Part shown: positions 1 to 64,000 of the stretch, in pieces | How the letters are laid out: every line of letters begins with the position of its first letter | Position numbering within the stretch: the stretch's first letter is position 1 | Position numbers and translations under genes: made by a program | Source: Minisyncoccota bacterium | Lineage (GTDB): Bacteria > Patescibacteriota > Minisyncoccia > Phycocordibacterales > UBA9973 | Assembly (NCBI GenBank): GCA_041660345.1 | Contig: JBAZWP010000001.1 | Span: forward strand, 1 to 64,000 | Length of the DNA stretch: 64,000 nucleotides | Direction of reading: 5' to 3' | The notes under the pieces: generated by a model | The model's database searches: none | Seen by the model: only the letters and a program-made list of their open reading frames with translations | Told to the model about the DNA's origin: nothing

Positions 1-242
1 TGAAGAAAATGGAACAACTTATTAAATTGAGGATTATATGATTGAATATAATAATAGAAAGGAAGAAGGAACTATCACTTGTGATACTTGTGGTGAGTGT
101 GCTTATTTTGAAGGTAGCTTTCAAGATTGTATCGATGAAGCTAAAAGTGATGGATGGAGAATTTATATGGATGAATGTAATGAGTGGATGCACGAATGTC
201 CAGTATGTAATATATAACAATTTAAAATAAAGGGAAATTAAA

Positions 243-1115
243 ATGGCAAGAAAAAGTTTTGAGGAACGTGTTGCAAGTGCTGTAGCATCTTTTGTTAGTG
301 AGGAGATGGATGAAGTTGAAATTAGAGATGCTATTAGCGAGTCAGTTGACGTAAGCGAAATAATTAGAGAAGTTATAGAAGAAAATGAAATAAATGAATC
401 ACTTAAAGATAAGGTAAGGGTTCTTGTTCGTAAACAAATTAAGGATATTAGTTCTTTAGGTGAGGTAATGGATGAGGATGAAGTAGCCGGGATTATAATG
501 GATGAAGACACTATAAAAGACATTATTAATGAAGATGATGATATTAAAGGTGCCGTTCATGCAAGAGTTAAAGAGTTAGTTGAGGGTTATATTGAGGATT
601 TGGATTCTGATTATATAAATGATAACGACATTGATGTAATGTCCCACTTCAATTCAGATGAAATACTAAAAGAGCTTTCGACTGACCCAGAATTAAAGGT
701 AGTATTTAAGAAAGAATTCAAGTCAATGTTTGAAAGTTATGTAGAGGATATGGATTCTGATAGTATATCAAGCGATGTATTTGGTGATATAGTTGATAAG
801 GTATTAGAATCAATGCTAGAAAATAAGGATGAAGCTGAATTGCTTTATAAAGATTTAAGCGAATCAGTACGTAACGCTATTGTCAGCATAATTTCTGATA
901 ATTCAGATAATACGTTTGATGATATTGAGGATAATCCAAAAGTTAAAGAAATAATTCAAAAGACATTGGATGAAGTATTATCAGATCAGCTTTCACCTAA
1001 TATGGTTAAGTTGCTCAAGAAGAGACTATCTGAAGAAAGCGCTGTCGCTGATAAGATGTTTAAGCTTCTTTTGACTAAGTTCGTAGATATTATGGCAGAG
1101 AAGATGTTAAAGTAA
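243..1115 (+). CDS. highly acidic (D/E-rich) hypothetical protein, possibly scaffold or internal virion protein
   Basis: 290-aa ORF with SD-like site upstream (aaagggaaattaaaATG); low-complexity acidic composition; no catalytic motif. Confidence 0.5.
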   Translation: MARKSFEERVASAVASFVSEEMDEVEIRDAISESVDVSEIIREVIEENEINESLKDKVRVLVRKQIKDISSLGEVMDEDEVAGIIMDEDTIKDIINEDDDIKGAVHARVKELVEGYIEDLDSDYINDNDIDVMSHFNSDEILKELSTDPELKVVFKKEFKSMFESYVEDMDSDSISSDVFGDIVDKVLESMLENKDEAELLYKDLSESVRNAIVSIISDNSDNTFDDIEDNPKVKEIIQKTLDEVLSDQLSPNMVKLLKKRLSEESAVADKMFKLLLTKFVDIMAEKMLK

Positions 1116-1116
1116 A

Positions 1117-1833
1117 ATGAATAAGATAATATTTATAGGGACGCATGGTGTAGGTAAGACCACCTTGTTGGAGGATGTAAGGTCACATATAAATACTCTT
1201 GCTAAGTTTAATATCAATAATTTAAAAGATAAAATAGTATTTATAACTGAAACACCTCGAGAGTGGCAAAAGCTTAATAAGGTAAATTGGAGAGAAATGG
1301 ATTCAGAAGACTATATGTGTTTTCAACGAGCAGTCTTTTCATATTACCACTGGGCTTTGGGGCTTAATAACAATATAATATCAGATAGAGGTCTACCTGA
1401 TATTGTAGCCTACACCATGCACTTTATAAATAAGACTTATTATAAAAATGCATTACCATTAGATGATTTAGTACATTGTGCTACATTTGATGAAGACTTA
1501 AATAGAATGATTGGGTCTTTATACGATAGTGAAAAGTACGATGTAATAAATGGTAATTTATATGAAAAAAAGAAAACTGGTGCTGAAGTAGTTCATCTTG
1601 GTGATGTAATACCCCGACCTAAACTAGAACCACCACCTTCAACAAGACCTAAACATAATAAAACCTTTTATTTCTATAAAGGTAAATTAGACGATTTAAA
1701 GGATGATCAAATAATAATTCAAGATATTTTAGAATATTTGTTGTATAAATACAAGATAGTACATAAGGTAATATATAGAAGTGACTATAACGATATTAAG
1801 AATGAGATTTTACAAAGTGTAGATAAGTGGTAA
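1117..1833 (+). CDS. P-loop NTPase / kinase-like protein
   Basis: N-terminal Walker A motif IGTHGVGKTT; start overlaps the stop of the upstream gene. Confidence 0.55.
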   Translation: MNKIIFIGTHGVGKTTLLEDVRSHINTLAKFNINNLKDKIVFITETPREWQKLNKVNWREMDSEDYMCFQRAVFSYYHWALGLNNNIISDRGLPDIVAYTMHFINKTYYKNALPLDDLVHCATFDEDLNRMIGSLYDSEKYDVINGNLYEKKKTGAEVVHLGDVIPRPKLEPPPSTRPKHNKTFYFYKGKLDDLKDDQIIIQDILEYLLYKYKIVHKVIYRSDYNDIKNEILQSVDKW

Positions 1834-2066
1834 TGAATGTAAGAAAAATAAAGTGTACCCAATGTGGTAGTGCAAAAAAAGAATTATTTTTAAATAGTTA
1901 TAATATTGATAAATTATTTCATTGTCTTAAATGCTCGAATATTTATAAAGTGCATAATAAAAAGTACTTTGATTTTTGCAGTATGCCTATTATATGGGGA
2001 AGTCATTTAATAACAAGTAAATTGGATTTAAAAAGTGGTAAATTTAAGGAGATAAATGAAAGTTAA
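1827..2066 (+). CDS. zinc-ribbon small protein
   Basis: Two CxxC pairs (CTQCGS, CLKCSN); start overlaps the upstream gene. Confidence 0.35.
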   Translation: MVMNVRKIKCTQCGSAKKELFLNSYNIDKLFHCLKCSNIYKVHNKKYFDFCSMPIIWGSHLITSKLDLKSGKFKEINES

Positions 2067-2146
2067 AAATAAGGGTAAATATACGAGTTAAGAGTTTCCT
2101 TATATCACAATGCAATCATTGTCAAAAAAAGAAAAAGCGTAAATAA

Positions 2147-2716
2147 GTGGTAAAATATTTGATGGAAAAATTTATTAAGATTCTTTCAAAAAGAAAAGGT
2201 ATAGTTCCTATTGTTGATTTAGGCATTTATTTGAAAGACTCGCATATTTTACCAGCCTCGAGAGCTTTAAAATCAGAATCGTTAAAAGAATTAGTTGCAA
2301 AAGGTGATGTACTCATATATGATAAGGAAACATATAAGCAACTTTCAATTGAAGACTTTAAGTTGCCTATTATTAAAGATAAAGATGTAGTTATAACAAC
2401 ACCACAAGTAAAACCAGAGACAGCTGTTGTATCAAATGATAACCAAATAATTGAAATGTTAAAGACGATGCAAGGCGATATAAATACTTTAAAGAATAAA
2501 CCTTCTGAAAAAGTGTATATAGAATCTGAAAATAGATTACAATATGATAAGAGAGAGTTTTCAGATATTAAAGATGAAATATTTATAGGTAGTAATAACG
2601 ATAAGTTTGAGTCTAATATAAATGAAGTTGTATTACCTGTTAAGCAAGAAGATTCAGGAAATATTAATGATGTTTTAAAAGCTTTAAAGAAAATAAGAAA
2701 TGACAATAATAGTTAA
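2147..2716 (+). CDS. hypothetical protein
   Basis: 189-aa ORF co-directional with neighbours. Confidence 0.4.
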   Translation: MVKYLMEKFIKILSKRKGIVPIVDLGIYLKDSHILPASRALKSESLKELVAKGDVLIYDKETYKQLSIEDFKLPIIKDKDVVITTPQVKPETAVVSNDNQIIEMLKTMQGDINTLKNKPSEKVYIESENRLQYDKREFSDIKDEIFIGSNNDKFESNINEVVLPVKQEDSGNINDVLKALKKIRNDNNS

Positions 2717-2792
2717 TACAAATAGTAATTTAGGTAGGGCTGATAAAAAAGAAGTTAAACAAAATATAGATATAAAGAAGAAGGAAAAAATT

Positions 2793-3785
2793 ATGGCAAT
2801 TGCAAAAGGTTTAGGTTTGGATGTTGGTACTTCAAATACCGTTTTAGCTAAACTCGAAGGTGAACAAATTAATTATACTACAATTCGTACAGCATTCCTT
2901 GATATTGAGGATATGCCTATGTTTAAGAACATGCTTAATCGACAGAAGATACCTTTCATGGTGCATAATAAGAAGCTTTATATCATAGGTGAAAGTGCAA
3001 TTGAAACAGCTGGTGCATACTCAAAAGAAGTAAAGCGCCCAATGAAGAAGGGTATTTTAGTTGCTAAGGACCAAGAGTCAGTTATGATTATGCGTCACCT
3101 TATCGAAACAATAGTTGGTAAAGGTAATGGTGAAAAGATTTGTTATTCGTCACCTGAAATTCCTTTAGATGAACCTGACTTCGATACACTTTACCATAAA
3201 GAACTTATTGGTAAGATTTTAAAGGATTTAGGTTATATACCAATGTCAATTAATGAGTCTCACGCACTATCATATAGTGAACTTGTTAAATATAATTTTA
3301 CAGGTTTGAATATATCTTTTGGTGCTGGTATGACTAACGCTGTATTAACAATCAACGGTGTTCCTGTTGTCACTATCTCAGTTGCTAAAGGTGGTGATTA
3401 CATTGACCGTATGACATCTAAGATGCAGGGTATTACTGAAACTATTGTACAGATAAGAAAAGAAACTGGTGTTGATTTAACAGCGCCAAAGGATAACTTT
3501 GAACAGGCACTTGTTTTTTATTACAAAAACCTGATTAGATTTGTTATCGAGAAGTTTATTGAGAGGTTTAATGCATCAAGTAATATCTTTATTAAGAAGC
3601 CTATCCCAGTTGTTATAGCTGGGGGTACTTCTAAGGCTGTTAACTTTAATAAGATATTTACAGAAACATTAAACGAATTAGGTAAACTTCCATTTGAAAT
3701 TGAAACTATTATTATGGCAAGTGACCCAATTAATACCATAGCAAAAGGTTTACTATTTGCTGCAGCTGAATCTGAAACTAAATAA
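2793..3785 (+). CDS. actin-like ATPase (ParM/Alp/StbA family)
   Basis: GLDVGTSNTV phosphate-1 motif near the N-terminus and AGGTSK-type phosphate-2 motif near the C-terminus; start set at ATG 2793 behind aagaaGGAaaaaatt rather than the track's 2700. Confidence 0.6.
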   Translation: MAIAKGLGLDVGTSNTVLAKLEGEQINYTTIRTAFLDIEDMPMFKNMLNRQKIPFMVHNKKLYIIGESAIETAGAYSKEVKRPMKKGILVAKDQESVMIMRHLIETIVGKGNGEKICYSSPEIPLDEPDFDTLYHKELIGKILKDLGYIPMSINESHALSYSELVKYNFTGLNISFGAGMTNAVLTINGVPVVTISVAKGGDYIDRMTSKMQGITETIVQIRKETGVDLTAPKDNFEQALVFYYKNLIRFVIEKFIERFNASSNIFIKKPIPVVIAGGTSKAVNFNKIFTETLNELGKLPFEIETIIMASDPINTIAKGLLFAAAESETK

Positions 3786-3797
3786 AAAGGATAGTAT

Positions 3798-3998
3798 ATG
3801 AAAAAGATAACGTTTAAAAATTTTGAGAGTGATACTAGACTTATTGTAAAAAAAGTTAAAGAAAATGAAAGCGTTTTCCCATGTGAGGTTAGTTTTATAA
3901 TAAAAGATCATAAAGATTTAACAAGTGTTATTTTAGATAAAAACGAAGTAAAGAATCTTGTTGAATTTTTAAAAAGTGCTTTAAATGAAAAAAGATAA
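3798..3998 (+). CDS. hypothetical small protein
   Basis: ORF with SD (aaaaGGAtagtatATG). Confidence 0.3.
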   Translation: MKKITFKNFESDTRLIVKKVKENESVFPCEVSFIIKDHKDLTSVILDKNEVKNLVEFLKSALNEKR

Positions 3999-4290
3999 AC
4001 CAATCAGTTTTACAAAGCATATTGAAAATGCAACTAAGATATTTAACACTTGGCCTAAGTGGAAACAAGATGTATATACTTTAAAGATAAATAGATTGGA
4101 TAATAAAATAAAATTTAATCATAATAAGGATGAACTTCTTGTTGAAACAATTGTAGGTATACCTAACGATGCATTCTTTCCAAATATTAGGCTTAACCTT
4201 AATGGTAAAGAATTTACATTAGATATTGATGAAGCTAAAAAGCTTAAAAAATACTTAAAAGGGTTTATTGATGGAAATAGTTTTAAATGA
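3985..4290 (+). CDS. hypothetical protein
   Basis: ORF overlapping neighbours by a few nt in operon-like packing. Confidence 0.3.
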   Translation: MKKDKPISFTKHIENATKIFNTWPKWKQDVYTLKINRLDNKIKFNHNKDELLVETIVGIPNDAFFPNIRLNLNGKEFTLDIDEAKKLKKYLKGFIDGNSFK

Positions 4291-4492
4291 GAATTACTTA
4301 GGAGATATTATAAATGGTACGTGTTTTAAATTAATAGATCATGGAAGTGTATCCAATGATACTTATATTAATACAAACCATATTAAGGATGCTTTAAAAG
4401 GGGTTGTTTGTTTAAACACAGGTGAATTTTTAGAATTAGATGTAGATACACTTGTTCTTATAGTTGATGCTAAGGTTATTTACGGTAAGTAG
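4268..4492 (+). CDS. hypothetical small protein
   Basis: ORF in track, co-directional. Confidence 0.3.
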   Translation: MMEIVLNENYLGDIINGTCFKLIDHGSVSNDTYINTNHIKDALKGVVCLNTGEFLELDVDTLVLIVDAKVIYGK

Positions 4493-5163
4493 TGGAAATA
4501 AAAACTTTTCAAAATTACCTTGATAAATGTGTAATTCCTCCTCTTGATGTACAGAATTACCTTGCAAAAAGAGGTGTTGATTATAATTTATGGGGAATTA
4601 AGTATTCAGACGGTGTTCAACATAGTAATGGTATGCCTTTTGATTGCTTCAGCCCTGATAAAATTGACAAGTTTAAGGATTACATACTAGTTCCTTTAAT
4701 AGATGAGTACGGTGGCACTGTGGGCATCCTGGGGCGCAATTGTACACAAGATGACCGCTCTAAATACAACCTATCAGTATATCGACCTATATTTAAGAGG
4801 GGTTATGTCTATGGTATCGATAGATTAATACCACATTTAATTAAAGGATATCGACCCCCAATTTGTATAACTGAAGGTTGGTTTGATTATGTTGCGTTAA
4901 GTCGTGTTTTCCCTACCGTGTGTACTCTAACAGTTAACTTATCTGAAAGACAGCTAGCTGTATTAAAGAGATATTTCACTAAATTTATAATTGCATTTGA
5001 TAATGATAAATATGGTAAAGACCACGAACCATTAAAAAAATTAAAAACAAATTTCACATATATTTACCCACCATCTAAGTATAAAGATTGGTCTGAATAT
5101 TATGAAAAGACAGATCCTAAATCATTTGATATTAGTACACTAAAAATATTAGGAGTAAAATGA
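4492..5163 (+). CDS. TOPRIM-domain protein (primase-like)
   Basis: ICITEGWFDYVAL (conserved Glu) followed by IIAFDNDKYG (DxD) matches the TOPRIM signature. Confidence 0.4.
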   Translation: MEIKTFQNYLDKCVIPPLDVQNYLAKRGVDYNLWGIKYSDGVQHSNGMPFDCFSPDKIDKFKDYILVPLIDEYGGTVGILGRNCTQDDRSKYNLSVYRPIFKRGYVYGIDRLIPHLIKGYRPPICITEGWFDYVALSRVFPTVCTLTVNLSERQLAVLKRYFTKFIIAFDNDKYGKDHEPLKKLKTNFTYIYPPSKYKDWSEYYEKTDPKSFDISTLKILGVK

Positions 5164-5546
5164 GAAGTATTAAAGAAATAGTATCTGAAATCATAGGAGA
5201 AGATCAAGTGACTAAAAATGATATTGTATCAATGTTATATGCTGAAGGAGTTTATAATATTAAAGTTGTGGAAGGTAATGATGTGGTATTAATATATACT
5301 GATAACACTGAAAAAGCTGAGCAAATCAGGTGTAACTTAGACATAATTACTAGATACGAGTTTAAAAATATAAACGAGTTAATATCAGAAGATGATATTA
5401 AAAGACGTTTAAATAAGTGTAGTATCTGTGTATATAACCCTAGATGTCAGGGTGGTACAAGTTATATTTGTATGCATTCTAAAGTTAATGAAGATATGAG
5501 GTATAGGGATACCATATATTGTGAATATGTTGATAATGCTGATTAA
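5160..5546 (+). CDS. hypothetical Cys-containing protein
   Basis: ORF with ATGA overlap to upstream gene; C-terminal CSICV...CQGG...CMH cluster. Confidence 0.35.
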   Translation: MRSIKEIVSEIIGEDQVTKNDIVSMLYAEGVYNIKVVEGNDVVLIYTDNTEKAEQIRCNLDIITRYEFKNINELISEDDIKRRLNKCSICVYNPRCQGGTSYICMHSKVNEDMRYRDTIYCEYVDNAD

Positions 5547-5554
5547 GAGGAATT

Positions 5555-5794
5555 ATGAATATACAATGTGAAGATTGTGGTAGTGAAGTTTTTGTTCATT
5601 TAAAAATGTATGCTAAAAAAGATGCGATATATTTAATTAATGAACCAGATAAATATTTTATAGAGCGTATGCCTATTAGAGAAATTAAATGTACTGGCTG
5701 TGGACGTGTATATAAAGATATGCCGGCTGTAGCTGTTGCATATTTTGATTTCCCAGGAATATTTACTTTAAAGGATTATGATGAAACAAATTAG
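5555..5794 (+). CDS. zinc-ribbon small protein
   Basis: CEDCGS...CTGCGR pair of CxxC motifs; SD gaGGAattATG. Confidence 0.35.
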   Translation: MNIQCEDCGSEVFVHLKMYAKKDAIYLINEPDKYFIERMPIREIKCTGCGRVYKDMPAVAVAYFDFPGIFTLKDYDETN

Positions 5795-6602
5795 TACATT
5801 ATCTCATTCTGTATCTGTTATATCAGCACGTGATGTTTCTGATATTACTTTCTTTGATGTTTTATATACACCATCAATTTATCAACAGTTGTTACTTGAA
5901 AATAAAATAGATAAATCAATTAATCCAAAGGAAACTGTAAGGAAATATTTTATCAATAATCCTAATAACTATATCTATTTGATGAATAAAGATGGTGATT
6001 TGGTTATAGGGTATTCTGATAACAATAAGTATTTAAAACATATTAATTTCCTAAAACATATATTAGCTTATTTTGAGAAATTTAATCTTAATTTTAAATA
6101 CGAAATTCACTCTAAAAATTTTAGACATACATTAAGAATATTATCCCCATCGTTTATATTTGATTTCATATTAGATTTAGATGGGCTTAAAATTATACCT
6201 GTTTACATTAAACAAATAGAAGGCTCAGAAATATATATCCAATTATATACTTTTAATTTTAATGAATATGTCGAAGAATATTATGAAACATACGCTTTCC
6301 TAATGATGTGCGAGCGTGAGCGACTAATTAAGCGCTTTGAAAAAGACTTAAAGTTAATTAATAGACGCAGCGAATTAACATTTAATGACTTTGTAGATGT
6401 ATCAAGGTGCTCTAATAATTTTACTGAAATTATTAAGAATGATCCAAGGGTTAATGAATTTAAAGAACAATCAAGTATGATACTATATTTCTTAAGTAGA
6501 TTTGGTGATATGTATTTAAATACACTTGATAAGTACGAAACAAATATTTTGGTGTATAATATATTTAAGTTTATTAGGAATACTGAGGTTAAGAATGATT
6601 GA
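5778..6602 (+). CDS. hypothetical protein
   Basis: 274-aa ORF. Confidence 0.4.
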   Translation: MMKQISTLSHSVSVISARDVSDITFFDVLYTPSIYQQLLLENKIDKSINPKETVRKYFINNPNNYIYLMNKDGDLVIGYSDNNKYLKHINFLKHILAYFEKFNLNFKYEIHSKNFRHTLRILSPSFIFDFILDLDGLKIIPVYIKQIEGSEIYIQLYTFNFNEYVEEYYETYAFLMMCERERLIKRFEKDLKLINRRSELTFNDFVDVSRCSNNFTEIIKNDPRVNEFKEQSSMILYFLSRFGDMYLNTLDKYETNILVYNIFKFIRNTEVKND

Positions 6603-7041
6603 TTCATACGAGGTATTATGCGTATTAAAATCGATTTTATACTTTTTAGAAGAAGCTGATGCGGTATATCAATTAGAAATATATGGTAGTGTATTAAAAC
6701 AAATTAATGATTTAATATTAAAAGCAGAATTAGATTTAAAAAAAGGTGATAAAATGATAATTGGTAAAAGTTATGTCGAAGAAAACTGTAATATGGGTAT
6801 AGAGTGTCCTAAATGTAAGTTTAATAATAATTGCTATTCTCAGGATGGTAATGAATTAGTAAGGTTACTCGAATCAGTTAAGCAAAGACTTGAAATGCTA
6901 GATGGTTTATTTGCTAAACATACACCTTCTGAAACAGATACAAGTGGTTTTATTTCAAACCATATGTGGATTAGTAATATAGATAAGTTTTTATATAAGT
7001 TAAAATTCGGTAAAGAAAAATTACTAGATAAAAAGGATTAA
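6595..7041 (+). CDS. hypothetical Cys-containing protein
   Basis: Track ORF 6526..7041 overlaps the upstream gene; internal ATG at 6595 (MIDSYEV) behind tGAGGttaaga is the likelier start; CPKCKFNNNC motif. Confidence 0.35.
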   Translation: MIDSYEVLCVLKSILYFLEEADAVYQLEIYGSVLKQINDLILKAELDLKKGDKMIIGKSYVEENCNMGIECPKCKFNNNCYSQDGNELVRLLESVKQRLEMLDGLFAKHTPSETDTSGFISNHMWISNIDKFLYKLKFGKEKLLDKKD

Positions 7042-7043
7042 AG

Positions 7044-7229
7044 ATGTTTCCAGTACCTAATTATATTTTGAAATGTTCTAATGAAAAATGTGATTTTGAA
7101 GAACATTATTGTATCGAATCTGAGATGGAAATCCCTTTAATACATAAATGTCCAAAATGTGGTTCTGATTTAGAAACAGCTAATACTACACCGCATATTA
7201 AATTTCCACACCCTTTTATAAAGCACTAA
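7044..7229 (+). CDS. zinc-ribbon small protein
   Basis: CSNEKCD...CPKCGS. Confidence 0.35.
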   Translation: MFPVPNYILKCSNEKCDFEEHYCIESEMEIPLIHKCPKCGSDLETANTTPHIKFPHPFIKH

Positions 7230-8140
7230 TGCCAAATAAAGTATATTTAGGAAATTCAACTCGTTTAAATAACTATTATGATTTAGAAAAGCAAGGCGCT
7301 AACTTTGTTTTTTTTAATGATTATGATAGTACTGAATTACTTGAAAACTTTAATTTTGAATCTTTTTTTAATAAAGCACAAAAATTCATAATAAGAAGTG
7401 ATATCCAGCACTTTAAAGATTTTATACTTAATGTTAGTAAGAATGATAATACATTTGTTTATTTAATAGATGGCGCTGATGCTAAGGATATGAAAAAAGC
7501 ATTAGGAGACGATCCATCTCTTAAGATTGAATTTGATATTGAATTTGTTAAAAATGTAGAGAAGGGTGAATTTAAGGGTTATATTGAGAAATACTTTAAA
7601 GATAATTACATCGAGTGTGACACTAGTATAATTGAATACTTATTAAATATTGTTGGTGATGACTTTGATTTCCTAAACGATATACTTAAAAAAACATCGT
7701 TTCTATACGCTAATACGCGATTAAAACAAGATAATTTGATAACATTAATTGGATTCGACTATAATTTAGACATATTTAAAATGGTTGATTACTTTTTTGA
7801 TGAAAAAGTGGGTGCTTTCATTTCATTTCTAAATTATATGAATCAAAGAAACGCTGATTTTAGTAAATTGTTTTATATACTTGCAAAGGAAATGAGGAAA
7901 GCTATCTTTGTTAATGAATTAGTGAAAGATAAATCATATACAAATGATGATATATATAAAATTACCGGTGTTTTCTCTAAAAAAGTTGATATGTACAATA
8001 AATTTTCAGAAAAATACTATAACCCATTATATAGTATACTAATCGATATGCCTCAATATGATATTATGTTCAAATATAAGAAACTAAGCTTATATTCCAT
8101 TATAGTTTCTATTACTTACCGCTTATTTTTTAATAAATAA
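7229..8140 (+). CDS. hypothetical protein
   Basis: 303-aa ORF; followed by a 9-bp stem-loop. Confidence 0.4.
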   Translation: MPNKVYLGNSTRLNNYYDLEKQGANFVFFNDYDSTELLENFNFESFFNKAQKFIIRSDIQHFKDFILNVSKNDNTFVYLIDGADAKDMKKALGDDPSLKIEFDIEFVKNVEKGEFKGYIEKYFKDNYIECDTSIIEYLLNIVGDDFDFLNDILKKTSFLYANTRLKQDNLITLIGFDYNLDIFKMVDYFFDEKVGAFISFLNYMNQRNADFSKLFYILAKEMRKAIFVNELVKDKSYTNDDIYKITGVFSKKVDMYNKFSEKYYNPLYSILIDMPQYDIMFKYKKLSLYSIIVSITYRLFFNK

Positions 8141-8147
8141 TTTCTAG

Positions 8148-8170
8148 ACATACCTATTATGTAGGTATGT
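8148..8170 (+). promoter_or_regulatory. 9-bp stem-loop overlapping the start codon of the 8167 gene
   Basis: acataccta-ttatg-taggtatgt; the ATG at 8167 lies in the 3' arm. Confidence 0.35.
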
Positions 8171-9270
8171 ATAATCATTTAAACAATGTAATTAGACAAA
8201 AGTTAATTATTTATTTAAAAGAGGCAATCCAAGAACATCCCCTTTTAAATACTACAGTTGTTTCCAATGTATTTCAACCTCAAGGACGCCCACCAACTCA
8301 GATTATTGTAACAGCATCGTCAGGTTCTGATTTCCGAGTATCTTTAGATGATTATCTTGGTAAATACAATGCTTTTTCAATAGTGGCTAAATGTGCTGGG
8401 TTCCCATCATCATCAATTGAATGGGTTGTTGACTTACCTTTATATACTGGTACTCGAGCTAATAGAGGTATATATTACTGTAGAGTAAACGAAACAGCAA
8501 CTGCATTTACACTTGATCCATTATATGAATTAGATGAATTAGTAGACGTACAATTTGACGGCACTAATTACTATGCTGATTTATCATCAACACCATATCA
8601 AGAAAAGGTATATGTTAGAAGTGATTATGGTAGTTTTACAAAAGATGTTGATTATACATTAAGTGGTCAAAGGATTGTTTTCGATCAATATGTTGAAGAT
8701 GAACAAATAAGGGTATTTTATAGATTCCCCGGTACTTTATTTGGTCCTTTTAATTTAGATAAAAATTATGCGTGTCGAGACGCATTACCTGGATTTGCTA
8801 TCGCATTTGGAGAACGACTTGTTCCTAATGATATGCAGGGTATTTTAATATCAGATATAAAGGAAGAAGTTGGTGAAATATTTGGTGGTAGGTATAATTT
8901 AGGTCTTAGTATATCTTTATACGCATTAGATGAAAAATTATTAGAGAAATTAGAAGATTTTGTTTCATCATGGTTATGGGAGAATCGAAGAAAACTTGAA
9001 GATGATAATATTATAATATCTAAACAGTCAAATAGTGACCAATCTAATGAAAAAGAAATTGAAATAGCTAATATACCGACATTTAAAGGTGGTTATAGCC
9101 TTGATATTATAACCGAATGGAAGTTTTTCTCACCTTATATATTTAGAGTACTCGATATTGAATCAGTATTCTATCCAACTGTTGATTTAGATAGACCAAC
9201 AGATTCATATAGTTATTCACCTTATGAAGATAGACCTTTAGTTGATTTAAGTGAATTTGAATCGAGCTAA
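8167..9270 (+). CDS. hypothetical protein, possibly virion-associated
   Basis: 367-aa ORF immediately upstream of the large structural-type protein; start codon lies in the stem of a hairpin. Confidence 0.4.
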   Translation: MYNHLNNVIRQKLIIYLKEAIQEHPLLNTTVVSNVFQPQGRPPTQIIVTASSGSDFRVSLDDYLGKYNAFSIVAKCAGFPSSSIEWVVDLPLYTGTRANRGIYYCRVNETATAFTLDPLYELDELVDVQFDGTNYYADLSSTPYQEKVYVRSDYGSFTKDVDYTLSGQRIVFDQYVEDEQIRVFYRFPGTLFGPFNLDKNYACRDALPGFAIAFGERLVPNDMQGILISDIKEEVGEIFGGRYNLGLSISLYALDEKLLEKLEDFVSSWLWENRRKLEDDNIIISKQSNSDQSNEKEIEIANIPTFKGGYSLDIITEWKFFSPYIFRVLDIESVFYPTVDLDRPTDSYSYSPYEDRPLVDLSEFESS

Positions 9271-9333
9271 TAATATTTATTTTCTAAGATTTTAATGTTA
9301 AAGGATATTACTTACGAATTTTAGGAGGCTAAA

Positions 9334-12057
9334 ATGAATGTAGGCGGAGCATATATAGCACCAAGTGTTACTACCGAAACAAATTTTGATCCAGCTAGCG
9401 TTACAGTTGCGGGTCAATTAAGACCGATAACAGTTGTAGCTGTTGGTAATGAGTATAAAAAGATATCTAATTATGAAATGGTTAGGGGTTCTTCACCAAC
9501 TGTCGATAACTTTATACCTCAGGAAGATTTAGCAGCATATGTAACAGGGTCTAACCGAACTTTTACTGTTCAGTATTACCCGATAGTTTCAGGTGATGGT
9601 ACAGGAACAATTTCTGATAACCCAACTGATATAGAAGTTTTAGTTAATGGTCAATCAGTATCTGTTGATAGCCTAGATGGTACTTCAGGTACATTTATAT
9701 TAACTGAAGCACCTGCATCTGGTGATACATGCGTTGTTTCATATTACCATAACTTAACAGACACATTAACAAATGATAATGTTACAACACAGGCAACAGG
9801 AACTAATGTTGACTTTTATGTTCACTTTATGCCTATTGTTGATGGTACTGGTGGTGGTATTCCAACAGCTGATACAGGCGCTGTTTCAGCATATGTAGAT
9901 GGTGTTAGAGTTGCTGTATCTGAAGTAGAGCCTTTAAATGGCGTTGTTACTTTATCAGCAGCCCCAGCTTCAACTTCAACTGTTGTTATATCACATTATT
10001 TTAATACGTATGATAACACAGCCGACCCATTACCTGTTAAAAATATTATTCAGGTAACTAAAGTTGGTAATACTCCTGGTGTTATAGATTATTCATCTCC
10101 AACTGACTATACAATTATAGACGATTGGATTCATTGGGGTGCAGCTAAGAAAATTGAAGCTGGTGACCATGGTGGTACTGAATACTTCGATGATACATAT
10201 TTATCGTGTGTGTTAATAGACGATAGAATTTTCGGTGAACTAATCGGTACTGGTGATGGCGTTGAAACAGATTTTGAATCAGACTACATACCTGTTAATG
10301 GTGGTGGTTATGATAGAACAACTAACTCACCAAGTGGTGTAGGTGCTTATGTTGGCGCTACTTTCGCAACTGCAGCAGGTGTAACACCTAAATATGTAAG
10401 AGGCGATACTAAAACTATTAGTTTACAGACAGCGCCTGCATTAGGTGAATTTGCTTGGTTAACTTATTACCGCAATAGATTAATGGATGATACATATACA
10501 TTTACAGTTGTTATACCTGGTATTCAAGGTGTAGGTACATATTATGTAACATCATATCTATATGGTAGATTACCTTCGATTGAATTATTTGCAGCCGCTG
10601 TTGCAGATCCTGGATTCTTAACTGAGGGTGTGACATGGTTATCACCATTAAAGACTACACCTACATACTCAATAAGTGAAATAATTAATATTACGTTCAC
10701 TTCAGCAACTACATTTACAGTAACATCTTCAGTTCCAACTGGTTCTTCTGGAACTGGTAGTTTAGACCAAACATATATTGATTCTACAACAGGTGTAAGC
10801 TTTACAATTGGTACACCGTCAGCATTTGCTTATGCAGGTGGTGACTTCTTACAAGTTGAAGTAGACGCAGTAACTGGTGAGTTTACAGTTGGTGTTGATA
10901 ATTTCCAAATTCCTGGTTGTGATGTTTTAGTATCAGATACAACTGGACTTGTTGCAGATGATGAGTGTGTATTAACAACTTATGATAAAGCTGGTAGCGA
11001 ACCTAATGTAGGTGATTTCTACTATGTTGATGCTACTTATGAAAAACCATCCACTGATTATATACCAAAGGTTTTCTTCTCTCCACAGTCGCTTGTTAAT
11101 GAATATGGTTCTTTAACAATGTCTAATACAATTGGTATCTTAAGTAACCTTACATTTATGAATGGTGGTACAATCTTAATAGGATATCAAATTAGGAAAG
11201 AAACAGGTAGTACAGAAGCTTCAGTTCAGTCATACTCAGACGCATTAACAGTTTTAAGAAAACCTGTTGATGGTCAGTATCGACCAAGAGCTATTACAGT
11301 TGGTACTACAAATGGTACAGTTCAGGCATTAGTAAAAGACCACTGCTTGTTAATGAGTACTAAGAGATGGAAGCAAGAGCGAGTTTGCGTATTAGGTTGC
11401 CCAAGAAGTGCAACAGTTGCCGAATGTTCTTCATTAGCAAGAGCACTTAAGAGTAATCGAGTACAATTACTTTACACTGGTGATTTAGTATTCACATTAA
11501 CAGATGAATATGGTGTTTCAGTTGACTATTATGTTGACGCTTCATATATGGCCGCAGCTTATGCTGGTAAGGCAAATAGCCCGCTAATCGATTGGGCTGA
11601 ACCTATGACAAGAAAAGAAGTTGTAGGTTTCACAAGAATTGAGAATCCTATAACTGAAACAGAAATGGATGTTTTAGCAACAAATGGTATCACAGTTATT
11701 GAATATTTACCACCTGTATTTAGAGTAAGACATTCATTAACAACCGACTTGTCAAACGCATTTACTAAAGAACCTTCTATTACAAACATTGTTGATAGAG
11801 TTCAATATGTTACAAGAGAAGGTCTTGATAAATTTATTGGTACAAAGTTTACGTCTTCTCGACCTGCTGAAGTTGAAGATTCACTTCAGAATTTATTAAT
11901 TGGATTAGTAAACGAAGGTACAATTGATGAAGTTGGAACAGTAACAGCTACAAGAAATTCAGTTGAACCTGATGTTATCAATGTAGTTGGTTATTACAAA
12001 CCAATCGGAGCTTTAAACTACATTGATGTAGTATTTAATTTAAGATTCACATTATAA
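9334..12057 (+). CDS. large T/G/S/V-rich structural protein, candidate tail sheath
   Basis: 907-aa ORF with strong SD (ttttAGGAGGctaaaATG); beta-rich low-charge composition; followed by a small protein and a 220-aa protein in sheath-then-tube order; the sheath call is inference only. Confidence 0.4.
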   Translation: MNVGGAYIAPSVTTETNFDPASVTVAGQLRPITVVAVGNEYKKISNYEMVRGSSPTVDNFIPQEDLAAYVTGSNRTFTVQYYPIVSGDGTGTISDNPTDIEVLVNGQSVSVDSLDGTSGTFILTEAPASGDTCVVSYYHNLTDTLTNDNVTTQATGTNVDFYVHFMPIVDGTGGGIPTADTGAVSAYVDGVRVAVSEVEPLNGVVTLSAAPASTSTVVISHYFNTYDNTADPLPVKNIIQVTKVGNTPGVIDYSSPTDYTIIDDWIHWGAAKKIEAGDHGGTEYFDDTYLSCVLIDDRIFGELIGTGDGVETDFESDYIPVNGGGYDRTTNSPSGVGAYVGATFATAAGVTPKYVRGDTKTISLQTAPALGEFAWLTYYRNRLMDDTYTFTVVIPGIQGVGTYYVTSYLYGRLPSIELFAAAVADPGFLTEGVTWLSPLKTTPTYSISEIINITFTSATTFTVTSSVPTGSSGTGSLDQTYIDSTTGVSFTIGTPSAFAYAGGDFLQVEVDAVTGEFTVGVDNFQIPGCDVLVSDTTGLVADDECVLTTYDKAGSEPNVGDFYYVDATYEKPSTDYIPKVFFSPQSLVNEYGSLTMSNTIGILSNLTFMNGGTILIGYQIRKETGSTEASVQSYSDALTVLRKPVDGQYRPRAITVGTTNGTVQALVKDHCLLMSTKRWKQERVCVLGCPRSATVAECSSLARALKSNRVQLLYTGDLVFTLTDEYGVSVDYYVDASYMAAAYAGKANSPLIDWAEPMTRKEVVGFTRIENPITETEMDVLATNGITVIEYLPPVFRVRHSLTTDLSNAFTKEPSITNIVDRVQYVTREGLDKFIGTKFTSSRPAEVEDSLQNLLIGLVNEGTIDEVGTVTATRNSVEPDVINVVGYYKPIGALNYIDVVFNLRFTL

Positions 12058-12100
12058 GGCTTAAATTAATAGAATAATAAGTATCTAGTTAAGGATAAGT

Positions 12101-12424
12101 ATGGATATTAGAGATTATTATATAGGTGTAATTAAGAAAGTAATGGCAGAGGATTGGAATTTAGGTCCTGCTAATATATCAGATGATTATAAACAGCAAG
12201 ATGCTTTACAGCATATTGAAGTTGCTTATAAAAAATTATTAGAAGCAGCCAAAAACCTTAAGAAAGCACCGACTGGTGGTGCTGAAAATGCACAGTCACT
12301 TACTAATGCACATACTAATCTTTCTGATCTTGTTAAAGAAATACAGAGTGCTATGGCTTTTGTCGAAAAATCTGAAGCACTTAAGAAAAGCGGAAAATTA
12401 AATAAAAAGAAAATAGAGGACTAA
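12101..12424 (+). CDS. hypothetical helical protein
   Basis: 107-aa ORF with SD (agttAAGGAtaagtATG). Confidence 0.35.
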   Translation: MDIRDYYIGVIKKVMAEDWNLGPANISDDYKQQDALQHIEVAYKKLLEAAKNLKKAPTGGAENAQSLTNAHTNLSDLVKEIQSAMAFVEKSEALKKSGKLNKKKIED

Positions 12425-12427
12425 AAT

Positions 12428-13090
12428 ATGAAGGCTTTTACAGATTATATGTACCGTCCAGGTGTTTCACCTATTACTAAATCAGCTTTATCTACTCGAA
12501 ATAAAGTATTCTCATTTGCAGCTGGTCAGGGTGGTAAGCTTGTTCAGATAGGTCAGATAAAACGAATTGGTTTTAAACAGACCAGAAGTGTTACACCAAC
12601 AAGAGGTATTGGATTTGGTGATGTTATTAATGAACTTATCCCAAACAATATGGAGCCAATTACTATTGACTTTGATATCTTCAGTATGTATACCATAACA
12701 TTACAGCAGGTATTAGGTTATAATTATGGTATCGATGGGTATGTCAGAGCATTAAAGCACCACAAATTCCCATTTGATATTAGAAATGAAATGGTATTAC
12801 CTGCAATGGTTGCCGCTGGTGAGCCAACATCATATTTAAAATCATCATTATCAACACAGCCAACTGGTGGACCTCAAGCTGTAGTAACAGTTTATCAAGG
12901 TTGTTGGTTAACTGACTATTCAACTGAATCATCTGTTGATGATATTATTATATCTGAAACAGGTTCAATTACAGTTACTGAAATTATCGCTGGTGGTGCT
13001 ACAAAGTACTTTGATGAAAACTCTGTATCTGGTAATGCAACTGGTACAAACCCATGGTCAACTCTATATTCTAAAACACAAGGTAAATAA
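12428..13090 (+). CDS. hypothetical structural protein, candidate tail tube
   Basis: 220-aa ORF directly after the putative sheath; SD AGGActaaaatATG; assignment is positional only. Confidence 0.3.
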   Translation: MKAFTDYMYRPGVSPITKSALSTRNKVFSFAAGQGGKLVQIGQIKRIGFKQTRSVTPTRGIGFGDVINELIPNNMEPITIDFDIFSMYTITLQQVLGYNYGIDGYVRALKHHKFPFDIRNEMVLPAMVAAGEPTSYLKSSLSTQPTGGPQAVVTVYQGCWLTDYSTESSVDDIIISETGSITVTEIIAGGATKYFDENSVSGNATGTNPWSTLYSKTQGK

Positions 13091-13092
13091 CT

Positions 13093-14094
13093 ATGTTAAA
13101 TATTAAACAAATTGTTAGTATACTTCAGTCATCGCCTTTCATCGATAAGGTGAATGTTTATAATCAAACTGAAAATAGTGCATCTTTTGATTTCTATTCA
13201 ACTGATATGCAGTATTTCTCACTTGATATAAGTGAAGCAATGGATGGGTTTACTTATTCTTTATTTGATGATGAAAGTGAAATTGCGTCAGGTAAATTAG
13301 CTAATATTGAAGGTATCGACGAAGCTATTGAATCTGTATCTAACACATTAAAAAGTGATGATGATTCAATGCTAGATGATATTGGTGATGAAACATACGT
13401 AAACGAAGAAGACGTATATGATTATGAAGACATGGGCGATACCAGAGAGCTTAAGTTTAGTGGTAGTAAGCTTGCTAAGTATGTTGGTAAAATTTGGCAA
13501 GGTGTAGATATTGTTAAAGTTGGCAGTCCTATTATGGATGGCGATAACTTTTTAGGTTATGAAATATATCCCAAAATTGGTGAATCATTTACTAAAGAAG
13601 CTTATGATGCTGATGCTAATGAGTTAATTCCTATTGTATCCGCAGAAGATGATGAAGAAGAAGGATGCAAGTGCAAGGATAAAAAAAAAAATGTAGGCAT
13701 CAGTAAAGAAGAGAAATTATTTAAGACTTCAACTCGACCAGACGCAATTGATGAAGATGGTACTCCACTATCTATTGTAGATATGCGAACTCAAAAGGAT
13801 CCTAAAGCAATAGCCCAAATGATTCTAGACATGCTTCTTGAAGATGTACCTCTAGAGTATCTAAAAGAAAATATTGATGATACTGTAGATAATATTGATG
13901 TTAACCTTCAGTTATTAGGTTATAAAGAAGATGAAATTGGTGCTTTATACGGGCCAGTTCAAGATGCTTTCATGGGTCTTTTAGGTATACCTACATATCA
14001 GGAAGCTTTTGATTCTAATAGATATCGAGATCCTAATAACGAAGAATTCCCTGTAAGAGATGATATTGTAGATGAAGACGATTATCAAGATTAA
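13093..14094 (+). CDS. highly acidic hypothetical protein
   Basis: 333-aa ORF, D/E-rich with poly-acidic runs; A10 homopolymer at 13681-13690 inside the CDS. Confidence 0.4.
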   Translation: MLNIKQIVSILQSSPFIDKVNVYNQTENSASFDFYSTDMQYFSLDISEAMDGFTYSLFDDESEIASGKLANIEGIDEAIESVSNTLKSDDDSMLDDIGDETYVNEEDVYDYEDMGDTRELKFSGSKLAKYVGKIWQGVDIVKVGSPIMDGDNFLGYEIYPKIGESFTKEAYDADANELIPIVSAEDDEEEGCKCKDKKKNVGISKEEKLFKTSTRPDAIDEDGTPLSIVDMRTQKDPKAIAQMILDMLLEDVPLEYLKENIDDTVDNIDVNLQLLGYKEDEIGALYGPVQDAFMGLLGIPTYQEAFDSNRYRDPNNEEFPVRDDIVDEDDYQD

Positions 14095-14096
14095 AA

Positions 14097-14474
14097 ATGG
14101 ATAAAGATAGAGTTAATGCTGCCGATACTATATTAATCTTCACAGATTCTAGATTACTTAGGCTTTGGAAAGAAGAGTTAATAGGTCAGTTATCAGATGG
14201 ATATTGGGAAAATAGAGATGCGGCTAATTGGTTATGGCAGAATACATATGCTTTCTTAGGTAATAAGAATGAAGTGTATTATAAAGGCAGCACACCAATA
14301 GAACAAAAAGACTTTGATTTTAAAAATTTGTATATAGATGAAGGTATATTTAGTGAAGCTAATTTAGAAGCTATGGCTAAAGAATATGGTTTTAAAAATA
14401 CAGATGATCTAATATCTGCACTTGTTATTGTTTCTAACACGATATTAATGGTAAAGGAATATCATAATGATTAA
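14097..14474 (+). CDS. hypothetical protein
   Basis: 125-aa ORF; start overlaps the upstream stop. Confidence 0.35.
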   Translation: MDKDRVNAADTILIFTDSRLLRLWKEELIGQLSDGYWENRDAANWLWQNTYAFLGNKNEVYYKGSTPIEQKDFDFKNLYIDEGIFSEANLEAMAKEYGFKNTDDLISALVIVSNTILMVKEYHND

Positions 14475-14625
14475 AAAAGTTGGTAGCCCTATGACTGTTA
14501 ATTTTGTCCTTAATAAAAAGGACTCAGTTAAACTTGACTTAAAAGAAGGTAGTAAATTAAGAGACTGCCTTAAAAAAATGAATATTAATGTAGATGAAGA
14601 CGAAGACGATAAGAAAAAAAAGAAC

Positions 14626-14654
14626 TTGACATTTAAAACTAAATAGTATATAAT
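14626..14654 (+). promoter_or_regulatory. consensus sigma70 promoter (TTGACA-17nt-TATAAT)
   Basis: TTGACA at 14626-14631, 17-nt spacer, TATAAT at 14649-14654, 8 nt upstream of the ATG at 14662. Confidence 0.6.
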
Positions 14655-14661
14655 TAATGTT

Positions 14662-14964
14662 ATGAATTTAATAACTTCAGTAAGAAAAAAGATAAATCGA
14701 GATCTTTCAAGTGTTAATGGGATATTTGATTATATTCCTTTAAGCAGTATAAGTGAAGTTTTAAAAAAATATAACATTCATGTTGTACAAGAAGATGGTA
14801 CACCATGGTCTGGTTTTATATCAGCCCCAATTGATACACAAGTTAATATGAGATTTGATTTAGCAATGCTAACGGGTGAGCCTTTAGATAATACTAGTTT
14901 ACAATTATATGTTTATAAATTTGCTACAACTAAACGATATGAAATCGTTACTTATGTAAGTTAA
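14662..14964 (+). CDS. hypothetical protein
   Basis: First ORF downstream of the plus-strand consensus promoter. Confidence 0.4.
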   Translation: MNLITSVRKKINRDLSSVNGIFDYIPLSSISEVLKKYNIHVVQEDGTPWSGFISAPIDTQVNMRFDLAMLTGEPLDNTSLQLYVYKFATTKRYEIVTYVS

Positions 14965-14976
14965 AGGAAAAATAAA

Positions 14977-15165
14977 ATGATAGATAAAGACGATATTACA
15001 TTAATAAAAGATGAGTTAAGGACTTTTGCATTAGAAACACAAACAAAGGCATTTGATTTAACTGATAATATTGCAATAGTATATCATCTTAATTCAAGTG
15101 AACTTCATCGAGTAAATACATGGCTTAGAGAAGTACTTGAAAATAAAGTTATAAATGAATTATAA
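14977..15165 (+). CDS. hypothetical small protein
   Basis: ORF with SD (AAAGGAaaaataaaATG). Confidence 0.3.
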   Translation: MIDKDDITLIKDELRTFALETQTKAFDLTDNIAIVYHLNSSELHRVNTWLREVLENKVINEL

Positions 15166-15177
15166 GAGGTAAAAACT

Positions 15178-15369
15178 ATGCTAAATGCAGCACAGAAAAA
15201 AGAAATTATATCACAGTTAGAAACTGGTTCATTAGAAGTAATGACACAAGTACTTGATCTTATAAATACATTAGAGAAAGATTTTAAATTATCCGCAGAA
15301 GAATTTAATTGGATGCAGGATCAATTTGCAAATTTCATTGTCACTAATGTTGTTAAAAAACTAAGATGA
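15178..15369 (+). CDS. hypothetical small protein
   Basis: ORF with SD (aGAGGtaaaaactATG). Confidence 0.3.
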   Translation: MLNAAQKKEIISQLETGSLEVMTQVLDLINTLEKDFKLSAEEFNWMQDQFANFIVTNVVKKLR

Positions 15370-15614
15370 AGTTTAAAAGCCTTAATGAATTTATAGACAG
15401 TGCTGAAGAAAAAGATTATTGCATTGTCGAAGATGTTCCTGGCAAAGATGGTAAATTATACGAATTTAAAATAACCAAGCGTGGGTTAGACTCAACTTGG
15501 CAACATTTCAGATATACTATTCAATTCTCTGTAGATGGTAAGAAGGTAACTACTCAAACATTTACAGGTATTGATCGCCTTAAAAACTTTTTGCGAATAA
15601 ACTCCGTAATATAA
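15366..15614 (+). CDS. hypothetical small protein
   Basis: ORF with ATGA overlap to upstream gene. Confidence 0.3.
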   Translation: MKFKSLNEFIDSAEEKDYCIVEDVPGKDGKLYEFKITKRGLDSTWQHFRYTIQFSVDGKKVTTQTFTGIDRLKNFLRINSVI

Positions 15615-15624
15615 AGAAAGGAAA

Positions 15625-15903
15625 ATGATGTTTTTCGATAAGATTTTTGCTGATAGTAAATCCGTTAGATTCGGAAAAGACGTACTGAGTAAGTCGTTAA
15701 CATTTGAAGAATTGAATATGGAAGTTGATGGGTTAATTAAGAATGTTAATTCTTTTCTAGAAAAGCTAGATATAAAAGAAGAGTTGCAAGTAATTAAGAA
15801 GTCAATAGAAGCAAGTGATGGTTTAACTATCCTAATTACATGTAGCTTTAAAGATACAGATGTTACTAACTGGAAGAAGATTAAAGACCATTTGAAAGGA
15901 TAA
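15625..15903 (+). CDS. hypothetical small protein
   Basis: ORF with SD (aAAGGAaaATG). Confidence 0.3.
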   Translation: MMFFDKIFADSKSVRFGKDVLSKSLTFEELNMEVDGLIKNVNSFLEKLDIKEELQVIKKSIEASDGLTILITCSFKDTDVTNWKKIKDHLKG

Positions 15904-15907
15904 TACT

Positions 15908-16240
15908 TTGCATCAATCGATGAAAGATAAACTTAGAGTGATTGATCAACTCGGTAATGAAATCGCTGATGTACTATTAGCTGAGCGTAAAGGTAACTAT
16001 GCTAGTAGGGAAGAAGAATTATCTGAGTGGGATAGTGTATTAGCTAAGTTTAATATTAGTGAAGATGAAGATAGCTTAGTTTTTAGCGTTGCTGATGGTA
16101 ATGTTTATAATTGGGTAATGAAATGGTTGAATCAACAGGGTTCATTAAAGTTTACGTTGACACCTCCAGAAGTTATTGAAGAAAAGCTGGATGCAATGTA
16201 TAATACATTAAAAATAGTTAAAAATAAATTAAATAGGTAA
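15908..16240 (+). CDS. hypothetical protein
   Basis: 110-aa ORF. Confidence 0.3.
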   Translation: MHQSMKDKLRVIDQLGNEIADVLLAERKGNYASREEELSEWDSVLAKFNISEDEDSLVFSVADGNVYNWVMKWLNQQGSLKFTLTPPEVIEEKLDAMYNTLKIVKNKLNR

Positions 16241-16244
16241 AAGT

Positions 16245-16829
16245 ATGTACTCAGAAAAAGATATGAAACTTGTTAAGCATGCTATAGATACAATCGATGA
16301 GATTGATTTTACCGACTTAGTTACTGAAAATGATATACCTTATTATGTAGAACATATATTACGTGTATCAAGTAAACTTGGTTACAACTTAAATAGAGAT
16401 GCTGTAAATGATTGGGTTACTAGCTACTATACACATAGACAAGAAGCTGAAGCATTTTGGTCTAATATGTCAGAAGCTGATATTAATGATTATTACAGTG
16501 CTAATAAAACTTCAAGTGAAGACCCAGACGAAGCTCGACAGATAGCAGCTACAATATGGAGTCAGTTAAATTATAAACCTGTTATCCCAATGTCGTGGGG
16601 TGTTAGTAAGCGAGTTTTCATGCGTGAAAATGAATCTAAGAAAGCACTTGGTGGTTTAGGATTCCATGTAAATGGTCGTAAGTTTAAAGGCTATGTTAAT
16701 GTTTGGTTAACATACATGGATGAATATTTAGTTGAGCTTATAAATAATCGTGGTAGAGTGCTAAAGTCATTTGATGGTGTTTATGCTGATGATTTAGCTG
16801 ATATAATTGATAAGGAAATTGAAACATGA
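16245..16829 (+). CDS. hypothetical protein
   Basis: 194-aa ORF. Confidence 0.35.
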   Translation: MYSEKDMKLVKHAIDTIDEIDFTDLVTENDIPYYVEHILRVSSKLGYNLNRDAVNDWVTSYYTHRQEAEAFWSNMSEADINDYYSANKTSSEDPDEARQIAATIWSQLNYKPVIPMSWGVSKRVFMRENESKKALGGLGFHVNGRKFKGYVNVWLTYMDEYLVELINNRGRVLKSFDGVYADDLADIIDKEIET

Positions 16830-17131
16830 CAACAAACGAATCAGTAATAAAATTTATAGAACATAACGTATCTAATTACGTTAATATTATTAATGCTAAC
16901 GAAGCTACTATTCGTGGATTAGAAAGTGAAATAATGGAATGTCAGGAAAATCTATCTGAATTACAAAATAAAAGAATAGTTATTAATATGATTGAAAATG
17001 GTGAACTTCGTGAAAAAGATAATCCAGATGGTCTTTATGAAAATGTATGGGAGATGTTAATAGACGAAATGTGGGGATATAGCGTTGAGGATATAATAGG
17101 ACTTTTACGTAAACGTGGATATATATATTAA
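16826..17131 (+). CDS. hypothetical protein
   Basis: ORF with ATGA overlap to upstream gene. Confidence 0.3.
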   Translation: MTTNESVIKFIEHNVSNYVNIINANEATIRGLESEIMECQENLSELQNKRIVINMIENGELREKDNPDGLYENVWEMLIDEMWGYSVEDIIGLLRKRGYIY

Positions 17132-17142
17132 AGGAGTAAATC

Positions 17143-17412
17143 ATGTCAGATAAAATTGTACATATTCAATTTGATAAAGAAAATTTAAGTGCCCTTGTTG
17201 ATAGTTTTGTAAAAAAATATAACATTAACCTTGATGTTGAAACAGATTCAAATATATGGTATGAAGTGGAAAACTTTGTTCAAGAATTTGTAGATAGTAA
17301 TGAAAATAGAGTACGTAATAAAATTGAACAGATTGTTAAATCACAAAATACTTTTGATACTGCACCTCAGAAAGGTCCTATTGGTGCGCCTTGGCAGAGG
17401 GGCCGCCACTAG
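17143..17412 (+). CDS. hypothetical small protein
   Basis: ORF with SD (AAGGAGtaaatcATG). Confidence 0.3.
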   Translation: MSDKIVHIQFDKENLSALVDSFVKKYNINLDVETDSNIWYEVENFVQEFVDSNENRVRNKIEQIVKSQNTFDTAPQKGPIGAPWQRGRH

Positions 17413-17727
17413 ATGAAATATCTAGAATTAAAAGAGACTCATTTATACGCGGGTCATTATAAGCTTGATTTAATGCTAACTAAAGAGGGTTACGAACTTC
17501 TATTAGTTTTAGCAGAAGATGATAAATATAATGATGAAGCTATATTTTATGTATTATTTAAACCAAATCGTGAAGAAGAAGGTTGGAAAATAATTAATAA
17601 ACGAAACGATAGTAAATTAATTAGCATAATGCCACCAAGTAGGGATAAATCGTATACTCAAGATTTAAACCAATCAATAATTGATGAATTAATTGACCAA
17701 GGTTTTTCAAATCTATATACTATTTAA
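17413..17727 (+). CDS. hypothetical protein
   Basis: Last plus-strand ORF before the strand switch. Confidence 0.3.
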   Translation: MKYLELKETHLYAGHYKLDLMLTKEGYELLLVLAEDDKYNDEAIFYVLFKPNREEEGWKIINKRNDSKLISIMPPSRDKSYTQDLNQSIIDELIDQGFSNLYTI

Positions 17728-17895
17728 AGTCATCACATACATTAAGCTTAGGCACTATTATAATATATTTTAGTAAGTCACAGTAGCAATAATTTTCATC
17801 GTATTCTTTATGCTTTTGTGAATGCTTACAAGATTTACAGTTATCTGAACATTCAGATATTCTAAAATTCTTTAATTGATGTGATATTGATTCCA

Positions 17896-18357
17896 TTAAA
17901 ATATATCCACCTTAAAATTAGCGTTCATTGCCCAGCATAAACTTGATAACATTTTAATTGTTATGGGTTTTTTACCAAATATTATATCATCAATAAATTT
18001 AGGATCCTTTTTAAGCTTATTTGCAAGATACTCTTTGGTTATATTTCGTTGAACCATTAAGTTTATAATTTTAGACTGCAGCTCCATTTCAATTTTTTCT
18101 TCATATTGCTTTTGGGTTGGCAACATTTTTTTAATATAATTATCAATAACTGATGGTAATGTTCCAATTCGTTTTGCAATATCTTCTTTTGATACACCAT
18201 TGAGAATCATATCTTTTATTTTCTGTTCATATACACCACATTCAATAAGTGCATTAATAACTGCAGTTTCAGTCATCTTTGTTTTTTTAGATATTTCTTC
18301 AATTTGTAATCGAATGTTTTTAATACTTGGGTTGAACATTTTCATTATATCATTCAT
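17896..18357 (-). CDS. putative DNA-binding / regulatory protein
   Basis: 153-aa helical ORF; first gene of the minus-strand block at the convergence point; HTH-like segment; weak call. Confidence 0.3.
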   Translation of the reverse strand: MNDIMKMFNPSIKNIRLQIEEISKKTKMTETAVINALIECGVYEQKIKDMILNGVSKEDIAKRIGTLPSVIDNYIKKMLPTQKQYEEKIEMELQSKIINLMVQRNITKEYLANKLKKDPKFIDDIIFGKKPITIKMLSSLCWAMNANFKVDIF

Positions 18358-18366
18358 ATTTTACAC

Positions 18367-18999
18367 CTAATATATTGGTATTATTTGTTGGCTTCCACCT
18401 GTTAAACCATCTGGAATACCACCAGCTATTGTTCCAACAGCTGATGCTGAATTCATTGCTGCTATAAATGCTTTAGTTAGTACACTAATAAGTATCACCA
18501 TTCCGGGATTAGTTGGAATTAAACCTGCTGCAGTTGCAGCAGCTGCATAACATGCTGATATCCCTGATGGTGTAGATATAAATCCACCTGGTGCAACAGC
18601 AAAAGAACCATTTGAAATTGATGGGGGACCTGTCCATAATATAGGAGGAACACTTATTCCATATGTATTGTTAGCGTTAAAGTATGATTCACAGATTGCT
18701 ATTGTGGTTATAATATTAGGGAGTGATAATCCAGCCCATAGAACTAAACCAAATTCAGTAGTTAAACTAGCTGACCATGTACCAGGCACTATTGTTATTT
18801 TACCGGCTGTTATTGTTCCAGCTGTACCTGTTGCTCCAGTTGCTGGAACTACAGCATATCCTTGAACTGTTCCACCCCCACCTATCCAAGCAGCTACACT
18901 ACCATTTGCTATCATAGCTATTATTTTAGCACCATCTGTTCCTGCAAGAATAGCTGGTACAGTTAAAGCAGTAATTAAATTAGCTGGTACTAATGACAC
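18367..18999 (-). CDS. Gly/Ala/Thr-rich hydrophobic protein
   Basis: 210-aa ORF with GGGG and GxGxG runs, no charged stretches; local GC clearly above the window average. Confidence 0.4.
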   Translation of the reverse strand: MSLVPANLITALTVPAILAGTDGAKIIAMIANGSVAAWIGGGGTVQGYAVVPATGATGTAGTITAGKITIVPGTWSASLTTEFGLVLWAGLSLPNIITTIAICESYFNANNTYGISVPPILWTGPPSISNGSFAVAPGGFISTPSGISACYAAAATAAGLIPTNPGMVILISVLTKAFIAAMNSASAVGTIAGGIPDGLTGGSQQIIPIY

Positions 19000-19469
19000 T
19001 TTACCTGTCTTTCTATAAAAGCTCTAGTTTTCTCGCCTAAAACGAGTTTATCCTTGTTTTCCGCATACCAGTAAGACATTCCCTTGGTTTGCTGTGCTTT
19101 CGATGCACCTAGCCAATCACAGACCATTTCAAGTGCATACCTGTAAGGCATTTCATACACTTTTACAGATCCCTTGTCAATTGGCTGTACCCAGTACTGC
19201 CAATGGTGCTTATTTAATTTTTGATGATGAAAACAAGCAATTTCAAATGCATCATCACCTGTATCAACAGGTTTATAGTAGCCTATTTTATATTGTCGAT
19301 TACTGGTTGGTTTGCTATAGAAATGATTCGCATATGCTATAAACTCAATTGGCATGAATTTACTCCAATCGTGGATAATTCCTTGCCAATAAAGTCCGAC
19401 TTTAAAGCATTCGACCATTACAAACCACTTATGAGTTAGTATGTATTTTAAATATTTAAAGTGTTTCAT
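18990..19469 (-). CDS. hypothetical protein
   Basis: 159-aa ORF. Confidence 0.35.
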   Translation of the reverse strand: MKHFKYLKYILTHKWFVMVECFKVGLYWQGIIHDWSKFMPIEFIAYANHFYSKPTSNRQYKIGYYKPVDTGDDAFEIACFHHQKLNKHHWQYWVQPIDKGSVKVYEMPYRYALEMVCDWLGASKAQQTKGMSYWYAENKDKLVLGEKTRAFIERQVKCH

Positions 19470-19972
19470 ATTACTGTAACTTTAGCAATATTTAAATTTC
19501 CTTTATGTCGCTTTAATTCTTTAATTTTAGATGCTCTTTTTTCTATCTTATTGAAGTCATACTCCGTTAATTTAATACCATAGCTATGTGTTGTAAAGTT
19601 TTCGTCTATGTAATACAGCATATCTAAACTATCTACTGTTGAATACATAAAATTAATCTGTTCTTTCGTTACATACCTCATTTTAGGTTCACTTGTGCTA
19701 AGTGAACCACCAAATATCATTCTTGTTAATCCAGCACGATCCATATCATACAAGCGATTTTCCCAGTTAGTTTCCCAAAAAACGCGTTTAATAACATAAC
19801 CTGCTTGTTCTAGTGAACAAAAAGGACCGTTAGTTAGGCTAGTACCATATGATATTCTATTTTTATTACAAATATTTAATACCAAATCAGCTAGTTCAGT
19901 ATATGATTTGCAAGGTGTAAATTTACCATCATAATCAAGTACCCCATAATCTACTTGTTTATTTGTGTTCAT
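19466..19972 (-). CDS. hypothetical protein
   Basis: 168-aa ORF; SD GGAGATagcatATG directly downstream of a consensus promoter. Confidence 0.4.
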   Translation of the reverse strand: MNTNKQVDYGVLDYDGKFTPCKSYTELADLVLNICNKNRISYGTSLTNGPFCSLEQAGYVIKRVFWETNWENRLYDMDRAGLTRMIFGGSLSTSEPKMRYVTKEQINFMYSTVDSLDMLYYIDENFTTHSYGIKLTEYDFNKIEKRASKIKELKRHKGNLNIAKVTVI

Positions 19973-19994
19973 ATGCTATCTCCTTATGAAACAC

Positions 19995-20023
19995 AATATA
20001 TACTAAAAAATAATTTTTGTCAA
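19995..20023 (-). promoter_or_regulatory. consensus sigma70 promoter cassette (TTGACA-17-TATATT)
   Basis: Minus-strand TTGACA at 20018-20023 and TATATT at 19995-20000; member of a repeated intergenic element family. Confidence 0.55.
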
Positions 20024-20334
20024 GCTTTAAAAAGTGTACCATCATCTTTTAAGTATACATCTATTAAAGCTGGTTGATCGAATGGGATAACAGTATGAGT
20101 AGTTTGTAACCAACCTAAAAAATCAATATACTTTTCTTTTTTAACTATTATATAGCCACCTTTTTTCATTAAATAATCTAATGGTTTTTCTATATCGTCT
20201 GTTAAAAATATACATGAGTCCTTTATACATTCCTTTTTTTTATTGTTCCAATATTTATACCAATATTTTTCTTCGCTTGTTTTAGCTTTTGGAACTAATT
20301 TTGAAGGAATTAATCTAACTAGTGTCGTTATCAT
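20020..20334 (-). CDS. hypothetical protein
   Basis: 104-aa ORF. Confidence 0.3.
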   Translation of the reverse strand: MITTLVRLIPSKLVPKAKTSEEKYWYKYWNNKKKECIKDSCIFLTDDIEKPLDYLMKKGGYIIVKKEKYIDFLGWLQTTHTVIPFDQPALIDVYLKDDGTLFKA

Positions 20335-20591
20335 TTTTGTTTAAAGTTACTACATGGATATTTTTTTAAAGCCGCCTCAATTGATACTGGGCAGTCTTTA
20401 CAAAGACTTGCACGTCGTTTATTTGGAACTACACATACTTTAGTGCATGTATCGTGATAGTCATAATCACAATCAAAGCATTCTTCATTGTCTTTGCTAT
20501 AAGTAATTCCTTTAGGACATCCATTAGTCTTATTAAATGCTACTTGTTTTTCTAATTTATCTAACTTTTTTAATGTCTTTTTGTAGTTCAT
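20331..20591 (-). CDS. Cys-rich small protein
   Basis: 86-aa ORF with 9 Cys. Confidence 0.3.
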   Translation of the reverse strand: MNYKKTLKKLDKLEKQVAFNKTNGCPKGITYSKDNEECFDCDYDYHDTCTKVCVVPNKRRASLCKDCPVSIEAALKKYPCSNFKQK

Positions 20592-20853
20592 GATTATCCC
20601 TTATTCTATGTAGTTCATCGAATATATTATTTGCATCATAACTATATAGCTGCATATTATGTAAAACATTATTTGCTAATTCTTTTTGTTTATCATTATA
20701 TTCAAAATGACTTAGTATTCTTTTATGTTCATCTTGTCGCATTTTATCTAAATGATATGTCGCTGGGTATTCCTCCATTGTTTTAACGACACTAATATAT
20801 GTATGTATTGCTACTAGTAGTTTTGCATAATCTGATGGTTCTGAGTATTTCAT
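20557..20853 (-). CDS. hypothetical protein
   Basis: 98-aa ORF. Confidence 0.3.
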   Translation of the reverse strand: MKYSEPSDYAKLLVAIHTYISVVKTMEEYPATYHLDKMRQDEHKRILSHFEYNDKQKELANNVLHNMQLYSYDANNIFDELHRIRDNHELQKDIKKVR

Positions 20854-21506
20854 GTATGAATGTCCACCACAATAATTCCATGATTGTCTGGGTTAGCCTT
20901 TTCATCACAAAGTCGCATAGTTCTAACTTCATCATCTGGTGTATGCATATAATTTGTAAAAGGAGGCACCACTAAATCTTTTGAGTATGCTTCATAAAAT
21001 TTAATTATACAACTAGAGTTATACAACATTTGACCGGTATAATCTTCTTTTTCTAATCCTTTTACAACATTAGCTGTTTTTTCAAAAACTTCAGCAAACT
21101 TTGTAGTTAACTCCCTTTGGAATTGTTTTATATCATATGGTAATATTAGTCTATTTTTGATAGCTTCTAAATTATCATTACCATAATGACTAAGTTCATA
21201 TATAATAATACTCCATGCTAAATCCAGTACATGTTCGTATCTATTATCCAATTTCATTATCTCGGTATAATATTCATCTCGACCTCGCCAATCATTTTCT
21301 TTTACAAGCTGTAACACTTCATTCTTTTTATTTACAATGATTGCGGGTTGATACCAATTATTTTCATCACAAAAGTCAATTGCATATGCTTCTTGAAAAT
21401 AATTGTTAACTGCTTCGCTAGTCCATTCAAAATCAGTTGTATTAACTAAAAAAAGATAATTTGCATGCATACTTTTACTCCAATTTATTAAATAGTAATA
21501 TATCAT
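20850..21506 (-). CDS. hypothetical protein, possible partner domain of the adjacent RNA ligase-like protein
   Basis: 218-aa ORF immediately downstream of the ligase-like ORF with overlapping ends. Confidence 0.3.
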   Translation of the reverse strand: MIYYYLINWSKSMHANYLFLVNTTDFEWTSEAVNNYFQEAYAIDFCDENNWYQPAIIVNKKNEVLQLVKENDWRGRDEYYTEIMKLDNRYEHVLDLAWSIIIYELSHYGNDNLEAIKNRLILPYDIKQFQRELTTKFAEVFEKTANVVKGLEKEDYTGQMLYNSSCIIKFYEAYSKDLVVPPFTNYMHTPDDEVRTMRLCDEKANPDNHGIIVVDIHT

Positions 21507-22080
21507 CCTTACAAAAATCTTTTAGTTTTTGTAACCAAATATTGCTCTTAATTTTAAACATTAAAGGTTGATTCTTCTTGGTTGATTTACATACAACACC
21601 TTCAAATGTCATATTTTGTAGTTTACTGTTTTTAACGCTATTGTAAAATTCATCTGTAATATTACCATGATATAACAATTTTGCTATATCAAAATCTTGA
21701 AACCATTCTATAAATTCCTTAGGTTGCATCATTCCTTTTTTATATAACGATACATCGAATAGGACTACATCAAAGTTATCATTTTCAACATGGTTTCCAG
21801 CAAATGATTTACTACCATAAAATTCAAAAAAACATACAGCTTCGGTTTGTCTTTTCTTTAAGAATAAAAGGTTTAAAAGTTCATACTTGGATTGTATAAT
21901 ATATACTGCTTTTCCTAAAATAGGTTCATTTTTATCAAGTAGTCGATGTCTTGTTCCAAATTTATAAAAGCCGTTTTTTCTACTCCATTCAGCTCTAATA
22001 TTAGAACCATCTATTTTATCAAAACAATAAAAAGGTTCACCCTTTACTATGTTTTTAGTTATTGAAGGATATTGTTTCAT
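21475..22080 (-). CDS. RNA ligase-like nucleotidyltransferase domain (Rnl2-like)
   Basis: N-terminal YPSITKN...CFDKIDGSNIR resembles the T4 Rnl2 YSSLEN...EKIHGTN motif I (KxDGxN lysine-adenylate site). Confidence 0.45.
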   Translation of the reverse strand: MKQYPSITKNIVKGEPFYCFDKIDGSNIRAEWSRKNGFYKFGTRHRLLDKNEPILGKAVYIIQSKYELLNLLFLKKRQTEAVCFFEFYGSKSFAGNHVENDNFDVVLFDVSLYKKGMMQPKEFIEWFQDFDIAKLLYHGNITDEFYNSVKNSKLQNMTFEGVVCKSTKKNQPLMFKIKSNIWLQKLKDFCKDDILLFNKLE

Positions 22081-22440
22081 TTAATCCTCGATAACTATTG
22101 TATGATTTGGATGAAGTTGTTCTTCGATTATTTCATCTATACTTGATCTATTTGAAAAGAATCTATCTTTAATATCAGGTAGAAACTGTTTTAAAATAGC
22201 TTTAGTTACTCTACCTTCAAAAATATCATGAGAGTATATGAAATGTTCTGAATGGTCTTCTATACGGAGTCTAGAAGGTATATACACATATGTACCTATA
22301 CCATGCCATCCCATAAAACCCTTACGACGAACTAGATAAACTTGACCTTTTTTTAAAATGACTTTACCTTCTGCACCAAAGTCTGTACCATGGGCATTTC
22401 GTGGTAAAGTTAACTGTTTATCAAGTAAAGTAAATTGCAT
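22081..22440 (-). CDS. hypothetical protein
   Basis: 119-aa ORF. Confidence 0.3.
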   Translation of the reverse strand: MQFTLLDKQLTLPRNAHGTDFGAEGKVILKKGQVYLVRRKGFMGWHGIGTYVYIPSRLRIEDHSEHFIYSHDIFEGRVTKAILKQFLPDIKDRFFSNRSSIDEIIEEQLHPNHTIVIED

Positions 22441-22441
22441 A

Positions 22442-22825
22442 TTACAACCTTATTAGTATATCGTTTATAATTTGATTCCAGCATTGATTCCATTCTATAT
22501 CACTTACATTAAGTGCTGCCTTAACTGGAGTATATACACGATCATCCTGATTAAAAACCTTAACTGTCTTTATTGCTCTAATCATAGCATACTTTGTATC
22601 TATTTTATCTATTTTATGATCACCTTTAATTAAAATTTCAAGAGGAGTTGGTGTTGTAGGTTTAATATAATGTCTTTTTATAAACTTCCTTACATTAGAA
22701 GGATCTGATTTAAGTTCATTTGCTATTTTAGAGTAACTATAACCTTTGTTAACTAGTTCTTGAACTTGATTTTTAAATAGCTTTTGAGGATAACCATTGA
22801 ATAGTATTTCATTCATATCTTCCAT
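22442..22825 (-). CDS. HTH protein sharing a C-terminal ALNVS domain with the 405-aa HTH-repeat protein
   Basis: N-terminal LVNKGYSYSKIANEL HTH-like module; C-terminus YTPVKAALNVSDIEWNQCWNQIINDILIRL paralogous to the C-terminus of 24347..25564. Confidence 0.4.
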   Translation of the reverse strand: MEDMNEILFNGYPQKLFKNQVQELVNKGYSYSKIANELKSDPSNVRKFIKRHYIKPTTPTPLEILIKGDHKIDKIDTKYAMIRAIKTVKVFNQDDRVYTPVKAALNVSDIEWNQCWNQIINDILIRL

Positions 22826-23262
22826 TCCCCTAAATATTCATAAAATATTTTAAGTACTCGAATAAGTAACTGATGATCTCTTATAAATACTTTATCATTT
22901 TCATTTTCCCACTGTTCAAAAAATATCTCTTTAAATAAATACCCCTCAGTAATATTAAGCTGAGGATTTGTATATTTTATAAAGAATCCTTTATCATAAT
23001 ATTTATTATGTGAATGCCATAGCTGCCCACCTTCGATTAACATTTCATTAGTATACCCCTCCAATTCTTTTAAAATATCATCTTCATGGTGAAGATAAAA
23101 ACAAATTTCCATTGTCCTATTATTTAGAGGTTCTTTACAAAGCTTGCACTTTATATAATAATCTTTTTCTACACTATCATAATGGTCATCGTCTTCTATA
23201 TAATTATGGCATTGACGACATTCAGGATATTCTGGATATCTAGCTAGTATATTACTTTTCAT
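22813..23262 (-). CDS. Cys/His-rich hypothetical protein
   Basis: 149-aa ORF with CRQCHNY...CKLCKEP. Confidence 0.3.
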   Translation of the reverse strand: MKSNILARYPEYPECRQCHNYIEDDDHYDSVEKDYYIKCKLCKEPLNNRTMEICFYLHHEDDILKELEGYTNEMLIEGGQLWHSHNKYYDKGFFIKYTNPQLNITEGYLFKEIFFEQWENENDKVFIRDHQLLIRVLKIFYEYLGEWKI

Positions 23263-23444
23263 ATTTTACCTTTTTTAAGTAATTTTTCTCGCACCTTATT
23301 TTTTAAATAAGGTAAATCTGTTGTTAAATTACACTTATATAATTTAGCAGCCTTAATCCAACATGGCATTTCTGAAATTTTAACTTTTCCAGAGCTGCAA
23401 TCAAAGTTGCCATTATTATAAAATTTACATTTCGTGCAATTCAT
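23259..23444 (-). CDS. Cys-rich small protein
   Basis: 61-aa ORF. Confidence 0.25.
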   Translation of the reverse strand: MNCTKCKFYNNGNFDCSSGKVKISEMPCWIKAAKLYKCNLTTDLPYLKNKVREKLLKKGKI

Positions 23445-23655
23445 TTTCTAAAAACTGTGTATAAGCAAATTCAAACGATAACTTTTCCTTAGCACATTTT
23501 GCAAAGTTATGTAAACTTACTTGGTTTCCATCCTCAAATAGTCTAATAACTTCATTAATAGTAATATCCTGTGCTCTTAATAGTTGACCATAGTATTCTT
23601 TATATATTTCTTTTTTTTCTGATTCTGGGTACACAACCATATTCCTCCGACCCAA
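23425..23655 (-). CDS. hypothetical small protein
   Basis: 76-aa ORF. Confidence 0.25.
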   Translation of the reverse strand: MGRRNMVVYPESEKKEIYKEYYGQLLRAQDITINEVIRLFEDGNQVSLHNFAKCAKEKLSFEFAYTQFLENELHEM

Positions 23656-24334
23656 CTAGTGGGGCTAAAGCGCCATGCATCAAAGCAACATTATCTGGTG
23701 TGGTAACGTATTGATAAGCAAGCGCTACTGCAATACCGAATGTATTACCACTATGACCTGGATCAATATCTACCAATTTTATCTGGTCCTCATAATCAAG
23801 TTTATGAAAATCTTTAATTGCGTCGCCTGTTTTTAGCTTATCAGCTATTTTAATAGCTTCTGTGCAACAAAACATTTCATAGTCTTCATAGTCAACCCTG
23901 AAATTACGGTTATTCTTTCTAAACTTATTAATTCGTTTTTGGAATACTTCTGGTAAATTTCTATAAGCTTCATCGAGCTTACTTTTATTTTCCTTGAACT
24001 TTTTCTTTTTATCGTCTTTCATTTTTTGTAGTTCTTTTTTATGTAGCGCATCTTGTTCTTTAGGTGTATTATACCTTACAGTATGTGATTCACCATTTGG
24101 TTTGATAATATCGATACCTCTGATAATACCACCCCATTCAGCATTACCATACAACCTAATTGTGTCACCAATCTCAGGTATTACATCACTTACATTATCC
24201 ACATAGCAACCAAGGCAATCAGTGCATGTAACACTATAACCACCATCGCTACTATGCCTAACTTCTTCTATGGTCTTTTTGGTATAATCAAGGTCAGTAC
24301 GCTTATACCTAGCTTGTTTAGCTGTAAGCATCAT
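23600..24334 (-). CDS. hypothetical protein
   Basis: 244-aa ORF with a Lys-rich central segment. Confidence 0.35.
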   Translation of the reverse strand: MMLTAKQARYKRTDLDYTKKTIEEVRHSSDGGYSVTCTDCLGCYVDNVSDVIPEIGDTIRLYGNAEWGGIIRGIDIIKPNGESHTVRYNTPKEQDALHKKELQKMKDDKKKKFKENKSKLDEAYRNLPEVFQKRINKFRKNNRNFRVDYEDYEMFCCTEAIKIADKLKTGDAIKDFHKLDYEDQIKLVDIDPGHSGNTFGIAVALAYQYVTTPDNVALMHGALAPLVGSEEYGCVPRIRKKRNI

Positions 24335-24346
24335 TTTTAAATACCC

Positions 24347-25564
24347 TTATATTTTATTAAATAGGTCACCGATTATAGCTTCCCAGTACATATCCCATTG
24401 GGCGTTTGATACATTAAGTGCAGCTCTGACAGGTATATATAACCCATGATTCTTATCGAGCACCTTAATTGATTTAATCGCCCTTAGTATAGCGTTTTTA
24501 ATTTGATCGCTATACTCAATTATATTATCAACCTTTGGCTCAACTTTAATTGGTTCAACCACCTTAATTGGTTCAACCTTAATTGGCTCAACCTTAATTG
24601 GCTCAACCTTAATTGGCTCAACCTTAATTGACTTTGGCGCAAATCGTCTTTTAGGTATATAGTTTATATTGTACTTTCTTATATAATCGCCTATTGTTGA
24701 TTGAGTACAATGAAAGTGCCTAGCTATTTTTTCTTGGCTAAGACCCTGGTTAACTAATTCAATCAATTCACCCTTGTCTATATTTAATACACCTCTTTGA
24801 TTAGTGTATTTAATGTTATGTTCCTTGATAAAAGTGCCTACGGTTGTAGCTGAAACGCGAAAATCGTTTGCTATGTCAGTTAGGTTATTACCCATCTTAA
24901 TTAAAAGCTCTATACGAGGTATATCACGTTCTGTAATTTTAGTGTGCTTATAATTTATATTATTGTCACGAATATACTTACGTATAGTTGAACTACTAAC
25001 ATCGAAGTATTTAGCTATATCATCTACACTAAAACCTTCATTAATGAGCTTGATAAGCTCACCATTATTTAAGTTATATGATATATTCTTTATAGGTATA
25101 CCATAATATTCAAGTATACTTTTAACTGCGGCGTGGCCTATTTTTTCAATCTTATTACCATGCTTTTCATCTAGGTACTTAGCAATCTCACTACATGTTT
25201 TATTTTGATTTACATATAATTCAATTGCTTCATCTTTTGAAATATACTTAATGAATCTGGGTATACTCTTTTGTTCCTTCATTAGTATACTTGTAATAAC
25301 AGCTGTAGACATCGAGTACTTCGTTGATGCAGCGTTAGTTCCAATTTTATCAATATCATCTAGTAATTGGTTATAACCAATGCACTCACGGATATTTGAA
25401 ATTTTAGACGTGTGTGGGATTTTATTGCTATTTATAAGAATTTTCCTCACATCAAAGTATGTTCTACCAAGCTTTTTTGCTATTTCATTAATATCCTTTG
25501 TTTCAGTTTCAAAAATTTCTACGATAGTTGGTTTTTTAGATTCAAATTTTACAGTTCTTACCAT
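24347..25564 (-). CDS. multi-HTH repeat protein with (PIKVE)n linker and C-terminal ALNVS domain
   Basis: Four ~50-aa internal repeats each containing an HTH-like module (xxSxxEIAKYL / DIAKYFDVSSSTIRKYI / DIANDFRVSATTVGTFI / KIARHFHCTQSTIGDYI); six tandem PIKVE pentapeptides; C-terminus paralogous to 22442..22825. Confidence 0.5.
   Translation of the reverse strand: MVRTVKFESKKPTIVEIFETETKDINEIAKKLGRTYFDVRKILINSNKIPHTSKISNIRECIGYNQLLDDIDKIGTNAASTKYSMSTAVITSILMKEQKSIPRFIKYISKDEAIELYVNQNKTCSEIAKYLDEKHGNKIEKIGHAAVKSILEYYGIPIKNISYNLNNGELIKLINEGFSVDDIAKYFDVSSSTIRKYIRDNNINYKHTKITERDIPRIELLIKMGNNLTDIANDFRVSATTVGTFIKEHNIKYTNQRGVLNIDKGELIELVNQGLSQEKIARHFHCTQSTIGDYIRKYNINYIPKRRFAPKSIKVEPIKVEPIKVEPIKVEPIKVVEPIKVEPKVDNIIEYSDQIKNAILRAIKSIKVLDKNHGLYIPVRAALNVSNAQWDMYWEAIIGDLFNKI
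24536..24632. repeat. 15-bp in-frame tandem repeat (~6 copies, unit tcaaccttaattggc)
   Basis: Direct reading of 24536-24632; encodes the (PIKVE)n tract of the HTH-repeat protein. Confidence 0.8.
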
Positions 25565-25586
25565 TGGTTTTCTCCATTTAAGATTG

Positions 25587-25937
25587 TTATTGTATTTCTT
25601 TTAGTTTTCTAATAAGTTTAATCTTTTTGTCAAAGTATGCTAACCATTCATCTCTTATTTGCATATATTCTAGATTGATAATATTGCTTAATGGTTTTTG
25701 AATTGTACTACCTGATTTTTCATAACATTCAAGTACTGTTCTTAATATATCTTCGTATTCTTTTATAGTTATATTGTAAAATTCATTTGTCTTTAAAATA
25801 TCCTTAATCCATAATATTTCTGTATCTGTTAGATTATATACATAATTATCCTTCAAAAAGCCATCTAATCTGTTAATAATTGTTTCATAATATTTTAGGC
25901 TATTATAATCAGTTAGTTTTAGTTTTACTTTATTCAT
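25587..25937 (-). CDS. hypothetical protein
   Basis: 116-aa ORF. Confidence 0.3.
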   Translation of the reverse strand: MNKVKLKLTDYNSLKYYETIINRLDGFLKDNYVYNLTDTEILWIKDILKTNEFYNITIKEYEDILRTVLECYEKSGSTIQKPLSNIINLEYMQIRDEWLAYFDKKIKLIRKLKEIQ

Positions 25938-25939
25938 TT

Positions 25940-26155
25940 TTAATCTTCATAAGCAGTGTAAAATTCAATTCCAAGTTTATCTGGATTTATATCTATAATG
26001 TTAAACATTAAAAATAAAGTATCTACGCAATTCACTTCTTTTTTCCATTTTTTAGCGTCTTTAATATTATCTACCCATTCTTCCCCAGACCAGTATTTAT
26101 CTGTATTAGTGGCAGTATCCGTTTTACCTATATAATACCTTTTTGAAGTTTTCAT
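25940..26155 (-). CDS. hypothetical small protein
   Basis: 71-aa ORF. Confidence 0.25.
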   Translation of the reverse strand: MKTSKRYYIGKTDTATNTDKYWSGEEWVDNIKDAKKWKKEVNCVDTLFLMFNIIDINPDKLGIEFYTAYED

Positions 26156-26487
26156 TCGGCAGGTCCTAAGCGATAGCCATCAGCCTTGATAAGATGCATT
26201 CTTACCATTTTATCGGTAGTGATACCTTGTACATAGTTGACAAAATCTAAATTCTCATCATAGCTACCTTTGGTAGCTGTGAAAAACTCTATAGCAGCCA
26301 ATGTTATAGGAATATCTTCAACATTGACCCATGCTGAAATCTGTGCTTTCCAGTCTTTTGGATCGCAAACCTTATTAAACGCTTTCAGTAAGTCGCCTCG
26401 AGTAACATCTTTACCATCGATGCGGCACACTAGTTGGTTGTTAATATCGTTTTCTTCTTCAACATTTAAATTTTTTGGGTTGTACAT
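26152..26487 (-). CDS. hypothetical protein
   Basis: Start moved to ATG 26487 (MYNPKN) directly behind AGGAGATtaac and the promoter cassette. Confidence 0.35.
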   Translation of the reverse strand: MYNPKNLNVEEENDINNQLVCRIDGKDVTRGDLLKAFNKVCDPKDWKAQISAWVNVEDIPITLAAIEFFTATKGSYDENLDFVNYVQGITTDKMVRMHLIKADGYRLGPAE

Positions 26488-26512
26488 GTTAATCTCCTTA
26501 TTTATGAAACAC

Positions 26513-26541
26513 ATTATAAACTAAAAAAATTAAAATGTCAA
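26513..26541 (-). promoter_or_regulatory. consensus sigma70 promoter cassette (TTGACA-17-TATAAT)
   Basis: Minus-strand TTGACA 26536-26541, TATAAT 26513-26518. Confidence 0.6.
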
Positions 26542-26544
26542 GCT

Positions 26545-27084
26545 TTATTTTACAGCACCTATTGGTATTTCCTCAAATGGAACTAGTAAATCACCTAATT
26601 TTTTAAGTGCCTCAATAATCCATATTATTTTTGATGAATATGAAAAAGGCGCATCATAATCCCATAAATCGATTATATCATTATCATAGTAGTCTTGTTC
26701 TGTTTGAACATGATAGTTTTCTTCAACTTCTTCAGCGCTGATTTCTTTTATATCTGAAATTATTCTTATAGCTTCGTCTTTATCATATTCTAAATAATTT
26801 TTGTCATCTAATAGCTTACCGAAAATATAATCATAATTCGATTCACAAAATCCTTTGAATCTTTTTGATCTTATCATGGTAAGGTCAACTCTAAATATTG
26901 CATGACCTATATCACCATAAATGATAAGGTAACCACCTTGATATGTCACATAGTATGAATATGTAATTGTACCTTCCTTGTGACAATATATAGTGTTACT
27001 AGTTATCTCGGTTAGTATATGGTCCTTAAATGCGTTTTTAGCAAATCCTTGTATTCGCTCGAGGTTATCTTTATTTACTATCAT
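26545..27084 (-). CDS. hypothetical protein
   Basis: 179-aa ORF. Confidence 0.3.
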   Translation of the reverse strand: MIVNKDNLERIQGFAKNAFKDHILTEITSNTIYCHKEGTITYSYYVTYQGGYLIIYGDIGHAIFRVDLTMIRSKRFKGFCESNYDYIFGKLLDDKNYLEYDKDEAIRIISDIKEISAEEVEENYHVQTEQDYYDNDIIDLWDYDAPFSYSSKIIWIIEALKKLGDLLVPFEEIPIGAVK

Positions 27085-27617
27085 ACTACTTGTTTAGCCT
27101 TAACAACTTTTACAAAAGACGCATCATATTTTAATGCACTTTTTATTTTTTTAACGATTTCTTTTCTATCACCTTTATAATTGTCGCATCGTTCTTTTAA
27201 GCACAATTCTAATTGTTTAACAAGTTTTGTTTTGTCAGGTTTATGAAAATCAGGTCCACTATACCTAGTAAGCCTCCAAGGTGAACTATCCTCGTTACAT
27301 TTTAAATAGCAAGTTTGGCATTGTGGACATTGATAACTGTATAAAGCACAAAGAGCGCATGTATCACCACCTCTGTCTAAATACCAAAAGCCTGCTTTAT
27401 TTATTTTATTTTGATTCCATTTAATATAAGATAAGTATAACCCAATTAAATCAGTGTCCTCATCATATTCTACTTTTTCTACAAATGTGTACATACCACC
27501 TAATATTTTATCTGTTTGATGTAATACTTCATTATTTATACTGAGTATTATTTTAGTTATCTTAGGAAGAGTTAATTTTATCTTAATTTTAGTTATTTCT
27601 TCAAATAATGTTTCCAT
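27081..27617 (-). CDS. Cys-rich SYIKWxQN-family protein (paralog 1 of 4)
   Basis: LSYIKWNQNKINKAGFWYLDRGGDTCALC...C...C motif block shared with three other ORFs. Confidence 0.4.
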   Translation of the reverse strand: METLFEEITKIKIKLTLPKITKIILSINNEVLHQTDKILGGMYTFVEKVEYDEDTDLIGLYLSYIKWNQNKINKAGFWYLDRGGDTCALCALYSYQCPQCQTCYLKCNEDSSPWRLTRYSGPDFHKPDKTKLVKQLELCLKERCDNYKGDRKEIVKKIKSALKYDASFVKVVKAKQVV

Positions 27618-27627
27618 CCAGATATCC

Positions 27628-28128
27628 TTATATTACTAATTTTTCTAAAGTTTCTATATCTATATACCATGATCTATGTACTAAACATTCGTTAGGGTAT
27701 TTTAATTTTAATTGAATTCTCTTTTCATTTAAAACTTTAATTGCATGCTCTTGATTATCATAACCTTGCATAACAGCTATTATAACTTCATAACGCTTAT
27801 GATTAATATGATTGTAAAAATTAGTTAAGACCATATATTTAGGTGTTGCTATTTTATTATAATTATCATACTCTATATCTGGTTGTATTGATTGAAAATC
27901 AGATGATACTATTTCATCAACATCACCTGTTTTTAAATTCATAATGATATGGTATTCAGGTAGTGCTGCTTTTTTAAGGGCGTACTCACCTAAATTATCT
28001 GTTTCATATTCTTCATAATCTTCACAAAAATGAGATGCTATTAGTGATTTCGCTTTACCTTCAGAAGAAACTACCCCAACTATACGGTAATCCGAATAAC
28101 AACCTGATGTTAATATATATATTGTCAT
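27628..28128 (-). CDS. hypothetical protein
   Basis: 166-aa ORF. Confidence 0.3.
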   Translation of the reverse strand: MTIYILTSGCYSDYRIVGVVSSEGKAKSLIASHFCEDYEEYETDNLGEYALKKAALPEYHIIMNLKTGDVDEIVSSDFQSIQPDIEYDNYNKIATPKYMVLTNFYNHINHKRYEVIIAVMQGYDNQEHAIKVLNEKRIQLKLKYPNECLVHRSWYIDIETLEKLVI

Positions 28129-28433
28129 AAATTTATGCTAAACTTTATATTAATATACTTTAAACTCTGGTATAATTGAATATATATCTTACCGTCCTTA
28201 AATGTTATTGTACCTTTTTCTGTATCATAAGTATTTTGTTCTTTATACTTTTCCCAGTTTGCACGACTTGATTCAATAATCCCAGTTAGAACTAAAAATG
28301 TATATAAATCGTTTGGTTGTATAGTTACACTATCATCATTTTCTTCTACAAAAGTGATGTTTGTATATTGAATTTCGGGATCAATAGATATTAATAAATC
28401 TACTGCTTCTTCTTTAGTCATCATAAGCACCAC
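28125..28433 (-). CDS. hypothetical protein
   Basis: 102-aa ORF. Confidence 0.3.
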   Translation of the reverse strand: MVLMMTKEEAVDLLISIDPEIQYTNITFVEENDDSVTIQPNDLYTFLVLTGIIESSRANWEKYKEQNTYDTEKGTITFKDGKIYIQLYQSLKYINIKFSINL

Positions 28434-28771
28434 ACTCTAAAAAGCTCAAGCATTATAAACATATTAGCTAATGATCCATCATCTCTTAATTCTTTATCTT
28501 CTTTTATTACTTCGATATGTCTTTCTAACGATTCTTTATGTGCTTTATGTAGTGCATAACTAATATGCTGATCCCATGTAGCATAAAATGCATGCTCACC
28601 ATTAAATACACGAATTTCTTTACGGAATATTTGCATTATTAATGTAGCTTCATCATAAGATAAAAACCGCGTTCTTACCCATTCAGCTAAATGCATTCCA
28701 TATATTAAAAGCTGTGTGCCTTTTTTATAATCATCTATTTCTCTAGATGGCATTTCCCATAAATCACTCAT
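28421..28771 (-). CDS. hypothetical protein
   Basis: 116-aa ORF. Confidence 0.3.
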   Translation of the reverse strand: MSDLWEMPSREIDDYKKGTQLLIYGMHLAEWVRTRFLSYDEATLIMQIFRKEIRVFNGEHAFYATWDQHISYALHKAHKESLERHIEVIKEDKELRDDGSLANMFIMLELFRVWCL

Positions 28772-29037
28772 TTTAAACTCTCCTTAATGCGATTAAAAGC
28801 TTTTAATACTCTTTTCTGGTCTATATCCCAACCATCCTCTTTACTCCAAATTGTTTTACGACCATTCCATTTAAAGCACGCTTCATAATACATTTTATCT
28901 AATATATCACCACTAAGTGTATCAACCTCTATGGTTTGATATATAACTTGTGTTCTATAACCCAACACATGGTAATCAACTGTATATGGTTCGGGTTCAA
29001 TATCAAATATATCGATTGTTTCAAACAATACTTTCAT
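28768..29037 (-). CDS. hypothetical protein
   Basis: 89-aa ORF. Confidence 0.3.
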   Translation of the reverse strand: MKVLFETIDIFDIEPEPYTVDYHVLGYRTQVIYQTIEVDTLSGDILDKMYYEACFKWNGRKTIWSKEDGWDIDQKRVLKAFNRIKESLK

Positions 29038-37965: not shown

Positions 37966-38235
37966 TTATCCTTTTGTTATAACGTCACAATCCCATGCAA
38001 CCTTAGCAACAACTGTATATATTTTTTCGATACCTTCATATCGAATAGCAACATCTACTTTATGACCAGTGAATGGAAGAATAGATAAAGTTTCATGCTT
38101 TTTACGCATAAACATATTTATTGCAAATTTATTCCAATCATCATAATTTTCTAAATCTTCTGGAACAGATACTTTTTCCCATTCGGTACTTATAGTATTT
38201 GAATTTCCCACTATTCTAATTTCCATTTTTTTCAT
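37966..38235 (-). CDS. hypothetical protein
   Basis: 89-aa ORF. Confidence 0.3.
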   Translation of the reverse strand: MKKMEIRIVGNSNTISTEWEKVSVPEDLENYDDWNKFAINMFMRKKHETLSILPFTGHKVDVAIRYEGIEKIYTVVAKVAWDCDVITKG

Positions 38236-38504
38236 AACTCACGATCCTTATTTTGAATTGCAAAAGCAATATCACCTACACTTATACTCATTATTCGATG
38301 CAGCTTTGCACGAAGCAACCTGTTTTCTTCCTGAAGCTTTTTGTTTTCTTCAAAAAGGTGGTTTGCAAAACTGACAGTGTGTGCATGGTCATTTGATTGA
38401 CTTTTGTATATAAATTCCCAAGCTGCAGCACCAGGTAATACTTCTTCAAGTTTTGCTTTTTCTTCTTTAGTTAAATCCTTGACTGTCCCTTTTTTAATTT
38501 TCAT
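38232..38504 (-). CDS. hypothetical protein
   Basis: Start trimmed to the internal ATG (MKIKKGTV) behind GAGGGataat to remove overlap with the upstream gene. Confidence 0.3.
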   Translation of the reverse strand: MKIKKGTVKDLTKEEKAKLEEVLPGAAAWEFIYKSQSNDHAHTVSFANHLFEENKKLQEENRLLRAKLHRIMSISVGDIAFAIQNKDREL

Positions 38505-38505
38505 A

Positions 38506-39081
38506 TTATCCCTCGTTTTCAATAATGTTATATTTTTTACATGCTTCATCAAGTTCATCGTCTTCTTTGGTTCTACCATTAACTTCAATTATACGGTTAT
38601 CCCAATTAAGCCTAAAATCAGTAATGTAATCGATTGCAGCTTGTTTGTTATCGTTTTCAAAAGTGTGAATGAATCTTTGGTATGTAGCATATTTTTCGGG
38701 ATTACCTGCTACACAGATTGTATACTTTTTTCTTTTAATATCGTGGAAAAGGAATACTGGGACTTGATCTGTAATACACCAGTAAATCCCACCATGACCA
38801 TAAGGATCAACACCATGCTTTTCACATATTTTTTCGTATTCCCATTTTTTCATTGGTGTTTCTGGTTTATCAATATCTTTTCTAATGCAGCATGCTGGCT
38901 TTCTTTTAATATCGCAGCAGTCACATACATTAGTTGCATTATGATTATTTAAATGGCAACAAGGTGTATCTTGGATTAATTTACAGATATCACAGTTATA
39001 TTTAGTAACTGTTTTATCTATATCAGTTTTGATTTTATCGATGATTGCTAAGTTTTTCGGTTCTTTTTTAATAGCATCCAT
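38506..39081 (-). CDS. Cys-rich hypothetical protein
   Basis: 191-aa ORF with CDICK, CCHLNNHNATNVCDCCDIKRKPACC. Confidence 0.35.
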   Translation of the reverse strand: MDAIKKEPKNLAIIDKIKTDIDKTVTKYNCDICKLIQDTPCCHLNNHNATNVCDCCDIKRKPACCIRKDIDKPETPMKKWEYEKICEKHGVDPYGHGGIYWCITDQVPVFLFHDIKRKKYTICVAGNPEKYATYQRFIHTFENDNKQAAIDYITDFRLNWDNRIIEVNGRTKEDDELDEACKKYNIIENEG

Positions 39082-39096
39082 TGTTTTACCCTTTCA

Positions 39097-39555
39097 TTAG
39101 CAAATTTCAGAATCTAATCCCCACTTATCGCCTGTTCGATATATCACAACTCCACAAGTTCCACTTAAACCATGACCACTACCACCTAATACAGCCCATG
39201 CATTTGCAACTTCGCCGCATTCGCAAAGACCTAGTTTCTTTTGAATCTTGCTGTTACCACCTTCAGGTATGAATTTACGACCAAATTTGGTAGCCTCTGC
39301 ATCATCTAATAGCCAGCATAGTCCAAACTGACCATTTATGAGTTTTGCTGCCACTCGTCTTGTACCTTCATAGAGACCACAAAAATTAGCTTTACCACCA
39401 TTTTCAAGGATGACTGCACGAGTATCTGCAAGTCTTGCCGATAAATCAGACGCCCACTGAGTTAAAAACCCATCAGTATCACTTCTTTCAAATGATTCTT
39501 GGCTTCTGTTTCTTGATTGTTCTGCTTCTTGTCTGTATTCTTGTGCTGTTTTCAA
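39097..39555 (-). CDS. Gly/Cys-rich hypothetical protein in a locally GC-rich segment
   Basis: 152-aa ORF; GC content of 39100-39560 visibly higher than flanks; own consensus promoter and AGGAGATac RBS. Confidence 0.45.
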   Translation of the reverse strand: MKTAQEYRQEAEQSRNRSQESFERSDTDGFLTQWASDLSARLADTRAVILENGGKANFCGLYEGTRRVAAKLINGQFGLCWLLDDAEATKFGRKFIPEGGNSKIQKKLGLCECGEVANAWAVLGGSGHGLSGTCGVVIYRTGDKWGLDSEIC

Positions 39556-39581
39556 TTTGTATCTCCTTATTTATGAAACAC

Positions 39582-39610
39582 ATTATATACCAAAAAAAAT
39601 CATTTGTCAA
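39582..39610 (-). promoter_or_regulatory. consensus sigma70 promoter cassette (TTGACA-17-TATAAT)
   Basis: Minus-strand TTGACA 39605-39610, TATAAT 39582-39587. Confidence 0.6.
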
Positions 39611-39706
39611 GTCTTTTTTTAGCAATAAAAAAGGCTAGAACCTATCACTAATAACTGAGAATAAACCCAAATTACCGTGTGGTAAACTAGCCTTATAATT
39701 CTATAT

Positions 39707-40288
39707 TTATTTTGTAAAAGATGCTATAAGTATTGTCTCTAGGTCGTCAGCTTCATCTTCTACTACATATATTGAAATAAGCTTATCCATTGATGTATAG
39801 TATTCAGTTAAAAAAGTATTACCAGATTCAATTACACATCGTTCTAAATGGTATAAAGCCTCTTTTATACTCTTCTCATGCGAAGGCTGCATCTTAGATA
39901 TATTTCGATTTAAAAGTTTAGATGTTCTACCAGCCTCGAGAATCATCTTATTTTCATCATGGTTTTTATCCATTAGATATCTTCGTACTAAATTAATACA
40001 ATCAAGTGTTTCAGTATCTCTTTGCTTTTCATCCAAATACTTCTTAAATAAGTACTCCAAGGACTCTAAATTGAATTTCATAAGGGTTGGTTTGAGTAAT
40101 ACACCGGAAGCCCATACAGCACCTTTTAAACCAATCAGGCGACATATCTTGCTAATATCAATACTGACATTTTCCATCATTCTATTACTAAAGACGTCTT
40201 CAATTCTGTCATAATAGCTTGTTGTAGAGAAAGGCAATTCCTTTAAAGTTTTAAGGCAAATTTCATTTTCATATTTATTGTTTAGCAC
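39707..40288 (-). CDS. hypothetical protein
   Basis: 193-aa ORF. Confidence 0.3.
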   Translation of the reverse strand: MLNNKYENEICLKTLKELPFSTTSYYDRIEDVFSNRMMENVSIDISKICRLIGLKGAVWASGVLLKPTLMKFNLESLEYLFKKYLDEKQRDTETLDCINLVRRYLMDKNHDENKMILEAGRTSKLLNRNISKMQPSHEKSIKEALYHLERCVIESGNTFLTEYYTSMDKLISIYVVEDEADDLETILIASFTK

Positions 40289-40484
40289 TCTTTTTCTCCT
40301 TTTTTGAGATTTCTAATCCTGTTTCAACATCAATTACTTTACCTAGACATGGGCAAGGTAAAGTTATACCAGGTCCATTATAATTTCTTTTTAATACGCC
40401 CATACCATTACATTCTCTTTTAACGCACTGTGATTTAGGCATATGTTCAACTTCGTACCATTTACTTCTAATATATGCTTTCAT
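40275..40484 (-). CDS. Cys-containing small protein
   Basis: 69-aa ORF. Confidence 0.25.
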   Translation of the reverse strand: MKAYIRSKWYEVEHMPKSQCVKRECNGMGVLKRNYNGPGITLPCPCLGKVIDVETGLEISKKEKKSAKQ

Positions 40485-40510
40485 ATATTAAATATACACT
40501 TATTTAGATT

Positions 40511-40816
40511 TTAATTTAACTTTGCTTTAACTAATGATTGTCTAAAACTATCCTGTAAAACTTTACCACACCATAATCCTTTTTTTCGATTACTTACTTT
40601 ATGTGTTTTAGGATTAAGATATAAGTCTTCACCAGCTTTATACTTTAACCTTTTATCACAGTCTAATTCACAACTAGTAGCTTGATAAACTATACCTTCT
40701 TTTGTATAAAATCCGATCCACTTTTCATATATACCCATTTTACCTATTTTATTTTCAGGTAAATGTGGAATCATAATAGTATAATACAAAGCTGTTTTTG
40801 ATAATATATTACTCAT
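40511..40816 (-). CDS. hypothetical protein
   Basis: 101-aa ORF. Confidence 0.3.
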   Translation of the reverse strand: MSNILSKTALYYTIMIPHLPENKIGKMGIYEKWIGFYTKEGIVYQATSCELDCDKRLKYKAGEDLYLNPKTHKVSNRKKGLWCGKVLQDSFRQSLVKAKLN

Positions 40817-41262
40817 ATTTCTATTTCTATAGAGCGTCTTTCGACAATAGTTATTTCATATTTTGAAGGAAGAATTTCTAAAATGTCTTTTGCTCTTAAA
40901 TTATTATTTTTAAAGAGCTTATTAGCTAATCTTATTAAAGTAGCTTTGTCACATTTTTCAAATATTTCAGAAAAGTTATCTAGGAAATATTCACATTCAG
41001 GTTCATTAACTATAGACTCTAAGATAGGAACAGCGTCTAGTCCAAGCTGTAATAAATCAGACGACGCTTTAACAAGCCTGTCAGCATTACCTTTTTCCCT
41101 AAATTCTTTTATTTCGGGTATTCTTAGGATGGGTTCACTTTCTGTTATAAATTGAATACCTGAACGATGACCATAATAAATTGCATCTTTTTTAATAGCA
41201 TTCATTAAATCATTAGCTTTTTCTTCATTAGACTTAAATAAGCTTTTCAAAAATTTTAACAT
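40813..41262 (-). CDS. hypothetical protein
   Basis: 149-aa ORF. Confidence 0.3.
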   Translation of the reverse strand: MLKFLKSLFKSNEEKANDLMNAIKKDAIYYGHRSGIQFITESEPILRIPEIKEFREKGNADRLVKASSDLLQLGLDAVPILESIVNEPECEYFLDNFSEIFEKCDKATLIRLANKLFKNNNLRAKDILEILPSKYEITIVERRSIEIEI

Positions 41263-41280
41263 TATTTCTCCTCATCAAGT

Positions 41281-42159
41281 TTAAAACTTAGTTGACACCG
41301 TACCACCTATATACACACTTTTTAAATCTGTGTTAATAGTTGGTGAAATATATGTATCATGTAATAAACTTGTAAAGTTAATCAAATTAAATCCAATAGG
41401 TGTGATTGCTAAATAGACACCTTTATCATTAAAATCTTTAATAAATCCTTTAGATGCACCAATTCCTAATAATGATATTGATTCAGGTTGTAATACTTTA
41501 GCGACAAATTCAGGCCACGCTAATGTGACATCGAATATATTAACATAAATATTTGCAGAATTAGGAAAGGAAACGCCACCCATTAATGTAGGATTAAACA
41601 AGAGTAGATCAACGTTCTTTTGAACTTGCATATCCGTGATCTTAATGGGTAGCTTGTTTCCTTTATCATCTAATTCATATATTTCAGCTATAGTGTACTC
41701 AGCTGGCATATAAGGAAATCGACTATGCTTTGTAGTGTATATGTTTTCTCTAAACTTTTGATTTAAAGTATAATCAACATAACCTGTTGCAGCATCAGCA
41801 TACCCTTTTATATGAAAATCACTGAATGTTAATGAAGTTGGTGGGCACTTATTGTCTACACATTGACCTGATACATTTTGAGTTATAACTTGAGGCTTAC
41901 CATAATAAGTACTTTCAGCTTCGATATAGATTATCTTATCGATTGTTGCATTATACTTATCTGCAATATCTTGAATCTCTTTAGGTAATTTCCCTAATAA
42001 ATAAACAGGCTTATCTTTTACAATAGTATAAGTGCTTTCACCATATATAGGTTCAGGCTTATGGTCATAAAATATATAATAAACTAATCCAATATTCACT
42101 ACAACTGATAGTATAGTAAAACCTAACCAATATAAAAATGTATCACTTTTTATTTCCAT
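41281..42159 (-). CDS. N-terminally membrane-anchored hypothetical protein
   Basis: 292-aa ORF with TM helix WLGFTILSVVVNIGLVYYIF. Confidence 0.35.
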   Translation of the reverse strand: MEIKSDTFLYWLGFTILSVVVNIGLVYYIFYDHKPEPIYGESTYTIVKDKPVYLLGKLPKEIQDIADKYNATIDKIIYIEAESTYYGKPQVITQNVSGQCVDNKCPPTSLTFSDFHIKGYADAATGYVDYTLNQKFRENIYTTKHSRFPYMPAEYTIAEIYELDDKGNKLPIKITDMQVQKNVDLLLFNPTLMGGVSFPNSANIYVNIFDVTLAWPEFVAKVLQPESISLLGIGASKGFIKDFNDKGVYLAITPIGFNLINFTSLLHDTYISPTINTDLKSVYIGGTVSTKF

Positions 42160-42179
42160 ATATATGGTATTTTTAGCAA

Positions 42180-42398
42180 CTACTTAACCATTTTATTACT
42201 TATATCAGTAAATACACTAATCATTTCTTTTAATAAAACCTCTTGTCGATAATGTCTAACACACTCAAAGCATAATTGTTGCTTATCTTTATTATAGATA
42301 ATATCAAATTTATTCTTTAAGCATATCATACAACGATGATCACCACCTTGTGAAAATTCCCATTTCTCATTCCCTATCATAACAACATCATTAAACAT
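42180..42398 (-). CDS. Cys-containing small protein
   Basis: 72-aa ORF. Confidence 0.25.
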   Translation of the reverse strand: MFNDVVMIGNEKWEFSQGGDHRCMICLKNKFDIIYNKDKQQLCFECVRHYRQEVLLKEMISVFTDISNKMVK

Positions 42399-42399
42399 G

Positions 42400-42837
42400 T
42401 TAGCTCTTCTTACTTATTTGTTTTAAGTTTAGTTCTAGTTTATATAGTATACTATCGTGGTCACCTTTAATTTTAATAATAGCTTTCTTAAGGTCTTTTA
42501 GTAATGGTTTTTTATTATGATACTCGTACGCTGTATGCCAAGCACTACCATTATTACAATTATTTAATACACACTCATGACACTTATGAGAGTTATTACT
42601 TCCACTATAATGAAATGAACATAGTGGACATGTGCTATCTCTACAACCTAATTCCCAACTATCATTATCTATACATTCATCACTAGGATTATTTTGAAGC
42701 CACTTTATATAACTAATAATAAGTGCTATATCACCATCTTTTTTATTATGATACTTATATGTGTAATGAAGTAATTTATCGTATACGATTGGGTATTTAT
42801 CTGAAAGTTCTTCTATTCTTTTTATAAATTCATTCAT
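42400..42837 (-). CDS. Cys-rich SYIKWxQN-family protein (paralog 3 of 4)
   Basis: ISYIKWLQNNP...STCPLCSFH motif; tandem with paralog 4. Confidence 0.4.
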   Translation of the reverse strand: MNEFIKRIEELSDKYPIVYDKLLHYTYKYHNKKDGDIALIISYIKWLQNNPSDECIDNDSWELGCRDSTCPLCSFHYSGSNNSHKCHECVLNNCNNGSAWHTAYEYHNKKPLLKDLKKAIIKIKGDHDSILYKLELNLKQISKKS

Positions 42838-42839
42838 AA

Positions 42840-43307
42840 TTAATCCTTTACTAATTTCTTTAATATTTTTTCTGTCTTATTGATAAGCGCACGATGCTTT
42901 ATAGGTTTAATTTTACAAATAAACTCTTCTAATTTTTTAATCAAAACTCTTTTGTTATTATTATATTGTATTTCTGTCCAATGATTTAATTTATTACCAG
43001 TTTTAAAGTCTGTTTCAGTACAACAGCTAACTAAAGGGCAACTATTACATCTATAACTGATTTTAGAAAAAGAATTACCGTGAACAGCGCATAATGGGCA
43101 GCTGCGTTCATTACAACCAAGCGTCCATGTTCCACCACCTAAAAGGTTTATACTTCTTTTATATTTATTTTGTAACCATTTTACATAGCTTAAAATAAGT
43201 GCAGTGTCTTTATCTTTAAGATCGCTATATATATAATCTATTAAGTAACCTTCGTCTAAACGATACTTTTTTGAAAGCAACTTAATCTTAGTTATAAATT
43301 CATTCAT
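42840..43307 (-). CDS. Cys-rich SYIKWxQN-family protein (paralog 4 of 4)
   Basis: LSYVKWLQNKYK...RSCPLCAVHG motif. Confidence 0.4.
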   Translation of the reverse strand: MNEFITKIKLLSKKYRLDEGYLIDYIYSDLKDKDTALILSYVKWLQNKYKRSINLLGGGTWTLGCNERSCPLCAVHGNSFSKISYRCNSCPLVSCCTETDFKTGNKLNHWTEIQYNNNKRVLIKKLEEFICKIKPIKHRALINKTEKILKKLVKD

Positions 43308-43308
43308 T

Positions 43309-43563
43309 TTATTTTTCCTCGAATGCGGATAGTACTATATCTGTTCTAGATACTACCACATATTTTTTTTGAATACCATCCACTTCAATTAATACATGAT
43401 ATTCTTCACCAGCTTCTAAATCGCCTGAGTAATGGTTTTGTACCCAATCTTCTATAGCTTTATAGATATAAACATCAAAAGGTGATTCAACTTCAATATT
43501 GTGCCAGCTATCCCAGCTGTCTTCTACTTCCCAATCGATACCTATTTTAATTTGTTTATTCAT
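43309..43563 (-). CDS. hypothetical protein
   Basis: 84-aa ORF. Confidence 0.3.
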   Translation of the reverse strand: MNKQIKIGIDWEVEDSWDSWHNIEVESPFDVYIYKAIEDWVQNHYSGDLEAGEEYHVLIEVDGIQKKYVVVSRTDIVLSAFEEK

Positions 43564-43564
43564 T

Positions 43565-43813
43565 TTACACGCTTATATACGAATAATACCACGCAACATA
43601 ACCTAATCCAACTAAAATAAAACCAAATACTGCAACACATGTTAGTATATCTATAAATTCCATAGTAAATTTAACCTTACCCTCTTTTACATCATCACAA
43701 ATTACACATATACCAAAGCATATAAACATTAAGAAAAACCCAAGTGGATTTTGAAGTGTAAAACAAAATGCTAACCCACCAAAAAAAGCCGCATTACCTA
43801 CTCTATCAACCAT
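43565..43813 (-). CDS. small two-TM membrane protein (holin-like topology)
   Basis: 82-aa ORF with two hydrophobic helices. Confidence 0.3.
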   Translation of the reverse strand: MVDRVGNAAFFGGLAFCFTLQNPLGFFLMFICFGICVICDDVKEGKVKFTMEFIDILTCVAVFGFILVGLGYVAWYYSYISV

Positions 43814-44001
43814 AAATTCGCCCTCATTTTATTTTTTACATCTTCTATTATTAAATTACGTGCTTCATATAATGTTAATGTTATAGGATATACTATATCA
43901 AACGCACACCAATTAATGCAAAATGAATATGTAATACCATTAATATTATGGTAGCTTATACCACACCAGTCTAAATGGCATCCTATACATTTATCACTCA
44001 T
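43798..44001 (-). CDS. Cys/Trp-rich small protein
   Basis: 67-aa ORF. Confidence 0.25.
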   Translation of the reverse strand: MSDKCIGCHLDWCGISYHNINGITYSFCINWCAFDIVYPITLTLYEARNLIIEDVKNKMRANLWLIE

Positions 44002-44471
44002 CTCTTTTTCCTTTCCATCATTTTTACCACTTCATCAGGGACTATATCTTTAAGTGAACCACCGAAGTGAAATATTTCCTTAGCTGCAGTTGAACTAATA
44101 TAAGAGTATGCTGGATCTGTCATTATAAATATTGTTTCAATATCTTTATCTAGTTTTTTATTTATAAAAGACATGGTTGATTCAAATTCAAAATCAGCTA
44201 TAGAGCGCATGCCACGAATTAATATTGTAGCATTATGCTTTTTTGCAAGGTTAACTAAAAGCTCGTCTGATATTACAACTTCTATATAAGGCATACACCT
44301 TTTAATTATATCTACCCTTTCTTCAGGAGAGAAAAAGCATTTTTTACTAATGTTTTGAGCAACTGCTATAATAAGTTTATCGCATATTCTCAATCCACGT
44401 TTGATAATTTCAATATGACCATATGTTAATGGGTCAAATGAGCCAGCGTATATTGCTATTTTTTCAGACAT
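43998..44471 (-). CDS. coaD: phosphopantetheine adenylyltransferase
   Basis: IAIYAGSFDPLTYGHIEII matches the CoaD (H/T)xGH nucleotidyltransferase motif; ATILIRGMRSIADFEFE aligns with E. coli CoaD ATVLIRGLRAVADFEYE; ISSTAAKEI matches ISSSLVKEV. Confidence 0.85.
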   Translation of the reverse strand: MSEKIAIYAGSFDPLTYGHIEIIKRGLRICDKLIIAVAQNISKKCFFSPEERVDIIKRCMPYIEVVISDELLVNLAKKHNATILIRGMRSIADFEFESTMSFINKKLDKDIETIFIMTDPAYSYISSTAAKEIFHFGGSLKDIVPDEVVKMMERKKR

Positions 44472-44476
44472 TTATA

Positions 44477-44977
44477 TCACCTATATACTACTACAATTTT
44501 ATTTGATAAATGCTTATCTAAAATTTCTTTTACTTTAGCGGCATCTAAAAAACCATAACCAATACCCGGAAATGGTAATATTGCTGGGATATTTAATTCT
44601 TTTAGTTCAACACAACTCTGCTCGATTATATCAATATCAGCAATACATGCGAATCCAGGCACCCTATCACCAATTTTATATTTATGTCTTTGGTGTGGTA
44701 CGACTTCATCTAAACTAGATATTAACCTAAACCTAGGTTTAACAGGGAACATTATTAAGTCGCTATTGATTATATTAACATGTGGGTCACCTTCTTGCAT
44801 TAGTATTGAACCAACTTTAAAAGTGAGCCCTGGATACTTCTGGGATGCTTCATAAGCACATCCTCGACCCATAACAGCTTCACCATTCTTTTTAACAAAG
44901 CCATTAATGGTTATACAAGCATGTATCTTAAGCTTATCTTTTAAATCCCATAAGTCATGTTTTACGTATTGAGGCAC
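44477..44977 (-). CDS. macro-domain-like protein (putative ADP-ribose binding/processing)
   Basis: N-terminal ...ITINGFVKKNGEAVMGRGCA... glycine-rich motif typical of macro-like folds; assignment moderate. Confidence 0.4.
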   Translation of the reverse strand: MPQYVKHDLWDLKDKLKIHACITINGFVKKNGEAVMGRGCAYEASQKYPGLTFKVGSILMQEGDPHVNIINSDLIMFPVKPRFRLISSLDEVVPHQRHKYKIGDRVPGFACIADIDIIEQSCVELKELNIPAILPFPGIGYGFLDAAKVKEILDKHLSNKIVVVYR

Positions 44978-44979
44978 AA

Positions 44980-45267
44980 CTAATACTCACTACCGCTTTC
45001 ACATTTTTTCATTTCATTTTTAAATTGACAACTAACTGAATTTGGATCACTTGCTCTAACAATATAACAAATAACCTCATCGTTTTCATATCGCATTATT
45101 TCTGTATCTTCTAGAAAATTAGAATCTATACTAGCGACTATTTCTGTTTTGCCATTTAATTTATTTTCAGGTGATGTTGGTGTACTTGTTTGAATAGTAC
45201 AAGACATTAAAAACCAAACAGTAAGTAATGCTGCAGCTACTATTACTGTATCAACAAATTTTGTCAT
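44980..45267 (-). CDS. putative lipoprotein
   Basis: Signal peptide with lipobox-like LMSC (LLTVWFLMSCT). Confidence 0.4.
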   Translation of the reverse strand: MTKFVDTVIVAAALLTVWFLMSCTIQTSTPTSPENKLNGKTEIVASIDSNFLEDTEIMRYENDEVICYIVRASDPNSVSCQFKNEMKKCESGSEY

Positions 45268-45458
45268 TTTACTTTCTCCTTTTCAAGAAACGTTAAGCTA
45301 CCAAATACAACTACATTTGTATCTTTAAAGTCTTCTTTAAGTGCTTGTAAATTTTCAATAATAAATTCTAATTTAACATCCTGAGATGTTAAAGTAGTTA
45401 TGAAATTATACGTGTCTGGAATTACTTCTTTCTCAACCGTGTCGATATGTTCGTCCAT
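45264..45458 (-). CDS. hypothetical small protein
   Basis: 64-aa ORF. Confidence 0.25.
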   Translation of the reverse strand: MDEHIDTVEKEVIPDTYNFITTLTSQDVKLEFIIENLQALKEDFKDTNVVVFGSLTFLEKEKVK

Positions 45459-45711
45459 TTGATTTCCCTTTTAATGAAATTATATAGTCATCAACTGTAG
45501 AGCCACTAACGCTAATTGTAGAGTTTGGTATTTCATATTTATATGTACGTGCATCCTTAGAAGTTGTTGTTATACTGTGGTCATAAGAAATAAATCTTAG
45601 TTCATTATTTTCTAGTCGCACCTTAACACTTAAACCATCTTCTAAGTCTTGCTTTAATTTATCGAAGATTAGTTTAAGCTTTTTATACTTTTGCTTATAG
45701 CTTTCTTTCAT
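45433..45711 (-). CDS. hypothetical protein
   Basis: 92-aa ORF. Confidence 0.25.
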   Translation of the reverse strand: MKESYKQKYKKLKLIFDKLKQDLEDGLSVKVRLENNELRFISYDHSITTTSKDARTYKYEIPNSTISVSGSTVDDYIISLKGKSNGRTYRHG

Positions 45712-45914
45712 TTGTTTTCTTTAATACACTTTTTACATCTCTCTACTTGACCGTAATCCATATCACCTATAATTTCATGTGAAAAAGTCAAGTTTATTTT
45801 ATATAGCATACATAAAGGATTAACGTCTTTATAATCTAATTCAGGGCAGATATCCTTACAAAATCCTTTTAAATATTTTATCTTATGCGTCTTAGTGACA
45901 TTTTTAGTTGTCAT
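45708..45914 (-). CDS. Cys-containing small protein
   Basis: 68-aa ORF. Confidence 0.25.
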   Translation of the reverse strand: MTTKNVTKTHKIKYLKGFCKDICPELDYKDVNPLCMLYKINLTFSHEIIGDMDYGQVERCKKCIKENK

Positions 45915-47005
45915 TGTAATCCTTTCACTCCATCAATAATTTGTTTAATGCTTCTTAATGCACGAATAGACTCATCTTCTCGAATGATTTCTGCACTTGA
46001 TAATGAGCCATAGTGTTCTTCAAGACAGTTTAATAACAGTTCTTTAATTCTTTTTTCGTCAGGACCATATGGTAAACGCTTTGTTTCAATAGCGTTATGA
46101 TACATCCTTTCTAATTCAAGTTCTTTTTCTTTATACCAAATTTCAACATCTTCAATAGAGCGTTCGCCTCGACGAATTGTTTTAAGCTGTTCTCTATTTC
46201 GCTCAAGGTCAAGCGTTCCTTCGATAAGGATTTGTTCACATTCTAATGCAAGTCTTACAACATGATATAAAAACTTAACATCAAACCCTATTATCTTTAC
46301 TTGTTCAGCTCGTTTAGATCCTTCAACAGTTCTTTGATATAAATTTTTATACGCTTCTATATCAATATCATTAAGGTGGCTAAGTACTTGAATAGTACCA
46401 CGCTTTTCAAATTCAGATTGAACTTCACTTAATTGTAATGTATGTGGGATAAGCTTATCACCTTCAAATTCTATTAATTCGTTTAATCCTTCATGTTCTT
46501 TATCTTTAGCCTTATGAAGTTGGCTATGTGCATATCCTTTGAATTTTTGGAATGAACCAGCATGTAAGAAGATATGTCGATTTTCGCGTACCATTTCACC
46601 GACTCGTGTAATGTGAAGAATACAACGAGGTGGTACAAATAAAAGGTCAACCATGTTGGGGTTATTTTCCATACAAAGTTGGAAGCATCTTACAATACCA
46701 TACATTGTGAAGTCGTATTTTCTTTTTTCGTCCTTATTGACAACATGATGCTGTTGCCATGGATCTTTTTTATGTTCTTCTTCCTCTTTTTTCTTTGACC
46801 CAAATCCATTAATAACTCCAGCAGTATGCGGGAAAACAATGTATTTAGGTGGAATATAAAACCCATTAACATCCATATCGGACGTATCATCACTTACACC
46901 GTAGCTAACTGAACCTACAATAGCTTCGTAGGCGATGCTACCAGGAATATATGATGGTGGGTTAATTAACCCAAGCTTCTGAATTCGTTGTACTGTCGAT
47001 GGCAT
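45911..47005 (-). CDS. Pol-beta superfamily nucleotidyltransferase
   Basis: GSVSYGVSDDTSDMDV matches the GS-x(9-13)-DxD minimal nucleotidyltransferase motif; 364 aa. Confidence 0.5.
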   Translation of the reverse strand: MPSTVQRIQKLGLINPPSYIPGSIAYEAIVGSVSYGVSDDTSDMDVNGFYIPPKYIVFPHTAGVINGFGSKKKEEEEHKKDPWQQHHVVNKDEKRKYDFTMYGIVRCFQLCMENNPNMVDLLFVPPRCILHITRVGEMVRENRHIFLHAGSFQKFKGYAHSQLHKAKDKEHEGLNELIEFEGDKLIPHTLQLSEVQSEFEKRGTIQVLSHLNDIDIEAYKNLYQRTVEGSKRAEQVKIIGFDVKFLYHVVRLALECEQILIEGTLDLERNREQLKTIRRGERSIEDVEIWYKEKELELERMYHNAIETKRLPYGPDEKRIKELLLNCLEEHYGSLSSAEIIREDESIRALRSIKQIIDGVKGLQ

Positions 47006-47151
47006 AGTTTAGTCCTTTTAGTTTGAGCTTCTCGAATTTTATTAATGTGATTTTCAATAGCCCTATTAAGTCTATTATCGACAAAAAGGGGTATTGGTTC
47101 ACCTTTTAAAGCTCTGTGAGCGAAAAATTTAATTTTACCATATCTCATAAT
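46966..47151 (-). CDS. hypothetical small protein (start uncertain)
   Basis: The track start at 47166 lies inside the promoter -10; ATG at 47151 (MRYGK) is the first possible start downstream of the promoter. Confidence 0.2.
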   Translation of the reverse strand: MMRYGKIKFFAHRALKGEPIPLFVDNRLNRAIENHINKIREAQTKRTKLCHRQYNEFRSLG

Positions 47152-47157
47152 GCATGT

Positions 47158-47186
47158 AATATACAATAAAAAAAGTAAAATGTCAA
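47158..47186 (-). promoter_or_regulatory. consensus sigma70 promoter cassette (TTGACA-17-TATATT)
   Basis: Minus-strand TTGACA 47181-47186, TATATT 47158-47163. Confidence 0.5.
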
Positions 47187-47428
47187 GCTGTTTTTTTAAA
47201 TATCCAATGAGCTATTATTTGACCATGACATCTTAAATTATCTAATGATTGGTCTTTATCATGTAATTCAAAATTACCACAGTAACATGACATTATTAAG
47301 AAATTGTTTTGTTTATAGCTTTCAATTAATTGCGATATATCAATCTTATTGTATTGCACAGCTTGATAATAAAGTTTTAAACTTTCACTTAATGTATATA
47401 CTTTAGTGGTGTACTTAGACTTTCTCAC
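47183..47428 (-). CDS. hypothetical protein
   Basis: 81-aa ORF. Confidence 0.3.
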   Translation of the reverse strand: MRKSKYTTKVYTLSESLKLYYQAVQYNKIDISQLIESYKQNNFLIMSCYCGNFELHDKDQSLDNLRCHGQIIAHWIFKKTA

Positions 47429-47668
47429 TGGATAGGGGTTACCATAAATAGATGGTCTTCCAATATAAATAACGGGAGGTGTTATATTAAAACCAGAATT
47501 TATAATTTTAATAATAAGAAACTCTTCTCGTCTTTTTCTATTAATGCTTTAATATCGTTAAGTACACCAAACATTTTTAGATATTCATCAATATCTAATT
47601 CTTCATATGAATTTAAATATCTGCGTATTAGTTCAATAGCATTTTTTAATTCTTCATGTTCTGTCATG

Positions 47669-47956
47669 CTAACTTTCGCGTATTATATTACATAATTCAT
47701 TATTATTATGTTTAGTATAATATTTCTCTACTGGTGAGAGCATTTCTTCAAAGATACTACTAGCAATAACTGCAAGTTCATCTTCAGTTGTATAATTATA
47801 ATTATCCCTAGCTTGTTTTATAGCTTCTTTTCCTTTTAATATAATGCTATCCTTAATATCTATTTTAGTTTTAGGTTTAGGTTTAGCTATAGTTTTAGGT
47901 TTAGCTTTAGTTTTAACAGCTTTAGTCTTAGTTGTAGTAGTCTTAGTTTTATTCAT
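47669..47956 (-). CDS. Lys/Thr-rich histone-H1-like small protein
   Basis: N-terminal TTTTKTKAVKTKAKPKTIAKPKPKTK tract encoded by ggtttag-type DNA repeats. Confidence 0.35.
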   Translation of the reverse strand: MNKTKTTTTKTKAVKTKAKPKTIAKPKPKTKIDIKDSIILKGKEAIKQARDNYNYTTEDELAVIASSIFEEMLSPVEKYYTKHNNNELCNIIRES

Positions 47957-47968
47957 TTTATACCTTTC

Positions 47969-49219
47969 TTATGTTCCATGTTCCCAATTATTTAAATAAT
48001 GCTCTTGCTCTTCAGTTAACTCGTCTATATCAATTTCCATAGCATCTAATTTAAGTTTAGCTATTTCTTTATCTAATTCAATAGGCATGCGATAAACCTT
48101 TTTCATTAGTGTGTGGTGATTATTAACTAAATAGATAGCTGCCATTACTTGATTTGCAAACGACATATCCATAACCGCAGATGGATGACCCTCAGCAGAT
48201 GCTAAATTAATAAGTCGACCCTCTCCTAATATATTAATTTTAATACCTGTTTTTAAAGTATATTCAACATTATTATCACGAATTACTCTTTTAAATTTAG
48301 TCATCTTTTCAAGAGCTTCAAGATTTAACTCAACATTAAAGTGACCACTATTTGCTACCATAGCACCATTTTTCATATTAGAAAACTCACCCATATCTAT
48401 TACATTAATATTGCCGGTAACTGTGCAGAAGAAGTCGCCAATTCTAGAAGCTTCTCTTATTGTCATTACTTCAAACCCATCCATAACAGCTTCTAATGCC
48501 TTAATAGGATCAATTTCAGTAATAATAACACGAGCACCTAAACCTTTAGCTCTCATAGCGATACCTTTACCGCACCAACCATAACCACAAACAACAAATA
48601 TGGAACCAGCTAATAATCTGTTAGTTGCTCTTATAATACCGTCGATTGTACTTTGACCTGTGCCGTATCGATTATCAAAAAGATGTTTAGTATCTGCGTC
48701 ATTAACCGCTATTACTGGATATTTTAACGCATCTTCTTCTTCCATTGCACGTAATCTAATAACCCCAGTAGTTGTTTCTTCAGTACCACCTAGAACTTTA
48801 CTTAAATCAAAATCCTTATGTAATGTTGTTAATAAGTCAGCGCCATCATCCATAGTAATATGTGGTTCACTTTCTAATGCATCAAATATATGTCTATAAT
48901 AGATATCTGAATTTTCACCTCTTATAGCATAAACGGGTATTTCCATATCTCGAACAATGGAAGCTGCAACATCGTCCTGAGTTGATAATGGATTAGATGC
49001 ACATAATACTACATTAGCACCAGCGATCTTTAGTGTTTCAACAAGATTAGCAGTTTCAGTTGTAACATGCATGCAAGCTGCAATATTAATATCCTTAAGT
49101 GGTTTATAAGCACCATATCTTCCTTTAAGCAGATTTAATACCGGCATATCTTGTGCTGCCCATTGAATTCTTAGTCTACCTTTATCTGCGATATGAATAT
49201 CTTTTATATCACATTTCAT
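47969..49219 (-). CDS. ahcY: S-adenosyl-L-homocysteine hydrolase
   Basis: 416 aa; [12 protein letters not shown]...MPVL N-terminus and NAD-binding [10 protein letters not shown] Rossmann motif typical of AdoHcyase; 4-nt overlap with metK. Confidence 0.85.
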
Positions 49220-50385
49220 AATCCAGCTTCCCTTCTTATTAATTGTACTTTATCATCCTTTTCCCATGTAAATTCTAATTCAGTTCGTCCAAAATGACCA
49301 TAATTACTTGTAAGACTATAAATAGGTCTTAGTAAATCTAATGTCTGAATAATACCAGCTGGTTTTAAGTTAAATAAACCTTTTATAATAGCTATTATTC
49401 TACTTTCTTCAATTTTACTTGTACCAAATGTATTAACATTAACTGAAATAGGTTCTGGGTATCCTATAGCGTATGATAGTTGTACTTCACATTCACTTGC
49501 TAATTTTGCCATTACAATATTCTTAGCAATATAACGAGCCATGTAGCTTGCAGACCTATCTACCTTTGATGGATCTTTACCACTAAATGCACCTCCACCA
49601 TGTCTACCGCTTCCACCATAAGTATCAACAATGATTTTTCGACCTGTTAAACCAGTATCACCATGAGGACCACCTATTTCAAATTTACCTGTCGGGTTAA
49701 TAAAGTACTTAGTATTTTCTAATAGCTTACTTGGTATTACTTTTTTAATTACATGTTCTATAACGCCTTCTTTTAATGTTTCATACTTAACATCTGGTGT
49801 ATGCTGCGTACTTAAAACTATTGTATCGATATATACAGGTTTACTATTAATATATTTGAATGTTACTTGTGATTTACCGTCTGGTCTAATGAAGTATAAG
49901 TCTTTATTTTTTCTAATTTTTGTAAGTTGTTTGGTTAAAAGGTGTGCATAATAAATCGGTGCAGGCATATATACATCTGTCTCATTACAGGCGTAACCAA
50001 ACATCATGCCTTGATCACCAGCACCCTGTTCTTTATATAAACCATCTCCTTCTGTTACACCCTGACTAATATCATCGGATTGTTTGTCTAAAGTAACTAT
50101 AACTCCGCATGATTTATAATCAAACCCTGTATCAGGATCGTCATAACCAATATCTTTAATTGTATCTCTAACTATTTTTTGAATATCTAATTGTGCTCTT
50201 GAAGTTATTTCACCTGCTACTACAACTAATCCTGTTGTTACAAGTGTTTCACATCCAACACGCGATTTAATATCTACCTTTAAACATTCATCTAAAATAG
50301 TGTCAGATATTTTATCGCAAATCTTATCTGGGTGTCCTTCGGTAACGGACTCACTAGTAAATAAAAAATCTTTACCTTTTTTCAT
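49216..50385 (-). CDS. metK: S-adenosylmethionine synthetase
   Basis: [20 protein letters not shown] signature, [16 protein letters not shown] and DTYGG motifs. Confidence 0.9.
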
Positions 50386-50392
50386 ATTCTCC

Positions 50393-50674
50393 TTACCATT
50401 TAAAGGGTACTTTTCTAGACTTAATTGTTTGAGTTTTATCTTCTTTAATATTATTTTCTTTTCTTAATCGTTCAATTTCTTTGTACATTTTACCCATTAT
50501 TTCATTATAGCACTTATGACAAACTTGAACGCTTTCTTCCCTACCTGATACTTTGTTACCACTTTCATCAATATAACCACTAATATTATCATTATCAGCT
50601 ATATGACACAAATAGTTTATTGTATTAAAACTATTTATTTCTTTTTCACAGGTATCACAAAAATATTTAATCAT
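50393..50674 (-). CDS. zinc-ribbon small protein
   Basis: CDTCEK...CHKCYN. Confidence 0.3.
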
Positions 50675-50913
50675 ATTTGGTTTTCATCTCTTTTAATTAC
50701 GTTTAAGAAATCAACTTTTTTAGGTTTAGATACATCTGATTTTCTTAATAACAATTCTTCTCTAACCAATCTTTTTATTGTTTCTATTTCAGATGACGCT
50801 TTTTTTTCAAAAGCACTTTTTCTTAAATCAATACCTTTAAAATATAAATTTTCTCTATTCATTTTTATTCCGATTAATAACTGAATTAATTGACATATCT
50901 CTTTCTTTACCAA
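50671..50913 (-). CDS. hypothetical small protein
   Basis: 80-aa ORF. Confidence 0.25.
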   Translation of the reverse strand: MVKKEICQLIQLLIGIKMNRENLYFKGIDLRKSAFEKKASSEIETIKRLVREELLLRKSDVSKPKKVDFLNVIKRDENQI

Positions 50914-51895
50914 TTGCTTTAGTTGGTTTTGGTTTAGACTTCGGTCTCTTCTTCTGTTTTCTGCCCCTAGTATTAAAGTTTTCAGTTACATACATCTCTG
51001 AATCACTCACTACACCCTTGAAAAATTCACCAATTGGGTCTTCACCACCACGCTCAACTATTCTCGGGTCTAATTTATGGTATGTTCTTACTTTCTTATA
51101 TTTATTTTGATGCTTAGGTTGTACTGTATGGTTTCTAACAGGGTATGGGTTACCCTTCATATCAAATAGTGTCCAACCACCTCTTGTATTTTCGTTATTA
51201 GTTTGTGATTCAGGTTCTTCTTCTATATTTTTATACTTATCAATAAGGTCAATACACTTATCGCCCCAATTATCAGGTGGTTCATCTAAAACTAATTTTT
51301 TACGCTGAATTCTTTTTAAGGTCTTAATGTAATTTCGATTACCATATTTATCTAATAACCATGTCTTCCAAAATGCGTACCATACTTTAAATTCATTTAG
51401 GTAATCATCTTTTGAAATTATTCGCATATCACCACGAAGACTTCTTTCAAAATTTACCTTATAGTTAGCTGTTAAATGAATTAGTTGCATTAATTTATCT
51501 TCGCGTTCTCTTATATCTTTTAAAACACTATCAGGAACAGCACTACAATGCTTTTCTAAATAATTTATATTATAATTAGCTATCTCTATAGCTATAAATA
51601 TATCTATTTCAGACATATCTGTAGGGTCTACATCATCTAAGTATGAATGTTTAAGTTTGTAGCGCTCCATAGCATTATCATCAATATATAATACGACAGA
51701 TTTAGCTACATTATTTGCATATTGTTTGGCGTATTCTTTTAAACCATTTTTAAATTTACGAGTATCTTCTTTAGAAAGACCACCTGACTTTTTAATTGCA
51801 TCTAATGGTGTTAAAATTTCCCCGTTACTTTTTGTACTACACGCAATTTTAGTACATAATTCTGCATCTAATTTTTTAAAACTTTTATAGCTCAT
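50855..51895 (-). CDS. hypothetical protein with basic C-terminal tail
   Basis: 346-aa ORF ending in RGRKQKKRPKSKPKPTK. Confidence 0.35.
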   Translation of the reverse strand: MSYKSFKKLDAELCTKIACSTKSNGEILTPLDAIKKSGGLSKEDTRKFKNGLKEYAKQYANNVAKSVVLYIDDNAMERYKLKHSYLDDVDPTDMSEIDIFIAIEIANYNINYLEKHCSAVPDSVLKDIREREDKLMQLIHLTANYKVNFERSLRGDMRIISKDDYLNEFKVWYAFWKTWLLDKYGNRNYIKTLKRIQRKKLVLDEPPDNWGDKCIDLIDKYKNIEEEPESQTNNENTRGGWTLFDMKGNPYPVRNHTVQPKHQNKYKKVRTYHKLDPRIVERGGEDPIGEFFKGVVSDSEMYVTENFNTRGRKQKKRPKSKPKPTKAIGKERDMSINSVINRNKNE

Positions 51896-53055
51896 ATTTC
51901 TTGATATACAAAATTTTTATTTTGAAAGTTAGTCATTTCTACTTTATTATTTGAATAATTAAAGAAATCTGGATTAATTGGTATTTTACCACCACCGCCA
52001 GGCGCATCTATAACAAATGATGGTATAGCATAACCACTTGTATGACCACGTAAACCTTTTATAATATCGATACCATCCTGAACTTTAGTCCTAAAGTGTG
52101 CCGATCCCGTAATGGGATCACATTGATAGATGTAATAAGGTCTTACGCGTCTTATTAAAAGCTTATGCATTAATGATTTCATTGTTTCTATATCGTTATT
52201 TATACCTTTTAATAGTACAGTTTGGCTACCCAATACTATCCCAGCATTAGCTAGCATATCACAAGCATTCTTATTCTCAATTGTGCATTCATCTGGGTGT
52301 GTAAAATGAACCGACATATAAACAGGATGATACTTTGAAATCATTTTAACAAGTGTTGGCGTGATTCTTTGAGGTAAAACAACAGGTATCTTAGTTCCTA
52401 TGCGAATTATCTCAATATGTGGTATATTTCTTAAACTTTTTAACAGATACTCCAAATGTTCATTGGAAAGTGTTAATGGATCACCACCTGAAAGTATCAC
52501 ATCTCGAATCTGGGGCGTTTTCCTTATGTAGTTGATAGATTCGTCCCAATTCGCTATATTAATCGTCTGGTGGTTACCTACAGCTCGACTGCGTGTACAA
52601 AAACGACAATATGATGAGCATATACCAGTCGTTAAGAATAACGCACGGTCTGGATACCTATGTACAATTCCTTCACAAGGTGAAGTTAAATCCTCTGATA
52701 ATGGGTCGTCTGACTCATTATTTCCTTGTATGAACTCATTACAAGTGGGTATCATCGTAGACCTTAGTTTATTATCATATATCAGTGACATATAATAAGG
52801 CGTTACAGCAAAAGGTAGGATATATTTACTATTTAAAAAGGCGGATTCTTCGTTATGTGATAGTCTTGTAATCCTTTTTAACTTTTCAAGTGTGGTAATT
52901 CTATTTTTAAATTGCCACTTCCAGTCGTTCCATTCTCTAAGTGATATATCTGAGTAAAATTGTTTTTTAAAATTGTAAGTTTTGGTATTTATACTTGGAG
53001 GTTTCTCATCAACCTCACCTTTAATAAGTGATTCAGCACATTCAGCAACTTCCAT
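51892..53055 (-). CDS. lysine 2,3-aminomutase-like radical SAM enzyme
   Basis: CSSYCRFCTRS (CxxxCxxC) radical-SAM cluster motif plus ILSGGDPL motif typical of the KamA/EpmB family. Confidence 0.8.
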   Translation of the reverse strand: MEVAECAESLIKGEVDEKPPSINTKTYNFKKQFYSDISLREWNDWKWQFKNRITTLEKLKRITRLSHNEESAFLNSKYILPFAVTPYYMSLIYDNKLRSTMIPTCNEFIQGNNESDDPLSEDLTSPCEGIVHRYPDRALFLTTGICSSYCRFCTRSRAVGNHQTINIANWDESINYIRKTPQIRDVILSGGDPLTLSNEHLEYLLKSLRNIPHIEIIRIGTKIPVVLPQRITPTLVKMISKYHPVYMSVHFTHPDECTIENKNACDMLANAGIVLGSQTVLLKGINNDIETMKSLMHKLLIRRVRPYYIYQCDPITGSAHFRTKVQDGIDIIKGLRGHTSGYAIPSFVIDAPGGGGKIPINPDFFNYSNNKVEMTNFQNKNFVYQEI

Positions 53056-53100
53056 TTTATTCCTTTCATGAATAGATGTTATTAAAGTTCGATTAAGAAA

Positions 53101-53493
53101 TTATATATTAGAAAGCGATTGCATTATAGCGCTAGCTTGGGCTTTATCTGTACACATGAATTTAGCATTAACATCAACCGTGAAATATTTATTAAACTCA
53201 TCTCCAGTAACGGTTATACTTGTAATATTTTCTTTTGCTAATACAGGCTTATATCTTTCTTTAAAAACATAGTCACTAAGCACTTGTGTAGTGCTATCTG
53301 TAAGCACTATCCAATCATTTAAATCAACAAGTAAATTTGAATGACTTAATTCAAATGACTTATCACTAACCGGTGTAATATACATTGCACGTTCGCTTAG
53401 AAATTTGAATAATTTCTCAAAGTCACCAGTCCACTGAAAAGCGTCAAATTCTTTTTTAGATATATATTTCATTTTAATCCTCTCATATACCAT
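53101..53493 (-). CDS. hypothetical protein
   Basis: 130-aa ORF. Confidence 0.3.
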   Translation of the reverse strand: MVYERIKMKYISKKEFDAFQWTGDFEKLFKFLSERAMYITPVSDKSFELSHSNLLVDLNDWIVLTDSTTQVLSDYVFKERYKPVLAKENITSITVTGDEFNKYFTVDVNAKFMCTDKAQASAIMQSLSNI

Positions 53494-54440
53494 TCAACTG
53501 TTTGTTTAATTCCATCCTTAAACTCTGTTCGAGGAGCCCATTTAAGCGCACCTTTTAATTTATCACAATTAATTGCGTATCTAAAATCGTGCCCTTTTCT
53601 ATCTTCAACAAAAGTAATCAACGACTTATACTTATTAGGTGATTCATTGCGACATATAGCAACTTCTGCACATAGTGTATTTACAATTTCTAAATTATTC
53701 TTTTCACAGTTGCCACCAATATTATATGTTTCACCTAATTTACCTTCAGTTAATATCTTCCATATAGCGCTGCAATGGTCTTCAACATATAACCAATCTC
53801 TTACGTTATCGCCTTTACCATATACTGGTATTGGTTTATTATTTAAAATGCGATTTATAGTTAATGGTATAAGCTTCTCTCGATGCTGATAAGGTCCATA
53901 ATTATTTGAACAATTACTAATAGTATATTTGATTCCATATGTATGTCCATATGCTCTAACTAAATGGTCACTAGACGCTTTGCTTGCACTATAGGGTGAT
54001 TTAGGATCATAAGGTGTTTTTTCATAAAAATAACCTTTCTTACCTAAACTACCATATACTTCATCTGTTGAAACATGATGTAATCTTAATTTATAATCTT
54101 TTACTTCTTCTAGTACTCTAAAAGTTCCTTTTATATTTGTTTCTATAAAATGGTCAGGGTGAGCTATTGAATTATCAACATGAGATTCTGCAGCAAAATG
54201 AACTACAGTATCAATTTTAAGATCACGAATTACTTTTTTTAATTCAGGATATTTACAAATATCTCCAAAACAAAAATCAAAATTATCCTTTTTTAGGAGT
54301 GGTTCAAGATATTCTTTATTACCTGCATATGTTAGCTTATCAAAAATAACATAATAATCATCTGTTCTATTTAAACTATCTAGGTAATAACAAAAATTTG
54401 TACCTATAAAACCAGCACCACCAGTTATTAATATATTCAT
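53469..54440 (-). CDS. rfbB: dTDP-glucose 4,6-dehydratase
   Basis: MNILITGGAGFIGTNF NAD-binding motif and YSASK (YxxxK) catalytic motif of short-chain dehydratases. Confidence 0.85.
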   Translation of the reverse strand: MNILITGGAGFIGTNFCYYLDSLNRTDDYYVIFDKLTYAGNKEYLEPLLKKDNFDFCFGDICKYPELKKVIRDLKIDTVVHFAAESHVDNSIAHPDHFIETNIKGTFRVLEEVKDYKLRLHHVSTDEVYGSLGKKGYFYEKTPYDPKSPYSASKASSDHLVRAYGHTYGIKYTISNCSNNYGPYQHREKLIPLTINRILNNKPIPVYGKGDNVRDWLYVEDHCSAIWKILTEGKLGETYNIGGNCEKNNLEIVNTLCAEVAICRNESPNKYKSLITFVEDRKGHDFRYAINCDKLKGALKWAPRTEFKDGIKQTVEWYMRGLK

Positions 54441-54443
54441 ATT

Positions 54444-54707
54444 TTACTCCATCTTAGGTAGTATATAATACCATAAGTTTGATTGATGTAAATCGTGGCC
54501 AGGTTGTTCTATATAACTCATTTCACCCATTAAATTAACTATGTAACCTTTAGCAATATGCCATCGTTTATCAGCAGTGAATCTACCATTATACACATCT
54601 TGATAATTTATAAAAGTACTTGTAACGTCTTTTATTTCAAAAAACCATACTGCACAGTCATCATCGCCATTTGGTTTTATAATTGCAAGATTTAATAATT
54701 CAACCAT
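54444..54707 (-). CDS. hypothetical protein (paralog of 57090..57332)
   Basis: LLNLxxxKPNxDDxCAVWF...TADKRW shared motif. Confidence 0.35.
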   Translation of the reverse strand: MVELLNLAIIKPNGDDDCAVWFFEIKDVTSTFINYQDVYNGRFTADKRWHIAKGYIVNLMGEMSYIEQPGHDLHQSNLWYYILPKME

Positions 54708-55620
54708 CGTGTACCATTTTAAAATAAGATGTTAAGTCTATATCACGTACAGCTATATCATTAACAACTGCTTCTGAACATTTTGCTACAGAAATACCTT
54801 CTTTATCTCTTATTTCTTTTACAAGTTCTATATGAATATTAATAAAATCGTCCTTATTTTTCTCTAAATTTATAAATAATATTTTATCCTTATAATCTAT
54901 TTCAATATCAACACGCCCATCACTACCAGGACCCGGTGTTAATTCAACTGAAGTATCACCATAAAAAGCTTCAGCTCTAACTACTACTTCTTTAGCTGAC
55001 TGGATTAGATAAGGTGAAAACTCTTTTCCTCGATACCCATCCCAACCTTCTTTAAATTGTAAATAAGAATCAAGCTCTCTTATAGCCTTACCATAAGTGT
55101 TTTTATCAAAATATTCTATAAGTTTATTAAAAAACTCATCGTTACAATTTTCTAAGTTGCTAGGTATAAGATCGCTTAAGCTAACTTTAGCAGGTTTTTT
55201 ATCAGGATACTTTTCTAAATATATCTTAAAAGCTTTTTTAGCTATTTCTTTTGCTTCTTCAAAACTACAATTTTTTGCTCTTAAAACAAGTGTTATTCCA
55301 TAATAACCATCTTCATCTTCACCAAATTGAATCACATTTTCATTAAAGATAACACCATCACGTTCTCTTTCTTTTAATGGGTGAAGTTCGCCTTTATCTA
55401 TATTATTTTCTAATTTTTCAATTTCATCTTTAAATATGGCTATCTCCCAATACTCTTTTACTAGCTCAGGTACTTTTTCTAAAAAGAGTTGCTCTATACC
55501 TAGTGTAGACGGGTCGTCACTATCTGCGATTATTTTTTCAGCTTTATCTTTATCTGCGGTACATCCAATAAGTTCCCAACTATCATATCTATTGTAATAA
55601 ATTATATAAATAGGCAACAT
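54700..55620 (-). CDS. hypothetical protein
   Basis: 306-aa ORF. Confidence 0.35.
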   Translation of the reverse strand: MLPIYIIYYNRYDSWELIGCTADKDKAEKIIADSDDPSTLGIEQLFLEKVPELVKEYWEIAIFKDEIEKLENNIDKGELHPLKERERDGVIFNENVIQFGEDEDGYYGITLVLRAKNCSFEEAKEIAKKAFKIYLEKYPDKKPAKVSLSDLIPSNLENCNDEFFNKLIEYFDKNTYGKAIRELDSYLQFKEGWDGYRGKEFSPYLIQSAKEVVVRAEAFYGDTSVELTPGPGSDGRVDIEIDYKDKILFINLEKNKDDFINIHIELVKEIRDKEGISVAKCSEAVVNDIAVRDIDLTSYFKMVHDG

Positions 55621-55622
55621 TA

Positions 55623-55826
55623 TTATCTACTTTCCTTTCTATATCGAAAACCATTACCTGTATCGCAACTTAATTCTTTTGTACATCCCCAGTATATTTG
55701 TGGATGCTCCCAATCTTCTTGTTCTTCATAACCAAATTCACAAAAATCACATTTACCTTGATAAGTTCCATCCTTAGATTTATATATACATGTATTTAAA
55801 TTATGCGCTGCCATTAAAAGCTCCAC
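55623..55826 (-). CDS. Cys-rich small protein
   Basis: 67-aa ORF. Confidence 0.25.
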   Translation of the reverse strand: MELLMAAHNLNTCIYKSKDGTYQGKCDFCEFGYEEQEDWEHPQIYWGCTKELSCDTGNGFRYRKESR

Positions 55827-56614
55827 ACACCCTTTAAGAATTTATAAAACTTGTAAGGTTCTATACAACTAAGTCCAGCCATTTGTCCATCATTTAATTC
55901 AATTACAATCCATTTTTTATCTTGTGTAAATGCAATATCAACCACCCAAAAGTTAATATTAGGTGAAACTATTTCTTTAACCTTAGCTAGTAAATCCATA
56001 GCCTCAGTTGGTAAGTCGTTATATTCAGGTCTCTTATCACTAAATGACCAATAGAAACCATATTGAATTAATATATCCTTGTAAAAGAAACATCTCCACT
56101 CATTTGAAATAGGTAATCCATTGTATATTGAATCTTCTAATTTAACAAGTGGTACATATTCTCTTACAGCAATACCTTGTTGACTTATTAATGAATCATC
56201 TAAAAGTCTACCTGCTATATCTCGAACATCATCCTTAGTAGGCGCAAACATCATGCGATTCCATTGGTGTTTACGTGAATTAGTAAGACCTTTAAGAACG
56301 TATGACTTGTCATCAGGTATTTTATTCCATCCTTCAAACCATGTTTTAGGTGTGAACTCAACTAAATCTGGATACCAGTTTCGCATATCAGCTACATATA
56401 AGTGTTGTTCATGCGAATTAATAAGTCGTGAACCTTTAGTAGCTAAATCTTTTTCCAATTCATGATAAAAAGGAAGTACCGAATATCTACCCCAAACAAT
56501 AGAATCTTCTGGGATTTCAGATCGATTAGTTTTCCAGTCAATACACATATCTTTGAGTACATTGTACTCATCCTCTTGATCTCTTGAATATCTAAAAAGT
56601 ATTGTGTTATTCAT
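55814..56614 (-). CDS. ATP-grasp-like enzyme
   Basis: C-terminal WVVDIAFTQDKKWIVIELNDGQMAGL resembles the ATP-grasp ExN Mg-binding strand; a central K-rich segment may be the ATP loop; moderate confidence. Confidence 0.4.
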   Translation of the reverse strand: MNNTILFRYSRDQEDEYNVLKDMCIDWKTNRSEIPEDSIVWGRYSVLPFYHELEKDLATKGSRLINSHEQHLYVADMRNWYPDLVEFTPKTWFEGWNKIPDDKSYVLKGLTNSRKHQWNRMMFAPTKDDVRDIAGRLLDDSLISQQGIAVREYVPLVKLEDSIYNGLPISNEWRCFFYKDILIQYGFYWSFSDKRPEYNDLPTEAMDLLAKVKEIVSPNINFWVVDIAFTQDKKWIVIELNDGQMAGLSCIEPYKFYKFLKGVWSF

Positions 56615-56822
56615 ATTTAAAAGACTTTATAATTCTTTCACATTCTGGTGTTGACTTATGAATACAGTCTATACATATAGGTTTTGAAAGAGGTGATGGT
56701 ATTATTGAGCCATCTTCTGATTCATAATTACCACACTCTTCACCTGTCCATTGTATAAATAATTTATTAAATGTGCAGCCAGCTGGTGGTTTAAAAATTT
56801 CTAAAATTTCAGATTCTCTCAT
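56607..56822 (-). CDS. Cys-containing small protein
   Basis: 71-aa ORF. Confidence 0.25.
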   Translation of the reverse strand: MRESEILEIFKPPAGCTFNKLFIQWTGEECGNYESEDGSIIPSPLSKPICIDCIHKSTPECERIIKSFKYE

Positions 56823-57103
56823 ATAACTCCTAAAACTTTTTGTATTTCTTTTAACTTATCTCTTTGACCATTTGCATATGCTGTTACTGCTATTAGTTCT
56901 AAAGATCTTAAAAATTCTTGCTCTACAAGTGGGCTATTAAATAAATCAGCACTTAATAAATTAAGCTTTGTATTATCTTCTAAATTAACTGTTATATGAA
57001 ATTCATTACCAGCATGTGACGCACTAGGTCTATAACCTACATCACATCTACATATGCTCTTAATTGTATTGTAAAATTCTATAATATCGCTATCTCTTAT
57101 CAT
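56819..57103 (-). CDS. hypothetical protein
   Basis: 94-aa ORF. Confidence 0.3.
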   Translation of the reverse strand: MIRDSDIIEFYNTIKSICRCDVGYRPSASHAGNEFHITVNLEDNTKLNLLSADLFNSPLVEQEFLRSLELIAVTAYANGQRDKLKEIQKVLGVI

Positions 57104-57332
57104 TTGTTACTCCTATATTAGGTAATATTACATAAAACAAATATGGTTCATTATTAACATATCTACCTATTTGAATTAATTCAAAACCCATCATAATAAT
57201 CCATCTTTTATCAGCAGTAACATCCCATTTTGTTAATCCCTCTAAAACAGTATTATCACTATAAGGAGGATAAAACCAAACAGCACATATGTCTTCATTA
57301 TTTGGTTTTGTATTTGATAAATTTAAAAGCAT
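57090..57332 (-). CDS. hypothetical protein (paralog of 54444..54707)
   Basis: MLLNLSNTKPNNEDICAVWF...TADKRW. Confidence 0.35.
   Translation of the reverse strand: MLLNLSNTKPNNEDICAVWFYPPYSDNTVLEGLTKWDVTADKRWIIMMGFELIQIGRYVNNEPYLFYVILPNIGVTNDKR

Positions 57333-64000: not shown

Follow-up and report, generated by a model that had tools for sequence, protein, structure and literature searches.

The window, i.e. the whole stretch of DNA that was analysed (64,000 nt, with a base composition of 30% G+C), was regarded as a fragment of a large uncultured myophage, probably of the jumbo class. Intergenic DNA makes up about 2% of it, and the promoter sites described here punctuate a co-directional array of about 30 kb within the accessory arm, made up of about 100 small genes that are mostly without known function. 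No close relatives of the phage were found in phage, IMG/VR, GTDB and JGI collections. The closest relative found was L001, with a sheath 55% identical, in which TTGACA-17-TATAAT sites likewise occur; one is intergenic and has a TG-extended -10. Sites are named below by the coordinate of the first base of their -35.

Four sites, all on the minus strand, form the core of the family. In the first (20023; 19978..20028) the -35 TTGACA (20018-20023), in which the preceding ORF (20020-20334) ends with its TGA, is followed after a 17-nt spacer by the -10 TATATT (19995-20000), by GTGTTTCATAA and by the SD GGAGAT (19978-19983), ahead of the ATG at 19972 of a 168-aa ORF. The second (26541; 26492..26546) has its -35 at 26536-26541 and its -10 TATAAT at 26513-26518, then GTGTTTCATAAATAA, with the SD at 26492-26497 and the ATG at 26487 (111 aa). 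The third (37117; 37068..37122; -35 at 37112-37117, -10 TATAAT at 37089-37094) has GC-TTTCATAAAATAA, with a 1-nt deletion, then the SD at 37068-37073 and the ATG at 37060 (92 aa). The fourth (39610; 39561..39615) is preceded by the A-tract AAAAAAAGAC and has its -35 at 39605-39610, its -10 TATAAT at 39582-39587, again GTGTTTCATAAATAA, and the SD at 39561-39566; it heads a 152-aa ORF (phrog_5855) which starts with TTG at 39555.

Three other sites have less in common with these. A promoter-only relative on the minus strand (47186; 47158..47191) consists of AGC-TTGACA (-35 at 47181-47186) and the -10 TATATT (47158-47163), with the same spacer T-tract as the core cassettes and with neither the common leader nor an SD. 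An in-frame ATG lies at 47148, 10 nt past the -10 (60-aa ORF), and the start of the RlaP-like gene is at 47005. In the weak member (33819; 33774..33819, minus strand) the -35 TTGACA (33814-33819) is perfect, the spacer is 18 nt long and the best -10 candidate, TATATA (33790-33795), is missing its final T; the SD GGAGAT (33774-33779) and the ATG at 33771 follow, and the site heads an 85-aa ORF, a Band7 gene and an MVP-like gene. The preliminary description also placed a seventh consensus promoter on the plus strand, ahead of a block of small ORFs, and this was confirmed: in 14616..14664 an A-tract precedes exact hexamers (-35 at 14626-14631, -10 TATAAT at 14649-14654), and the first small ORF begins with an ATG at 14662, which follows the -10 by only 7 nt and has no SD.

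We built a profile from the four core copies and scored it against all sites. The core copies, whose likeness extends over about 57 nt and runs from just 5′ of the -35 through the SD, score E 1e-12 to 1e-15 (precisely, 2.6e-12 for 20023, 1.1e-13 for 26541, 6.4e-14 for 37117 and 4.3e-15 for 39610), and an unbiased repeat search grouped these four as its leading dispersed family, D1, with 26541 as the reference copy. Site 47186 matches profile positions 3-36 only, i.e. the promoter half (E 0.005). Site 33819 has in common with the family only the -35 and the SD (E 0.69), and 14626 on the plus strand only the two hexamers (E 12). Hence, of the six near-identical elements of about 55 bp described previously, four stand as such. 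The same holds, in part, for the common flank that had been quoted, TTATGAAACACATTATATAC: three copies have it with at most one mismatch, against 0.07 expected, but the fourth has the 1-nt deletion.

Conservation among the copies is uneven. Spacer bases 1-7 vary (0-6 of 7 identical), whereas the last 10 are nearly fixed (7-10 of 10), the -10-proximal half being a fixed T-tract plus AGTA; in a comparison of 34 nt, from 5 nt upstream through the -10, five copies are only 23-29/34 identical because the 5′ half of the spacer differs. The four core copies carry a fixed GTGTTTCATAA(A)TAAGGAGAT. An A-rich stretch lies just 5′ of the promoters, at about -38 to -46, and is a clear A-tract at 39610, 47186 and 14626. 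No copy has a TG extended -10, the bases preceding the -10 being AGTA, GGTA or ATTG. Spread of the cassettes by duplication, which the shared flanks had suggested, is not clearly favoured: variation concentrated in the first seven spacer bases, with the next ten near-fixed, looks like constraint and not like recent copying, and no paralogy was found among the genes adjoining the cassettes. A further full copy, again between genes and in their orientation, was found elsewhere in the same MAG, on a second contig. There the promoter and GTGTTTCATAA are kept, but the leader differs and the flanking genes are unrelated, which indicates that the conserved unit is the promoter.

The window was scanned for the exact pattern TTGACA-N15-19-TATAWT. 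There were six matches (14626 on the plus strand; 20023, 26541, 37117, 39610 and 47186 on the minus strand) against 0.65 expected, i.e. about 9-fold, and none of 100 shuffles reached six. In all six the spacer is 17 nt, and the -10 is TATAAT in four and TATATT in two. The enrichment is limited to this perfect class: with up to two mismatches allowed the matches are at chance level (29, with 31 expected), and a general promoter scan was at or below chance (95 vs 114 and 108 vs 113). Every exact site in the window is on the coding strand, co-oriented with the genes, and lies in or at the edge of an intergenic gap, with 7-34 nt between the -10 and the downstream start codon. The seven sites, six on the minus strand and one on the plus strand, were all found where they had been reported; the claim of perfect or near-perfect sigma70 consensus promoters stands for the six exact ones and only weakly for 33819, with its TATATA at 18 nt.

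As for translation signals, five of the six minus-strand sites have the SD GGAGAT 2-7 nt before the start codon, so that the description of every promoter as fused to a strong SD and then an ATG fails at 47186, which has no SD, and at 39610, which is followed by a TTG start. An SD match of at least 6 nt occurs at only 15 of 134 ORF starts, and these include four of the five genes of SD-bearing cassettes; the fifth (start 26487) is missing from that list because the table took the longer ORF start 26514, and it has the same TAAGGAGAT as the others. The exact SD AAGGAGAT occurs nine times, five of them at cassette genes.

The sites had also been said to define transcription units, which as written is an inference; a terminator-like hairpin lies upstream of just one cassette. 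Precisely, directly upstream of 39610 there is a candidate intrinsic terminator (39626..39694, minus strand), in which a U-tract comes after the long hairpin AAGGCUAG...CUAGCCUU (-22.9 kcal/mol, z -2.9, 2 of 200 shuffles equally good), which may close the 47186 unit. At the other cassettes the preceding gene has its stop codon directly next to the element or within it, and their units are therefore probably nested and additive rather than insulated. No cassette directly heads the GC-rich MVP-like ORF, which had been listed among these units: this ORF is the third in the unit of the weakest member, 33819, and lies behind a hairpin. The minus-strand genes at 47-64 kb have no such promoter, hence other promoter classes or long read-through must exist. 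For the first genes after the cassettes no informative family matches were found.

We consider that the sites are promoters for the host primary sigma factor (of the sigma70/sigmaA type) that re-initiate transcription along the gene array, with a probability of about 0.78. This retains the core of the preliminary description (consensus sigma70-type promoters with a strong SD heading co-directional blocks), with which hexamers, spacing, placement and top-tier SDs agree. The label host sigma70 follows from the universality of the consensus and not from an identification of the host. Host RNA polymerase with its primary sigma factor would read the promoters at intervals of 2.5 to 10.6 kb and would initiate at an A about 8 nt after the -10, giving a 19-24 nt A/U-rich leader whose UAAGGAG, 4-8 nt ahead of the start codon, would pair with the 3′ end of the 16S rRNA. 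The first gene in each block would be strongly transcribed and translated, and the later genes would follow through overlapping stop and start codons. As most cassettes abut the preceding gene without a terminator, they would act as re-initiation or booster points on read-through transcripts and not as insulated operon heads. Conservation outside the hexamers spans roughly the polymerase footprint, from -47 to about +15, and we read it as selection for promoters that compete as strongly as possible with those of the host, T4 early promoters being an example; exchange between copies possibly reinforces it. Early expression of the cassette genes is plausible.

A second role, compatible with the first, is possible but rather unlikely, i.e. 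that the repeats of about 57 nt are homology patches by which recombination inserts, deletes or shuffles ORFan modules, the promoter making each shuffled module expressible, as for the promoter-early stem-loop cassettes (PeSLs) of T4-type myophages (Arbiol 2010, PMC2839356; Comeau 2014, PMC4122927). The four core copies are direct repeats in the same orientation, spaced 6518, 10576 and 2493 nt, and adjoin unrelated genes mostly without family assignment. The layout is also the same (A-rich upstream, -35, spacer T-tract, -10, SD, start codon; PMC2839356), and a scan of IMG/VR with the promoter half gave mostly classic PeSL-type motifs, GGGGTC-TTGACA-GACCCC-TTTTTTT-ATTG-TATAAT. However, the defining stem-loop is missing (DNA folds of the six cassettes have z -0.65 to +0.70 vs shuffles), no closely related genome was found in which cassette-bounded indels would show, and an identity of 23-29/34 makes a poor substrate for homologous exchange.

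The non-hexamer bases (TTTTTTTAGTA in the spacer, GTGTTTCATAA at the start site) could instead be a regulator binding site or an RNA-level target, e.g. of a RegB-like nuclease cutting at GGAG, by which the whole set would be switched together. We consider this improbable. Uneven conservation does reach across the start site and the leader in four copies, HTH proteins are encoded in the window (17896-18357 and 24347-25564), and AAGGAGAT is concentrated at cassette genes; but the conserved part has neither dyad symmetry nor a direct sub-repeat, the second-contig copy lacks the rest of the leader and the SD, and no encoded protein has been linked to the site. It is more improbable still that a phage-encoded sigma factor or a modified polymerase, and not the unmodified host holoenzyme, reads the cassettes, which would then be of a middle or late class. 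Large phages often have their own, and the window covers just 64 kb of the genome; however, in hexamers and spacing the cassettes agree exactly with the primary-sigma consensus, from which phage-specific classes normally depart, and among the proteins scanned neither a sigma factor nor an RNA polymerase was found, the only matches being weak, region-4-like HTH ones confined to one multi-HTH protein. Functionless chance matches, for which a 30% G+C window rich in weak promoter-like matches could be invoked, were rejected as practically negligible, being contradicted by the exact-site enrichment, by the placement of all sites at gene boundaries in the orientation of the genes, by the four-copy profile over about 57 nt and by repeat family D1.

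The sites may also bear on the identity of the host. The MAG holding both cassette-bearing contigs is labelled Candidatus Paceibacterota by NCBI (locus tags WC783_). A Paceibacterota chromosome fragment (tRNA-Ala, S13-S11-S4-rpoA; RpoA 68% identical to named Paceibacterota proteins) carries one promoter, AATAAAGCTTGACAaatattattttttagtaTATAATGTGT, which is identical to cassette 20023 at 20 of 29 positions, counting only those not fixed by the search pattern. It is the best non-self match of 174 (mean 11.7, sd 2.5) and matches as well as the cassettes match one another. When 201 loci are ordered by tetranucleotide similarity, the 6th is a Paceibacterota contig that comes from the same sample. 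Together, AATAAAGCTTGACAaatattattttttagtaTATAATGTGT and the second-contig copy are a weak lead to a CPR host. We hold as doubtful the proposal that the phage infects Paceibacterota (CPR/Patescibacteria), the cassette reflecting, or having been exchanged with, the strong-promoter grammar of that lineage. Several points speak against a CPR host: binning of phage contigs is unreliable, the extended motif occurs just once in some 63 kb of Paceibacterota sequence covering three lineages, the match at 20 of 29 positions is only about 3.3 sd out among the 174 candidates, and the phages closest by sheath are jumbo phages whose hosts are of ordinary size.

The cassettes may serve as a ready map of transcription in an array whose approximately 100 orphan genes would otherwise resist annotation, and probably mark the genes that the phage wants expressed hardest. 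They also provide a compact 57-nt promoter-plus-RBS part, in which the non-hexamer positions (spacer T-tract, start-site region) are candidates for determining strength. A promoter family of this kind is useful, not surprising, and its wider value depends on the host lead. We know of no description of the promoters of CPR bacteria. In a 2024 survey no isolated phage of CPR bacteria was yet on record (PMC11310336). A Paceibacterota host, if true, would mean that a large myophage infects an ultra-small episymbiont, and would give a first concrete handle on CPR promoter architecture; if it were confirmed, the cassettes would be the first candidate strong promoters for the CPR radiation.

Early promoters of the T5 and T7 A1 type, with which the preliminary description had compared the sites, are near-consensus sigma70 promoters with A/T-rich spacers, in which sequence downstream of the start site contributes to strength. 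They are individually distinct, whereas the cassettes are a family with about 57 nt in common, including leader and SD. The early promoters of T4 have an extra consensus beyond the hexamers (Hinton 2010, PMC2988021). The likeness to its 'uber' UP/-35/TGn/-10 promoters lies in excellent primary-sigma matches, extra conserved positions and A/T-rich upstream DNA, as well as in many uses along regions of small non-essential genes and in the T4 promoters out-competing those of the host (PMC2988021). However, the cassettes have no TG extended -10, their extra positions are different (the spacer T-tract plus AGTA, and GTGTTTCATAA after the -10), and their phage is not T4-like by sheath.

With PeSLs the cassettes share repeated intergenic units of A/T-rich upstream DNA, consensus -35/-10, SD and start codon flanking ORFans, and a T-tract at the same place in the spacer. 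In PeSLs this tract is the tail of a terminator, while in the cassettes, which have no defining stem-loop/terminator, it stands alone; the sole hairpin, at 39610, is separate and upstream.

In the Bacillus phage SPO1, the promoters and ribosome-binding sites of the host-takeover genes are of the type found at highly expressed genes, and their module, like the present array, is made up of small genes grouped in several short operons that each have a strong promoter and a strong RBS (PMC6873191). The SPO1 genes are early genes with sigmaA promoters. The SPO1 module is a 12.4-kb block of the terminal region, whereas the cassette promoters are spread over about 27 kb, and the genes of the array have no homology to those of SPO1. 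Repeated strong promoters with ribosome-binding sites are an ordinary device of big lytic phages.

The cassettes are a real feature and, judged on the evidence of the nucleotide sequence, there is very little doubt that they form a family of strong promoters for the primary sigma factor that bring their own ribosome-binding site. We counted in the window all the sites of the form TTGACA-N15-19-TATAWT and obtained six, against 0.65 expected, a number that none of 100 shuffles reached; the spacer was 17 nt in all six. With two mismatches allowed there were 29 sites against 31 expected, hence the enrichment is limited to the perfect class, and a general sigma70 scan stayed at or below the shuffled expectation, its matches at 11-12 of 12 positions being exactly the TTGACA-TATAWT sites. 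The seven promoters listed in the preliminary description, named here by their -35 coordinate (20023, 26541, 33819, 37117, 39610 and 47186 on the minus strand, 14626 on the plus strand), were all recovered where it had placed them, on the coding strand. All seven are in or border intergenic gaps, which total ~2% of the window. Of the six minus-strand sites, four (20018-20023, 33814-33819, 37112-37117 and 47181-47186) have the upstream ORF stopping at the TGA within TTGACA, with zero spacing between gene end and promoter.

The likeness between copies was judged by alignment, by a profile made with the best copies and by an unbiased repeat search, in which the family was retrieved as D1. On these grounds the description of six near-identical cassettes of ~55 bp was overstated. 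It holds for four copies (20023, 26541, 37117 and 39610), which share ~57 nt, (A/T)AAGC-TTGACA-N6-7-TTTTTT(T)AGTA-TATAAT-GTGTTTCATAA(A)TAAGGAGAT, with profile E values of 1e-12 to 1e-15, and not for the other two, which share parts only. Precisely, 47186 has the common upstream flank, hexamers and spacer T-tract and lacks both the common leader and the SD (E 0.005), and 33819 has in common only the -35 and the SD, its best -10 being TATATA at 18 nt (E 0.69). The plus-strand 14626 has only the hexamers and an upstream A-tract in common with the family (E 12). The 20-mer flank quoted as shared was found, with at most one mismatch, in three copies, against 0.07 expected.

Duplication had been proposed as the way in which the cassettes spread. 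The genes adjacent to them are mutually unrelated and not paralogues, so that the repeated unit is a regulatory element and not a gene-plus-promoter segment. Recent copying of the element itself would scatter the differences evenly, and the spacers do not follow this pattern: between copies, 0-6 of the first seven bases are identical, against 7-10 of the next ten. This uneven pattern argues for selection, which would act on the part of the spacer next to the -10 and around the start site.

One extra copy, TAAAATAAAGC-TTGACA-tttgattttttttagta-TATAAT-GTGTTTCATAAg, was found on a 1-kb JGI contig (L153/L266) and on a Logan contig (L265). It is intergenic and co-oriented, its leader and SD differ from those of the window copies and its neighbours are unrelated. 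We rejected L153 as an independent genome with a full cassette, as it belongs to the window's MAG; the protein flanking the extra copy is MFA5999990.1, with locus tag WC783_03375, and tags of the window are WC783_00175 and WC783_00295; MFA5999363 and MFA5999382 are further NCBI proteins of this MAG. It is therefore another copy in the same bin and not a case of cross-genome conservation. The comparison shows the conserved module to be the promoter part, from about -47 to +5. Directly upstream of the extra copy, L265 encodes at 466-1077 an RNA ligase whose Pfam matches include an intein splicing domain.

In the window cassettes, a start at the usual distance past the -10 would fall on the A of CATAA, 8 nt on, as the first purine available, which gives a predicted leader of 19-24 nt. 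GGAGAT (as UAAGGAG) stands 2-7 nt ahead of the start codon. Four copies use ATG, and the gene after 39610 starts with TTG. Strong SDs are rare in the window, a match of at least 6 nt being present at just 15 of 134 ORF starts, and these 15 include four of the five genes of the SD-bearing cassettes. The fifth gene (start 26487) has the same TAAGGAGAT and is missing from the list because the table took the longer ORF start at 26514. No hairpin was found inside the cassettes, whose fold energies were no better than those of shuffles, and only 39610 has a terminator-like structure ahead of it, in the form of a long hairpin followed by a U-tract (z -2.9). In this picture the cassettes would work as booster promoters that add to read-through along a tightly packed array, and each would be tied to efficient translation of the gene that opens its block. 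The two consensus promoters without SD (14649-14664, plus; 47146-47163, minus) have a start codon nearly at the predicted transcription start. In fact, ATG 14662 is 7 nt past the -10 of the plus-strand promoter, and ATG 47148, 10 nt past its -10, opens a 60-aa ORF (46966-47148) overlapping the RlaP-like gene at its start; the transcripts of 14626 and 47186 are candidate leaderless or near-leaderless mRNAs.

The window is nearly all of one 64,167-nt metagenomic contig (30% G+C), filed by NCBI under a MAG labelled Candidatus Paceibacterota bacterium. The plus-strand block, up to ~17.7 kb, encodes a 907-aa tail sheath, for which the nearest cultured relatives listed are jumbo phages: a Tunturiibacter phage (308 kb), an uncultured 485-kb phage and Bacillus phage G. 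The minus-strand array (17.7-64 kb) has ~100 mostly small ORFs, encoding proteins without family assignment, a Band7/MVP-like pair and auxiliary enzymes, such as RNA ligase, metallophosphoesterase, RlaP-like nucleotidyltransferase, SAM synthetase, AdoHcy hydrolase, a radical-SAM enzyme and sugar-nucleotide enzymes. The distal 17 kb (47187-64000, minus), with SAM-cycle, radical-SAM, sugar-nucleotide and HisF-like genes, have zero consensus promoters, and their genes must therefore depend on read-through or on a further promoter class that has escaped recognition. Neither megablast nor blastn gave a DNA-level match of the window to 50,697 phage records, and neither Rfam families nor tRNA genes were found in it.

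Some other repeats and structures were observed in the array. Four paralogues of ~150-180 aa (27081-27617, 34151-34621, 42400-42837 and 42840-43307) have no Pfam match where scanned, and promoters 26541 and 33819 each have one of the four two genes upstream. Around the MVP-like gene there are G+C-rich hairpins at 29785-29813 and ~32250-32285, with stems of 13 bp and ~10 bp and without a U-tract on the coding (minus) strand, which may be RNA 3'-end or processing structures and not classic terminators. At 63353-63428 and 63429-63504 a 76-nt segment is duplicated in tandem with 99% identity, across an intergenic gap and the 3' part of ORF 63413-63589 on the minus strand. About five tandem 15-nt units (ACCTTAATTGGCTCA) at 24561-24635, within a 405-aa multi-HTH protein (ORF 24347-25564), encode a 5-residue peptide repeat.

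The strict cassette pattern had zero matches in IMG/VR and in JGI metagenomes, and the sheath protein had zero in IMG/VR. L001, the closest relative found (sheath 55% identical), has two TTGACA-17-TATAAT sites and lacks the window's cassette; the 55%-identical sheath is in ENA ERZ27247363. The GTDB scan with TTGACA-N17-TATAWT-G-N1-2-TTTCATAA gave 79 single matches, mostly in Clostridia, with unrelated spacers and leaders, and so we took them for common consensus promoters in which TTTCATAA is present by coincidence, and not for relatives. We also discarded the 29 IMG/VR matches to AGC-TTGACA-N17-TATAWT-GTGT, which are unrelated phages without protein similarity to the window, and L150, a 48% G+C bacterium with MetK and AdoHcy hydrolase 56-58% identical. 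The family of the gene after 39610 is widespread (131 matches), and the homologous loci fetched (L084-L087) are unrelated phages of 46-53% G+C, with no similar promoter upstream.

As regards the host, the best non-self match among 102 metagenome matches to the promoter-half pattern was a bacterial fragment of 31-32% G+C (L152/L141/L262) with two tRNA-Ala genes and S13-S11-S4-rpoA-L17, whose RpoA shares 68% identity with proteins named Candidatus Paceibacterota, Wolfebacteria and Nomurabacteria. Its promoter (L262 6887-6925, minus; L152 82-112; L141 742-772) adjoins the tRNA-Ala genes and is identical to cassette 20023 at 20 of the 29 positions not fixed by the pattern, against a mean of 11.7 (sd 2.5) over 174 pattern matches and 13-20 for the cassettes among themselves. 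It heads two small unannotated genes (104 and 177 aa, the latter with a signal-peptide-like N-terminus), and promoter and genes could be an inserted module. A general Paceibacterota consensus is not supported, the extended motif being present once in 21 kb of the L262 genome and absent from 42 kb of two other Paceibacterota (L267 and L269). No protein similarity was found between the loci. By tetranucleotide similarity over 201 loci, L001 ranked first and a same-sample Paceibacterota contig sixth, with a Clostridia fragment above it. As one outlier among 174 candidates, the L262 promoter is suggestive only as a lead to a Paceibacterota host. Phages of CPR bacteria have been predicted from metagenomes, none being isolated as of 2024 (PMC11310336).

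In IMG/VR the promoter-half pattern had 72 matches, mostly to the classic PeSLs of T4-like myophages (GGGGTC-TTGACA-GACCCC-TTTTTTT-ATTG-TATAAT). Another PeSL-like motif, CCACC(A/T)C(T)CC-TTGACA-GGGGTGG-TTTTTT-ATTG-TATAAT, whose stem likewise encloses the -35, recurred in many marine viral contigs (L110, L207, L220, L223, L244, L252, L254, L255 and L260), of which L110 (2.6 kb) has two copies, 674 nt apart. In PeSLs a terminator hairpin carries the -35 in its loop, with the T-tract of the spacer as the terminator tail (PMC2839356, PMC4122927). The layout of the window cassettes is alike, T-tract included, whereas the stem is missing, and for this reason they cannot be filed as PeSLs. As phage regulatory elements they are of a well-known kind, in a variant that lacks both the PeSL stem-loop and a TG extended -10. 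T4 early promoters have additional consensus beyond the hexamers, a broader pattern that the cassettes fit (PMC2988021), and the combination of strong promoters and ribosome-binding sites resembles that of the host-takeover operons of SPO1 (PMC6873191).

Follow-up and report, generated by a model that had tools for sequence, protein, structure and literature searches.

The crenarchaeal proteins Cbp1 and Cbp2 (NF040595; PDB 2lvs) consist of two or three imperfect helix-turn-helix (HTH) repeats with short, basic linkers between the HTHs and read a long DNA site, each binding a repeat of about 25 bp; Cbp1 is restricted to the Sulfolobales (PMC3597662). The DNA-binding regions of free-standing phage homing endonucleases of the GIY-YIG/HNH type (NUMOD1/HTH arrays) consist of ∼48-aa HTH modules in tandem, and HTH domains of the types Pfam HTH_7, HTH_38, HTH_23, and HTH_28 are found in serine recombinases and in the IS30 and IS630-Tc1 groups. 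Proline-rich periodic spacers are represented by the (EP)n(KP)n segment of TonB and the Ala/Pro linkers of 2-oxo-acid dehydrogenase E2. The locus described here encodes a 405-aa protein whose array resembles that of Cbp in shape, but it comes from a phage, is about three times as long, and has both a C-terminal domain and a spacer for which Cbp has no counterpart. Its modules are of the same sequence type as those of the homing endonucleases, whose DNA-binding regions gave the best matches found anywhere; however, it has no nuclease domain, and its PIKVE spacer and orphan C-terminal domain are absent from those proteins. Unlike the recombinases and transposases, it is devoid of a recombinase or DDE catalytic domain, and the HTH is multiplied in tandem. 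The spacer is comparable to those of TonB and E2 in being a short, periodic peptide of proline and charged residues placed between two domains and encoded by a DNA tandem repeat, but the unit sequence differs and no homology is claimed.

The window analyzed is a stretch of 64,000 nucleotides from a contig labeled in NCBI as Candidatus Paceibacterota, and the two genes studied are best read as a paralogous pair in an uncultured large tailed phage. The two genes, the modules and domains they encode, and the two promoter copies given below as ranges lie on the minus strand. The gene for the 405-aa tandem-HTH protein (24347..25564) has a ribosome-binding site, GGAGA, 7 nt before its ATG. The gene for the 127-aa paralogue (22442..22825) more likely encodes 124 aa from ATG 22816, which was favored over ATG 22825 because its ribosome-binding site is better spaced; this start also produces an ATGA overlap with the upstream stop. 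Both ORFs, as well as the two C-terminal peptides quoted in the initial annotation, were present exactly as described there, and each ORF was intact with a ribosome-binding site. The genes of this neighborhood abut or overlap. The short gene has an RNA ligase gene next door and otherwise small ORFs of unknown function, and the structural block containing the tail sheath is encoded on the other strand. Upstream of both genes, the closest promoter is a sigma-70-like sequence, TTGACA-17-TATAAT, matching the consensus at 12/12 positions (26513..26543). It belongs to a family of five copies in the window, located at 20025, 26543, 37119, 39612, and 47188, against 0 expected by chance, with conservation extending over about 55 bp. 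The next member (19995..20025) sets the downstream limit of the putative transcription unit, and no minus-strand terminator-like site was found between 26513 and 20025. Both HTH genes would thus lie in one tightly packed transcription unit behind the five-fold repeated promoter. The unit is probably expressed early, as judged only from the resemblance of the promoter to the sigma-70 consensus.

Sequence analysis of the 405-aa protein confirmed the HTH nature of its modules, with Pfam scores above the gathering cut-offs for HTH_38 (53.5/27 bits), HTH_23 (51.9/24.6), HTH_28 (52.0/25), and HTH_7 (45.0/23.8), and the three-helix bundle with helix-turn-helix geometry was present. Of the four tandem modules of ∼50 aa proposed initially, three were confirmed by Pfam matches, a module HMM and shuffle tests, namely, module 4 (aa 161-209; 24938..25084), module 5 (aa 210-257; 24794..24937), and module 6 (aa 258-306; 24647..24793), which were related among themselves at z 11-22. 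The remaining one, module 3 (aa 108-160; 25085..25243), is divergent with an enlarged turn and is marginal: it matched Pfam Clr5 at 28.4 bits (cut-off 22.3), whereas HTH_38 gave E 0.09, the module HMM an i-E of 0.005, and comparison with modules 4 and 6 a z of about 3.5. Residues 1-107 showed no sequence repeat, and two three-helix units were predicted there by structure only. Unit 1 (aa 14-45; 25430..25525) was modeled by AlphaFold with helices 14-20/25-32/36-45 at pLDDT of about 70-82 and gave a weak NCBIfam match to the near_KaiC regulatory domain at 19-48; in shuffle tests, it had no significant similarity to modules 4-6 (z <= 1.2). Putative unit 2 (aa 64-105; 25250..25375; helices 64-77/87-98/100-105) is of low confidence (pLDDT about 30). 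The single HTH module of the short protein (aa 10-58; 22652..22798) scored only 19 bits against HTH_38 when the protein was searched alone, which is below the cut-off, but was still homologous to modules 4-6 at z 9-11. Taken with that module, modules 4-6 are clearly homologous (z 9-22, with the score reached in 0/300 shuffles). PHROG families with tandem HTH arrays from other phages matched the 405-aa protein at E 1e-12 to 5e-18. Membership in the sigma-70 family was rejected, as the only matches were to Sigma70_r4_2 (34.5 bits) and r4, on the HTH at 175-199, and a Pfam scan of the N-terminal part gave no match to region 2.

The modules are followed by a spacer of Pro, Ile, Lys, Val, and Glu (aa 307-347; 24524..24646), predicted to be disordered or extended; in the structure model, residues 300-352 were predicted as disordered. 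The in-frame repeat of about six 15-bp units reported earlier for this segment was recovered by TRF as 6.2 copies at 24535-24630 (89% matches, score 144), translating to KSIKVE-PIKVE-PIKVE-PIKVE-PIKVVE-PIKVE-PKVD. The central units are exact and the edge units decayed, and the spacer of about 41 residues, (PIKVE)n, arose by slippage of the 15-bp unit. The unit CCAATTAAGGTTGAG occurred 5 times at <=2 mismatches, against 0.21 expected, always inside the array; a role as a dispersed binding site was rejected, there being no occurrence elsewhere in the window. The array is a candidate site of copy-number variation, as suggested initially. In the only independent assembly, Logan SRR18595301, the sequence was 100% identical on either side, with one contig ending and the other beginning at 24601/24602, within the array. 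This break is normal assembler behavior at exact repeats and no evidence of polymorphism, and the repeat is flagged here as a breaker of short-read assemblies.

The recurrence of one C-terminal domain in both proteins, which the initial annotation had pointed out, was established by several comparisons. BLASTP of the 405-aa against the 127-aa protein gave E 2e-17, with module 6 and the C-terminal domain falling in one contiguous alignment. When the last 65 aa were searched reciprocally by phmmer against each of the window's 788 stop-to-stop segments, E was 8e-13 and 1e-12 and no third copy emerged. The C-termini aligned with a Smith-Waterman score of 126, the highest score among 2000 shuffles being 50 (z = 23), i.e., far beyond chance, with 44% identity over about 60 aa. 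On sequence grounds, the two proteins are true paralogues with a separate C-terminal domain in common. The domain comprises 55 aa and lies at aa 348-405 of the long protein (24350..24523) and aa 73-127 of the short protein (22445..22609). An alpha-beta-beta-alpha-alpha fold was predicted in two independent models (H77-86, E89-92, E97-100, H101-105, H109-126 in the short protein), with moderate confidence in the short protein (pLDDT 65-75) and below 50 in the long one. No match was found in Pfam at E <= 10 or in the PDB, and when 1.84 billion representatives were scanned in full by HMMER with the domain profile, only the 127-aa protein itself was returned. As IMG/VR contigs, JGI metagenomes, and GTDB genomes also yielded no other carrier, the term "modular family" used earlier was an overstatement for what are two genes only.

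In both copies, the helix that closes the domain is acidic to neutral, with many Trp, Ile, and Leu residues and no Lys or Arg until the final residues; therefore, the domain is inferred to be a protein-protein interaction module, by which the proteins would associate with themselves or dock on a shared partner, rather than an additional reader of DNA. It could also be one more DNA-binding variant of the HTH or winged-helix type, making both proteins purely DNA readers. In this comparison of two sequences, the ALNVS-x3-W stretch, within the predicted terminal helix-turn-helix (H101-105, turn NVS, H109-126), shows the classical HTH hydrophobic spacing by eye, and helix 1 is basic. Such a variant is nevertheless quite unlikely, as no HTH-clan Pfam family matched even at E 10, the putative recognition helix is the acidic-to-neutral one, and hhalign against the profile of the protein's own HTH modules gave a probability of 0.2%, which also rules out a degenerate copy of those modules. 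A reading of the hairpin and helix as an HNH (beta-beta-alpha-Me) site was ruled out as well, the short copy having no histidine. The origin of the array raises a further alternative, in which the 405-aa protein would descend from a free-standing homing endonuclease, as a remnant or domesticated form that lost the nuclease and kept only the tandem HTHs for target recognition; the short gene would be a further fragment. The only significant match among 5.8 billion proteins was P0001, in which a GIY-YIG domain at the N terminus precedes an HTH array (E 1e-6). The top PHROG was phrog_8446, an 'HNH endonuclease' family (E 5e-18), tblastn matched the HNH endonuclease of Bacillus phage PBC2, PADLOC gave HEase at E 5e-5, and Pfam NUMOD1 scored 22.8 bits, exactly its 22.8-bit cut-off, on a single stretch at 179-198. 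The closest relatives of the array are the arrays with which GIY-YIG/HNH homing endonucleases bind DNA, together with archaeal Cbp1. However, Pfam scans of residues 1-164 and both C-terminal domains detected no nuclease family (GIY-YIG, HNH, or LAGLIDADG) at E <= 10, residues 165-306 are wholly taken up by HTH modules, and the missing histidine of the short copy excludes a conserved HNH site. The intact ORFs, their ribosome-binding sites, and the conserved extra domain (44% identity) argue for selection for a non-nuclease function, and the homing-endonuclease origin is unlikely.

The likeness to Cbp1 suggests another role, that of an architectural or chromatin-like factor whose HTH array would coat repeated DNA such as host CRISPR repeats or the five-fold promoters. 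HTH_Cbp1 was the best NCBIfam match of the 405-aa protein (E 9.4e-16, over profile positions 27-134 of 135), 2lvs was the top Foldseek match in the PDB, the linker-joined architecture is comparable, and the window holds the promoter family conserved over about 55 bp. Yet the NF040595 score of 58 bits falls well short of the 140 bits set as curated cut-off for the equivalog, the Foldseek E-value was 0.097 on a low-confidence model, and any tandem HTH would give a similarity of this kind. With Cbp1 confined to the Sulfolobales and no CRISPR array or periodic binding-site array found in the window, this role is very unlikely. Extremely unlikely is the identification of the short protein as a small terminase subunit, with an N-terminal HTH and an oligomerization domain: the PHROG matches to small-subunit families are weak (E 0.03-0.1 with the short protein and 3e-8 with the long) and cover the generic HTH only, the gene lies among small non-structural genes on the strand opposite to the structural block, and no large terminase gene adjoins it, so that membership was rejected. 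Wider searches added little to these comparisons. A near-DNA search of 50,697 phage records gave no match, no relative of either protein was found in IMG/VR or JGI metagenome contigs, and GTDB genomes gave one generic HTH match only. The 244-aa downstream neighbor is well conserved (203 homologues), and the five related loci traced through it have that gene in common and no HTH gene.

The best explanation, with a probability of about 0.5, is that the two proteins are a paralogous DNA-binding pair tethered to a common interaction domain, acting as multivalent and monovalent adaptors, most plausibly as transcription regulators. The long protein would carry up to six three-helix units in series, i.e., three clear resolvase/IS30-type HTH repeats, one divergent, and two from structure prediction only. 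An array of this kind could recognize an extended DNA site one module at a time, in the manner of Cbp1/Cbp2, Pax/Myb, and the tails that bind DNA in homing endonucleases, with the PIKVE spacer linking it to the 55-aa C-terminal domain. The short protein, in which a single HTH is joined by a 20-aa linker without repeats to the same C-terminal domain, would serve as the monovalent adaptor for the same complex, and the pair may regulate transcription of phage or host DNA; repressor and nucleoid organizer, the functions put forward initially, are candidate roles. A more elaborate version is a long shot: a self-contained regulatory circuit in which the 405-aa protein would sit on the five extended early promoters or other repeated DNA and bridge or oligomerize through the orphan domain at the end of a roughly 13-nm PIKVE tether, with the 124-aa paralogue acting as a cap or antagonist by competition for that interface. 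If so, the orphan domain would be a new oligomerization fold, and the 15-bp copy number would tune the reach of the tether. The pair bears on no long-standing open question and is a real but fairly ordinary finding. It provides a specific and inexpensive target for DNA-binding study in a phage lineage with almost no annotated regulators. If the adaptor explanation is right, it would show, in a compact natural case, a multivalent DNA reader with one docking domain in common with its monovalent paralogue, and the lineage-restricted domain would join the catalogue of folds without known relatives.

The two proteins reported in the initial annotation, of 405 aa (24347-25564, minus strand) and 127 aa (22442-22825, minus strand), were both found in the window with the quoted peptides. 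The claimed recurrence of the C-terminal domain of the long protein (aa 348-405) in the short one (aa 73-127) was confirmed by pairwise alignment (BLASTP E 2e-17), which lay far above shuffles (z = 23, 44% identity). The last 65 aa alone gave E ~1e-12 against all 788 ORF segments of the window, among which no third copy was detected. Overall, the original observation holds and is statistically solid.

A module HMM identified three strong HTH copies in the long protein at residues 160-209, 209-257 and 257-306 (i-E ~1e-28 to 1e-30) and a weak fourth copy at 108-132. Pairwise shuffling gave z values of 11-22 between modules 4-6 (aa 161-209, 210-257 and 258-306), 9-11 between these and the module of the short protein, and ~3.5 for module 3 (aa 108-160), while residues 1-107 showed no repeat similarity. 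The HTH identity of the modules was borne out by Pfam HTH_38, HTH_23, HTH_28 and HTH_7, which scored about twice their gathering cut-offs. Six three-helix units (14-45, 64-105, 110-153, 167-200, 212-248 and 264-297) were seen in a single-sequence AlphaFold model with a mean pLDDT of 56.6. The same model showed residues 300-352 as disordered and the C-terminal domain, at low confidence, as alpha-beta-beta-alpha-alpha. Hence, the four tandem modules proposed earlier become three clear and one divergent, with two more units seen in the predicted structure only. A 153-aa protein (17896-18357, minus strand) also carries two HTHs, an XRE-type HTH_3 at aa 99-141 and a segment at aa 49-78 with weak likeness to the long-protein modules (module HMM i-E 6e-4).

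The C-terminal domain had no Pfam match at E <= 10, no PDB sequence match (best E 1.1) and no kinship with the HTH modules of the long protein (hhalign probability 0.2%). HMMER with a two-sequence profile over 1.84 billion representatives retrieved a single sequence, which was the 127-aa protein short of three residues. In IMG/VR and JGI metagenomes, pattern scans revealed no relatives, and fold searches of BFVD and the PDB returned generic HTH matches only. A beta-beta-alpha-Me nuclease reading of the domain was rejected, as the short copy lacks any histidine. The last helix (NAQWDMYWEAIIGDLF / DIEWNQCWNQIINDIL), hydrophobic and acidic to neutral in character, is atypical of a DNA-recognition helix; a role in protein-protein interaction is therefore inferred. 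The reading of the pair as DNA-binding proteins is supported; a role as regulators or nucleoid organisers is putative, and the proposed modular family is confined to these two genes.

Among 5.8 billion clusters, the only match to the array at E <= 1e-3 was P0001, a database protein in which a GIY-YIG nuclease precedes a long HTH array. The leading PHROG matches were to a family of HNH endonucleases, to families named 'DNA binding protein' and to one of T5 D5-like regulators, and only four phage records matched by tblastn, one being an HNH endonuclease of Bacillus phage PBC2. The best NCBIfam match was HTH_Cbp1 (E 9e-16, 58 bits against a 140-bit cut-off), and the top Foldseek match, non-significant at E 0.097, was the CRISPR repeat-binding protein 2lvs. 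The tandem HTH repeats of Cbp1 and Cbp2 each read a CRISPR repeat of ~25 bp (PMC3597662). The long protein would thus work like such multi-HTH DNA readers, including the endonuclease arrays, but belongs to none of them, as no nuclease domain was found in it and the Cbp1 cut-off was not reached.

The window has 31% G+C and densely packed ORFs. The plus-strand block (1-17 kb) holds a 907-aa tail sheath with distant kin in Tunturiibacter phage Tunturi_5, Bacillus phage G and mycobacteriophages, and the long minus-strand block (17.9-64 kb) is dominated by small ORFs of unknown type, along with an RNA ligase, a nucleotidyltransferase and a sugar epimerase. No tRNA was found in the window, and none of 50,697 phage records gave a near-DNA match. 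With its tail sheath, its phage-type ORFs and its lack of tRNA, the window has the content of a large tailed phage. At NCBI the identical sequence lies on a contig of 64,167 nt under the label 'MAG: Candidatus Paceibacterota bacterium', which is either mis-binned or a phage/prophage of a CPR bacterium. The phage-like contig also encodes a major-vault-protein-like 804-aa ORF (29819-32233, minus strand; MVP_shoulder E 4e-30, Vault_3 repeat 5e-8, SPFH/Band_7 9e-7). A second paralogue pair, first signalled by an 84-nt DNA repeat, comprises Cys-rich proteins of 178 aa (27081-27617, minus strand) and 156 aa (34151-34621, minus strand) with 39% identity (E 3e-31).

A ~55-nt minus-strand repeat, AAAGCTTGACA-N6-TTTTTTTAG-TATATAAT-GTGTTTCATAAATAAGGAGAT, occurs in five copies against 0 expected by chance. 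It joins a sigma-70 -35/-10 pair, perfect or nearly so, to a conserved leader and, with it, a ribosome-binding site (GTGTTTCATAAATAAGGAGAT). The extended sigma-70-like promoters, GCTTGACA-N6-T7AG-TATATAAT, lie on the minus strand at 19995-20025, 26513-26543, 37089-37119, 39582-39612 and 47158-47188. Both HTH genes fall into the interval bounded by the copies ending at 26543 and 20025, which contains ~15 abutting or overlapping genes and no minus-strand terminator-like site. They may therefore form one unit transcribed by a sigma-70-type polymerase, and thus probably early. Downstream of the long-protein gene, a 244-aa neighbour (23600-24334, minus strand) has no Pfam family and 203 homologues at 40-50% identity in many unrelated phage contigs, and represents a widespread uncharacterised phage protein family. 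Five loci with its homologue had nothing else in common with the window, leaving no conserved synteny to use.

The stretch encoding the PIKVE linker of the long protein (aa 307-347) did contain an in-frame repeat, a 15-bp unit x 6.2 (TRF) at 24535-24630, translated as KSIKVE-PIKVE-PIKVE-PIKVE-PIKVVE-PIKVE-PKVD. Five occurrences at <=2 mismatches (0.21 expected) were confined, window-wide, to this array. The units are exact at the centre, and the outer ones differ by synonymous changes and by one insertion and one deletion of 3 nt each, a pattern as would be expected of slippage. Two independent Logan contigs (run SRR18595301) match 19998-24602 and 24601-26529 at 100% identity; they abut at 24601/24602, within the array, and their outer ends, 19998 and 26529, fall in two of the five promoter repeats. 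These ends are assembler breaks at exact repeats, uninformative on polymorphism, and the break inside the array explains why the long protein is missing from the protein collection. Other tandem repeats were seen at 47863-47915 (6-bp/18-bp, TTTTAG x 8.8) and 63353-63509 (76-bp unit x 2.1, 98% identity), the latter overlapping a 58-aa ORF (63413-63589, minus strand) in its 3' part, as well as the gap downstream of this ORF.

The kind of protein described here is itself already known. What is new is the architecture, i.e., an HTH array, a spacer probably made by slippage, an orphan domain and a short paralogue.

Follow-up and report, generated by a model that had tools for sequence, protein, structure and literature searches.

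The WhiB-like (Wbl) proteins of actinobacteria and actinophages (PF02467) are small, helical, stand-alone proteins whose invariant Cys hold a metal cluster and which act by binding a host protein. ZAS domains, such as that of RsrA (PF13490), and the C4 fingers of DksA/TraR (PF01258) are also helical, need Cys-bound zinc for fold or function, and modulate RNA polymerase. The commonest Zn-binding arrangement in small phage proteins is a pair of CxxC knuckles.

Here we describe a family of small proteins with five conserved Cys, four of which are encoded in the 64,000-nucleotide stretch of DNA analysed in this study (the window). The WhiB-like proteins offer a mechanism of the kind that we propose for this family, but none of 34 family members matches PF02467 in Pfam and the Cys spacing differs, such that the Wbl motif C-xn-C-x2-C-x5-C does not fit. 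In contrast to ZAS and DksA/TraR proteins, the family lacks an H-x3-C-x2-C motif and a coiled coil combined with a C4 finger, and it matches neither their models nor their folds. Generic C4 zinc-knuckle and zinc-ribbon modules, seen as sub-threshold matches to the FYVE domain of WDFY3 (6w9n) and the B-box of TRIM54 (3q1d), have, like the family, a short variable loop between two CxxC pairs, a W/hairpin ahead of them, and a first knuckle at a helix N-terminus. The high-potential iron-sulfur protein HiPIP (3h31) shares the local pattern TCxxCxxY...CxxCxL...C followed by an aromatic residue, with aromatics around the Cys, but this match spans only 25 residues (E 0.096); HiPIPs carry electrons in the periplasm and have a non-helical fold, to which the model of the family has no fold match.

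Results

An earlier note, made from the letters of the DNA, had proposed that four ORFs within 16 kb form a Cys-rich paralog family of a phage, recognizable by a SYIKWxQN-type block. The minus strand contains all four ORFs at the coordinates given (Table 1), and both the homology scores and the alignment bear the proposal out. By BLASTP, p27 and p34 match each other at 98 bits and p42a and p42b at 85 bits, while each cross-pair comparison yields 34-44 bits, with E-values of 4e-5 to 3e-7 even when all 231 ORFs of the window serve as the search set. Judged by sequence, similarity is far above chance and the four are true homologs. The elements SY(I/V)KWxQN, WxL(G/D), CxLC, CxxC, a later W and K..L..L are kept in all four; since these flanking residues are conserved, the similarity is not confined to Cys spacing, the one finding that the note had held would count against it. 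The C-terminal halves are conserved within each pair, as had been claimed. A search of 478 six-frame ORFs with an HMM of the four returned no fifth copy (next best E 0.08). A candidate truncated copy at 42180-42398 was not accepted (hhalign, 17 aligned columns, probability 8.5%), and the ORF at 33816-34154 gave no match to the family.

Table 1. Coordinates of the family genes and associated features in the window.
Feature	Coordinates	Strand	Description	Conserved residues	Basis
p27	27081..27617	-	178 aa, sub-lineage A	C87, C90, C100, C103, C107	
p34	34151..34621	-	156 aa, sub-lineage A	invariant W56; C76, C79, C88, C91, C95	
p34 conserved core	34253..34468	-	aa 52-123		conservation in 34-sequence alignment A2 and modelled secondary structure
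p42a	42400..42837	-	145 aa, sub-lineage B, downstream member of tandem pair	C70, C73, C86, C89, C94	
p42b	42840..43307	-	155 aa, sub-lineage B, upstream member of tandem pair	C70, C73, C87, C90, C95	
Candidate sigma70-type promoter	37089..37117	-	perfect TTGACA-N17-TATAAT, shared spacer TTTTTTTAGTATATAAT		consensus match

Only the number of conserved Cys had to be revised, from about eight to five. Each protein contains 7-8 Cys in total, of which four are invariant and in register among the four proteins; a fifth is kept but displaced by one residue. Throughout the wider family described below these five do not vary, and the others are pair-specific or unique. One such additional residue, C97 of p27, creates the spacing C-x2-C-x2-C-x3-C. 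Five invariant Cys are one more than a Zn(Cys)4 site requires.

The four genes are closely packed against their neighbours and all are preceded by Shine-Dalgarno-like motifs: AAGGA about 8-12 nt upstream of p27, AAGGA upstream of p42a and GAGGA upstream of p42b. There is a 4-nt overlap between p27 and its downstream gene and between p34 and each of its two neighbours, and 2 nt lie between p42a and p42b. The family genes belong to co-directional arrays of small genes, with consensus sigma70 promoters close by; this position is the only, and indirect, support for the possible host-takeover role that the note had raised for such families. Perfect sigma70 matches occur four times in the window against 0.08 expected, and those on the minus strand share an extended spacer. 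No minus-strand terminator-like site lies between the promoter listed in Table 1 and p34, and this promoter probably drives the co-directional array that includes p34; no promoter was identified for p42a/p42b or p27. Going by the promoter consensus, expression may be early. Nothing in the window matched an Rfam RNA family.

An exhaustive HMMER scan of 1.84 billion protein representatives, at a threshold of E 1e-3, found 32 further proteins, one of them a repeat false positive, leaving about 31 distant relatives, all metagenomic. In the resulting 34-sequence alignment (A2), W56, C76, C79, C88, C91 and C95 (p34 numbering) are invariant and SxxKWxxN, WxLG, SPW and DKxPLxxAL are also conserved. 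All four window proteins carry the invariant W, the C-x2-C...C-x2-C...C signature, SxxKWxxN, WxLG (except that D replaces G in p27), (S)xW and (D/N)KxxLxxxL, and an HMM of A2 gives them E-values of 1e-30 to 1e-33. A word-indexed search of 5.8 billion proteins retrieved only the window's own proteins with alignment A1 and nine proteins with A2.

The alignment and HMM that the earlier note had called for confirm the family, and the HMM places its relatives in metagenomes. GenBank phages gave no match by megablast of the 16-kb span or by tblastn with p34 and the relatives P0014 and P0034. Scanning 185,579 species genomes with the motif sets SYIKWxQ and SLWKWEQ revealed no relative, scans of IMG/VR and JGI metagenomes recovered a single 188-kb contig (from IMG/VR), further viral scans found no family member, and the full-text literature yielded no description of such a family. 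The contexts of the relatives that were examined are mostly phage contigs, with terminase, portal, Bro-N/pRha and rIIB genes as neighbours; the remainder are arrays of tiny ORFs. Gene neighbourhood varies among relatives, one of which directly follows and abuts a large glycosyltransferase gene. Relatives P0007, P0012 and P0016 carry fused extra zinc ribbons, and P0022 is fused to an Mre11/SbcD-like metallophosphoesterase. This is a previously unannotated, rare family, so far found only in metagenomic, mostly phage, contigs.

Known families do not account for these proteins. The four window proteins have no above-cut-off match in Pfam-A, PHROGs v4, NCBIfam or PADLOC, their best sub-cut-off match being Fer2_3 (16.8 bits against a cut-off of 27, E 0.0068), and searches of the 34 members against Pfam and PHROGs gave no family assignment and no model common to more than one member. 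There was no match to known anti-defence or takeover families, to HTH, HNH or known DNA-binding zinc-finger models, and no similarity to enzyme families or folds. In A2 there is no invariant His or Asn between the CxxC pairs of the kind that an HNH or beta-beta-alpha-metal nuclease would have. All members contain the two CxxC knuckles of a C4 zinc ribbon or treble clef, but the family does not superpose on a known fold of either type. Matches to Fe-S families or folds are all sub-threshold: HiPIP and Fer2_3 as above, and CIAPIN1 (E 0.026) in one member.

Four copies on one contig were thought notable when first seen, and the comparison with other loci supports this: the number is unusual because every other phage locus examined, over 8-10 kb on each side, has a single copy. 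In a neighbour-joining tree the four copies separate into two sub-lineages, each with members from outside this contig; the expansion therefore reflects two old sub-lineages and not a recent burst. Two further members on other contigs bear the same WC783 locus-tag prefix, so that the deposited bin holds at least six copies. The DNA of p42a and p42b is strongly diverged, indicating that their duplication is old. Segmental duplication was rejected, as the genes flanking the four copies show no paralogy among themselves.

Structure prediction, also suggested beforehand, gave a confident helical model. An AlphaFold2 model of p34 built on the 34-sequence alignment reached pLDDT 91.2 and pTM 0.87, superseding an unusable model from the four-sequence alignment (pLDDT 52). 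It predicts a small helical bundle with six helices and a hairpin, in which a compact loop carrying the five Cys is set between helices 3 and 5; the first CxxC lies at the N-terminus of helix 77-85. The proteins are cytoplasmic and about 110-180 aa long across the family. The conserved core runs, in order, through the end of helix 3 (SYIKWEQN), the WSLG hairpin, the helix start at CALC, CRGC, C95, SAW and the start of helix 5 (NDLVTQL). Around the five-Cys region lie the invariant Trp and further conserved aromatics. The predicted fold has no solved relative. The invariant C-x2-C...C-x2-C(...C) signature has the form expected of a metal site, and the five Cys would hold a metal, probably Zn and possibly an Fe-S cluster. 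The conserved polar residues near this putative knot (K of KW, N of xxN, and D/N-K before helix 5) could equally form an active site.

Discussion

In this study, we delimited a family of small five-Cys proteins and considered what its members may do in the phage that has accumulated them. The best overall explanation, which we favour only tentatively, is that they are metal-stabilised, stand-alone accessory proteins of a huge phage, drawn from an orphan family and made from promoters of the type used by host RNA polymerase. According to this model, a huge-phage lineage would have kept two old sub-lineages and duplicated each, giving the four copies on the contig and at least six in the bin. 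The genes, as parts of long arrays of small genes, would be transcribed by host RNA polymerase starting at consensus sigma70 promoters. The Cys of each product would hold a metal, most likely a single Zn(II) bound by the two CxxC pairs, leaving the fifth Cys as an alternative ligand or functional thiol, and the metal knot would lock the fold. We infer that the proteins then bind a host or phage macromolecule, the conserved knot serving as the common core while the N- and C-terminal helices, variable and distinct in the two sub-lineages, would diversify specificity.

In an AT-rich genome (about 30% GC), in which 15 of 131 ORFs contain at least two CxxC motifs, similarity of this kind could conceivably arise from Cys-spaced ORFs by chance or through low complexity, or the ORFs might not be genes. 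This is refuted by the pairwise scores of up to 98 bits, by distant homologs from unrelated metagenomes that retain the same motifs in the 34-sequence alignment and by the confident AlphaFold2 model, and the Shine-Dalgarno-like motifs and operon-like packing also speak against it; we regard its likelihood as negligible. Harder to dismiss, yet still unlikely, is that the five Cys ligate a [4Fe-4S] or [2Fe-2S] cluster and not zinc, making the proteins small redox-active or redox-sensing phage factors with a logic analogous to that of actinophage WhiB-like proteins. In support of this, a Zn site would not need all five invariant Cys, the C97-x2-C100-x2-C103-x3-C107 spacing of p27 is ferredoxin-like, and conserved aromatics surround the Cys region. 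Furthermore, of all PDB sequences HiPIP gives the best profile match, aligned over TCxxC...CxxCxL, and Fe-S motifs (Fer2_3, CIAPIN1 and FhuF_C) account for several more of the sub-threshold Pfam matches. However, none of these matches, that to HiPIP included, reaches significance, Zn-finger motifs (FYVE, B-box) do just as well, and a pair of CxxC knuckles is the arrangement most often seen at Zn sites of small phage proteins.

The partner, as well as the metal, admits other readings. That the proteins are sequence- or structure-specific nucleic-acid binders, for instance regulators of middle or late genes or binders of DNA ends, with the zinc knot as the DNA or RNA contact, seems to us rather unlikely. 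The four window copies are basic (pI 8.1-9.5) and the fusions to zinc ribbons and to the phosphoesterase of P0022 point in this direction, but pI over the family ranges from 4.7 to 9.8, which argues against a common role as generic nucleic-acid binder, and neither the DNA-binding models searched nor an HNH-type site with invariant His or Asn finds a counterpart in the family. A phosphoesterase gene does lie 1.4 kb from p34, but it is unrelated to that of P0022 (E 0.29, with different best matches in PHROGs), and this Rosetta-stone lead was therefore dropped. It is improbable that the domain is itself a small enzyme or part of one, for example a thiol-dependent transferase or hydrolase, whose catalytic site would comprise K, N, D/N-K and the fifth Cys beside the metal. 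Conservation of polar residues beyond the Cys and the hydrophobic core, the invariance of the fifth Cys, and the glycosyltransferase gene next to one relative are consistent with catalysis; against it, neighbourhood is not conserved among relatives, the protein is small and mostly helical, and it resembles no enzyme family or fold. A bolder reading, which we consider distinctly unlikely, is a new, phage-restricted metalloprotein fold, in which the five invariant Cys hold an Fe-S cluster or Zn plus a reactive thiol, that acts as a redox-responsive binder of a host factor and has been amplified, to six diverged copies or more, in a huge phage whose deposit is a Candidatus Paceibacterota (CPR) MAG.

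Altogether, this study draws from phage "dark matter" a new protein family that is cleanly defined and testable, based on about 35-40 diverged sequences, a sharp motif, a predicted fold of high confidence and a lineage-specific expansion in a huge phage. Its present value is that of a well-delimited target and not of a mechanistic surprise. If the metal and the partner were identified, small metal-dependent phage effectors would gain a new class in this family, and annotation pipelines a domain model that they now lack. Should the redox-responsive reading be true, and the binning reflect the host, it would represent a novel takeover module tied to phages of an almost unstudied host group.

Results

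The earlier note had grouped four Cys-rich minus-strand ORFs of the window, here called p27, p34, p42a and p42b, as a SYIKWxQN family. The ORFs were found at their coordinates (Table), and alignment, BLASTP scores and a profile HMM all uphold their homology, such that the observation is confirmed with a correction to the Cys count. Alignment with MAFFT revealed 25 invariant columns, including S-Y-x-K-W-x-Q-N, W-x-L, C-x-L-C, C-x-x-C-x-L, a later W and K..L..L. By BLASTP, p27 and p34 score 98 bits against each other, and p42a and p42b score 85 bits. Every cross pair scores 34-44 bits, with E values of 4e-5 to 3e-7 in an all-against-all comparison that covered 231 ORFs of the window. Rather than about eight positionally conserved Cys, there are five (C76, C79, C88, C91 and C95 in p34, whose numbering is used throughout), out of a total of 7-8 per protein; the position of the fifth differs by one residue from one pair to the other, and the remaining Cys are unique or pair-specific. 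The all-against-all comparison found no other family of more than two members. It did return two paralog pairs, a multi-HTH protein with a shorter relative (24347-25564 and 22442-22825, minus strand; E 1e-11) and two small ORFs (57090-57332 and 54444-54707, minus strand; E 1e-8).

Table. Paralog genes, a possible relic ORF and promoters in the window
Feature	Position	Strand	Length	Remark
p27	27081-27617	minus	178 aa
p34	34151-34621	minus	156 aa
p42a	42400-42837	minus	145 aa
p42b	42840-43307	minus	155 aa
Possible relic ORF	42180-42398	minus	72 aa	directly downstream of the tandem pair
Perfect sigma70-type promoter	14626-14654	plus
Perfect sigma70-type promoter	26513-26541	minus		spacer TTTTTTTAGTATATAAT
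Perfect sigma70-type promoter	37089-37117	minus		spacer TTTTTTTAGTATATAAT
Perfect sigma70-type promoter	39582-39610	minus		spacer TTTTTTTAGTATATAAT
Variant promoter	19995-20023	minus

None of the four paralogs has an above-threshold match in Pfam-A, PHROGs, NCBIfam or PADLOC, and the queries themselves were the only matches in a word-indexed search of 5.8 billion proteins. When 1.84 billion cluster representatives were scanned exhaustively with HMMER, 32 more proteins emerged at E <= 1e-3; one of them, P0008, lacks the Cys motif and was rejected as a repeat-protein false positive. Every sequence of the resulting family alignment, A2 (n = 34; identity to p34 mostly 23-33%), has W56 and the five Cys, L78 and L123 are almost invariant, and the consensus reads ...LSxxKWxxN...WSLGxxxxTCxLC...CxxCPL...C...SxW...DKxxLxxAL. 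The gap between the Cys pairs varies from about 8 to 25 residues and that before the fifth Cys from 3 to about 20. No Pfam or PHROG model is shared among the members of A2. P0007, P0012 and P0016 carry extra zinc ribbons fused at the N-terminus, P0022 has a C-terminal Mre11/SbcD-like metallophosphoesterase, and in P0035 the domain is triplicated in tandem.

The family is genuine, rare and found mostly in phage contexts. We detected no relatives in 50,697 GenBank phages (tblastn with three members) or in 185,579 species genomes (two motif-based scans), and the members looked up are all metagenomic singletons or near-singletons, none with a functional name. The larger readable contigs are phage-like: one relative neighbours a GpA-type terminase, another a small terminase and portal, a third pRha, Bro-N and rIIB, and P0005 lies on a 188-kb IMG/VR contig (IMGVR_UViG_3300014204_000114). 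Other relatives sit in arrays of tiny co-directional ORFs without annotation. Each locus has one copy (8-10 kb fetched per side), and no neighbour recurs across loci. Directly upstream of P0005, at 8227-9777 of its fetched locus, are two minus-strand ORFs of 383 and 132 aa that, judged by eye from their translations, look like an IS200/IS605-type TnpB and TnpA.

With A2 as input, AlphaFold2 modelled p34 at a pLDDT of 91.2 and a pTM of 0.87; with the four-paralog alignment only, pLDDT was 52. The predicted fold is a helical bundle (helices 4-11, 18-34, 41-58, 77-85, 117-132 and 138-153) that is interrupted between helices 3 and 5 by a Cys-rich knot. Helix 3 ends in the conserved SYIKWEQN and is followed by a beta bridge (61/67) that forms the WSLG hairpin, the N-terminus of helix 4 holds C76-x2-C79, the loops after it hold C88-x2-C91, C95 and the SAW tryptophan, and helix 5 starts with the conserved NDLVTQL. 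Thus, in a helical protein predicted with high confidence, the five invariant Cys cluster in one compact loop region. The model has no fold match and no solved relative. Searching PDB sequences with profiles yielded only non-significant local motif matches, in equal parts to an Fe-S protein (HiPIP 3h31, E 0.096) and to Zn fingers (WDFY3 FYVE, E 0.06; TRIM54 B-box, E 0.1).

The contig of the four paralogs (64,167 bp; window GC about 30%, without tRNA or Rfam matches) is phage-like, regardless of the NCBI label of the proteins, 'MAG: Candidatus Paceibacterota bacterium' (locus tags WC783_00255, _00310, _00400 and _00405). Its plus-strand block encodes a 907-aa tail sheath whose nearest GenBank relatives are phages of 300-500 kb (Tunturiibacter phage Tunturi_5, an uncultured 485-kb phage and Bacillus phage G). 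Locus tags reach at least WC783_04285, and the bin could represent either a huge phage in fragments or a CPR genome bin that includes phage contigs. The plus-strand block also encodes a 361-aa actin-family protein (2700-3785; Pfam Volactin PF25216, 2e-69).

A long minus-strand block of small genes starts at about 18 kb. Within it the paralog genes are stand-alone and packed in small-gene arrays near host-type promoters: each is separated from its co-directional neighbours by between a 4-nt overlap and a 10-nt gap, p42b and p42a lie head-to-tail with a 2-nt spacer, and each of the four is preceded, at a distance of about 8-16 nt, by AAGGA or GAGGA. Perfect TTGACA-N17-TATAAT occurs four times in the window, versus 0.08 expected, and seems to be a class of phage promoters recognised by a host sigma70-type polymerase. 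Given this excess and the extended spacer common to the three minus-strand copies, TTTTTTTAGTATATAAT, the block is probably transcribed by a host-type RNA polymerase. p34 belongs to the array downstream of the 37117 promoter, with no terminator-like site in between; no promoter for p42a/p42b or p27 was identified in the window.

At least two CxxC motifs occur in 15 of 131 non-overlapping window ORFs, most of them between 34 and 44 kb (33816-44001, minus strand), e.g. 34924-35544, 35549-36049, 37748-37960, 38506-39081 (13 Cys) and 42180-42398; by HMM these are unrelated to the five-Cys family, and they match no Pfam or PHROG model. Elsewhere on the minus strand, an 804-aa protein with a major-vault-protein shoulder domain (29819-32233; PF11978, 4e-30), vault repeat and Band_7 adjoins a 406-aa SPFH/Band-7 protein (32297-33517; phrog_11908). 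MVP-like proteins are seldom seen in phages, and the sole paper returned by a literature text search on this pairing concerns Borg elements, in which it reports putative vault proteins. Adjacent genes for S-adenosylhomocysteine hydrolase and S-adenosylmethionine synthetase (47969-50385 and 51892-53055, minus strand) form a phage-encoded SAM-cycle module with a nearby radical-SAM protein bearing a lysine-2,3-aminomutase C-terminal domain, and a cytidylyltransferase-like gene lies at 43998-44471.

Discussion

In this study, we describe a genuine, previously unannotated family of five-Cys phage proteins with a sharp signature and a predicted fold without a solved relative, unusually amplified in one huge-phage bin. 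Since the genes flanking the four copies are not paralogous, single genes rather than segments were duplicated, and the heavy DNA divergence of the p42a/p42b tandem indicates that this duplication is old. In a neighbour-joining tree of A2, p27 and p34 group with P0007, and p42a and p42b with P0005, P0006 and P0011, p42b being nearer to P0006 than to p42a. From this placement among outside members, the four genes represent two old sub-lineages, each present twice in the window. P0006 (WC783_04285, 11.5-kb contig) and P0011 (WC783_02910, 17.9-kb contig) share the locus-tag prefix of the window genes, and the deposited bin therefore has at least six members; of the nine sequences on these branches of the tree it supplies six, a lineage-specific expansion. 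When the 478 six-frame ORFs of 40 aa or more were scanned, the four-paralog HMM found no fifth copy (runner-up E 0.08). The 42180-42398 ORF (KWEFSQGGDHRCMIC...CFEC), which locally resembles the family's WSLGxxGDTCxLC...CxxC and took fifth place in each HMM scan (E about 0.08), may be a decayed family member or a chance likeness; hhalign aligned only 17 columns at a probability of 8.5%.

How might these proteins act? We tentatively favour a metal-locked macromolecule binder, a reading we hold at somewhat less than even odds. The Cys would bind a metal that locks the fold, most likely a single Zn on two CxxC knuckles, the usual arrangement in small phage proteins; of the earlier note's 'zinc-binding host-takeover' idea, the zinc binding is plausible and the host takeover conjectural. 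The protein would then act by binding a host or phage macromolecule, and the terminal helices, variable except within a sub-lineage, would supply differing specificities and hence a reason to keep several diverged copies. The main rival, that the Cys hold an Fe-S cluster, would account for the fifth invariant Cys, the C-x2-C-x2-C-x3-C spacing of p27 and the scattered sub-threshold Fe-S motif matches, yet we regard it as unlikely, at about half the weight of the metal-locked binder.

A nucleic-acid-binding regulator would suit the window copies, whose pI is basic, and the relatives that are fused to a nuclease or to zinc ribbons; it is a little less probable again than an Fe-S protein given that the pI of relatives falls as low as 4.7. 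Least probable is an enzyme, in which the conservation of K, N and D/N-K would make sense; neither fold nor neighbourhood supports it. As a metal-locked binder, the family would resemble in its working other small metal-knotted modulators of phages and bacteria, such as zinc-ribbon proteins, WhiB-like proteins and ZAS domains. It nevertheless stands outside these groups, given the absence of model and fold matches and its different Cys spacing, and outside HNH sites, since it has no invariant His or Asn. Altogether, these proteins constitute a new family inside a familiar class, that of small Cys-rich metal-binding phage accessory proteins.

Follow-up and report, generated by a model that had tools for sequence, protein, structure and literature searches.

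The cluster at positions 43998 to 47005 of the window (the whole stretch of 64 kb that was analysed) encodes three proteins of known kind, namely a nucleotidyltransferase (NTase) of the RlaP family, a macrodomain of the DarG2/TARG1 type and a canonical phosphopantetheine adenylyltransferase (CoaD, PPAT). These are best explained as three functionally separate genes in one phage accessory island, which forms a piece of a long co-directional block of accessory genes of a tailed phage; the probability of this explanation as a whole was put at about 60 %. The contig was phage-like, with a G+C content of about 30 %, and may represent an integrated prophage. The ORF boundaries given in the preliminary description of the cluster were confirmed, with all cluster ORFs on the minus strand. 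Neighbouring ORFs in the cluster were separated by gaps of 5 and 2 bp or overlapped by 4 to 26 bp, and such close packing was general across a minus-strand block of 46 kb rather than particular to the cluster genes.

The contig was deposited at NCBI as a Candidatus Paceibacterota MAG, and it carries coaD, metK and ahcY, which are typical cellular genes. This might suggest a true Candidatus Paceibacterota (CPR) chromosome on which the cluster genes serve cellular housekeeping or defence, but such an origin is very improbable: the contig encodes a tail sheath protein and an HNH endonuclease, most of the scanned ORFs had no family match, genes were packed on a single strand over 46 kb, and neither tRNA genes nor any ribosomal or other core genes were found in the window. 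Furthermore, the closest relatives of the NTase and macrodomain genes were located on viral contigs, and a Paceibacterota-labelled contig from one study (L292) was identical to an IMG/VR viral contig (L133).

The NTase (364 aa; 45911–47005, minus strand), whose ATG start codon is preceded by an AAAGGA ribosome-binding site, matched the RlaP family PF10127 (5.7e-16, 59.4 bits against a cut-off of 23) and phrog_388 (1.5e-42). Five residues, G31, S32, D43, D45 and D98, were invariant across 58 homologues. The nucleotidyltransferase call made earlier from the G31-S32 and D43-x-D45 motifs was thus upheld, with D98 supplying the third invariant carboxylate, whereas the protein is not ‘minimal’ as had been proposed: it belongs to the RlaP family, and its AF2 model (pLDDT 93.4) comprises an N-terminal NTase domain followed by a large helical C-terminal domain. 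No good structural match was found in the copy of the PDB that was searched, the best Foldseek E-value being 4e-3. Identity as a CD-NTase was rejected in view of the PF10127 match, with no PADLOC or SMODS-type hit and with cGAS appearing in the fold search only at E ≈ 0.3.

Tested bacterial (Pseudomonas) members of the RlaP family extend RNA 3′ ends by one to two nucleotides (PMC12776372), and in jumbo phages RlaP and RNA ligase are co-distributed (PMC7824862). By homology to the Pseudomonas enzymes, the window protein would add one to two nucleotides, without a template, to the 3′-OH of RNA damaged by nucleases, in the typical case tRNA that anticodon nucleases of the host have trimmed. An RNA ligase of 201 aa is encoded at 21475–22080 on the minus strand (PF09414, 4e-8, 34 bits against a cut-off of 27; phrog_548 ‘RNA ligase’, 2.2e-13). 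It probably works as a partner of the RlaP NTase, though it lies 24 kb away and outside the cluster, and could rejoin the extended RNA so that it becomes functional again. Searches of the 64-kb window yielded no gene for polynucleotide kinase, 2H or RtcB.

Four small minus-strand ORFs separate the NTase and macrodomain genes, so that the former is not two genes upstream of the latter, as had been described. These comprised a Cys-rich ORF of 68 aa (45708–45914) which overlaps its neighbours by 4 bp at both ends and whose sole family match was a weak one to phrog_32384 (0.006), two ORFs of 92 aa (45433–45711) and 64 aa (45264–45458) for which no family match reached the cut-off, and an ORF of 95 aa (44980–45267). 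The last of these has a hydrophobic segment at its N terminus and, after it, Cys23 (…FLMSC), and on the sole basis of these features it is possibly a lipoprotein; it had no match in Pfam, PHROGs, NCBIfam or PADLOC and no homologue in the fetched viral loci.

The macrodomain protein (166 aa, GTG start; 44477–44977, minus strand) gave no match in Pfam, NCBIfam or PADLOC when searched as a single sequence. Its AF2 model (pLDDT 97.2) nevertheless identified a true macro fold, as had been suspected from the sequence: DarG macrodomains and TARG1 ranked first in a Foldseek search of the PDB (6e-7 to 2e-5). A profile of the family matched DarG of Mtb (2.8e-15), DarG of Taq (3.3e-13) and TARG1 (8.5e-10) among PDB sequences, and hhalign aligned the family with phiKZ gp104 (AdfM) at 98.9 % probability (E 3e-17). 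N25, K80 and the G138/G140/G142 loop were conserved, whilst the protein departed from the family consensus in a 26-residue insertion after K80 and at three near-invariant positions (W109F, C139I and W146A). The product is therefore classed as a stand-alone, predicted ADP-ribosyl hydrolase of the DarG2/TARG1/AdfM type, which would bind ADP-ribose and hydrolyse the bond between ADP-ribose and its substrate by means of Asn25 and Lys80. To our knowledge, the substrate specificity of a macrodomain cannot be read from its sequence. By analogy with AdfM of phiKZ, a DarG2-like phage enzyme that strips DarT2 ADP-ribose from DNA (PMC13309987), the likeliest substrate would be ADP-ribosyl-thymidine in single-stranded phage DNA that DarT2 toxins of the host have modified. 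No neighbouring gene family was common to more than eight of 81 macro-bearing loci (80 viral loci and L001), which fits a stand-alone mobile counter-defence gene.

The macrodomain might instead act with RlaP and the RNA ligase in RNA repair, leaving DNA untouched and clearing either ADP-ribose-1″-phosphate or ADP-ribose-1″,2″-cyclic phosphate formed during NAD-dependent removal of RNA 2′-phosphates, or ADP-ribose from RNA ends. Involvement of macrodomains in KptA/2H RNA repair has been described (PMC7824862, PMC9503650), and Poa1p was also matched by the macrodomain model in the fold search (4e-4). At the sequence level, though, the family matched DarG2, TARG1 and AdfM at 1e-9 to 1e-17, compared with 0.06 or weaker for macrodomains of the Poa1p/BT1257 type, and the scanned ORFs of the window included no KptA/Tpt1 or 2H gene. 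An RlaP gene adjoined the macrodomain gene in locus L038 (54-bp gap), RNA ligases occurred within 10 kb in 4–5 of the 80 macro-anchored loci, and in locus L058 the macrodomain homologue was followed by a homologue of window ORF 20850–21506, an ORF that overlaps the RNA ligase gene of the window; however, the four of 80 macro-anchored loci that had RlaP within 10 kb were, on a rough estimate, close to chance for two accessory genes of large phages and did not differ from the rate in CoaD-anchored loci. A role in RNA repair is rather doubtful compared with the removal of ADP-ribose from DNA.

CoaD (157 aa; 43998–44471, minus strand; ATG start preceded by an AGGTGA ribosome-binding site) was recognized correctly from the outset. 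It matched the equivalog-level model TIGR01510 (1e-51, 175 bits against a cut-off of 103.3) and 34 PPAT sequences of solved structure (1e-38 to 5e-26), the best being T. maritima PPAT 1vlh (1e-38), and it possessed all the invariant PPAT residues (T-x-G-H, K43, R86-x-x-R89, D93, E97 and S126-S127). Its nearest relatives, at about 50 % identity, were ordinary housekeeping bacterial CoaDs in an rsmD–coaD arrangement. The remark that CoaD is unusual in a phage also holds: matches were detected in just 69 of 50,697 phage records, several of them doubtful, although some jumbo phages do have an annotated CoaD, and only 112 stretches were confirmed in 2.9 million viral contigs. As a canonical PPAT the enzyme would convert ATP and 4′-phosphopantetheine to dephospho-CoA, and it may serve as an auxiliary metabolic gene supporting CoA supply during infection; the search of the 64-kb window detected neither coaE nor any other gene of the CoA pathway.

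The preliminary description had joined CoaD, the macrodomain and the NTase into one module for producing or breaking down a metabolite derived from adenine nucleotides or a second messenger of immunity, for example ADP-ribose derivatives, dephospho-CoA or the signals of CBASS and Thoeris. All three proteins bind adenine nucleotides, judging by family, and their genes are co-directional, closely packed and may share a promoter-like site, but close packing is the rule across the 46-kb minus-strand block. Linkage was examined in 160 related viral loci (80 macro-anchored and 80 CoaD-anchored), in none of which were the macrodomain and CoaD found within 10 kb of each other; within that range none of the 81 macro-bearing loci (80 viral loci and L001) contained CoaD, and none of the 80 CoaD-anchored loci contained a member of the macro family. 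One viral locus (L165) did contain a HIGH-family nucleotidyltransferase, a macrodomain homologue and RlaP within 6.5 kb, but the HIGH-family protein was not a PPAT, since it reached only E 9e-6 with the CoaD profile and had a cytidylyltransferase-like motif. With the NTase belonging to RlaP rather than to the CD-NTases, the module hypothesis was largely refuted by these linkage tests and is now most unlikely. The presence of both the macro fold and the third carboxylate means that the gene calls stand, broadly as first made, whereas the module does not. Two of the proteins, the DarG2/AdfM-type macrodomain and the RlaP RNA-repair NTase, could plausibly have an anti-defence character.

The genes would lie together as members of a common accessory island, possibly behind one promoter-like site (47186–47158), with no apparent shared metabolite. 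This minus-strand site, TTGACA-17-TATATT (47158–47186), agrees with the consensus at 11 of 12 positions, had the top score within 40000–51000 and lies upstream of the NTase gene, within a gap of 177 bp. As a consensus match only, it is a possible start of a transcription unit; promoter-like sites were not enriched in the region (53 found against 68.6 expected from shuffles).

For one pair of genes, full independence was weakened by a recurrence that the preliminary description had not argued. A PPAT passing TIGR01510 was located within 4 kb of RlaP in six other viral lineages and directly adjacent to it in two (L221 and L203). The gap between RlaP and CoaD was below 1.5 kb in five of nine lineages, the window included (p ≈ 0.006 against uniform spacing, a modest statistic that ignores relatedness). 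These RlaP-linked loci were diverse, with pairwise CoaD identities of at most 44 % and G+C contents of 0.39 to 0.62. A CCA-adding enzyme, RNA ligase, RlaP or PTH2, families confirmed with Pfam, was present within 10 kb in 22 of 80 CoaD loci compared with nine of 80 macro loci (p ≈ 0.008, again modest and taking no account of relatedness), whilst CoaD was nearby in none of 80 cellular RlaP loci, a viral versus cellular contrast with p ≈ 0.06 once duplicate contigs were removed. Cultured phages tended in the same direction: Kabachok has an annotated peptidyl-tRNA hydrolase gene immediately upstream of, and overlapping, its PPAT gene, and in Caulobacter phage C2 an RNA ligase gene lies about 2 kb from the PPAT gene.

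The link between RlaP and CoaD in large phages is suggestive, and it may reflect co-regulation or a connection that is not yet understood. Instead of simply boosting metabolism, CoaD could be tied functionally to the phage genes for tRNA/RNA repair and translation rescue. It might then provide dephospho-CoA with which phage transcripts are initiated in place of a canonical nucleotide, or replenish CoA pools upset by host tRNA-acting toxins. We regard this as unlikely. A link between PPAT and RNA repair has no known biochemical precedent and none appeared in the literature searched, and the clustering of accessory genes in large phages has regulatory causes. Moreover, the distance between RlaP and CoaD in Caulobacter phages is about 112 kb, and in locus L221 CoaD is directly followed by CoaE and a thioesterase-like gene, an arrangement indicative of ordinary CoA synthesis.

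Set against known systems, the cluster resembles the CD-NTases of CBASS and the phage NAD+ reconstitution pathways NARP1, NARP2 and NARP3 in general chemistry only, that is in nucleotidyl transfer and a role in phage–host conflict. The NTase lacks the CD-NTase signature of CBASS. NARP2 and NARP3 possess HIGH-superfamily adenylyltransferases, as does the cluster with CoaD, but the window CoaD scored 175 bits as a PPAT compared with at most 31 bits on any NMN adenylyltransferase model, and the window yielded no gene for NAMPT, Adps, Namat, PnuC or NadR. By comparison with bacterial CoaD (E. coli and T. maritima 1VLH), the protein is of the same length and retains every invariant residue, differing in being phage-encoded and in having no rsmD neighbour. 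The PPATs of the jumbo phages Caulobacter phage C2 (gp220c), Brevundimonas phage Kabachok and Myxococcus phage Mx1 likewise passed the TIGR01510 cut-off, although the window CoaD was only 27–32 % identical to those of cultured phages; unlike locus L221 with its CoaE, the window has no visible CoA-pathway partner.

The closest known counterparts of the window NTase, which matched PF10127 above the cut-off, are RlaP of P. fluorescens and P. aeruginosa and NrdC.11 of phage T4. The window protein keeps all three strictly conserved Asp residues and the arrangement of an N-terminal NTase domain with a C-terminal helical domain, and its phage carries an RNA ligase gene as well. The protein exceeds its homologues of around 300 aa by about 60 residues, its gene lies outside any RtcB/RtcA or RNA-ligase operon, and a macrodomain gene and coaD lie downstream of it within 1.4 kb. 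The macrodomain differs from DarG in lacking a DarT-binding C-terminal domain and from human TARG1 in having Gly at the position of Asp125; it is 26 % identical to AdfM and belongs to a different PHROG family (phrog_335). It nevertheless has the fold of AdfM, DarG2 and TARG1 together with clear sequence homology to them, resembles AdfM in being a phage protein of about 160 aa that stands alone, without a toxin partner, and has its catalytic Asn/Lys pair, N25/K80, in correspondence with N22/K80 of Taq DarG2 and the active-site N23/K78 of AdfM (PMC13309987).

All ORFs named in the preliminary description, which had read positions 43998–47005 as a possible adenine-nucleotide module of CoaD, macro-like protein and nucleotidyltransferase, were present. 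The first gene in the direction of transcription encoded a 364 aa nucleotidyltransferase (45911–47005), identified below as RlaP, and was followed by four small ORFs (68, 92, 64 and 95 aa; that description had called the 95 aa product a ‘lipoprotein’), a 166 aa macro-like ORF with a GTG start (44477–44977) and the 157 aa CoaD, or phosphopantetheine adenylyltransferase (PPAT; 43998–44471), all on the minus strand. The nucleotidyltransferase had been placed two genes upstream, which was wrong, as four ORFs intervene before the macro gene and CoaD is five genes downstream of it. Each of the three main genes was preceded by a plausible ribosome-binding site, and a strong sigma-70-like match (TTGACA-17-TATATT) lay in the 177 bp gap upstream of the nucleotidyltransferase gene; such matches showed no overall enrichment in the region. 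Just downstream of the cluster lay a pair of neighbouring Cys-rich paralogues, 145 and 155 aa in length (42400–42837 and 42840–43307, minus strand; 38 % identical, E 8e-27), with other small Cys-rich ORFs close by (42180–42398, 43798–44001 and 45708–45914); no family matches were found for the Cys-rich ORFs at or near 42180–45914.

The content of the window looked phage-like despite its deposition in a CPR bacterial MAG. The proteins were identical to those of a 64,167 bp contig deposited as a ‘Candidatus Paceibacterota’ MAG, and a cellular (CPR) origin was one of the rivals considered; the phage-like reading was preferred because of a 907 aa tail sheath protein, an HNH/HTH protein, an RNA ligase, many ORFs without any family match among those scanned, and the absence of tRNA genes from the window. 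The G+C content was approximately 30 %, and all genes between about 18 kb and 64 kb were on the minus strand, either separated by short gaps or overlapping at their start and stop codons. Positions 43500–47500 had no DNA-level relative by blastn among 50,697 phage records, which suggests that this phage is without a close sequenced relative. Two other contigs, both from one study (SO_2017_LW4) and labelled Paceibacterota and Shapirobacteria (loci L292 and L305), carried related RlaP genes, and L292 was identical to an IMG/VR viral contig (L133); they represent phages of CPR bacteria or else artefacts of binning. The contig also illustrates how phage DNA can be deposited under the name of a CPR bacterial MAG, and calls for caution in metabolic inferences on those organisms.

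Several other genes were recognized in the window. An 804 aa protein (29819–32233, minus strand) matched the shoulder domain of the eukaryotic Major Vault Protein (PF11978, 4e-30) and also Vault_3 and Band_7, which is unusual on a phage-like contig, and was followed by a 406 aa SPFH/Band_7 protein (32297–33517, minus strand; phrog_11908). One of 86 window ORFs matched the actin-like Volactin family (PF25216) at 2e-69; the carrier is probably the 361 aa ORF at 2700–3785 (plus strand), because that ORF gave a weak match to the DnaK nucleotide-binding domain (E 0.001). Upstream of the cluster, 47969–63000 (minus strand) was a dense block of metabolic genes comprising AhcY (47969–49219) and MetK (49216–50385), which overlap, a lysine-2,3-aminomutase-like radical SAM enzyme (51892–53055), a GDP-mannose-4,6-dehydratase-like enzyme (53469–54440), an R2K ATP-grasp enzyme (55814–56614), a HisF-like protein (58544–59473) and an RmlA-like NTP_transferase (62256–62993), all on the minus strand. 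Together these genes suggest a pathway of sugar or amino-acyl modification supported by a SAM cycle.

CoaD matched the NCBIfam equivalog TIGR01510 over the whole protein at 175 bits (cut-off 103.3, E 1e-51), compared with at most 31 bits for any NMN or NaMN adenylyltransferase model, and 34 PPAT sequences of known structure were matched with E values of 1e-38 to 5e-26. PPATs are marked by the T/HxGH motif of the HIGH superfamily and by residues that bind nucleotide and phosphate, in Escherichia coli numbering Lys42, Arg88, Arg91, Asp95, Glu99 and the ISS(S/T) motif. In an alignment of 20 bacterial and phage PPATs every invariant residue was kept in CoaD, and T16-Y-G18-H19, K43, R86, R89, D93, E97 and S126-S127 fell in invariant columns. 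From its family, the protein is predicted to convert ATP and 4'-phosphopantetheine to dephospho-CoA and PPi. Its closest relatives were approximately 50 % identical, and the two whose contigs were read (homologues P0220 and P0221, on contigs of ~64 kb) lay in housekeeping rsmD-coaD arrangements beside fatty-acid and ribosomal genes; both contigs were rejected as related phages, being ordinary bacterial chromosomal contexts. On account of its score, its invariant residues and the housekeeping contexts of its nearest relatives, CoaD looks like a captured cellular PPAT.

The earlier remark that CoaD is unusual in a phage was borne out. Matches were found in 69 of the 50,697 phage records, a set that includes doubtful short contigs and Microcystis phage MaAM05, and only 112 CoaD stretches were confirmed in the 2.9 million contigs of IMG/VR, so PPAT is rare in viruses and CoaD is a rare viral auxiliary metabolic gene; annotations of it already exist for jumbo phages of Caulobacter, Brevundimonas and Myxococcus. 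In Myxococcus phage Mx1 and Caulobacter phage C2, NAMPT and NMNAT genes are found close to the PPAT gene. For the window CoaD an NAD-salvage reading was rejected, as its PPAT score was over 140 bits above that of any NMNAT model and the window had no NAMPT gene. NARP3, which is made up of PnuC and NadR, was also discarded as unrelated. MaAM05 was left out as phage evidence: in this record (locus L087, MW495066.1 30400–42840) coaD lies among ribosomal protein genes, beside rplA, rplK, nusG, secE, a tRNA-Trp gene, trxB and ilvD, and the region looks like bacterial chromosomal DNA. Because of this neighbourhood, the PPAT published as an ‘auxiliary metabolic gene’ of MaAM05 (PMC8093824) may be an assembly artefact.

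The macro ORF as a single sequence gave no Pfam match at E values up to 0.1, the PF01661 Macro model included, no NCBIfam or PADLOC match and nothing useful against PDB sequences. It matched phrog_335 (labelled ‘phosphatase’) at 8e-12, a precomputed PF01661 match was recorded for four of the 97 homologues listed, and tblastn identified phage genes annotated ‘Appr-1-p processing’ or ‘ADP-ribose binding’ at 37–43 % identity. The AlphaFold2 model, built from a 79-sequence alignment (pLDDT 97.2), had the three-layer α/β/α fold and the ADP-ribose-binding cleft lined by Gly-rich loops that define a macrodomain, and the NGEAVMGRGCA and PGIGYG loops were conserved. All of its top PDB and viral fold matches were macrodomains, so that fold and profile searches upheld the initial macro call over an unrelated fold.

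Within the macrodomains, the evidence pointed to the DarG2/TARG1 clade. The top PDB fold matches were the DarG macrodomains of Mycobacterium tuberculosis and Thermus aquaticus and human TARG1 (6e-7 to 2e-5), with coronavirus and Poa1p macrodomains ranked lower. By profile scores the family was likewise nearer in sequence to DarG2/TARG1 than to other macro clades: the family profile matched M. tuberculosis DarG at 2.8e-15, T. aquaticus DarG at 3.3e-13, Thermosipho DarTG at 7.5e-12 and TARG1 at 8.5e-10, and other macrodomains at 0.06 or weaker. In hhalign it matched phiKZ gp104 with 98.9 % probability (E 3e-17). This phage protein is AdfM, for which removal of DarT2-placed ADP-ribose from DNA and protection of chimalliviruses were demonstrated in 2026, and its active-site pair N23/K78 corresponds to N22/K80 of T. 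aquaticus DarG2 (PMC13309987). The counterparts N25 and K80 were invariant in the 79 family members and kept in the window protein, K80 aligning with the Lys of DarG FPTKKHW; the catalytic Lys of TARG1 is K84. The second catalytic residue of TARG1, Asp125, was replaced by Gly (TARG1 GCGLD, family GCGNG, window GIGYG), as it is in DarG proteins. Peculiar to the window protein were an insertion of 26 residues immediately following K80 and substitutions at three positions that are near-invariant in the family. By analogy with these enzymes, it is predicted to remove ADP-ribose from thymidine in ssDNA and so to neutralize DarT2. Some family members were fused to an N-terminal domain that by eye resembled a SLOG/DprA-like Rossmann domain, with the motifs …ICGSRS…SGGASGVD… (locus L057, 4408–5352).

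The nucleotidyltransferase matched PF10127 (RlaP) at 59.4 bits (cut-off 23) as well as phrog_388; its homologues numbered over 2,700, and PF10127 was recorded for all 120 of those listed. G31-S32, D43, D45 and D98 were invariant, in agreement with the Pol-beta G[GS] motif and the three strictly conserved catalytic Asp residues by which RlaP is recognized (PMC12776372). The preliminary description would have given up its nucleotidyltransferase call if the further catalytic Asp/Glu downstream were missing; this residue was present as D98. Its suggestion of a CD-NTase or minimal nucleotidyltransferase gave way to the RlaP family. A CD-NTase (CBASS cyclase) identity was rejected because there was no PADLOC or Pfam signature of this kind (PADLOC matched none of 10 window proteins) and cGAS structures were matched only at E 0.3–0.4 (TM ~0.16). 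The AlphaFold2 model (pLDDT 93.4) had strands and helices at 24–132 and was all helical at 134–361; this N-terminal nucleotidyltransferase domain with a C-terminal helical domain agrees with the published PfRlaP crystal structure, the two being compared by description alone. As a single sequence the protein gave nothing useful against PDB sequences, and Foldseek against the PDB returned only weak generic Pol-beta matches (LinB, HalB and ANT(4'); E 4e-3 or weaker), which spoke against a cGAS-like fold but narrowed the function no further.

Two RlaP enzymes of Pseudomonas extend the 3'-OH of RNA by one or two NMPs, preferring damaged RNAs, and the proposal is that they replace, ahead of ligation, nucleotides lost to ribotoxins such as RloC (PMC12776372); in jumbo phages its distribution mirrors that of RNA ligases (PMC7824862). 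The window encoded an RNA ligase (21475–22080; PF09414, phrog_548) 24 kb from RlaP, and the scan of window ORFs turned up no gene for PNK, 2H, RtcB or Tpt1. In 80 related viral RlaP loci, an RNA ligase lay within 10 kb in nine and a CCA-adding enzyme in 14. Two ORFs near the window RNA ligase could be unrecognized repair components: 18990–19469 (phrog_20637), with homologues near RlaP in loci L159 and L166, adjoining an RNA ligase in L159, and 20850–21506, whose homologue in locus L058 immediately follows that of the macro gene; both are on the minus strand. A calcineurin-like metallophosphoesterase (36054–36791, minus strand; PF00149 2e-9, phrog_1649 4e-34), a homologue of which lay 2 kb from RlaP in locus L126, could serve an RNA-repair pathway as its end-healing phosphatase.

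Linkage between the main genes was assessed in up to 80 viral loci around relatives of each, in which profiles and tblastn were run over the anchor and the 10 kb to either side of it. The pairing of macro gene and CoaD, on which the preliminary description had laid stress, was not conserved at all: CoaD was found in none of the 80 macro loci and the macro family in none of the 80 CoaD loci. With the nucleotidyltransferase being RlaP and not a CD-NTase, the proposal of a single module acting on adenine-nucleotide-derived metabolites or signals is largely refuted. A further rival, held to be unlikely, gave the macrodomain a part in RNA repair. RlaP lay near the macro gene in four of the 80 macro loci, adjacent only in L038, and the macro family occurred in one of 80 viral and none of 80 cellular-genome RlaP loci. 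No conserved neighbour of the macro family emerged, no gene being common to more than eight of 81 loci.

RlaP and CoaD, on the other hand, recurred together. CoaD lay near RlaP in five of 80 viral loci (profile E ≤ 7e-13) compared with none of 80 cellular loci (p 0.03, or 0.06 with duplicates removed; uncorrected for relatedness), and RlaP near CoaD in six of 80 CoaD loci, which also held 2H (12), HD_4 (10), CCA-adding enzyme (eight), Nudix (eight), RNA ligase (seven) and PTH2 (four) genes, these neighbour families being confirmed in a Pfam check. A PPAT within 4 kb of RlaP was found in six other viral lineages (L222/L223, L099, L221, L203, L197 and L227), scoring 138–168 bits and passing the TIGR01510 cut-off; pairwise CoaD identity among the RlaP-linked loci was at most 44 % and their G+C content ranged from 0.39 to 0.62. 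The two genes were directly adjacent in L221 and L203, and the gap was below 1.5 kb in five of nine lineages (p ~0.006 against uniform spacing, uncorrected for relatedness). A CCA-adding enzyme, RNA ligase, RlaP or PTH2 gene lay within 10 kb in 22 of 80 CoaD loci compared with nine of 80 macro loci (p ~0.008, again uncorrected for relatedness). Weak CoaD-profile matches near RlaP in L120, L157/L158 and L165 were excluded as NadM-, NMNAT- or cytidylyltransferase-like by their motifs. L222/L223 and the window had in common the R2K ATP-grasp and GDP-mannose-dehydratase-like genes; in L222/L223 (7914–11104) RlaP, PTH2, R2K ATP-grasp and CoaD formed a compact string, with CoaD fused to a C-terminal domain of ~210 aa in which H..HD-like motifs were seen by eye.

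These placements raise a functional tie between CoaD and tRNA/RNA repair, which was not mentioned in the literature searched; the recurrence of CoaD among tRNA-maintenance genes is no more than suggestive, but is the sole lead here that could open up new biology. It seems unlikely that, in large phages, PPAT is an unrecognized part of islands for tRNA/RNA repair and translation rescue, its product serving that conflict; at the same long odds, such islands would also hold RlaP, CCA-adding enzyme, RNA ligase, PTH2, and 2H and HD hydrolases, and the RlaP–macro–CoaD run of the window would be one instance. Dephospho-CoA as a non-canonical 5' cap for phage RNAs is one possible role, and resupply of CoA against acetyl-CoA-dependent toxins acting on tRNA another. 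Against this tie, the statistics are modest and uncorrected for relatedness, RlaP and CoaD are ~112 kb apart in the Caulobacter phages, and L221 (8813–11489) points to ordinary CoA synthesis, as CoaD, next to RlaP, is followed there by CoaE (PF01121, 1e-46) and a thioesterase-like ORF; the thioesterase-like ORF and a P-loop kinase-like ORF that precedes this run of genes were recognized by eye. The placement can be tested cheaply in cultured PPAT phages, namely Caulobacter C2, Brevundimonas Kabachok and Myxococcus Mx1.

The best-supported reading is of a single phage accessory island in which three genes have functions separate from one another. The analysis shows the family membership, catalytic residues and folds of the main proteins, while their substrates and roles are inferred from characterized homologues. 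RlaP would repair RNA 3' ends together with the distant RNA ligase, the macrodomain would be an orphan ADP-ribosyl hydrolase of the DarG2/AdfM type, most likely countering DarT2-type DNA ADP-ribosylation, and CoaD would act as a canonical PPAT, as an auxiliary metabolic gene.

Each main gene is of a kind already known. The RlaP gene would add one more phage to the set with 3'-end RNA repair. The DarG antitoxin has a C-terminal DarT-binding domain and a DarT neighbour, whereas the window protein is a macrodomain only, its gene has CoaD and the 95 aa ORF as neighbours, and DarT/DUF4433 was not found among the window ORFs scanned. Lacking both the domain and the neighbour, it is an orphan, as AdfM is. 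Much of phrog_335 is annotated only as ‘phosphatase’ or hypothetical, and the link to DarG2 and AdfM is useful for its annotation. If the window macrodomain is an AdfM-like enzyme, orphan DarG2-type counter-defence genes extend well beyond the nucleus-forming jumbo phages, reaching the widespread phrog_335 members of N4-like, Shewanella, Aeromonas and uncultured phages.

Follow-up and report, generated by a model that had tools for sequence, protein, structure and literature searches.

The window analysed here, a 64-kb stretch of DNA, carries on its minus strand two adjacent, uninterrupted genes, metK and ahcY (Table 1). Reading of the sequence revealed no internal stops in either gene, and the ATGA shared by the end of metK and the start of ahcY suggests that the two are translationally coupled. 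The ahcY ATG is preceded, at a distance of 8 nt, by a purine-rich AAGGGAAG stretch. At the other end of the pair, the metK GGAGA sequence is directly preceded by the TAA stop codon (50393-50395) of an upstream ORF encoding a 93-aa zinc-ribbon-like protein, which leaves no room for a leader. An earlier note on this DNA had described an adjacent metK-ahcY pair with a 4-nt overlap; its coordinates proved exact, both gene identities are backed by profile matches above equivalog cutoffs, and the MetK GHPDK and AhcY NAD Rossmann signatures that it quoted are present.

Table 1. Coordinates of the metK-ahcY pair and its sequence features within the 64-kb window.
Feature	Position	Strand	Evidence
metK, methionine adenosyltransferase (SAM synthetase), 389 aa	49216..50385	-	TIGR01034, three Pfam MetK domains, E. 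coli MetK alignment, active site
ahcY, S-adenosyl-L-homocysteine hydrolase, short type, 416 aa	47969..49219	-	TIGR00936, PF05221, PF00670, 7o5l alignment
ATGA stop/start overlap of metK and ahcY, 4 nt	49216..49219	-	sequence read
GGAGA Shine-Dalgarno of metK	50388..50392	-	sequence read
MetK GHPDK motif, aa 17-21 (His18/Asp20 = E. coli His14/Asp16)	50323..50337	-	
MetK GGGAFSGKD P-loop, aa 263-271 (Lys270 = E. coli Lys265)	49573..49599	-	
AhcY NAD-binding GYGWCGKG (Rossmann glycine loop), aa 212-219	48563..48586	-	
AhcY DTKHLFDN catalytic Lys/Asp motif	48671..48694	-	by motif

The metK product scores 580 bits against the NCBIfam metK equivalog TIGR01034 (cutoff 309.4), spanning model positions 1-375 of 377, and contains all three Pfam MetK domains (PF00438, PF02772 and PF02773, with E-values of 1e-44 to 1e-66). 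It aligns end to end with E. coli MetK (7low/1fug) at 504 bits, and mapping of the E. coli active site through the phmmer alignment showed conservation of 14 out of 14 residues (His14, Asp16, Glu42, Glu55, Gln98, Asp118, Lys165, Phe230, Asp238, Arg244, Lys245, Lys265, Lys269 and Asp271, E. coli numbering). The roles that we take these residues to have are in part those of Komoto 2004, as cited by Kieft et al. (bioRxiv 10.1101/2021.01.05.425418). Judged from its sequence, the protein is a methionine adenosyltransferase, predicted to convert methionine and ATP to SAM, PPi and Pi.

The ahcY product is likewise recognized by two equivalog models, TIGR00936 (602.5 bits against a cutoff of 497.6, model positions 2-416 of 416) and NF004005 (592 against 275), and contains both AdoHcyase domains, PF05221 (1e-63) and PF00670 (9e-50). 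Its end-to-end alignment with the solved SAHase 7o5l reaches 518 bits; bona fide SAHases score 518-503 bits and the S-inosyl-homocysteine hydrolase (SIHH) 7r3a, an archaeal variant, scores 440, a ranking by overall score. E-values for the MetK and AhcY matches are about 1e-175 to 1e-181, far past chance. The protein is of the short type, missing a ~40-aa insertion, and, as aligned with 7o5l, keeps the catalytic His/Asp/Glu/Lys/Asp/His/His set and the NAD glycine loop, with motifs that include HVTTET, DDGxD, EETTTG and GHPSAVMD. The DTKHLFDN motif is identical to that of 7o5l save for L/F and F/Y substitutions, and its Lys and Asp presumably correspond, by motif, to human Lys186 and Asp190. All of this marks the product as a predicted S-adenosyl-L-homocysteine hydrolase, with SAH as its probable substrate. 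Pseudogenes arising from frameshift or active-site loss, a prospect raised in the earlier note, are ruled out by the end-to-end alignments and by the checked catalytic residues, all of which are kept in frames free of internal stops.

The window contains 128 genes in 64 kb, with 96% of the sequence coding and a mean product length of ~160 aa. Three of these genes, g16, g17 and g19, are collinear with their counterparts in the 309-kb jumbo phage Tunturi_5, which encode the tail terminator, the sheath and a virion structural protein, and the window sheath protein is 32% identical to that of Tunturi_5 over 93% of its length; further sheath matches are to a 485-kb uncultured phage and to phage G, and none were obtained in an IMG/VR search for sister phages. 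A phage-type primase and a nucleotidyltransferase match PHROGs families. The phage hallmark genes are confined to one side of the window (8-13 kb), and no capsid, portal or terminase gene is found within the 64 kb, so the phage assignment rests on the tail genes, the architecture and the jumbo-phage affinities. On these grounds the contig looks like a fragment of a jumbo myovirus (a very large contractile-tailed phage), with a full genome of probably at least 200 kb. The tail genes, the architecture and the codon match also place the pair in a viral, rather than a contaminant cellular, location, as is asked of AMGs.

The earlier note had the pair carried by a phage, and the phage-like nature of the replicon bears this out, with the caveat that the sequence entered the databases as a CPR MAG: the identical proteins MFA5999440.1 and MFA5999441.1 (prefix WC783, 64,167-bp contig) are labelled Candidatus Paceibacterota bacterium MAG. 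Tail-sheath homologues, moreover, are also found in bacterial contractile injection systems. Taken at face value, the label would mean that the contig really comes from the chromosome of a Candidatus Paceibacterota (CPR) bacterium and that metK and ahcY are ordinary housekeeping genes there, perhaps with a prophage or contractile injection system alongside. We consider this extremely unlikely, given the phage-like gene length, gene number and coding density, the many ORFans, and a best full-length sheath match to a jumbo phage with which two more virion genes are collinear. The window also lacks any tRNA, rRNA or other Rfam match, no ribosomal-protein gene was detected among the ORFs given a Pfam search, a KamA-like gene close to the pair has its best matches in huge phages, and among the best 120 homologues of each protein no sequence with a source name is labelled as CPR, many of the matches being unnamed.

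Both metK and ahcY lie within a long co-directional gene array. The KamA-family radical-SAM gene is located 1.5 kb upstream of the pair in the same array; its product passes the TIGR00238 subfamily cutoff, bears a CxxxCxxC motif and is best matched by proteins of huge phages of 462-735 kb. Neither metK nor ahcY was found near these best huge-phage relatives, and the idea of a conserved KamA–metK–ahcY module in huge phages was rejected, since in the 20 kb on either side the KamA-like gene and a single small ORF are all that LR756500 has in common with the window. The surrounding island comprises RmlA-like, HisF-like, ATP-grasp, RmlB-like and KamA-like genes together with ORFans, and the array also includes an RlaP-type nucleotidyltransferase, an RNA ligase and a phrog_335 'phosphatase', which are possible repair or counter-defence genes. 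One neighbour of the pair, g102 (50855-51895), is an ORFan in a comparison with 5.8 billion proteins, and its single-sequence AF2 model was uninformative (pLDDT 37.5). Another, g107 (54700-55620), has 141 remote homologues sharing a GWDGY…PGP..DGS.DIE domain; in its MSA-based model (pLDDT 67.5) the C-terminal domain is confidently predicted and does not resemble a Rossmann fold, and there was no PDB sequence match and no Foldseek PDB match at E<=0.001.

No riboswitch, including those for SAM and SAH, was detected at the gathering threshold across the whole window or at E<=1 between 47 and 53.5 kb, and none was found in cellular metK→ahcY operons either. The numbers of promoter and terminator matches did not exceed those of shuffled sequence, so that the scans do not delimit transcription units, and no terminator was detectable in the array.

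The closest relatives of both proteins are cellular, with 63-69% identity to sequences from Thermodesulfovibrio and Thermodesulfobacteriota, and the MetK/AhcY identities inside single lineages are 63/68% and 67/64%. Thermodesulfovibrio CP001147 likewise has metK followed by ahcY, with a 7-nt overlap, and so do a Thermodesulfobacteriota MAG (10-nt gap), a 'Deltaproteobacteria' MAG (81-nt gap) and Thermosulfuriphilus (23-nt gap). Operons of Thermodesulfovibrio (Nitrospirota) and Thermodesulfobacteriota resemble the window pair in gene order, in their short AhcY (416-419 aa) and MetK (386-389 aa) and in having overlapping or short-gapped genes. They differ from it in setting and composition: the window pair is surrounded by ORFans in an array of phage genes and uses AT-rich codons, and the neighbours of the cellular operon (PTS genes, asd and recO) have not been carried along. 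In neighbour-joining trees the window proteins group with cellular sequences (bootstrap support of 194/200 for AhcY and 175/200 for MetK) and the nearest viral copies are more distant, which points to an independent capture. From these comparisons the pair is best described as a copy of a native cellular metK→ahcY operon and not a phage invention; the homologues, the trees and the active sites agree in indicating cellular origin and retained function, the catalytic residues all being kept despite >30% divergence.

Codon usage places the two genes firmly within their present replicon. Their RSCU correlations with the rest of the window are 0.90 and 0.94. The window has a mean GC3 of 0.21, and the two genes have values of 0.18 and 0.15; the GC content of donor-type genes spans 37% to about 67%. 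An assembly chimera or a very recent transfer is contradicted by this match in codon usage and GC3, and the fully phage-adapted codons indicate that the capture is old and that the genes have been maintained.

Carriage of both genes by a phage, which the earlier note had called unusual, is indeed rare, and the counts from deposited phages, PHROGs and IMG/VR agree on this, although each gene singly is already known from viruses. AhcY was recovered from 3 of 50,697 deposited phage records, with no credible case among them: the 'Acinetobacter phage MD-2021a' record is a bacterial chromosome, as its lipA, fadE, metF and rsmE neighbours reveal, and MT836783 is an unverified 8.8-kb fragment without metK. 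PHROGs contains no AhcY family. MetK, by comparison, is present in 132 deposited phage records. In IMG/VR we identified 306 AhcY stretches; metK was found within 6 kb at 3 of the 80 AhcY loci examined and ahcY within 10 kb at 6 of the 80 metK loci examined, so that the partner is nearby at only some 4-8% of viral loci for either gene, and about 9 contigs hold both genes within 10 kb.

AMG families known to be encoded by viruses include metK, ahcY and dcm (bioRxiv 10.1101/2021.01.05.425418; PMC12180181), and the window pair belongs to this known viral methionine/SAM class (metK, dcm, ahcY, mtnN, luxS), with which it shares the presence of cellular enzymes with conserved active sites on viral contigs. 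These surveys (Kieft et al.; PMC12180181) take AMGs one by one, whereas the window has both genes as one overlapping unit on a jumbo-phage fragment. The closest parallel in arrangement is IMGVR_UViG_3300043446_003177 (172 kb; L036, L158), a large viral contig with tail-like genes in which metK→ahcY are likewise directly adjacent and AhcY is short, and in which a 4-tRNA array lies directly upstream. Its identities to the window proteins are just 47% (MetK) and 54% (AhcY), and no other genes are common to the two within 10 kb; as the window proteins group with cellular copies in the trees, the two pairs look like independent captures. Full-length SAM synthetases are also borne by Streptococcus (Javan, phi-Ssu), Helicobacter and Faecalibacterium phages (PHROG 1569), but these phages are small and temperate, show 42-52% identity and do not carry ahcY. 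In S. suis phages metK is accompanied by a dcm DNA methyltransferase (bioRxiv 10.1101/2021.01.05.425418), a partner with no detectable equivalent in the window.

Of the four steps of the activated methyl cycle (MetK, a methyltransferase, AhcY or Pfs+LuxS, and MetH/MetE), two are encoded within the 64-kb window, and the complete cycle announced by the earlier note is reduced to MetK and AhcY. No SAH-producing methyltransferase was found by Pfam, PHROGs or NCBIfam searches of about 60 of the largest ORFs or by a scan of all 128 proteins for motif I, DPPY and PCQ, and the structure models of g102 and g107 were uninformative. The search for methyltransferases that the earlier note had proposed thus returned none from these sets, nor did another source of SAH emerge from them. 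Among the about 60 ORFs searched with profiles there was no MetH or MetE, and the window ORFs searched included neither an adenosine-removing enzyme (adenosine kinase or deaminase) nor a cystathionine-pathway gene; the AhcY equilibrium needs removal of its products. Nor is there support for the role of heavy SAM consumer in which the earlier note had cast the KamA-like protein. The 2,3-aminomutases use SAM as a cofactor that is regenerated at each turnover, and radical-SAM cleavage yields 5'-deoxyadenosine and methionine, not SAH, which makes AhcY irrelevant to such an enzyme; moreover, the best-matched huge phage has no metK-ahcY module.

The reading we favour, and consider reasonably probable, is that a two-gene operon was captured as a unit by a jumbo contractile-tailed phage and has been kept under selection for raising methylation potential. 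A cellular metK→ahcY operon, arranged as in Thermodesulfovibrio and Thermodesulfobacteriota, would have been copied whole. Expressed during infection, MetK would convert methionine and ATP to SAM, and AhcY, probably co-translated with it through the ATGA overlap, would split SAH into adenosine and homocysteine. SAH is the inhibitory by-product of every methyl transfer, and the two enzymes, free of host regulation, may accordingly raise the infected cell's SAM/SAH ratio (its methylation potential), to the presumed benefit of one or more methyltransferases encoded elsewhere in the phage genome or of host enzymes.

An alternative would have SAM made for non-methyl uses, such as the KamA-like radical-SAM enzyme, aminocarboxypropyl transfer or polyamine synthesis, with ahcY as an operon passenger. 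The KamA-family gene does share the array with the pair, acquisition as a pre-formed operon makes hitch-hiking possible, and deposited phages have MetK alone far more often than AhcY (132 against 3 records). We nonetheless hold this to be unlikely: every catalytic and NAD motif of AhcY, its ameliorated codons and its coupled start have been kept, which argues that ahcY itself is under selection, while aminomutases that regenerate SAM add little demand and the best huge-phage KamA relatives have neither gene nearby. It is quite unlikely, too, that the pair acts as a SAM-regeneration module serving a reduced host without a methyl cycle, possibly one of the Paceibacterota (CPR), or that it fuels a novel SAM-dependent modification of phage DNA or virion glycans by the surrounding island, one of whose ORFans would then be a methyltransferase of unrecognised fold; either, if true, would set the pair apart from generic AMGs as a metabolic cassette sufficient in itself.

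Two further proposals concern sulfur and adenosine flux and counter-defence. Kieft et al. describe viral metK, ahcY, dcm, mtnN and luxS as funnelling organosulfur to homocysteine and cysteine (bioRxiv 10.1101/2021.01.05.425418), and a class that includes both window genes lends some support to a flux that turns methionine, by way of SAM and SAH, into homocysteine and adenosine, feeding cysteine or sulfide formation and nucleotide salvage for a large genome. This flux is very unlikely to be the main function, as a methyltransferase is still required between SAM and SAH, neither cystathionine-pathway nor adenosine kinase or deaminase genes were found in the window, and each turn costs ATP. Counter-defence, which the earlier note had also suggested, would have the pair restore SAM or clear SAH against host immunity that depletes or depends on these metabolites. 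Some phage pathways rebuild metabolites depleted by host defence, and it is by analogy with these, and from the RlaP-type nucleotidyltransferase, RNA ligase and phrog_335 'phosphatase' of the array, that such a role might be proposed; we know of no SAM-depleting defence system, however, and a literature search found no link between phage metK or ahcY and anti-defence. The documented phage strategy runs in the opposite direction: the T3 SAMase destroys SAM and inhibits MetK, and T3 in this way escapes Type I R-M and BREX (bioRxiv 10.1101/2023.02.27.530186). Like the predicted products of the window pair, the T3 SAM lyase is a phage enzyme acting on the host SAM pool, but it is an unrelated protein with the reverse effect, and we regard counter-defence as highly improbable.

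Reconstructions from Paceibacterota bins that take in this contig would wrongly gain metK, ahcY, rmlA/B and a 2,3-aminomutase from what looks like a jumbo-phage fragment. With AhcY essentially absent from cultured phages, the window locus and the roughly 300 IMG/VR loci mark a candidate viral function, and they point to the missing part of the phage genome as a place where heavy phage-directed methylation might be sought. Activity of the pair, if shown, would mean that large phages can import whole pre-assembled regulatory-metabolic units, beyond single AMGs, and that phages may control the methylation potential of the cells that they infect.

Both genes of the pair are uninterrupted open reading frames whose products align with SAM synthetases (MetK) and SAH hydrolases (AhcY). 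MetK contains all three MetK Pfam domains, covers the whole NCBIfam equivalog model TIGR01034 at 580 bits (cutoff 309.4) and aligns end to end with E. coli MetK (504 bits), keeping 14 of 14 mapped active-site residues, including those of GHPDK (aa 17-21) and GGGAFSGKD (aa 263-271). AhcY contains both AdoHcyase Pfam domains, covers the whole of TIGR00936 at 602.5 bits (cutoff 497.6) and aligns end to end with the solved SAH hydrolase 7o5l (518 bits), scoring lower (440 bits) against the archaeal S-inosyl-homocysteine hydrolase 7r3a; comparison with 7o5l and a motif check found the catalytic motifs, the NAD loop and GHPSAVMD all retained. The identity and intactness of the two genes are hence close to certain. 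Open reading frames, domain models and alignments fully bear out an earlier note, made from sequence alone, which had described adjacent genes for these enzymes with a 4-nt overlap, and neither a frameshift nor an active-site loss marks either as a pseudogene.

A GGAGA Shine-Dalgarno sequence lies 2 nt before the metK start, directly after the TAA stop of the upstream ORF (93 aa, zinc-ribbon-like). The start of ahcY overlaps the metK stop codon and is preceded, at a distance of 8 nt, by the purine-rich stretch AAGGGAAG; no intergenic room is left for a leader. No riboswitch was found at the gathering threshold or at E<=1, promoter-like and terminator-like matches were no commoner than shuffled sequence would give, and the 43.5-57 kb interval has 3 terminator-like matches, none of them on the minus strand. 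Lacking a leader, a riboswitch and, in that interval, a minus-strand terminator-like match, the pair thus forms part of a long co-directional array.

Features of the window; rows from the RmlA-like to the cytidylyltransferase-like gene follow the array from high to low coordinates, the direction of transcription
Feature	Position	Strand	Remarks
RmlA-like nucleotidyltransferase	62256-62993	-	first gene listed
HisF/HisA-like	58544-59473	-
ATP-grasp R2K	55814-56614	-
Two-domain protein	54700-55620	-	306 aa, uncharacterised family
RmlB-like dTDP-glucose 4,6-dehydratase	53469-54440	-
KamA-family radical SAM	51892-53055	-
ORFan	50855-51895	-	346 aa; overlaps KamA-like stop by 4 nt; very basic C-terminal tail
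Two small ORFs		-	between ORFan and metK
metK	49216-50385	-	389 aa
ATGA overlap	49216-49219	-	metK end and ahcY start, read from sequence
ahcY	47969-49219	-	416 aa
Lys/Thr/Pro-rich protein	47669-47956	-	95 aa; immediately downstream of ahcY
RlaP-type nucleotidyltransferase	45911-47005	-	PF10127, phrog_388
phrog_335 'phosphatase', then cytidylyltransferase-like protein		-	downstream of RlaP-type gene; end of listed array
Volactin-like actin-family protein	2700-3785	+	361 aa; PF25216, 2e-69, strong full-length match
Tail sheath (g17)	9334-12057	+	907 aa; phrog_2839, PF04984
Multi-HTH protein	24347-25564	-	405 aa; several tandem helix-turn-helix modules
Vault-like protein	29819-32233	-	804 aa; Major Vault Protein shoulder (PF11978, 4e-30), Vault_3 repeat, SPFH/Band-7
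SPFH/Band-7 protein	32297-33517	-	406 aa; phrog_11908; adjoins vault-like protein
RNA repair / nucleotide-handling candidates	21475-22080, 36054-36791, 43998-44977, 45911-47005	-

The sugar and amino-acid genes upstream of the pair (51892-63000) could form a DNA or virion-glycan modification pathway. The KamA-like protein scores above the TIGR00238 subfamily cutoff and below the equivalog cutoffs of lysine, glutamate and arginine 2,3-aminomutases and EpmB; it is most similar (52-55% identity) to proteins of two uncultured huge phages, LR756500 (462 kb) and LR756501 (735 kb), jumbo phages of ~200 kb are also among its best matches, and Pseudomonas and Vibrio jumbo phages carry such a gene. The ORFan matched only itself among 5.8 billion proteins, and its structure model was unusable (pLDDT 37.5). 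The two-domain protein ends in a ~90-aa domain (GWDGYxG … PGPxxDGSxDIE) common to ~140 small proteins of 120-200 aa, which are without Pfam, PDB or Foldseek match; the domain's AF2 model is confident (pLDDT 85-97), not Rossmann-like and without significant PDB fold match. The protein encoded just after ahcY has a histone-H1-like N-terminus (KTKTTTTKTKAVKTKAKPKTIAKPKPKTK) and may bind DNA.

The earlier note's statement that the pair is carried by a phage is very probably right. The 64-kb window is 96% coding, with 128 genes whose products average ~160 aa. The best full-length relative of the tail sheath is that of Tunturiibacter phage Tunturi_5 (309 kb), followed by those of a 485-kb uncultured phage and the 498-kb Bacillus phage G, and the sheath-flanking genes are collinear with Tunturi_5, g16 corresponding to the tail terminator and g19 to virion structural protein gp329 (35% identity, E 3e-38). 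No capsid, portal or terminase gene was found in the window, and the assignment is therefore strong, not absolute. Both proteins are identical to MFA5999440.1 and MFA5999441.1, deposited as 'MAG: … [Candidatus Paceibacterota bacterium]' (locus-tag prefix WC783) on a 64,167-bp contig that is essentially the window. This deposition speaks for a genuine CPR chromosome, a reading made very improbable by the phage-like gene density, the Tunturi_5-collinear tail genes and the lack of any tRNA or Rfam match in the window. Gene content, including the huge-phage affinities of the KamA-like gene and the homologue-free ORFan, thus points to a contig that is probably a mis-binned jumbo myovirus fragment.

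A convergent strand switch lies at ~17700-17900, where cumulative GC skew peaks: genes in the first 17.7 kb (primase-like, clamp-loader-like, tail terminator, sheath, virion protein) are on the plus strand, and those in the remainder, up to 64 kb, on the minus strand. A vault-like protein is odd in a phage; GC content in the region of this and the adjoining SPFH/Band-7 gene is locally raised (0.395, against about 0.30), and codon usage there is less typical than anywhere else in the window (RSCU r 0.67). The Volactin-like protein may be a phage-encoded cytoskeletal element, and the multi-HTH protein, with dozens of HTH Pfam and PHROG matches, is probably a DNA-binding regulator. The RNA repair or nucleotide-handling set comprises an RNA ligase (PF09414), a metallophosphoesterase and the cytidylyltransferase-like, phrog_335 and RlaP-type proteins.

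The nearest homologues of both enzymes are cellular, at only 63-69% identity: Thermodesulfovibrio, Thermodesulfobacteriota and Thermosulfuriphilus for AhcY, Desulfuromonadales and other 'Deltaproteobacteria' for MetK. Every cellular lineage examined that has the short AhcY shows the metK-ahcY order of the window. The two genes overlap by 7 nt in Thermodesulfovibrio (CP001147), and in three other lineages they are 10, 23 and 81 nt apart; the Desulfuromonadales, in contrast, have the long AhcY type, only 38-40% identical to that of the window. Single cellular lineages match both MetK and AhcY about equally well (63/68% and 67/64% identity), and neighbour-joining trees group AhcY (194/200 bootstraps) and MetK (175/200) with cellular sequences, the nearest IMG/VR viral copies being clearly more distant. 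Because order, paired identities and trees agree, the simplest reading of the pair is a cellular operon acquired in one piece and separately from other viral copies. Its codon usage follows the rest of the window (RSCU r 0.90 and 0.94, at the upper end of what the window's own long genes reach), and its GC3 is 0.15-0.18, donor-type operons having 37% to about 67% GC. Full codon amelioration together with intact catalytic residues implies that capture was not recent and was probably followed by long residence under purifying selection.

That a phage with both genes is unusual, as the earlier note held, is borne out by all three collections searched. Among 50,697 deposited phage records (INPHARED/GenBank, tblastn), AhcY appears in 3. 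Two, 'Acinetobacter phage MD-2021a' contigs (among them CAKLQF020000002.1), are bacterial chromosome, with ahcY among lipA, fadE, metF, rsmE and maeB, and the third, an unverified faecal fragment of 8.8 kb, lacks metK. The collection also holds several Salmonella WGS contigs; such bacterial entries produce false 'phage' matches for housekeeping genes. MetK occurs in 132 records (90 of them Streptococcus prophages) and constitutes phrog_1569, whereas AhcY is without a family in PHROGs. A sensitive scan of the 2.9 million IMG/VR contigs returned 306 stretches encoding AhcY, many of them on 100-350-kb contigs, and a close-relative scan alone 471 MetK stretches. Co-occurrence is uncommon: metK was near AhcY at 3 of 40 loci within 10 kb and 3 of 80 within 6 kb, and ahcY lay within 10 kb at 6 of 80 MetK loci, which together make about nine distinct contigs. 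The best analogue (IMGVR_UViG_3300043446_003177, 172 kb) has adjacent metK-ahcY, tail-like genes and, directly before the pair, four tRNA genes (positions 7888-8725 of the locus examined); at only 47% and 54% identity, and with nothing else shared, it appears to be a separate case of a large phage carrying the operon.

We favour, with moderate confidence, a jumbo phage that took in and domesticated a cellular metK-ahcY operon for SAM/SAH control. Coupled translation would make SAM and clear SAH in fixed proportion, outside host feedback control, keeping the SAM/SAH ratio high for methyltransferases encoded beyond this fragment or by the host. Support of methylation is, on balance, the probable selected function.

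Any functional account is weakest on what consumes the SAM. AhcY is relevant only where SAH is made, that is, in methyl transfer. No methyltransferase was found in the window by Pfam or NCBIfam (~60 largest ORFs), nor any motif-I, DPPY or PCQ signature in a motif scan of all 128 proteins. Since MetH and MetE are likewise missing from the window, the 'complete methyl cycle' claimed earlier reduces to two of four steps. In the same scan the KamA-like gene alone encodes an enzyme-sized protein with a radical-SAM CxxxCxxC motif. Enzymes of the lysine 2,3-aminomutase type recover their SAM in every catalytic cycle, and radical-SAM enzymes that do consume it yield 5'-deoxyadenosine and methionine, not SAH. 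The KamA-like enzyme, proposed earlier as consumer, is thus a poor fit, and the huge phage with its closest homologue has neither metK nor ahcY. That ahcY is a passenger and SAM serves non-methyl chemistry is unlikely; also unlikely is a self-sufficient SAM cassette serving a metabolically reduced host or feeding an undescribed SAM-dependent modification pathway of the sugar/amino-acid island. Redirection of sulfur or adenosine flux is improbable, and an anti-defence role, as also suggested earlier, marginally more so: the documented T3 SAMase runs the opposite way, destroying SAM and inhibiting MetK, which allows escape from Type I R-M and BREX (10.1101/2023.02.27.530186).

Viral AMG families already listed include metK, dcm and ahcY (bioRxiv 10.1101/2021.01.05.425418; PMC12180181); the literature searched yielded no description of a phage metK-ahcY operon. 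Each gene is thus a known viral AMG, and their arrangement an ordinary cellular operon. What is noteworthy is the near-absence of AhcY from cultured phages, the rarity of the coupled pair even in viral metagenomes and the probable mislabelling of the contig as CPR. If this is a binning error, the Paceibacterota MAG has wrongly been given metK, ahcY, rmlA/B and aminomutase genes.
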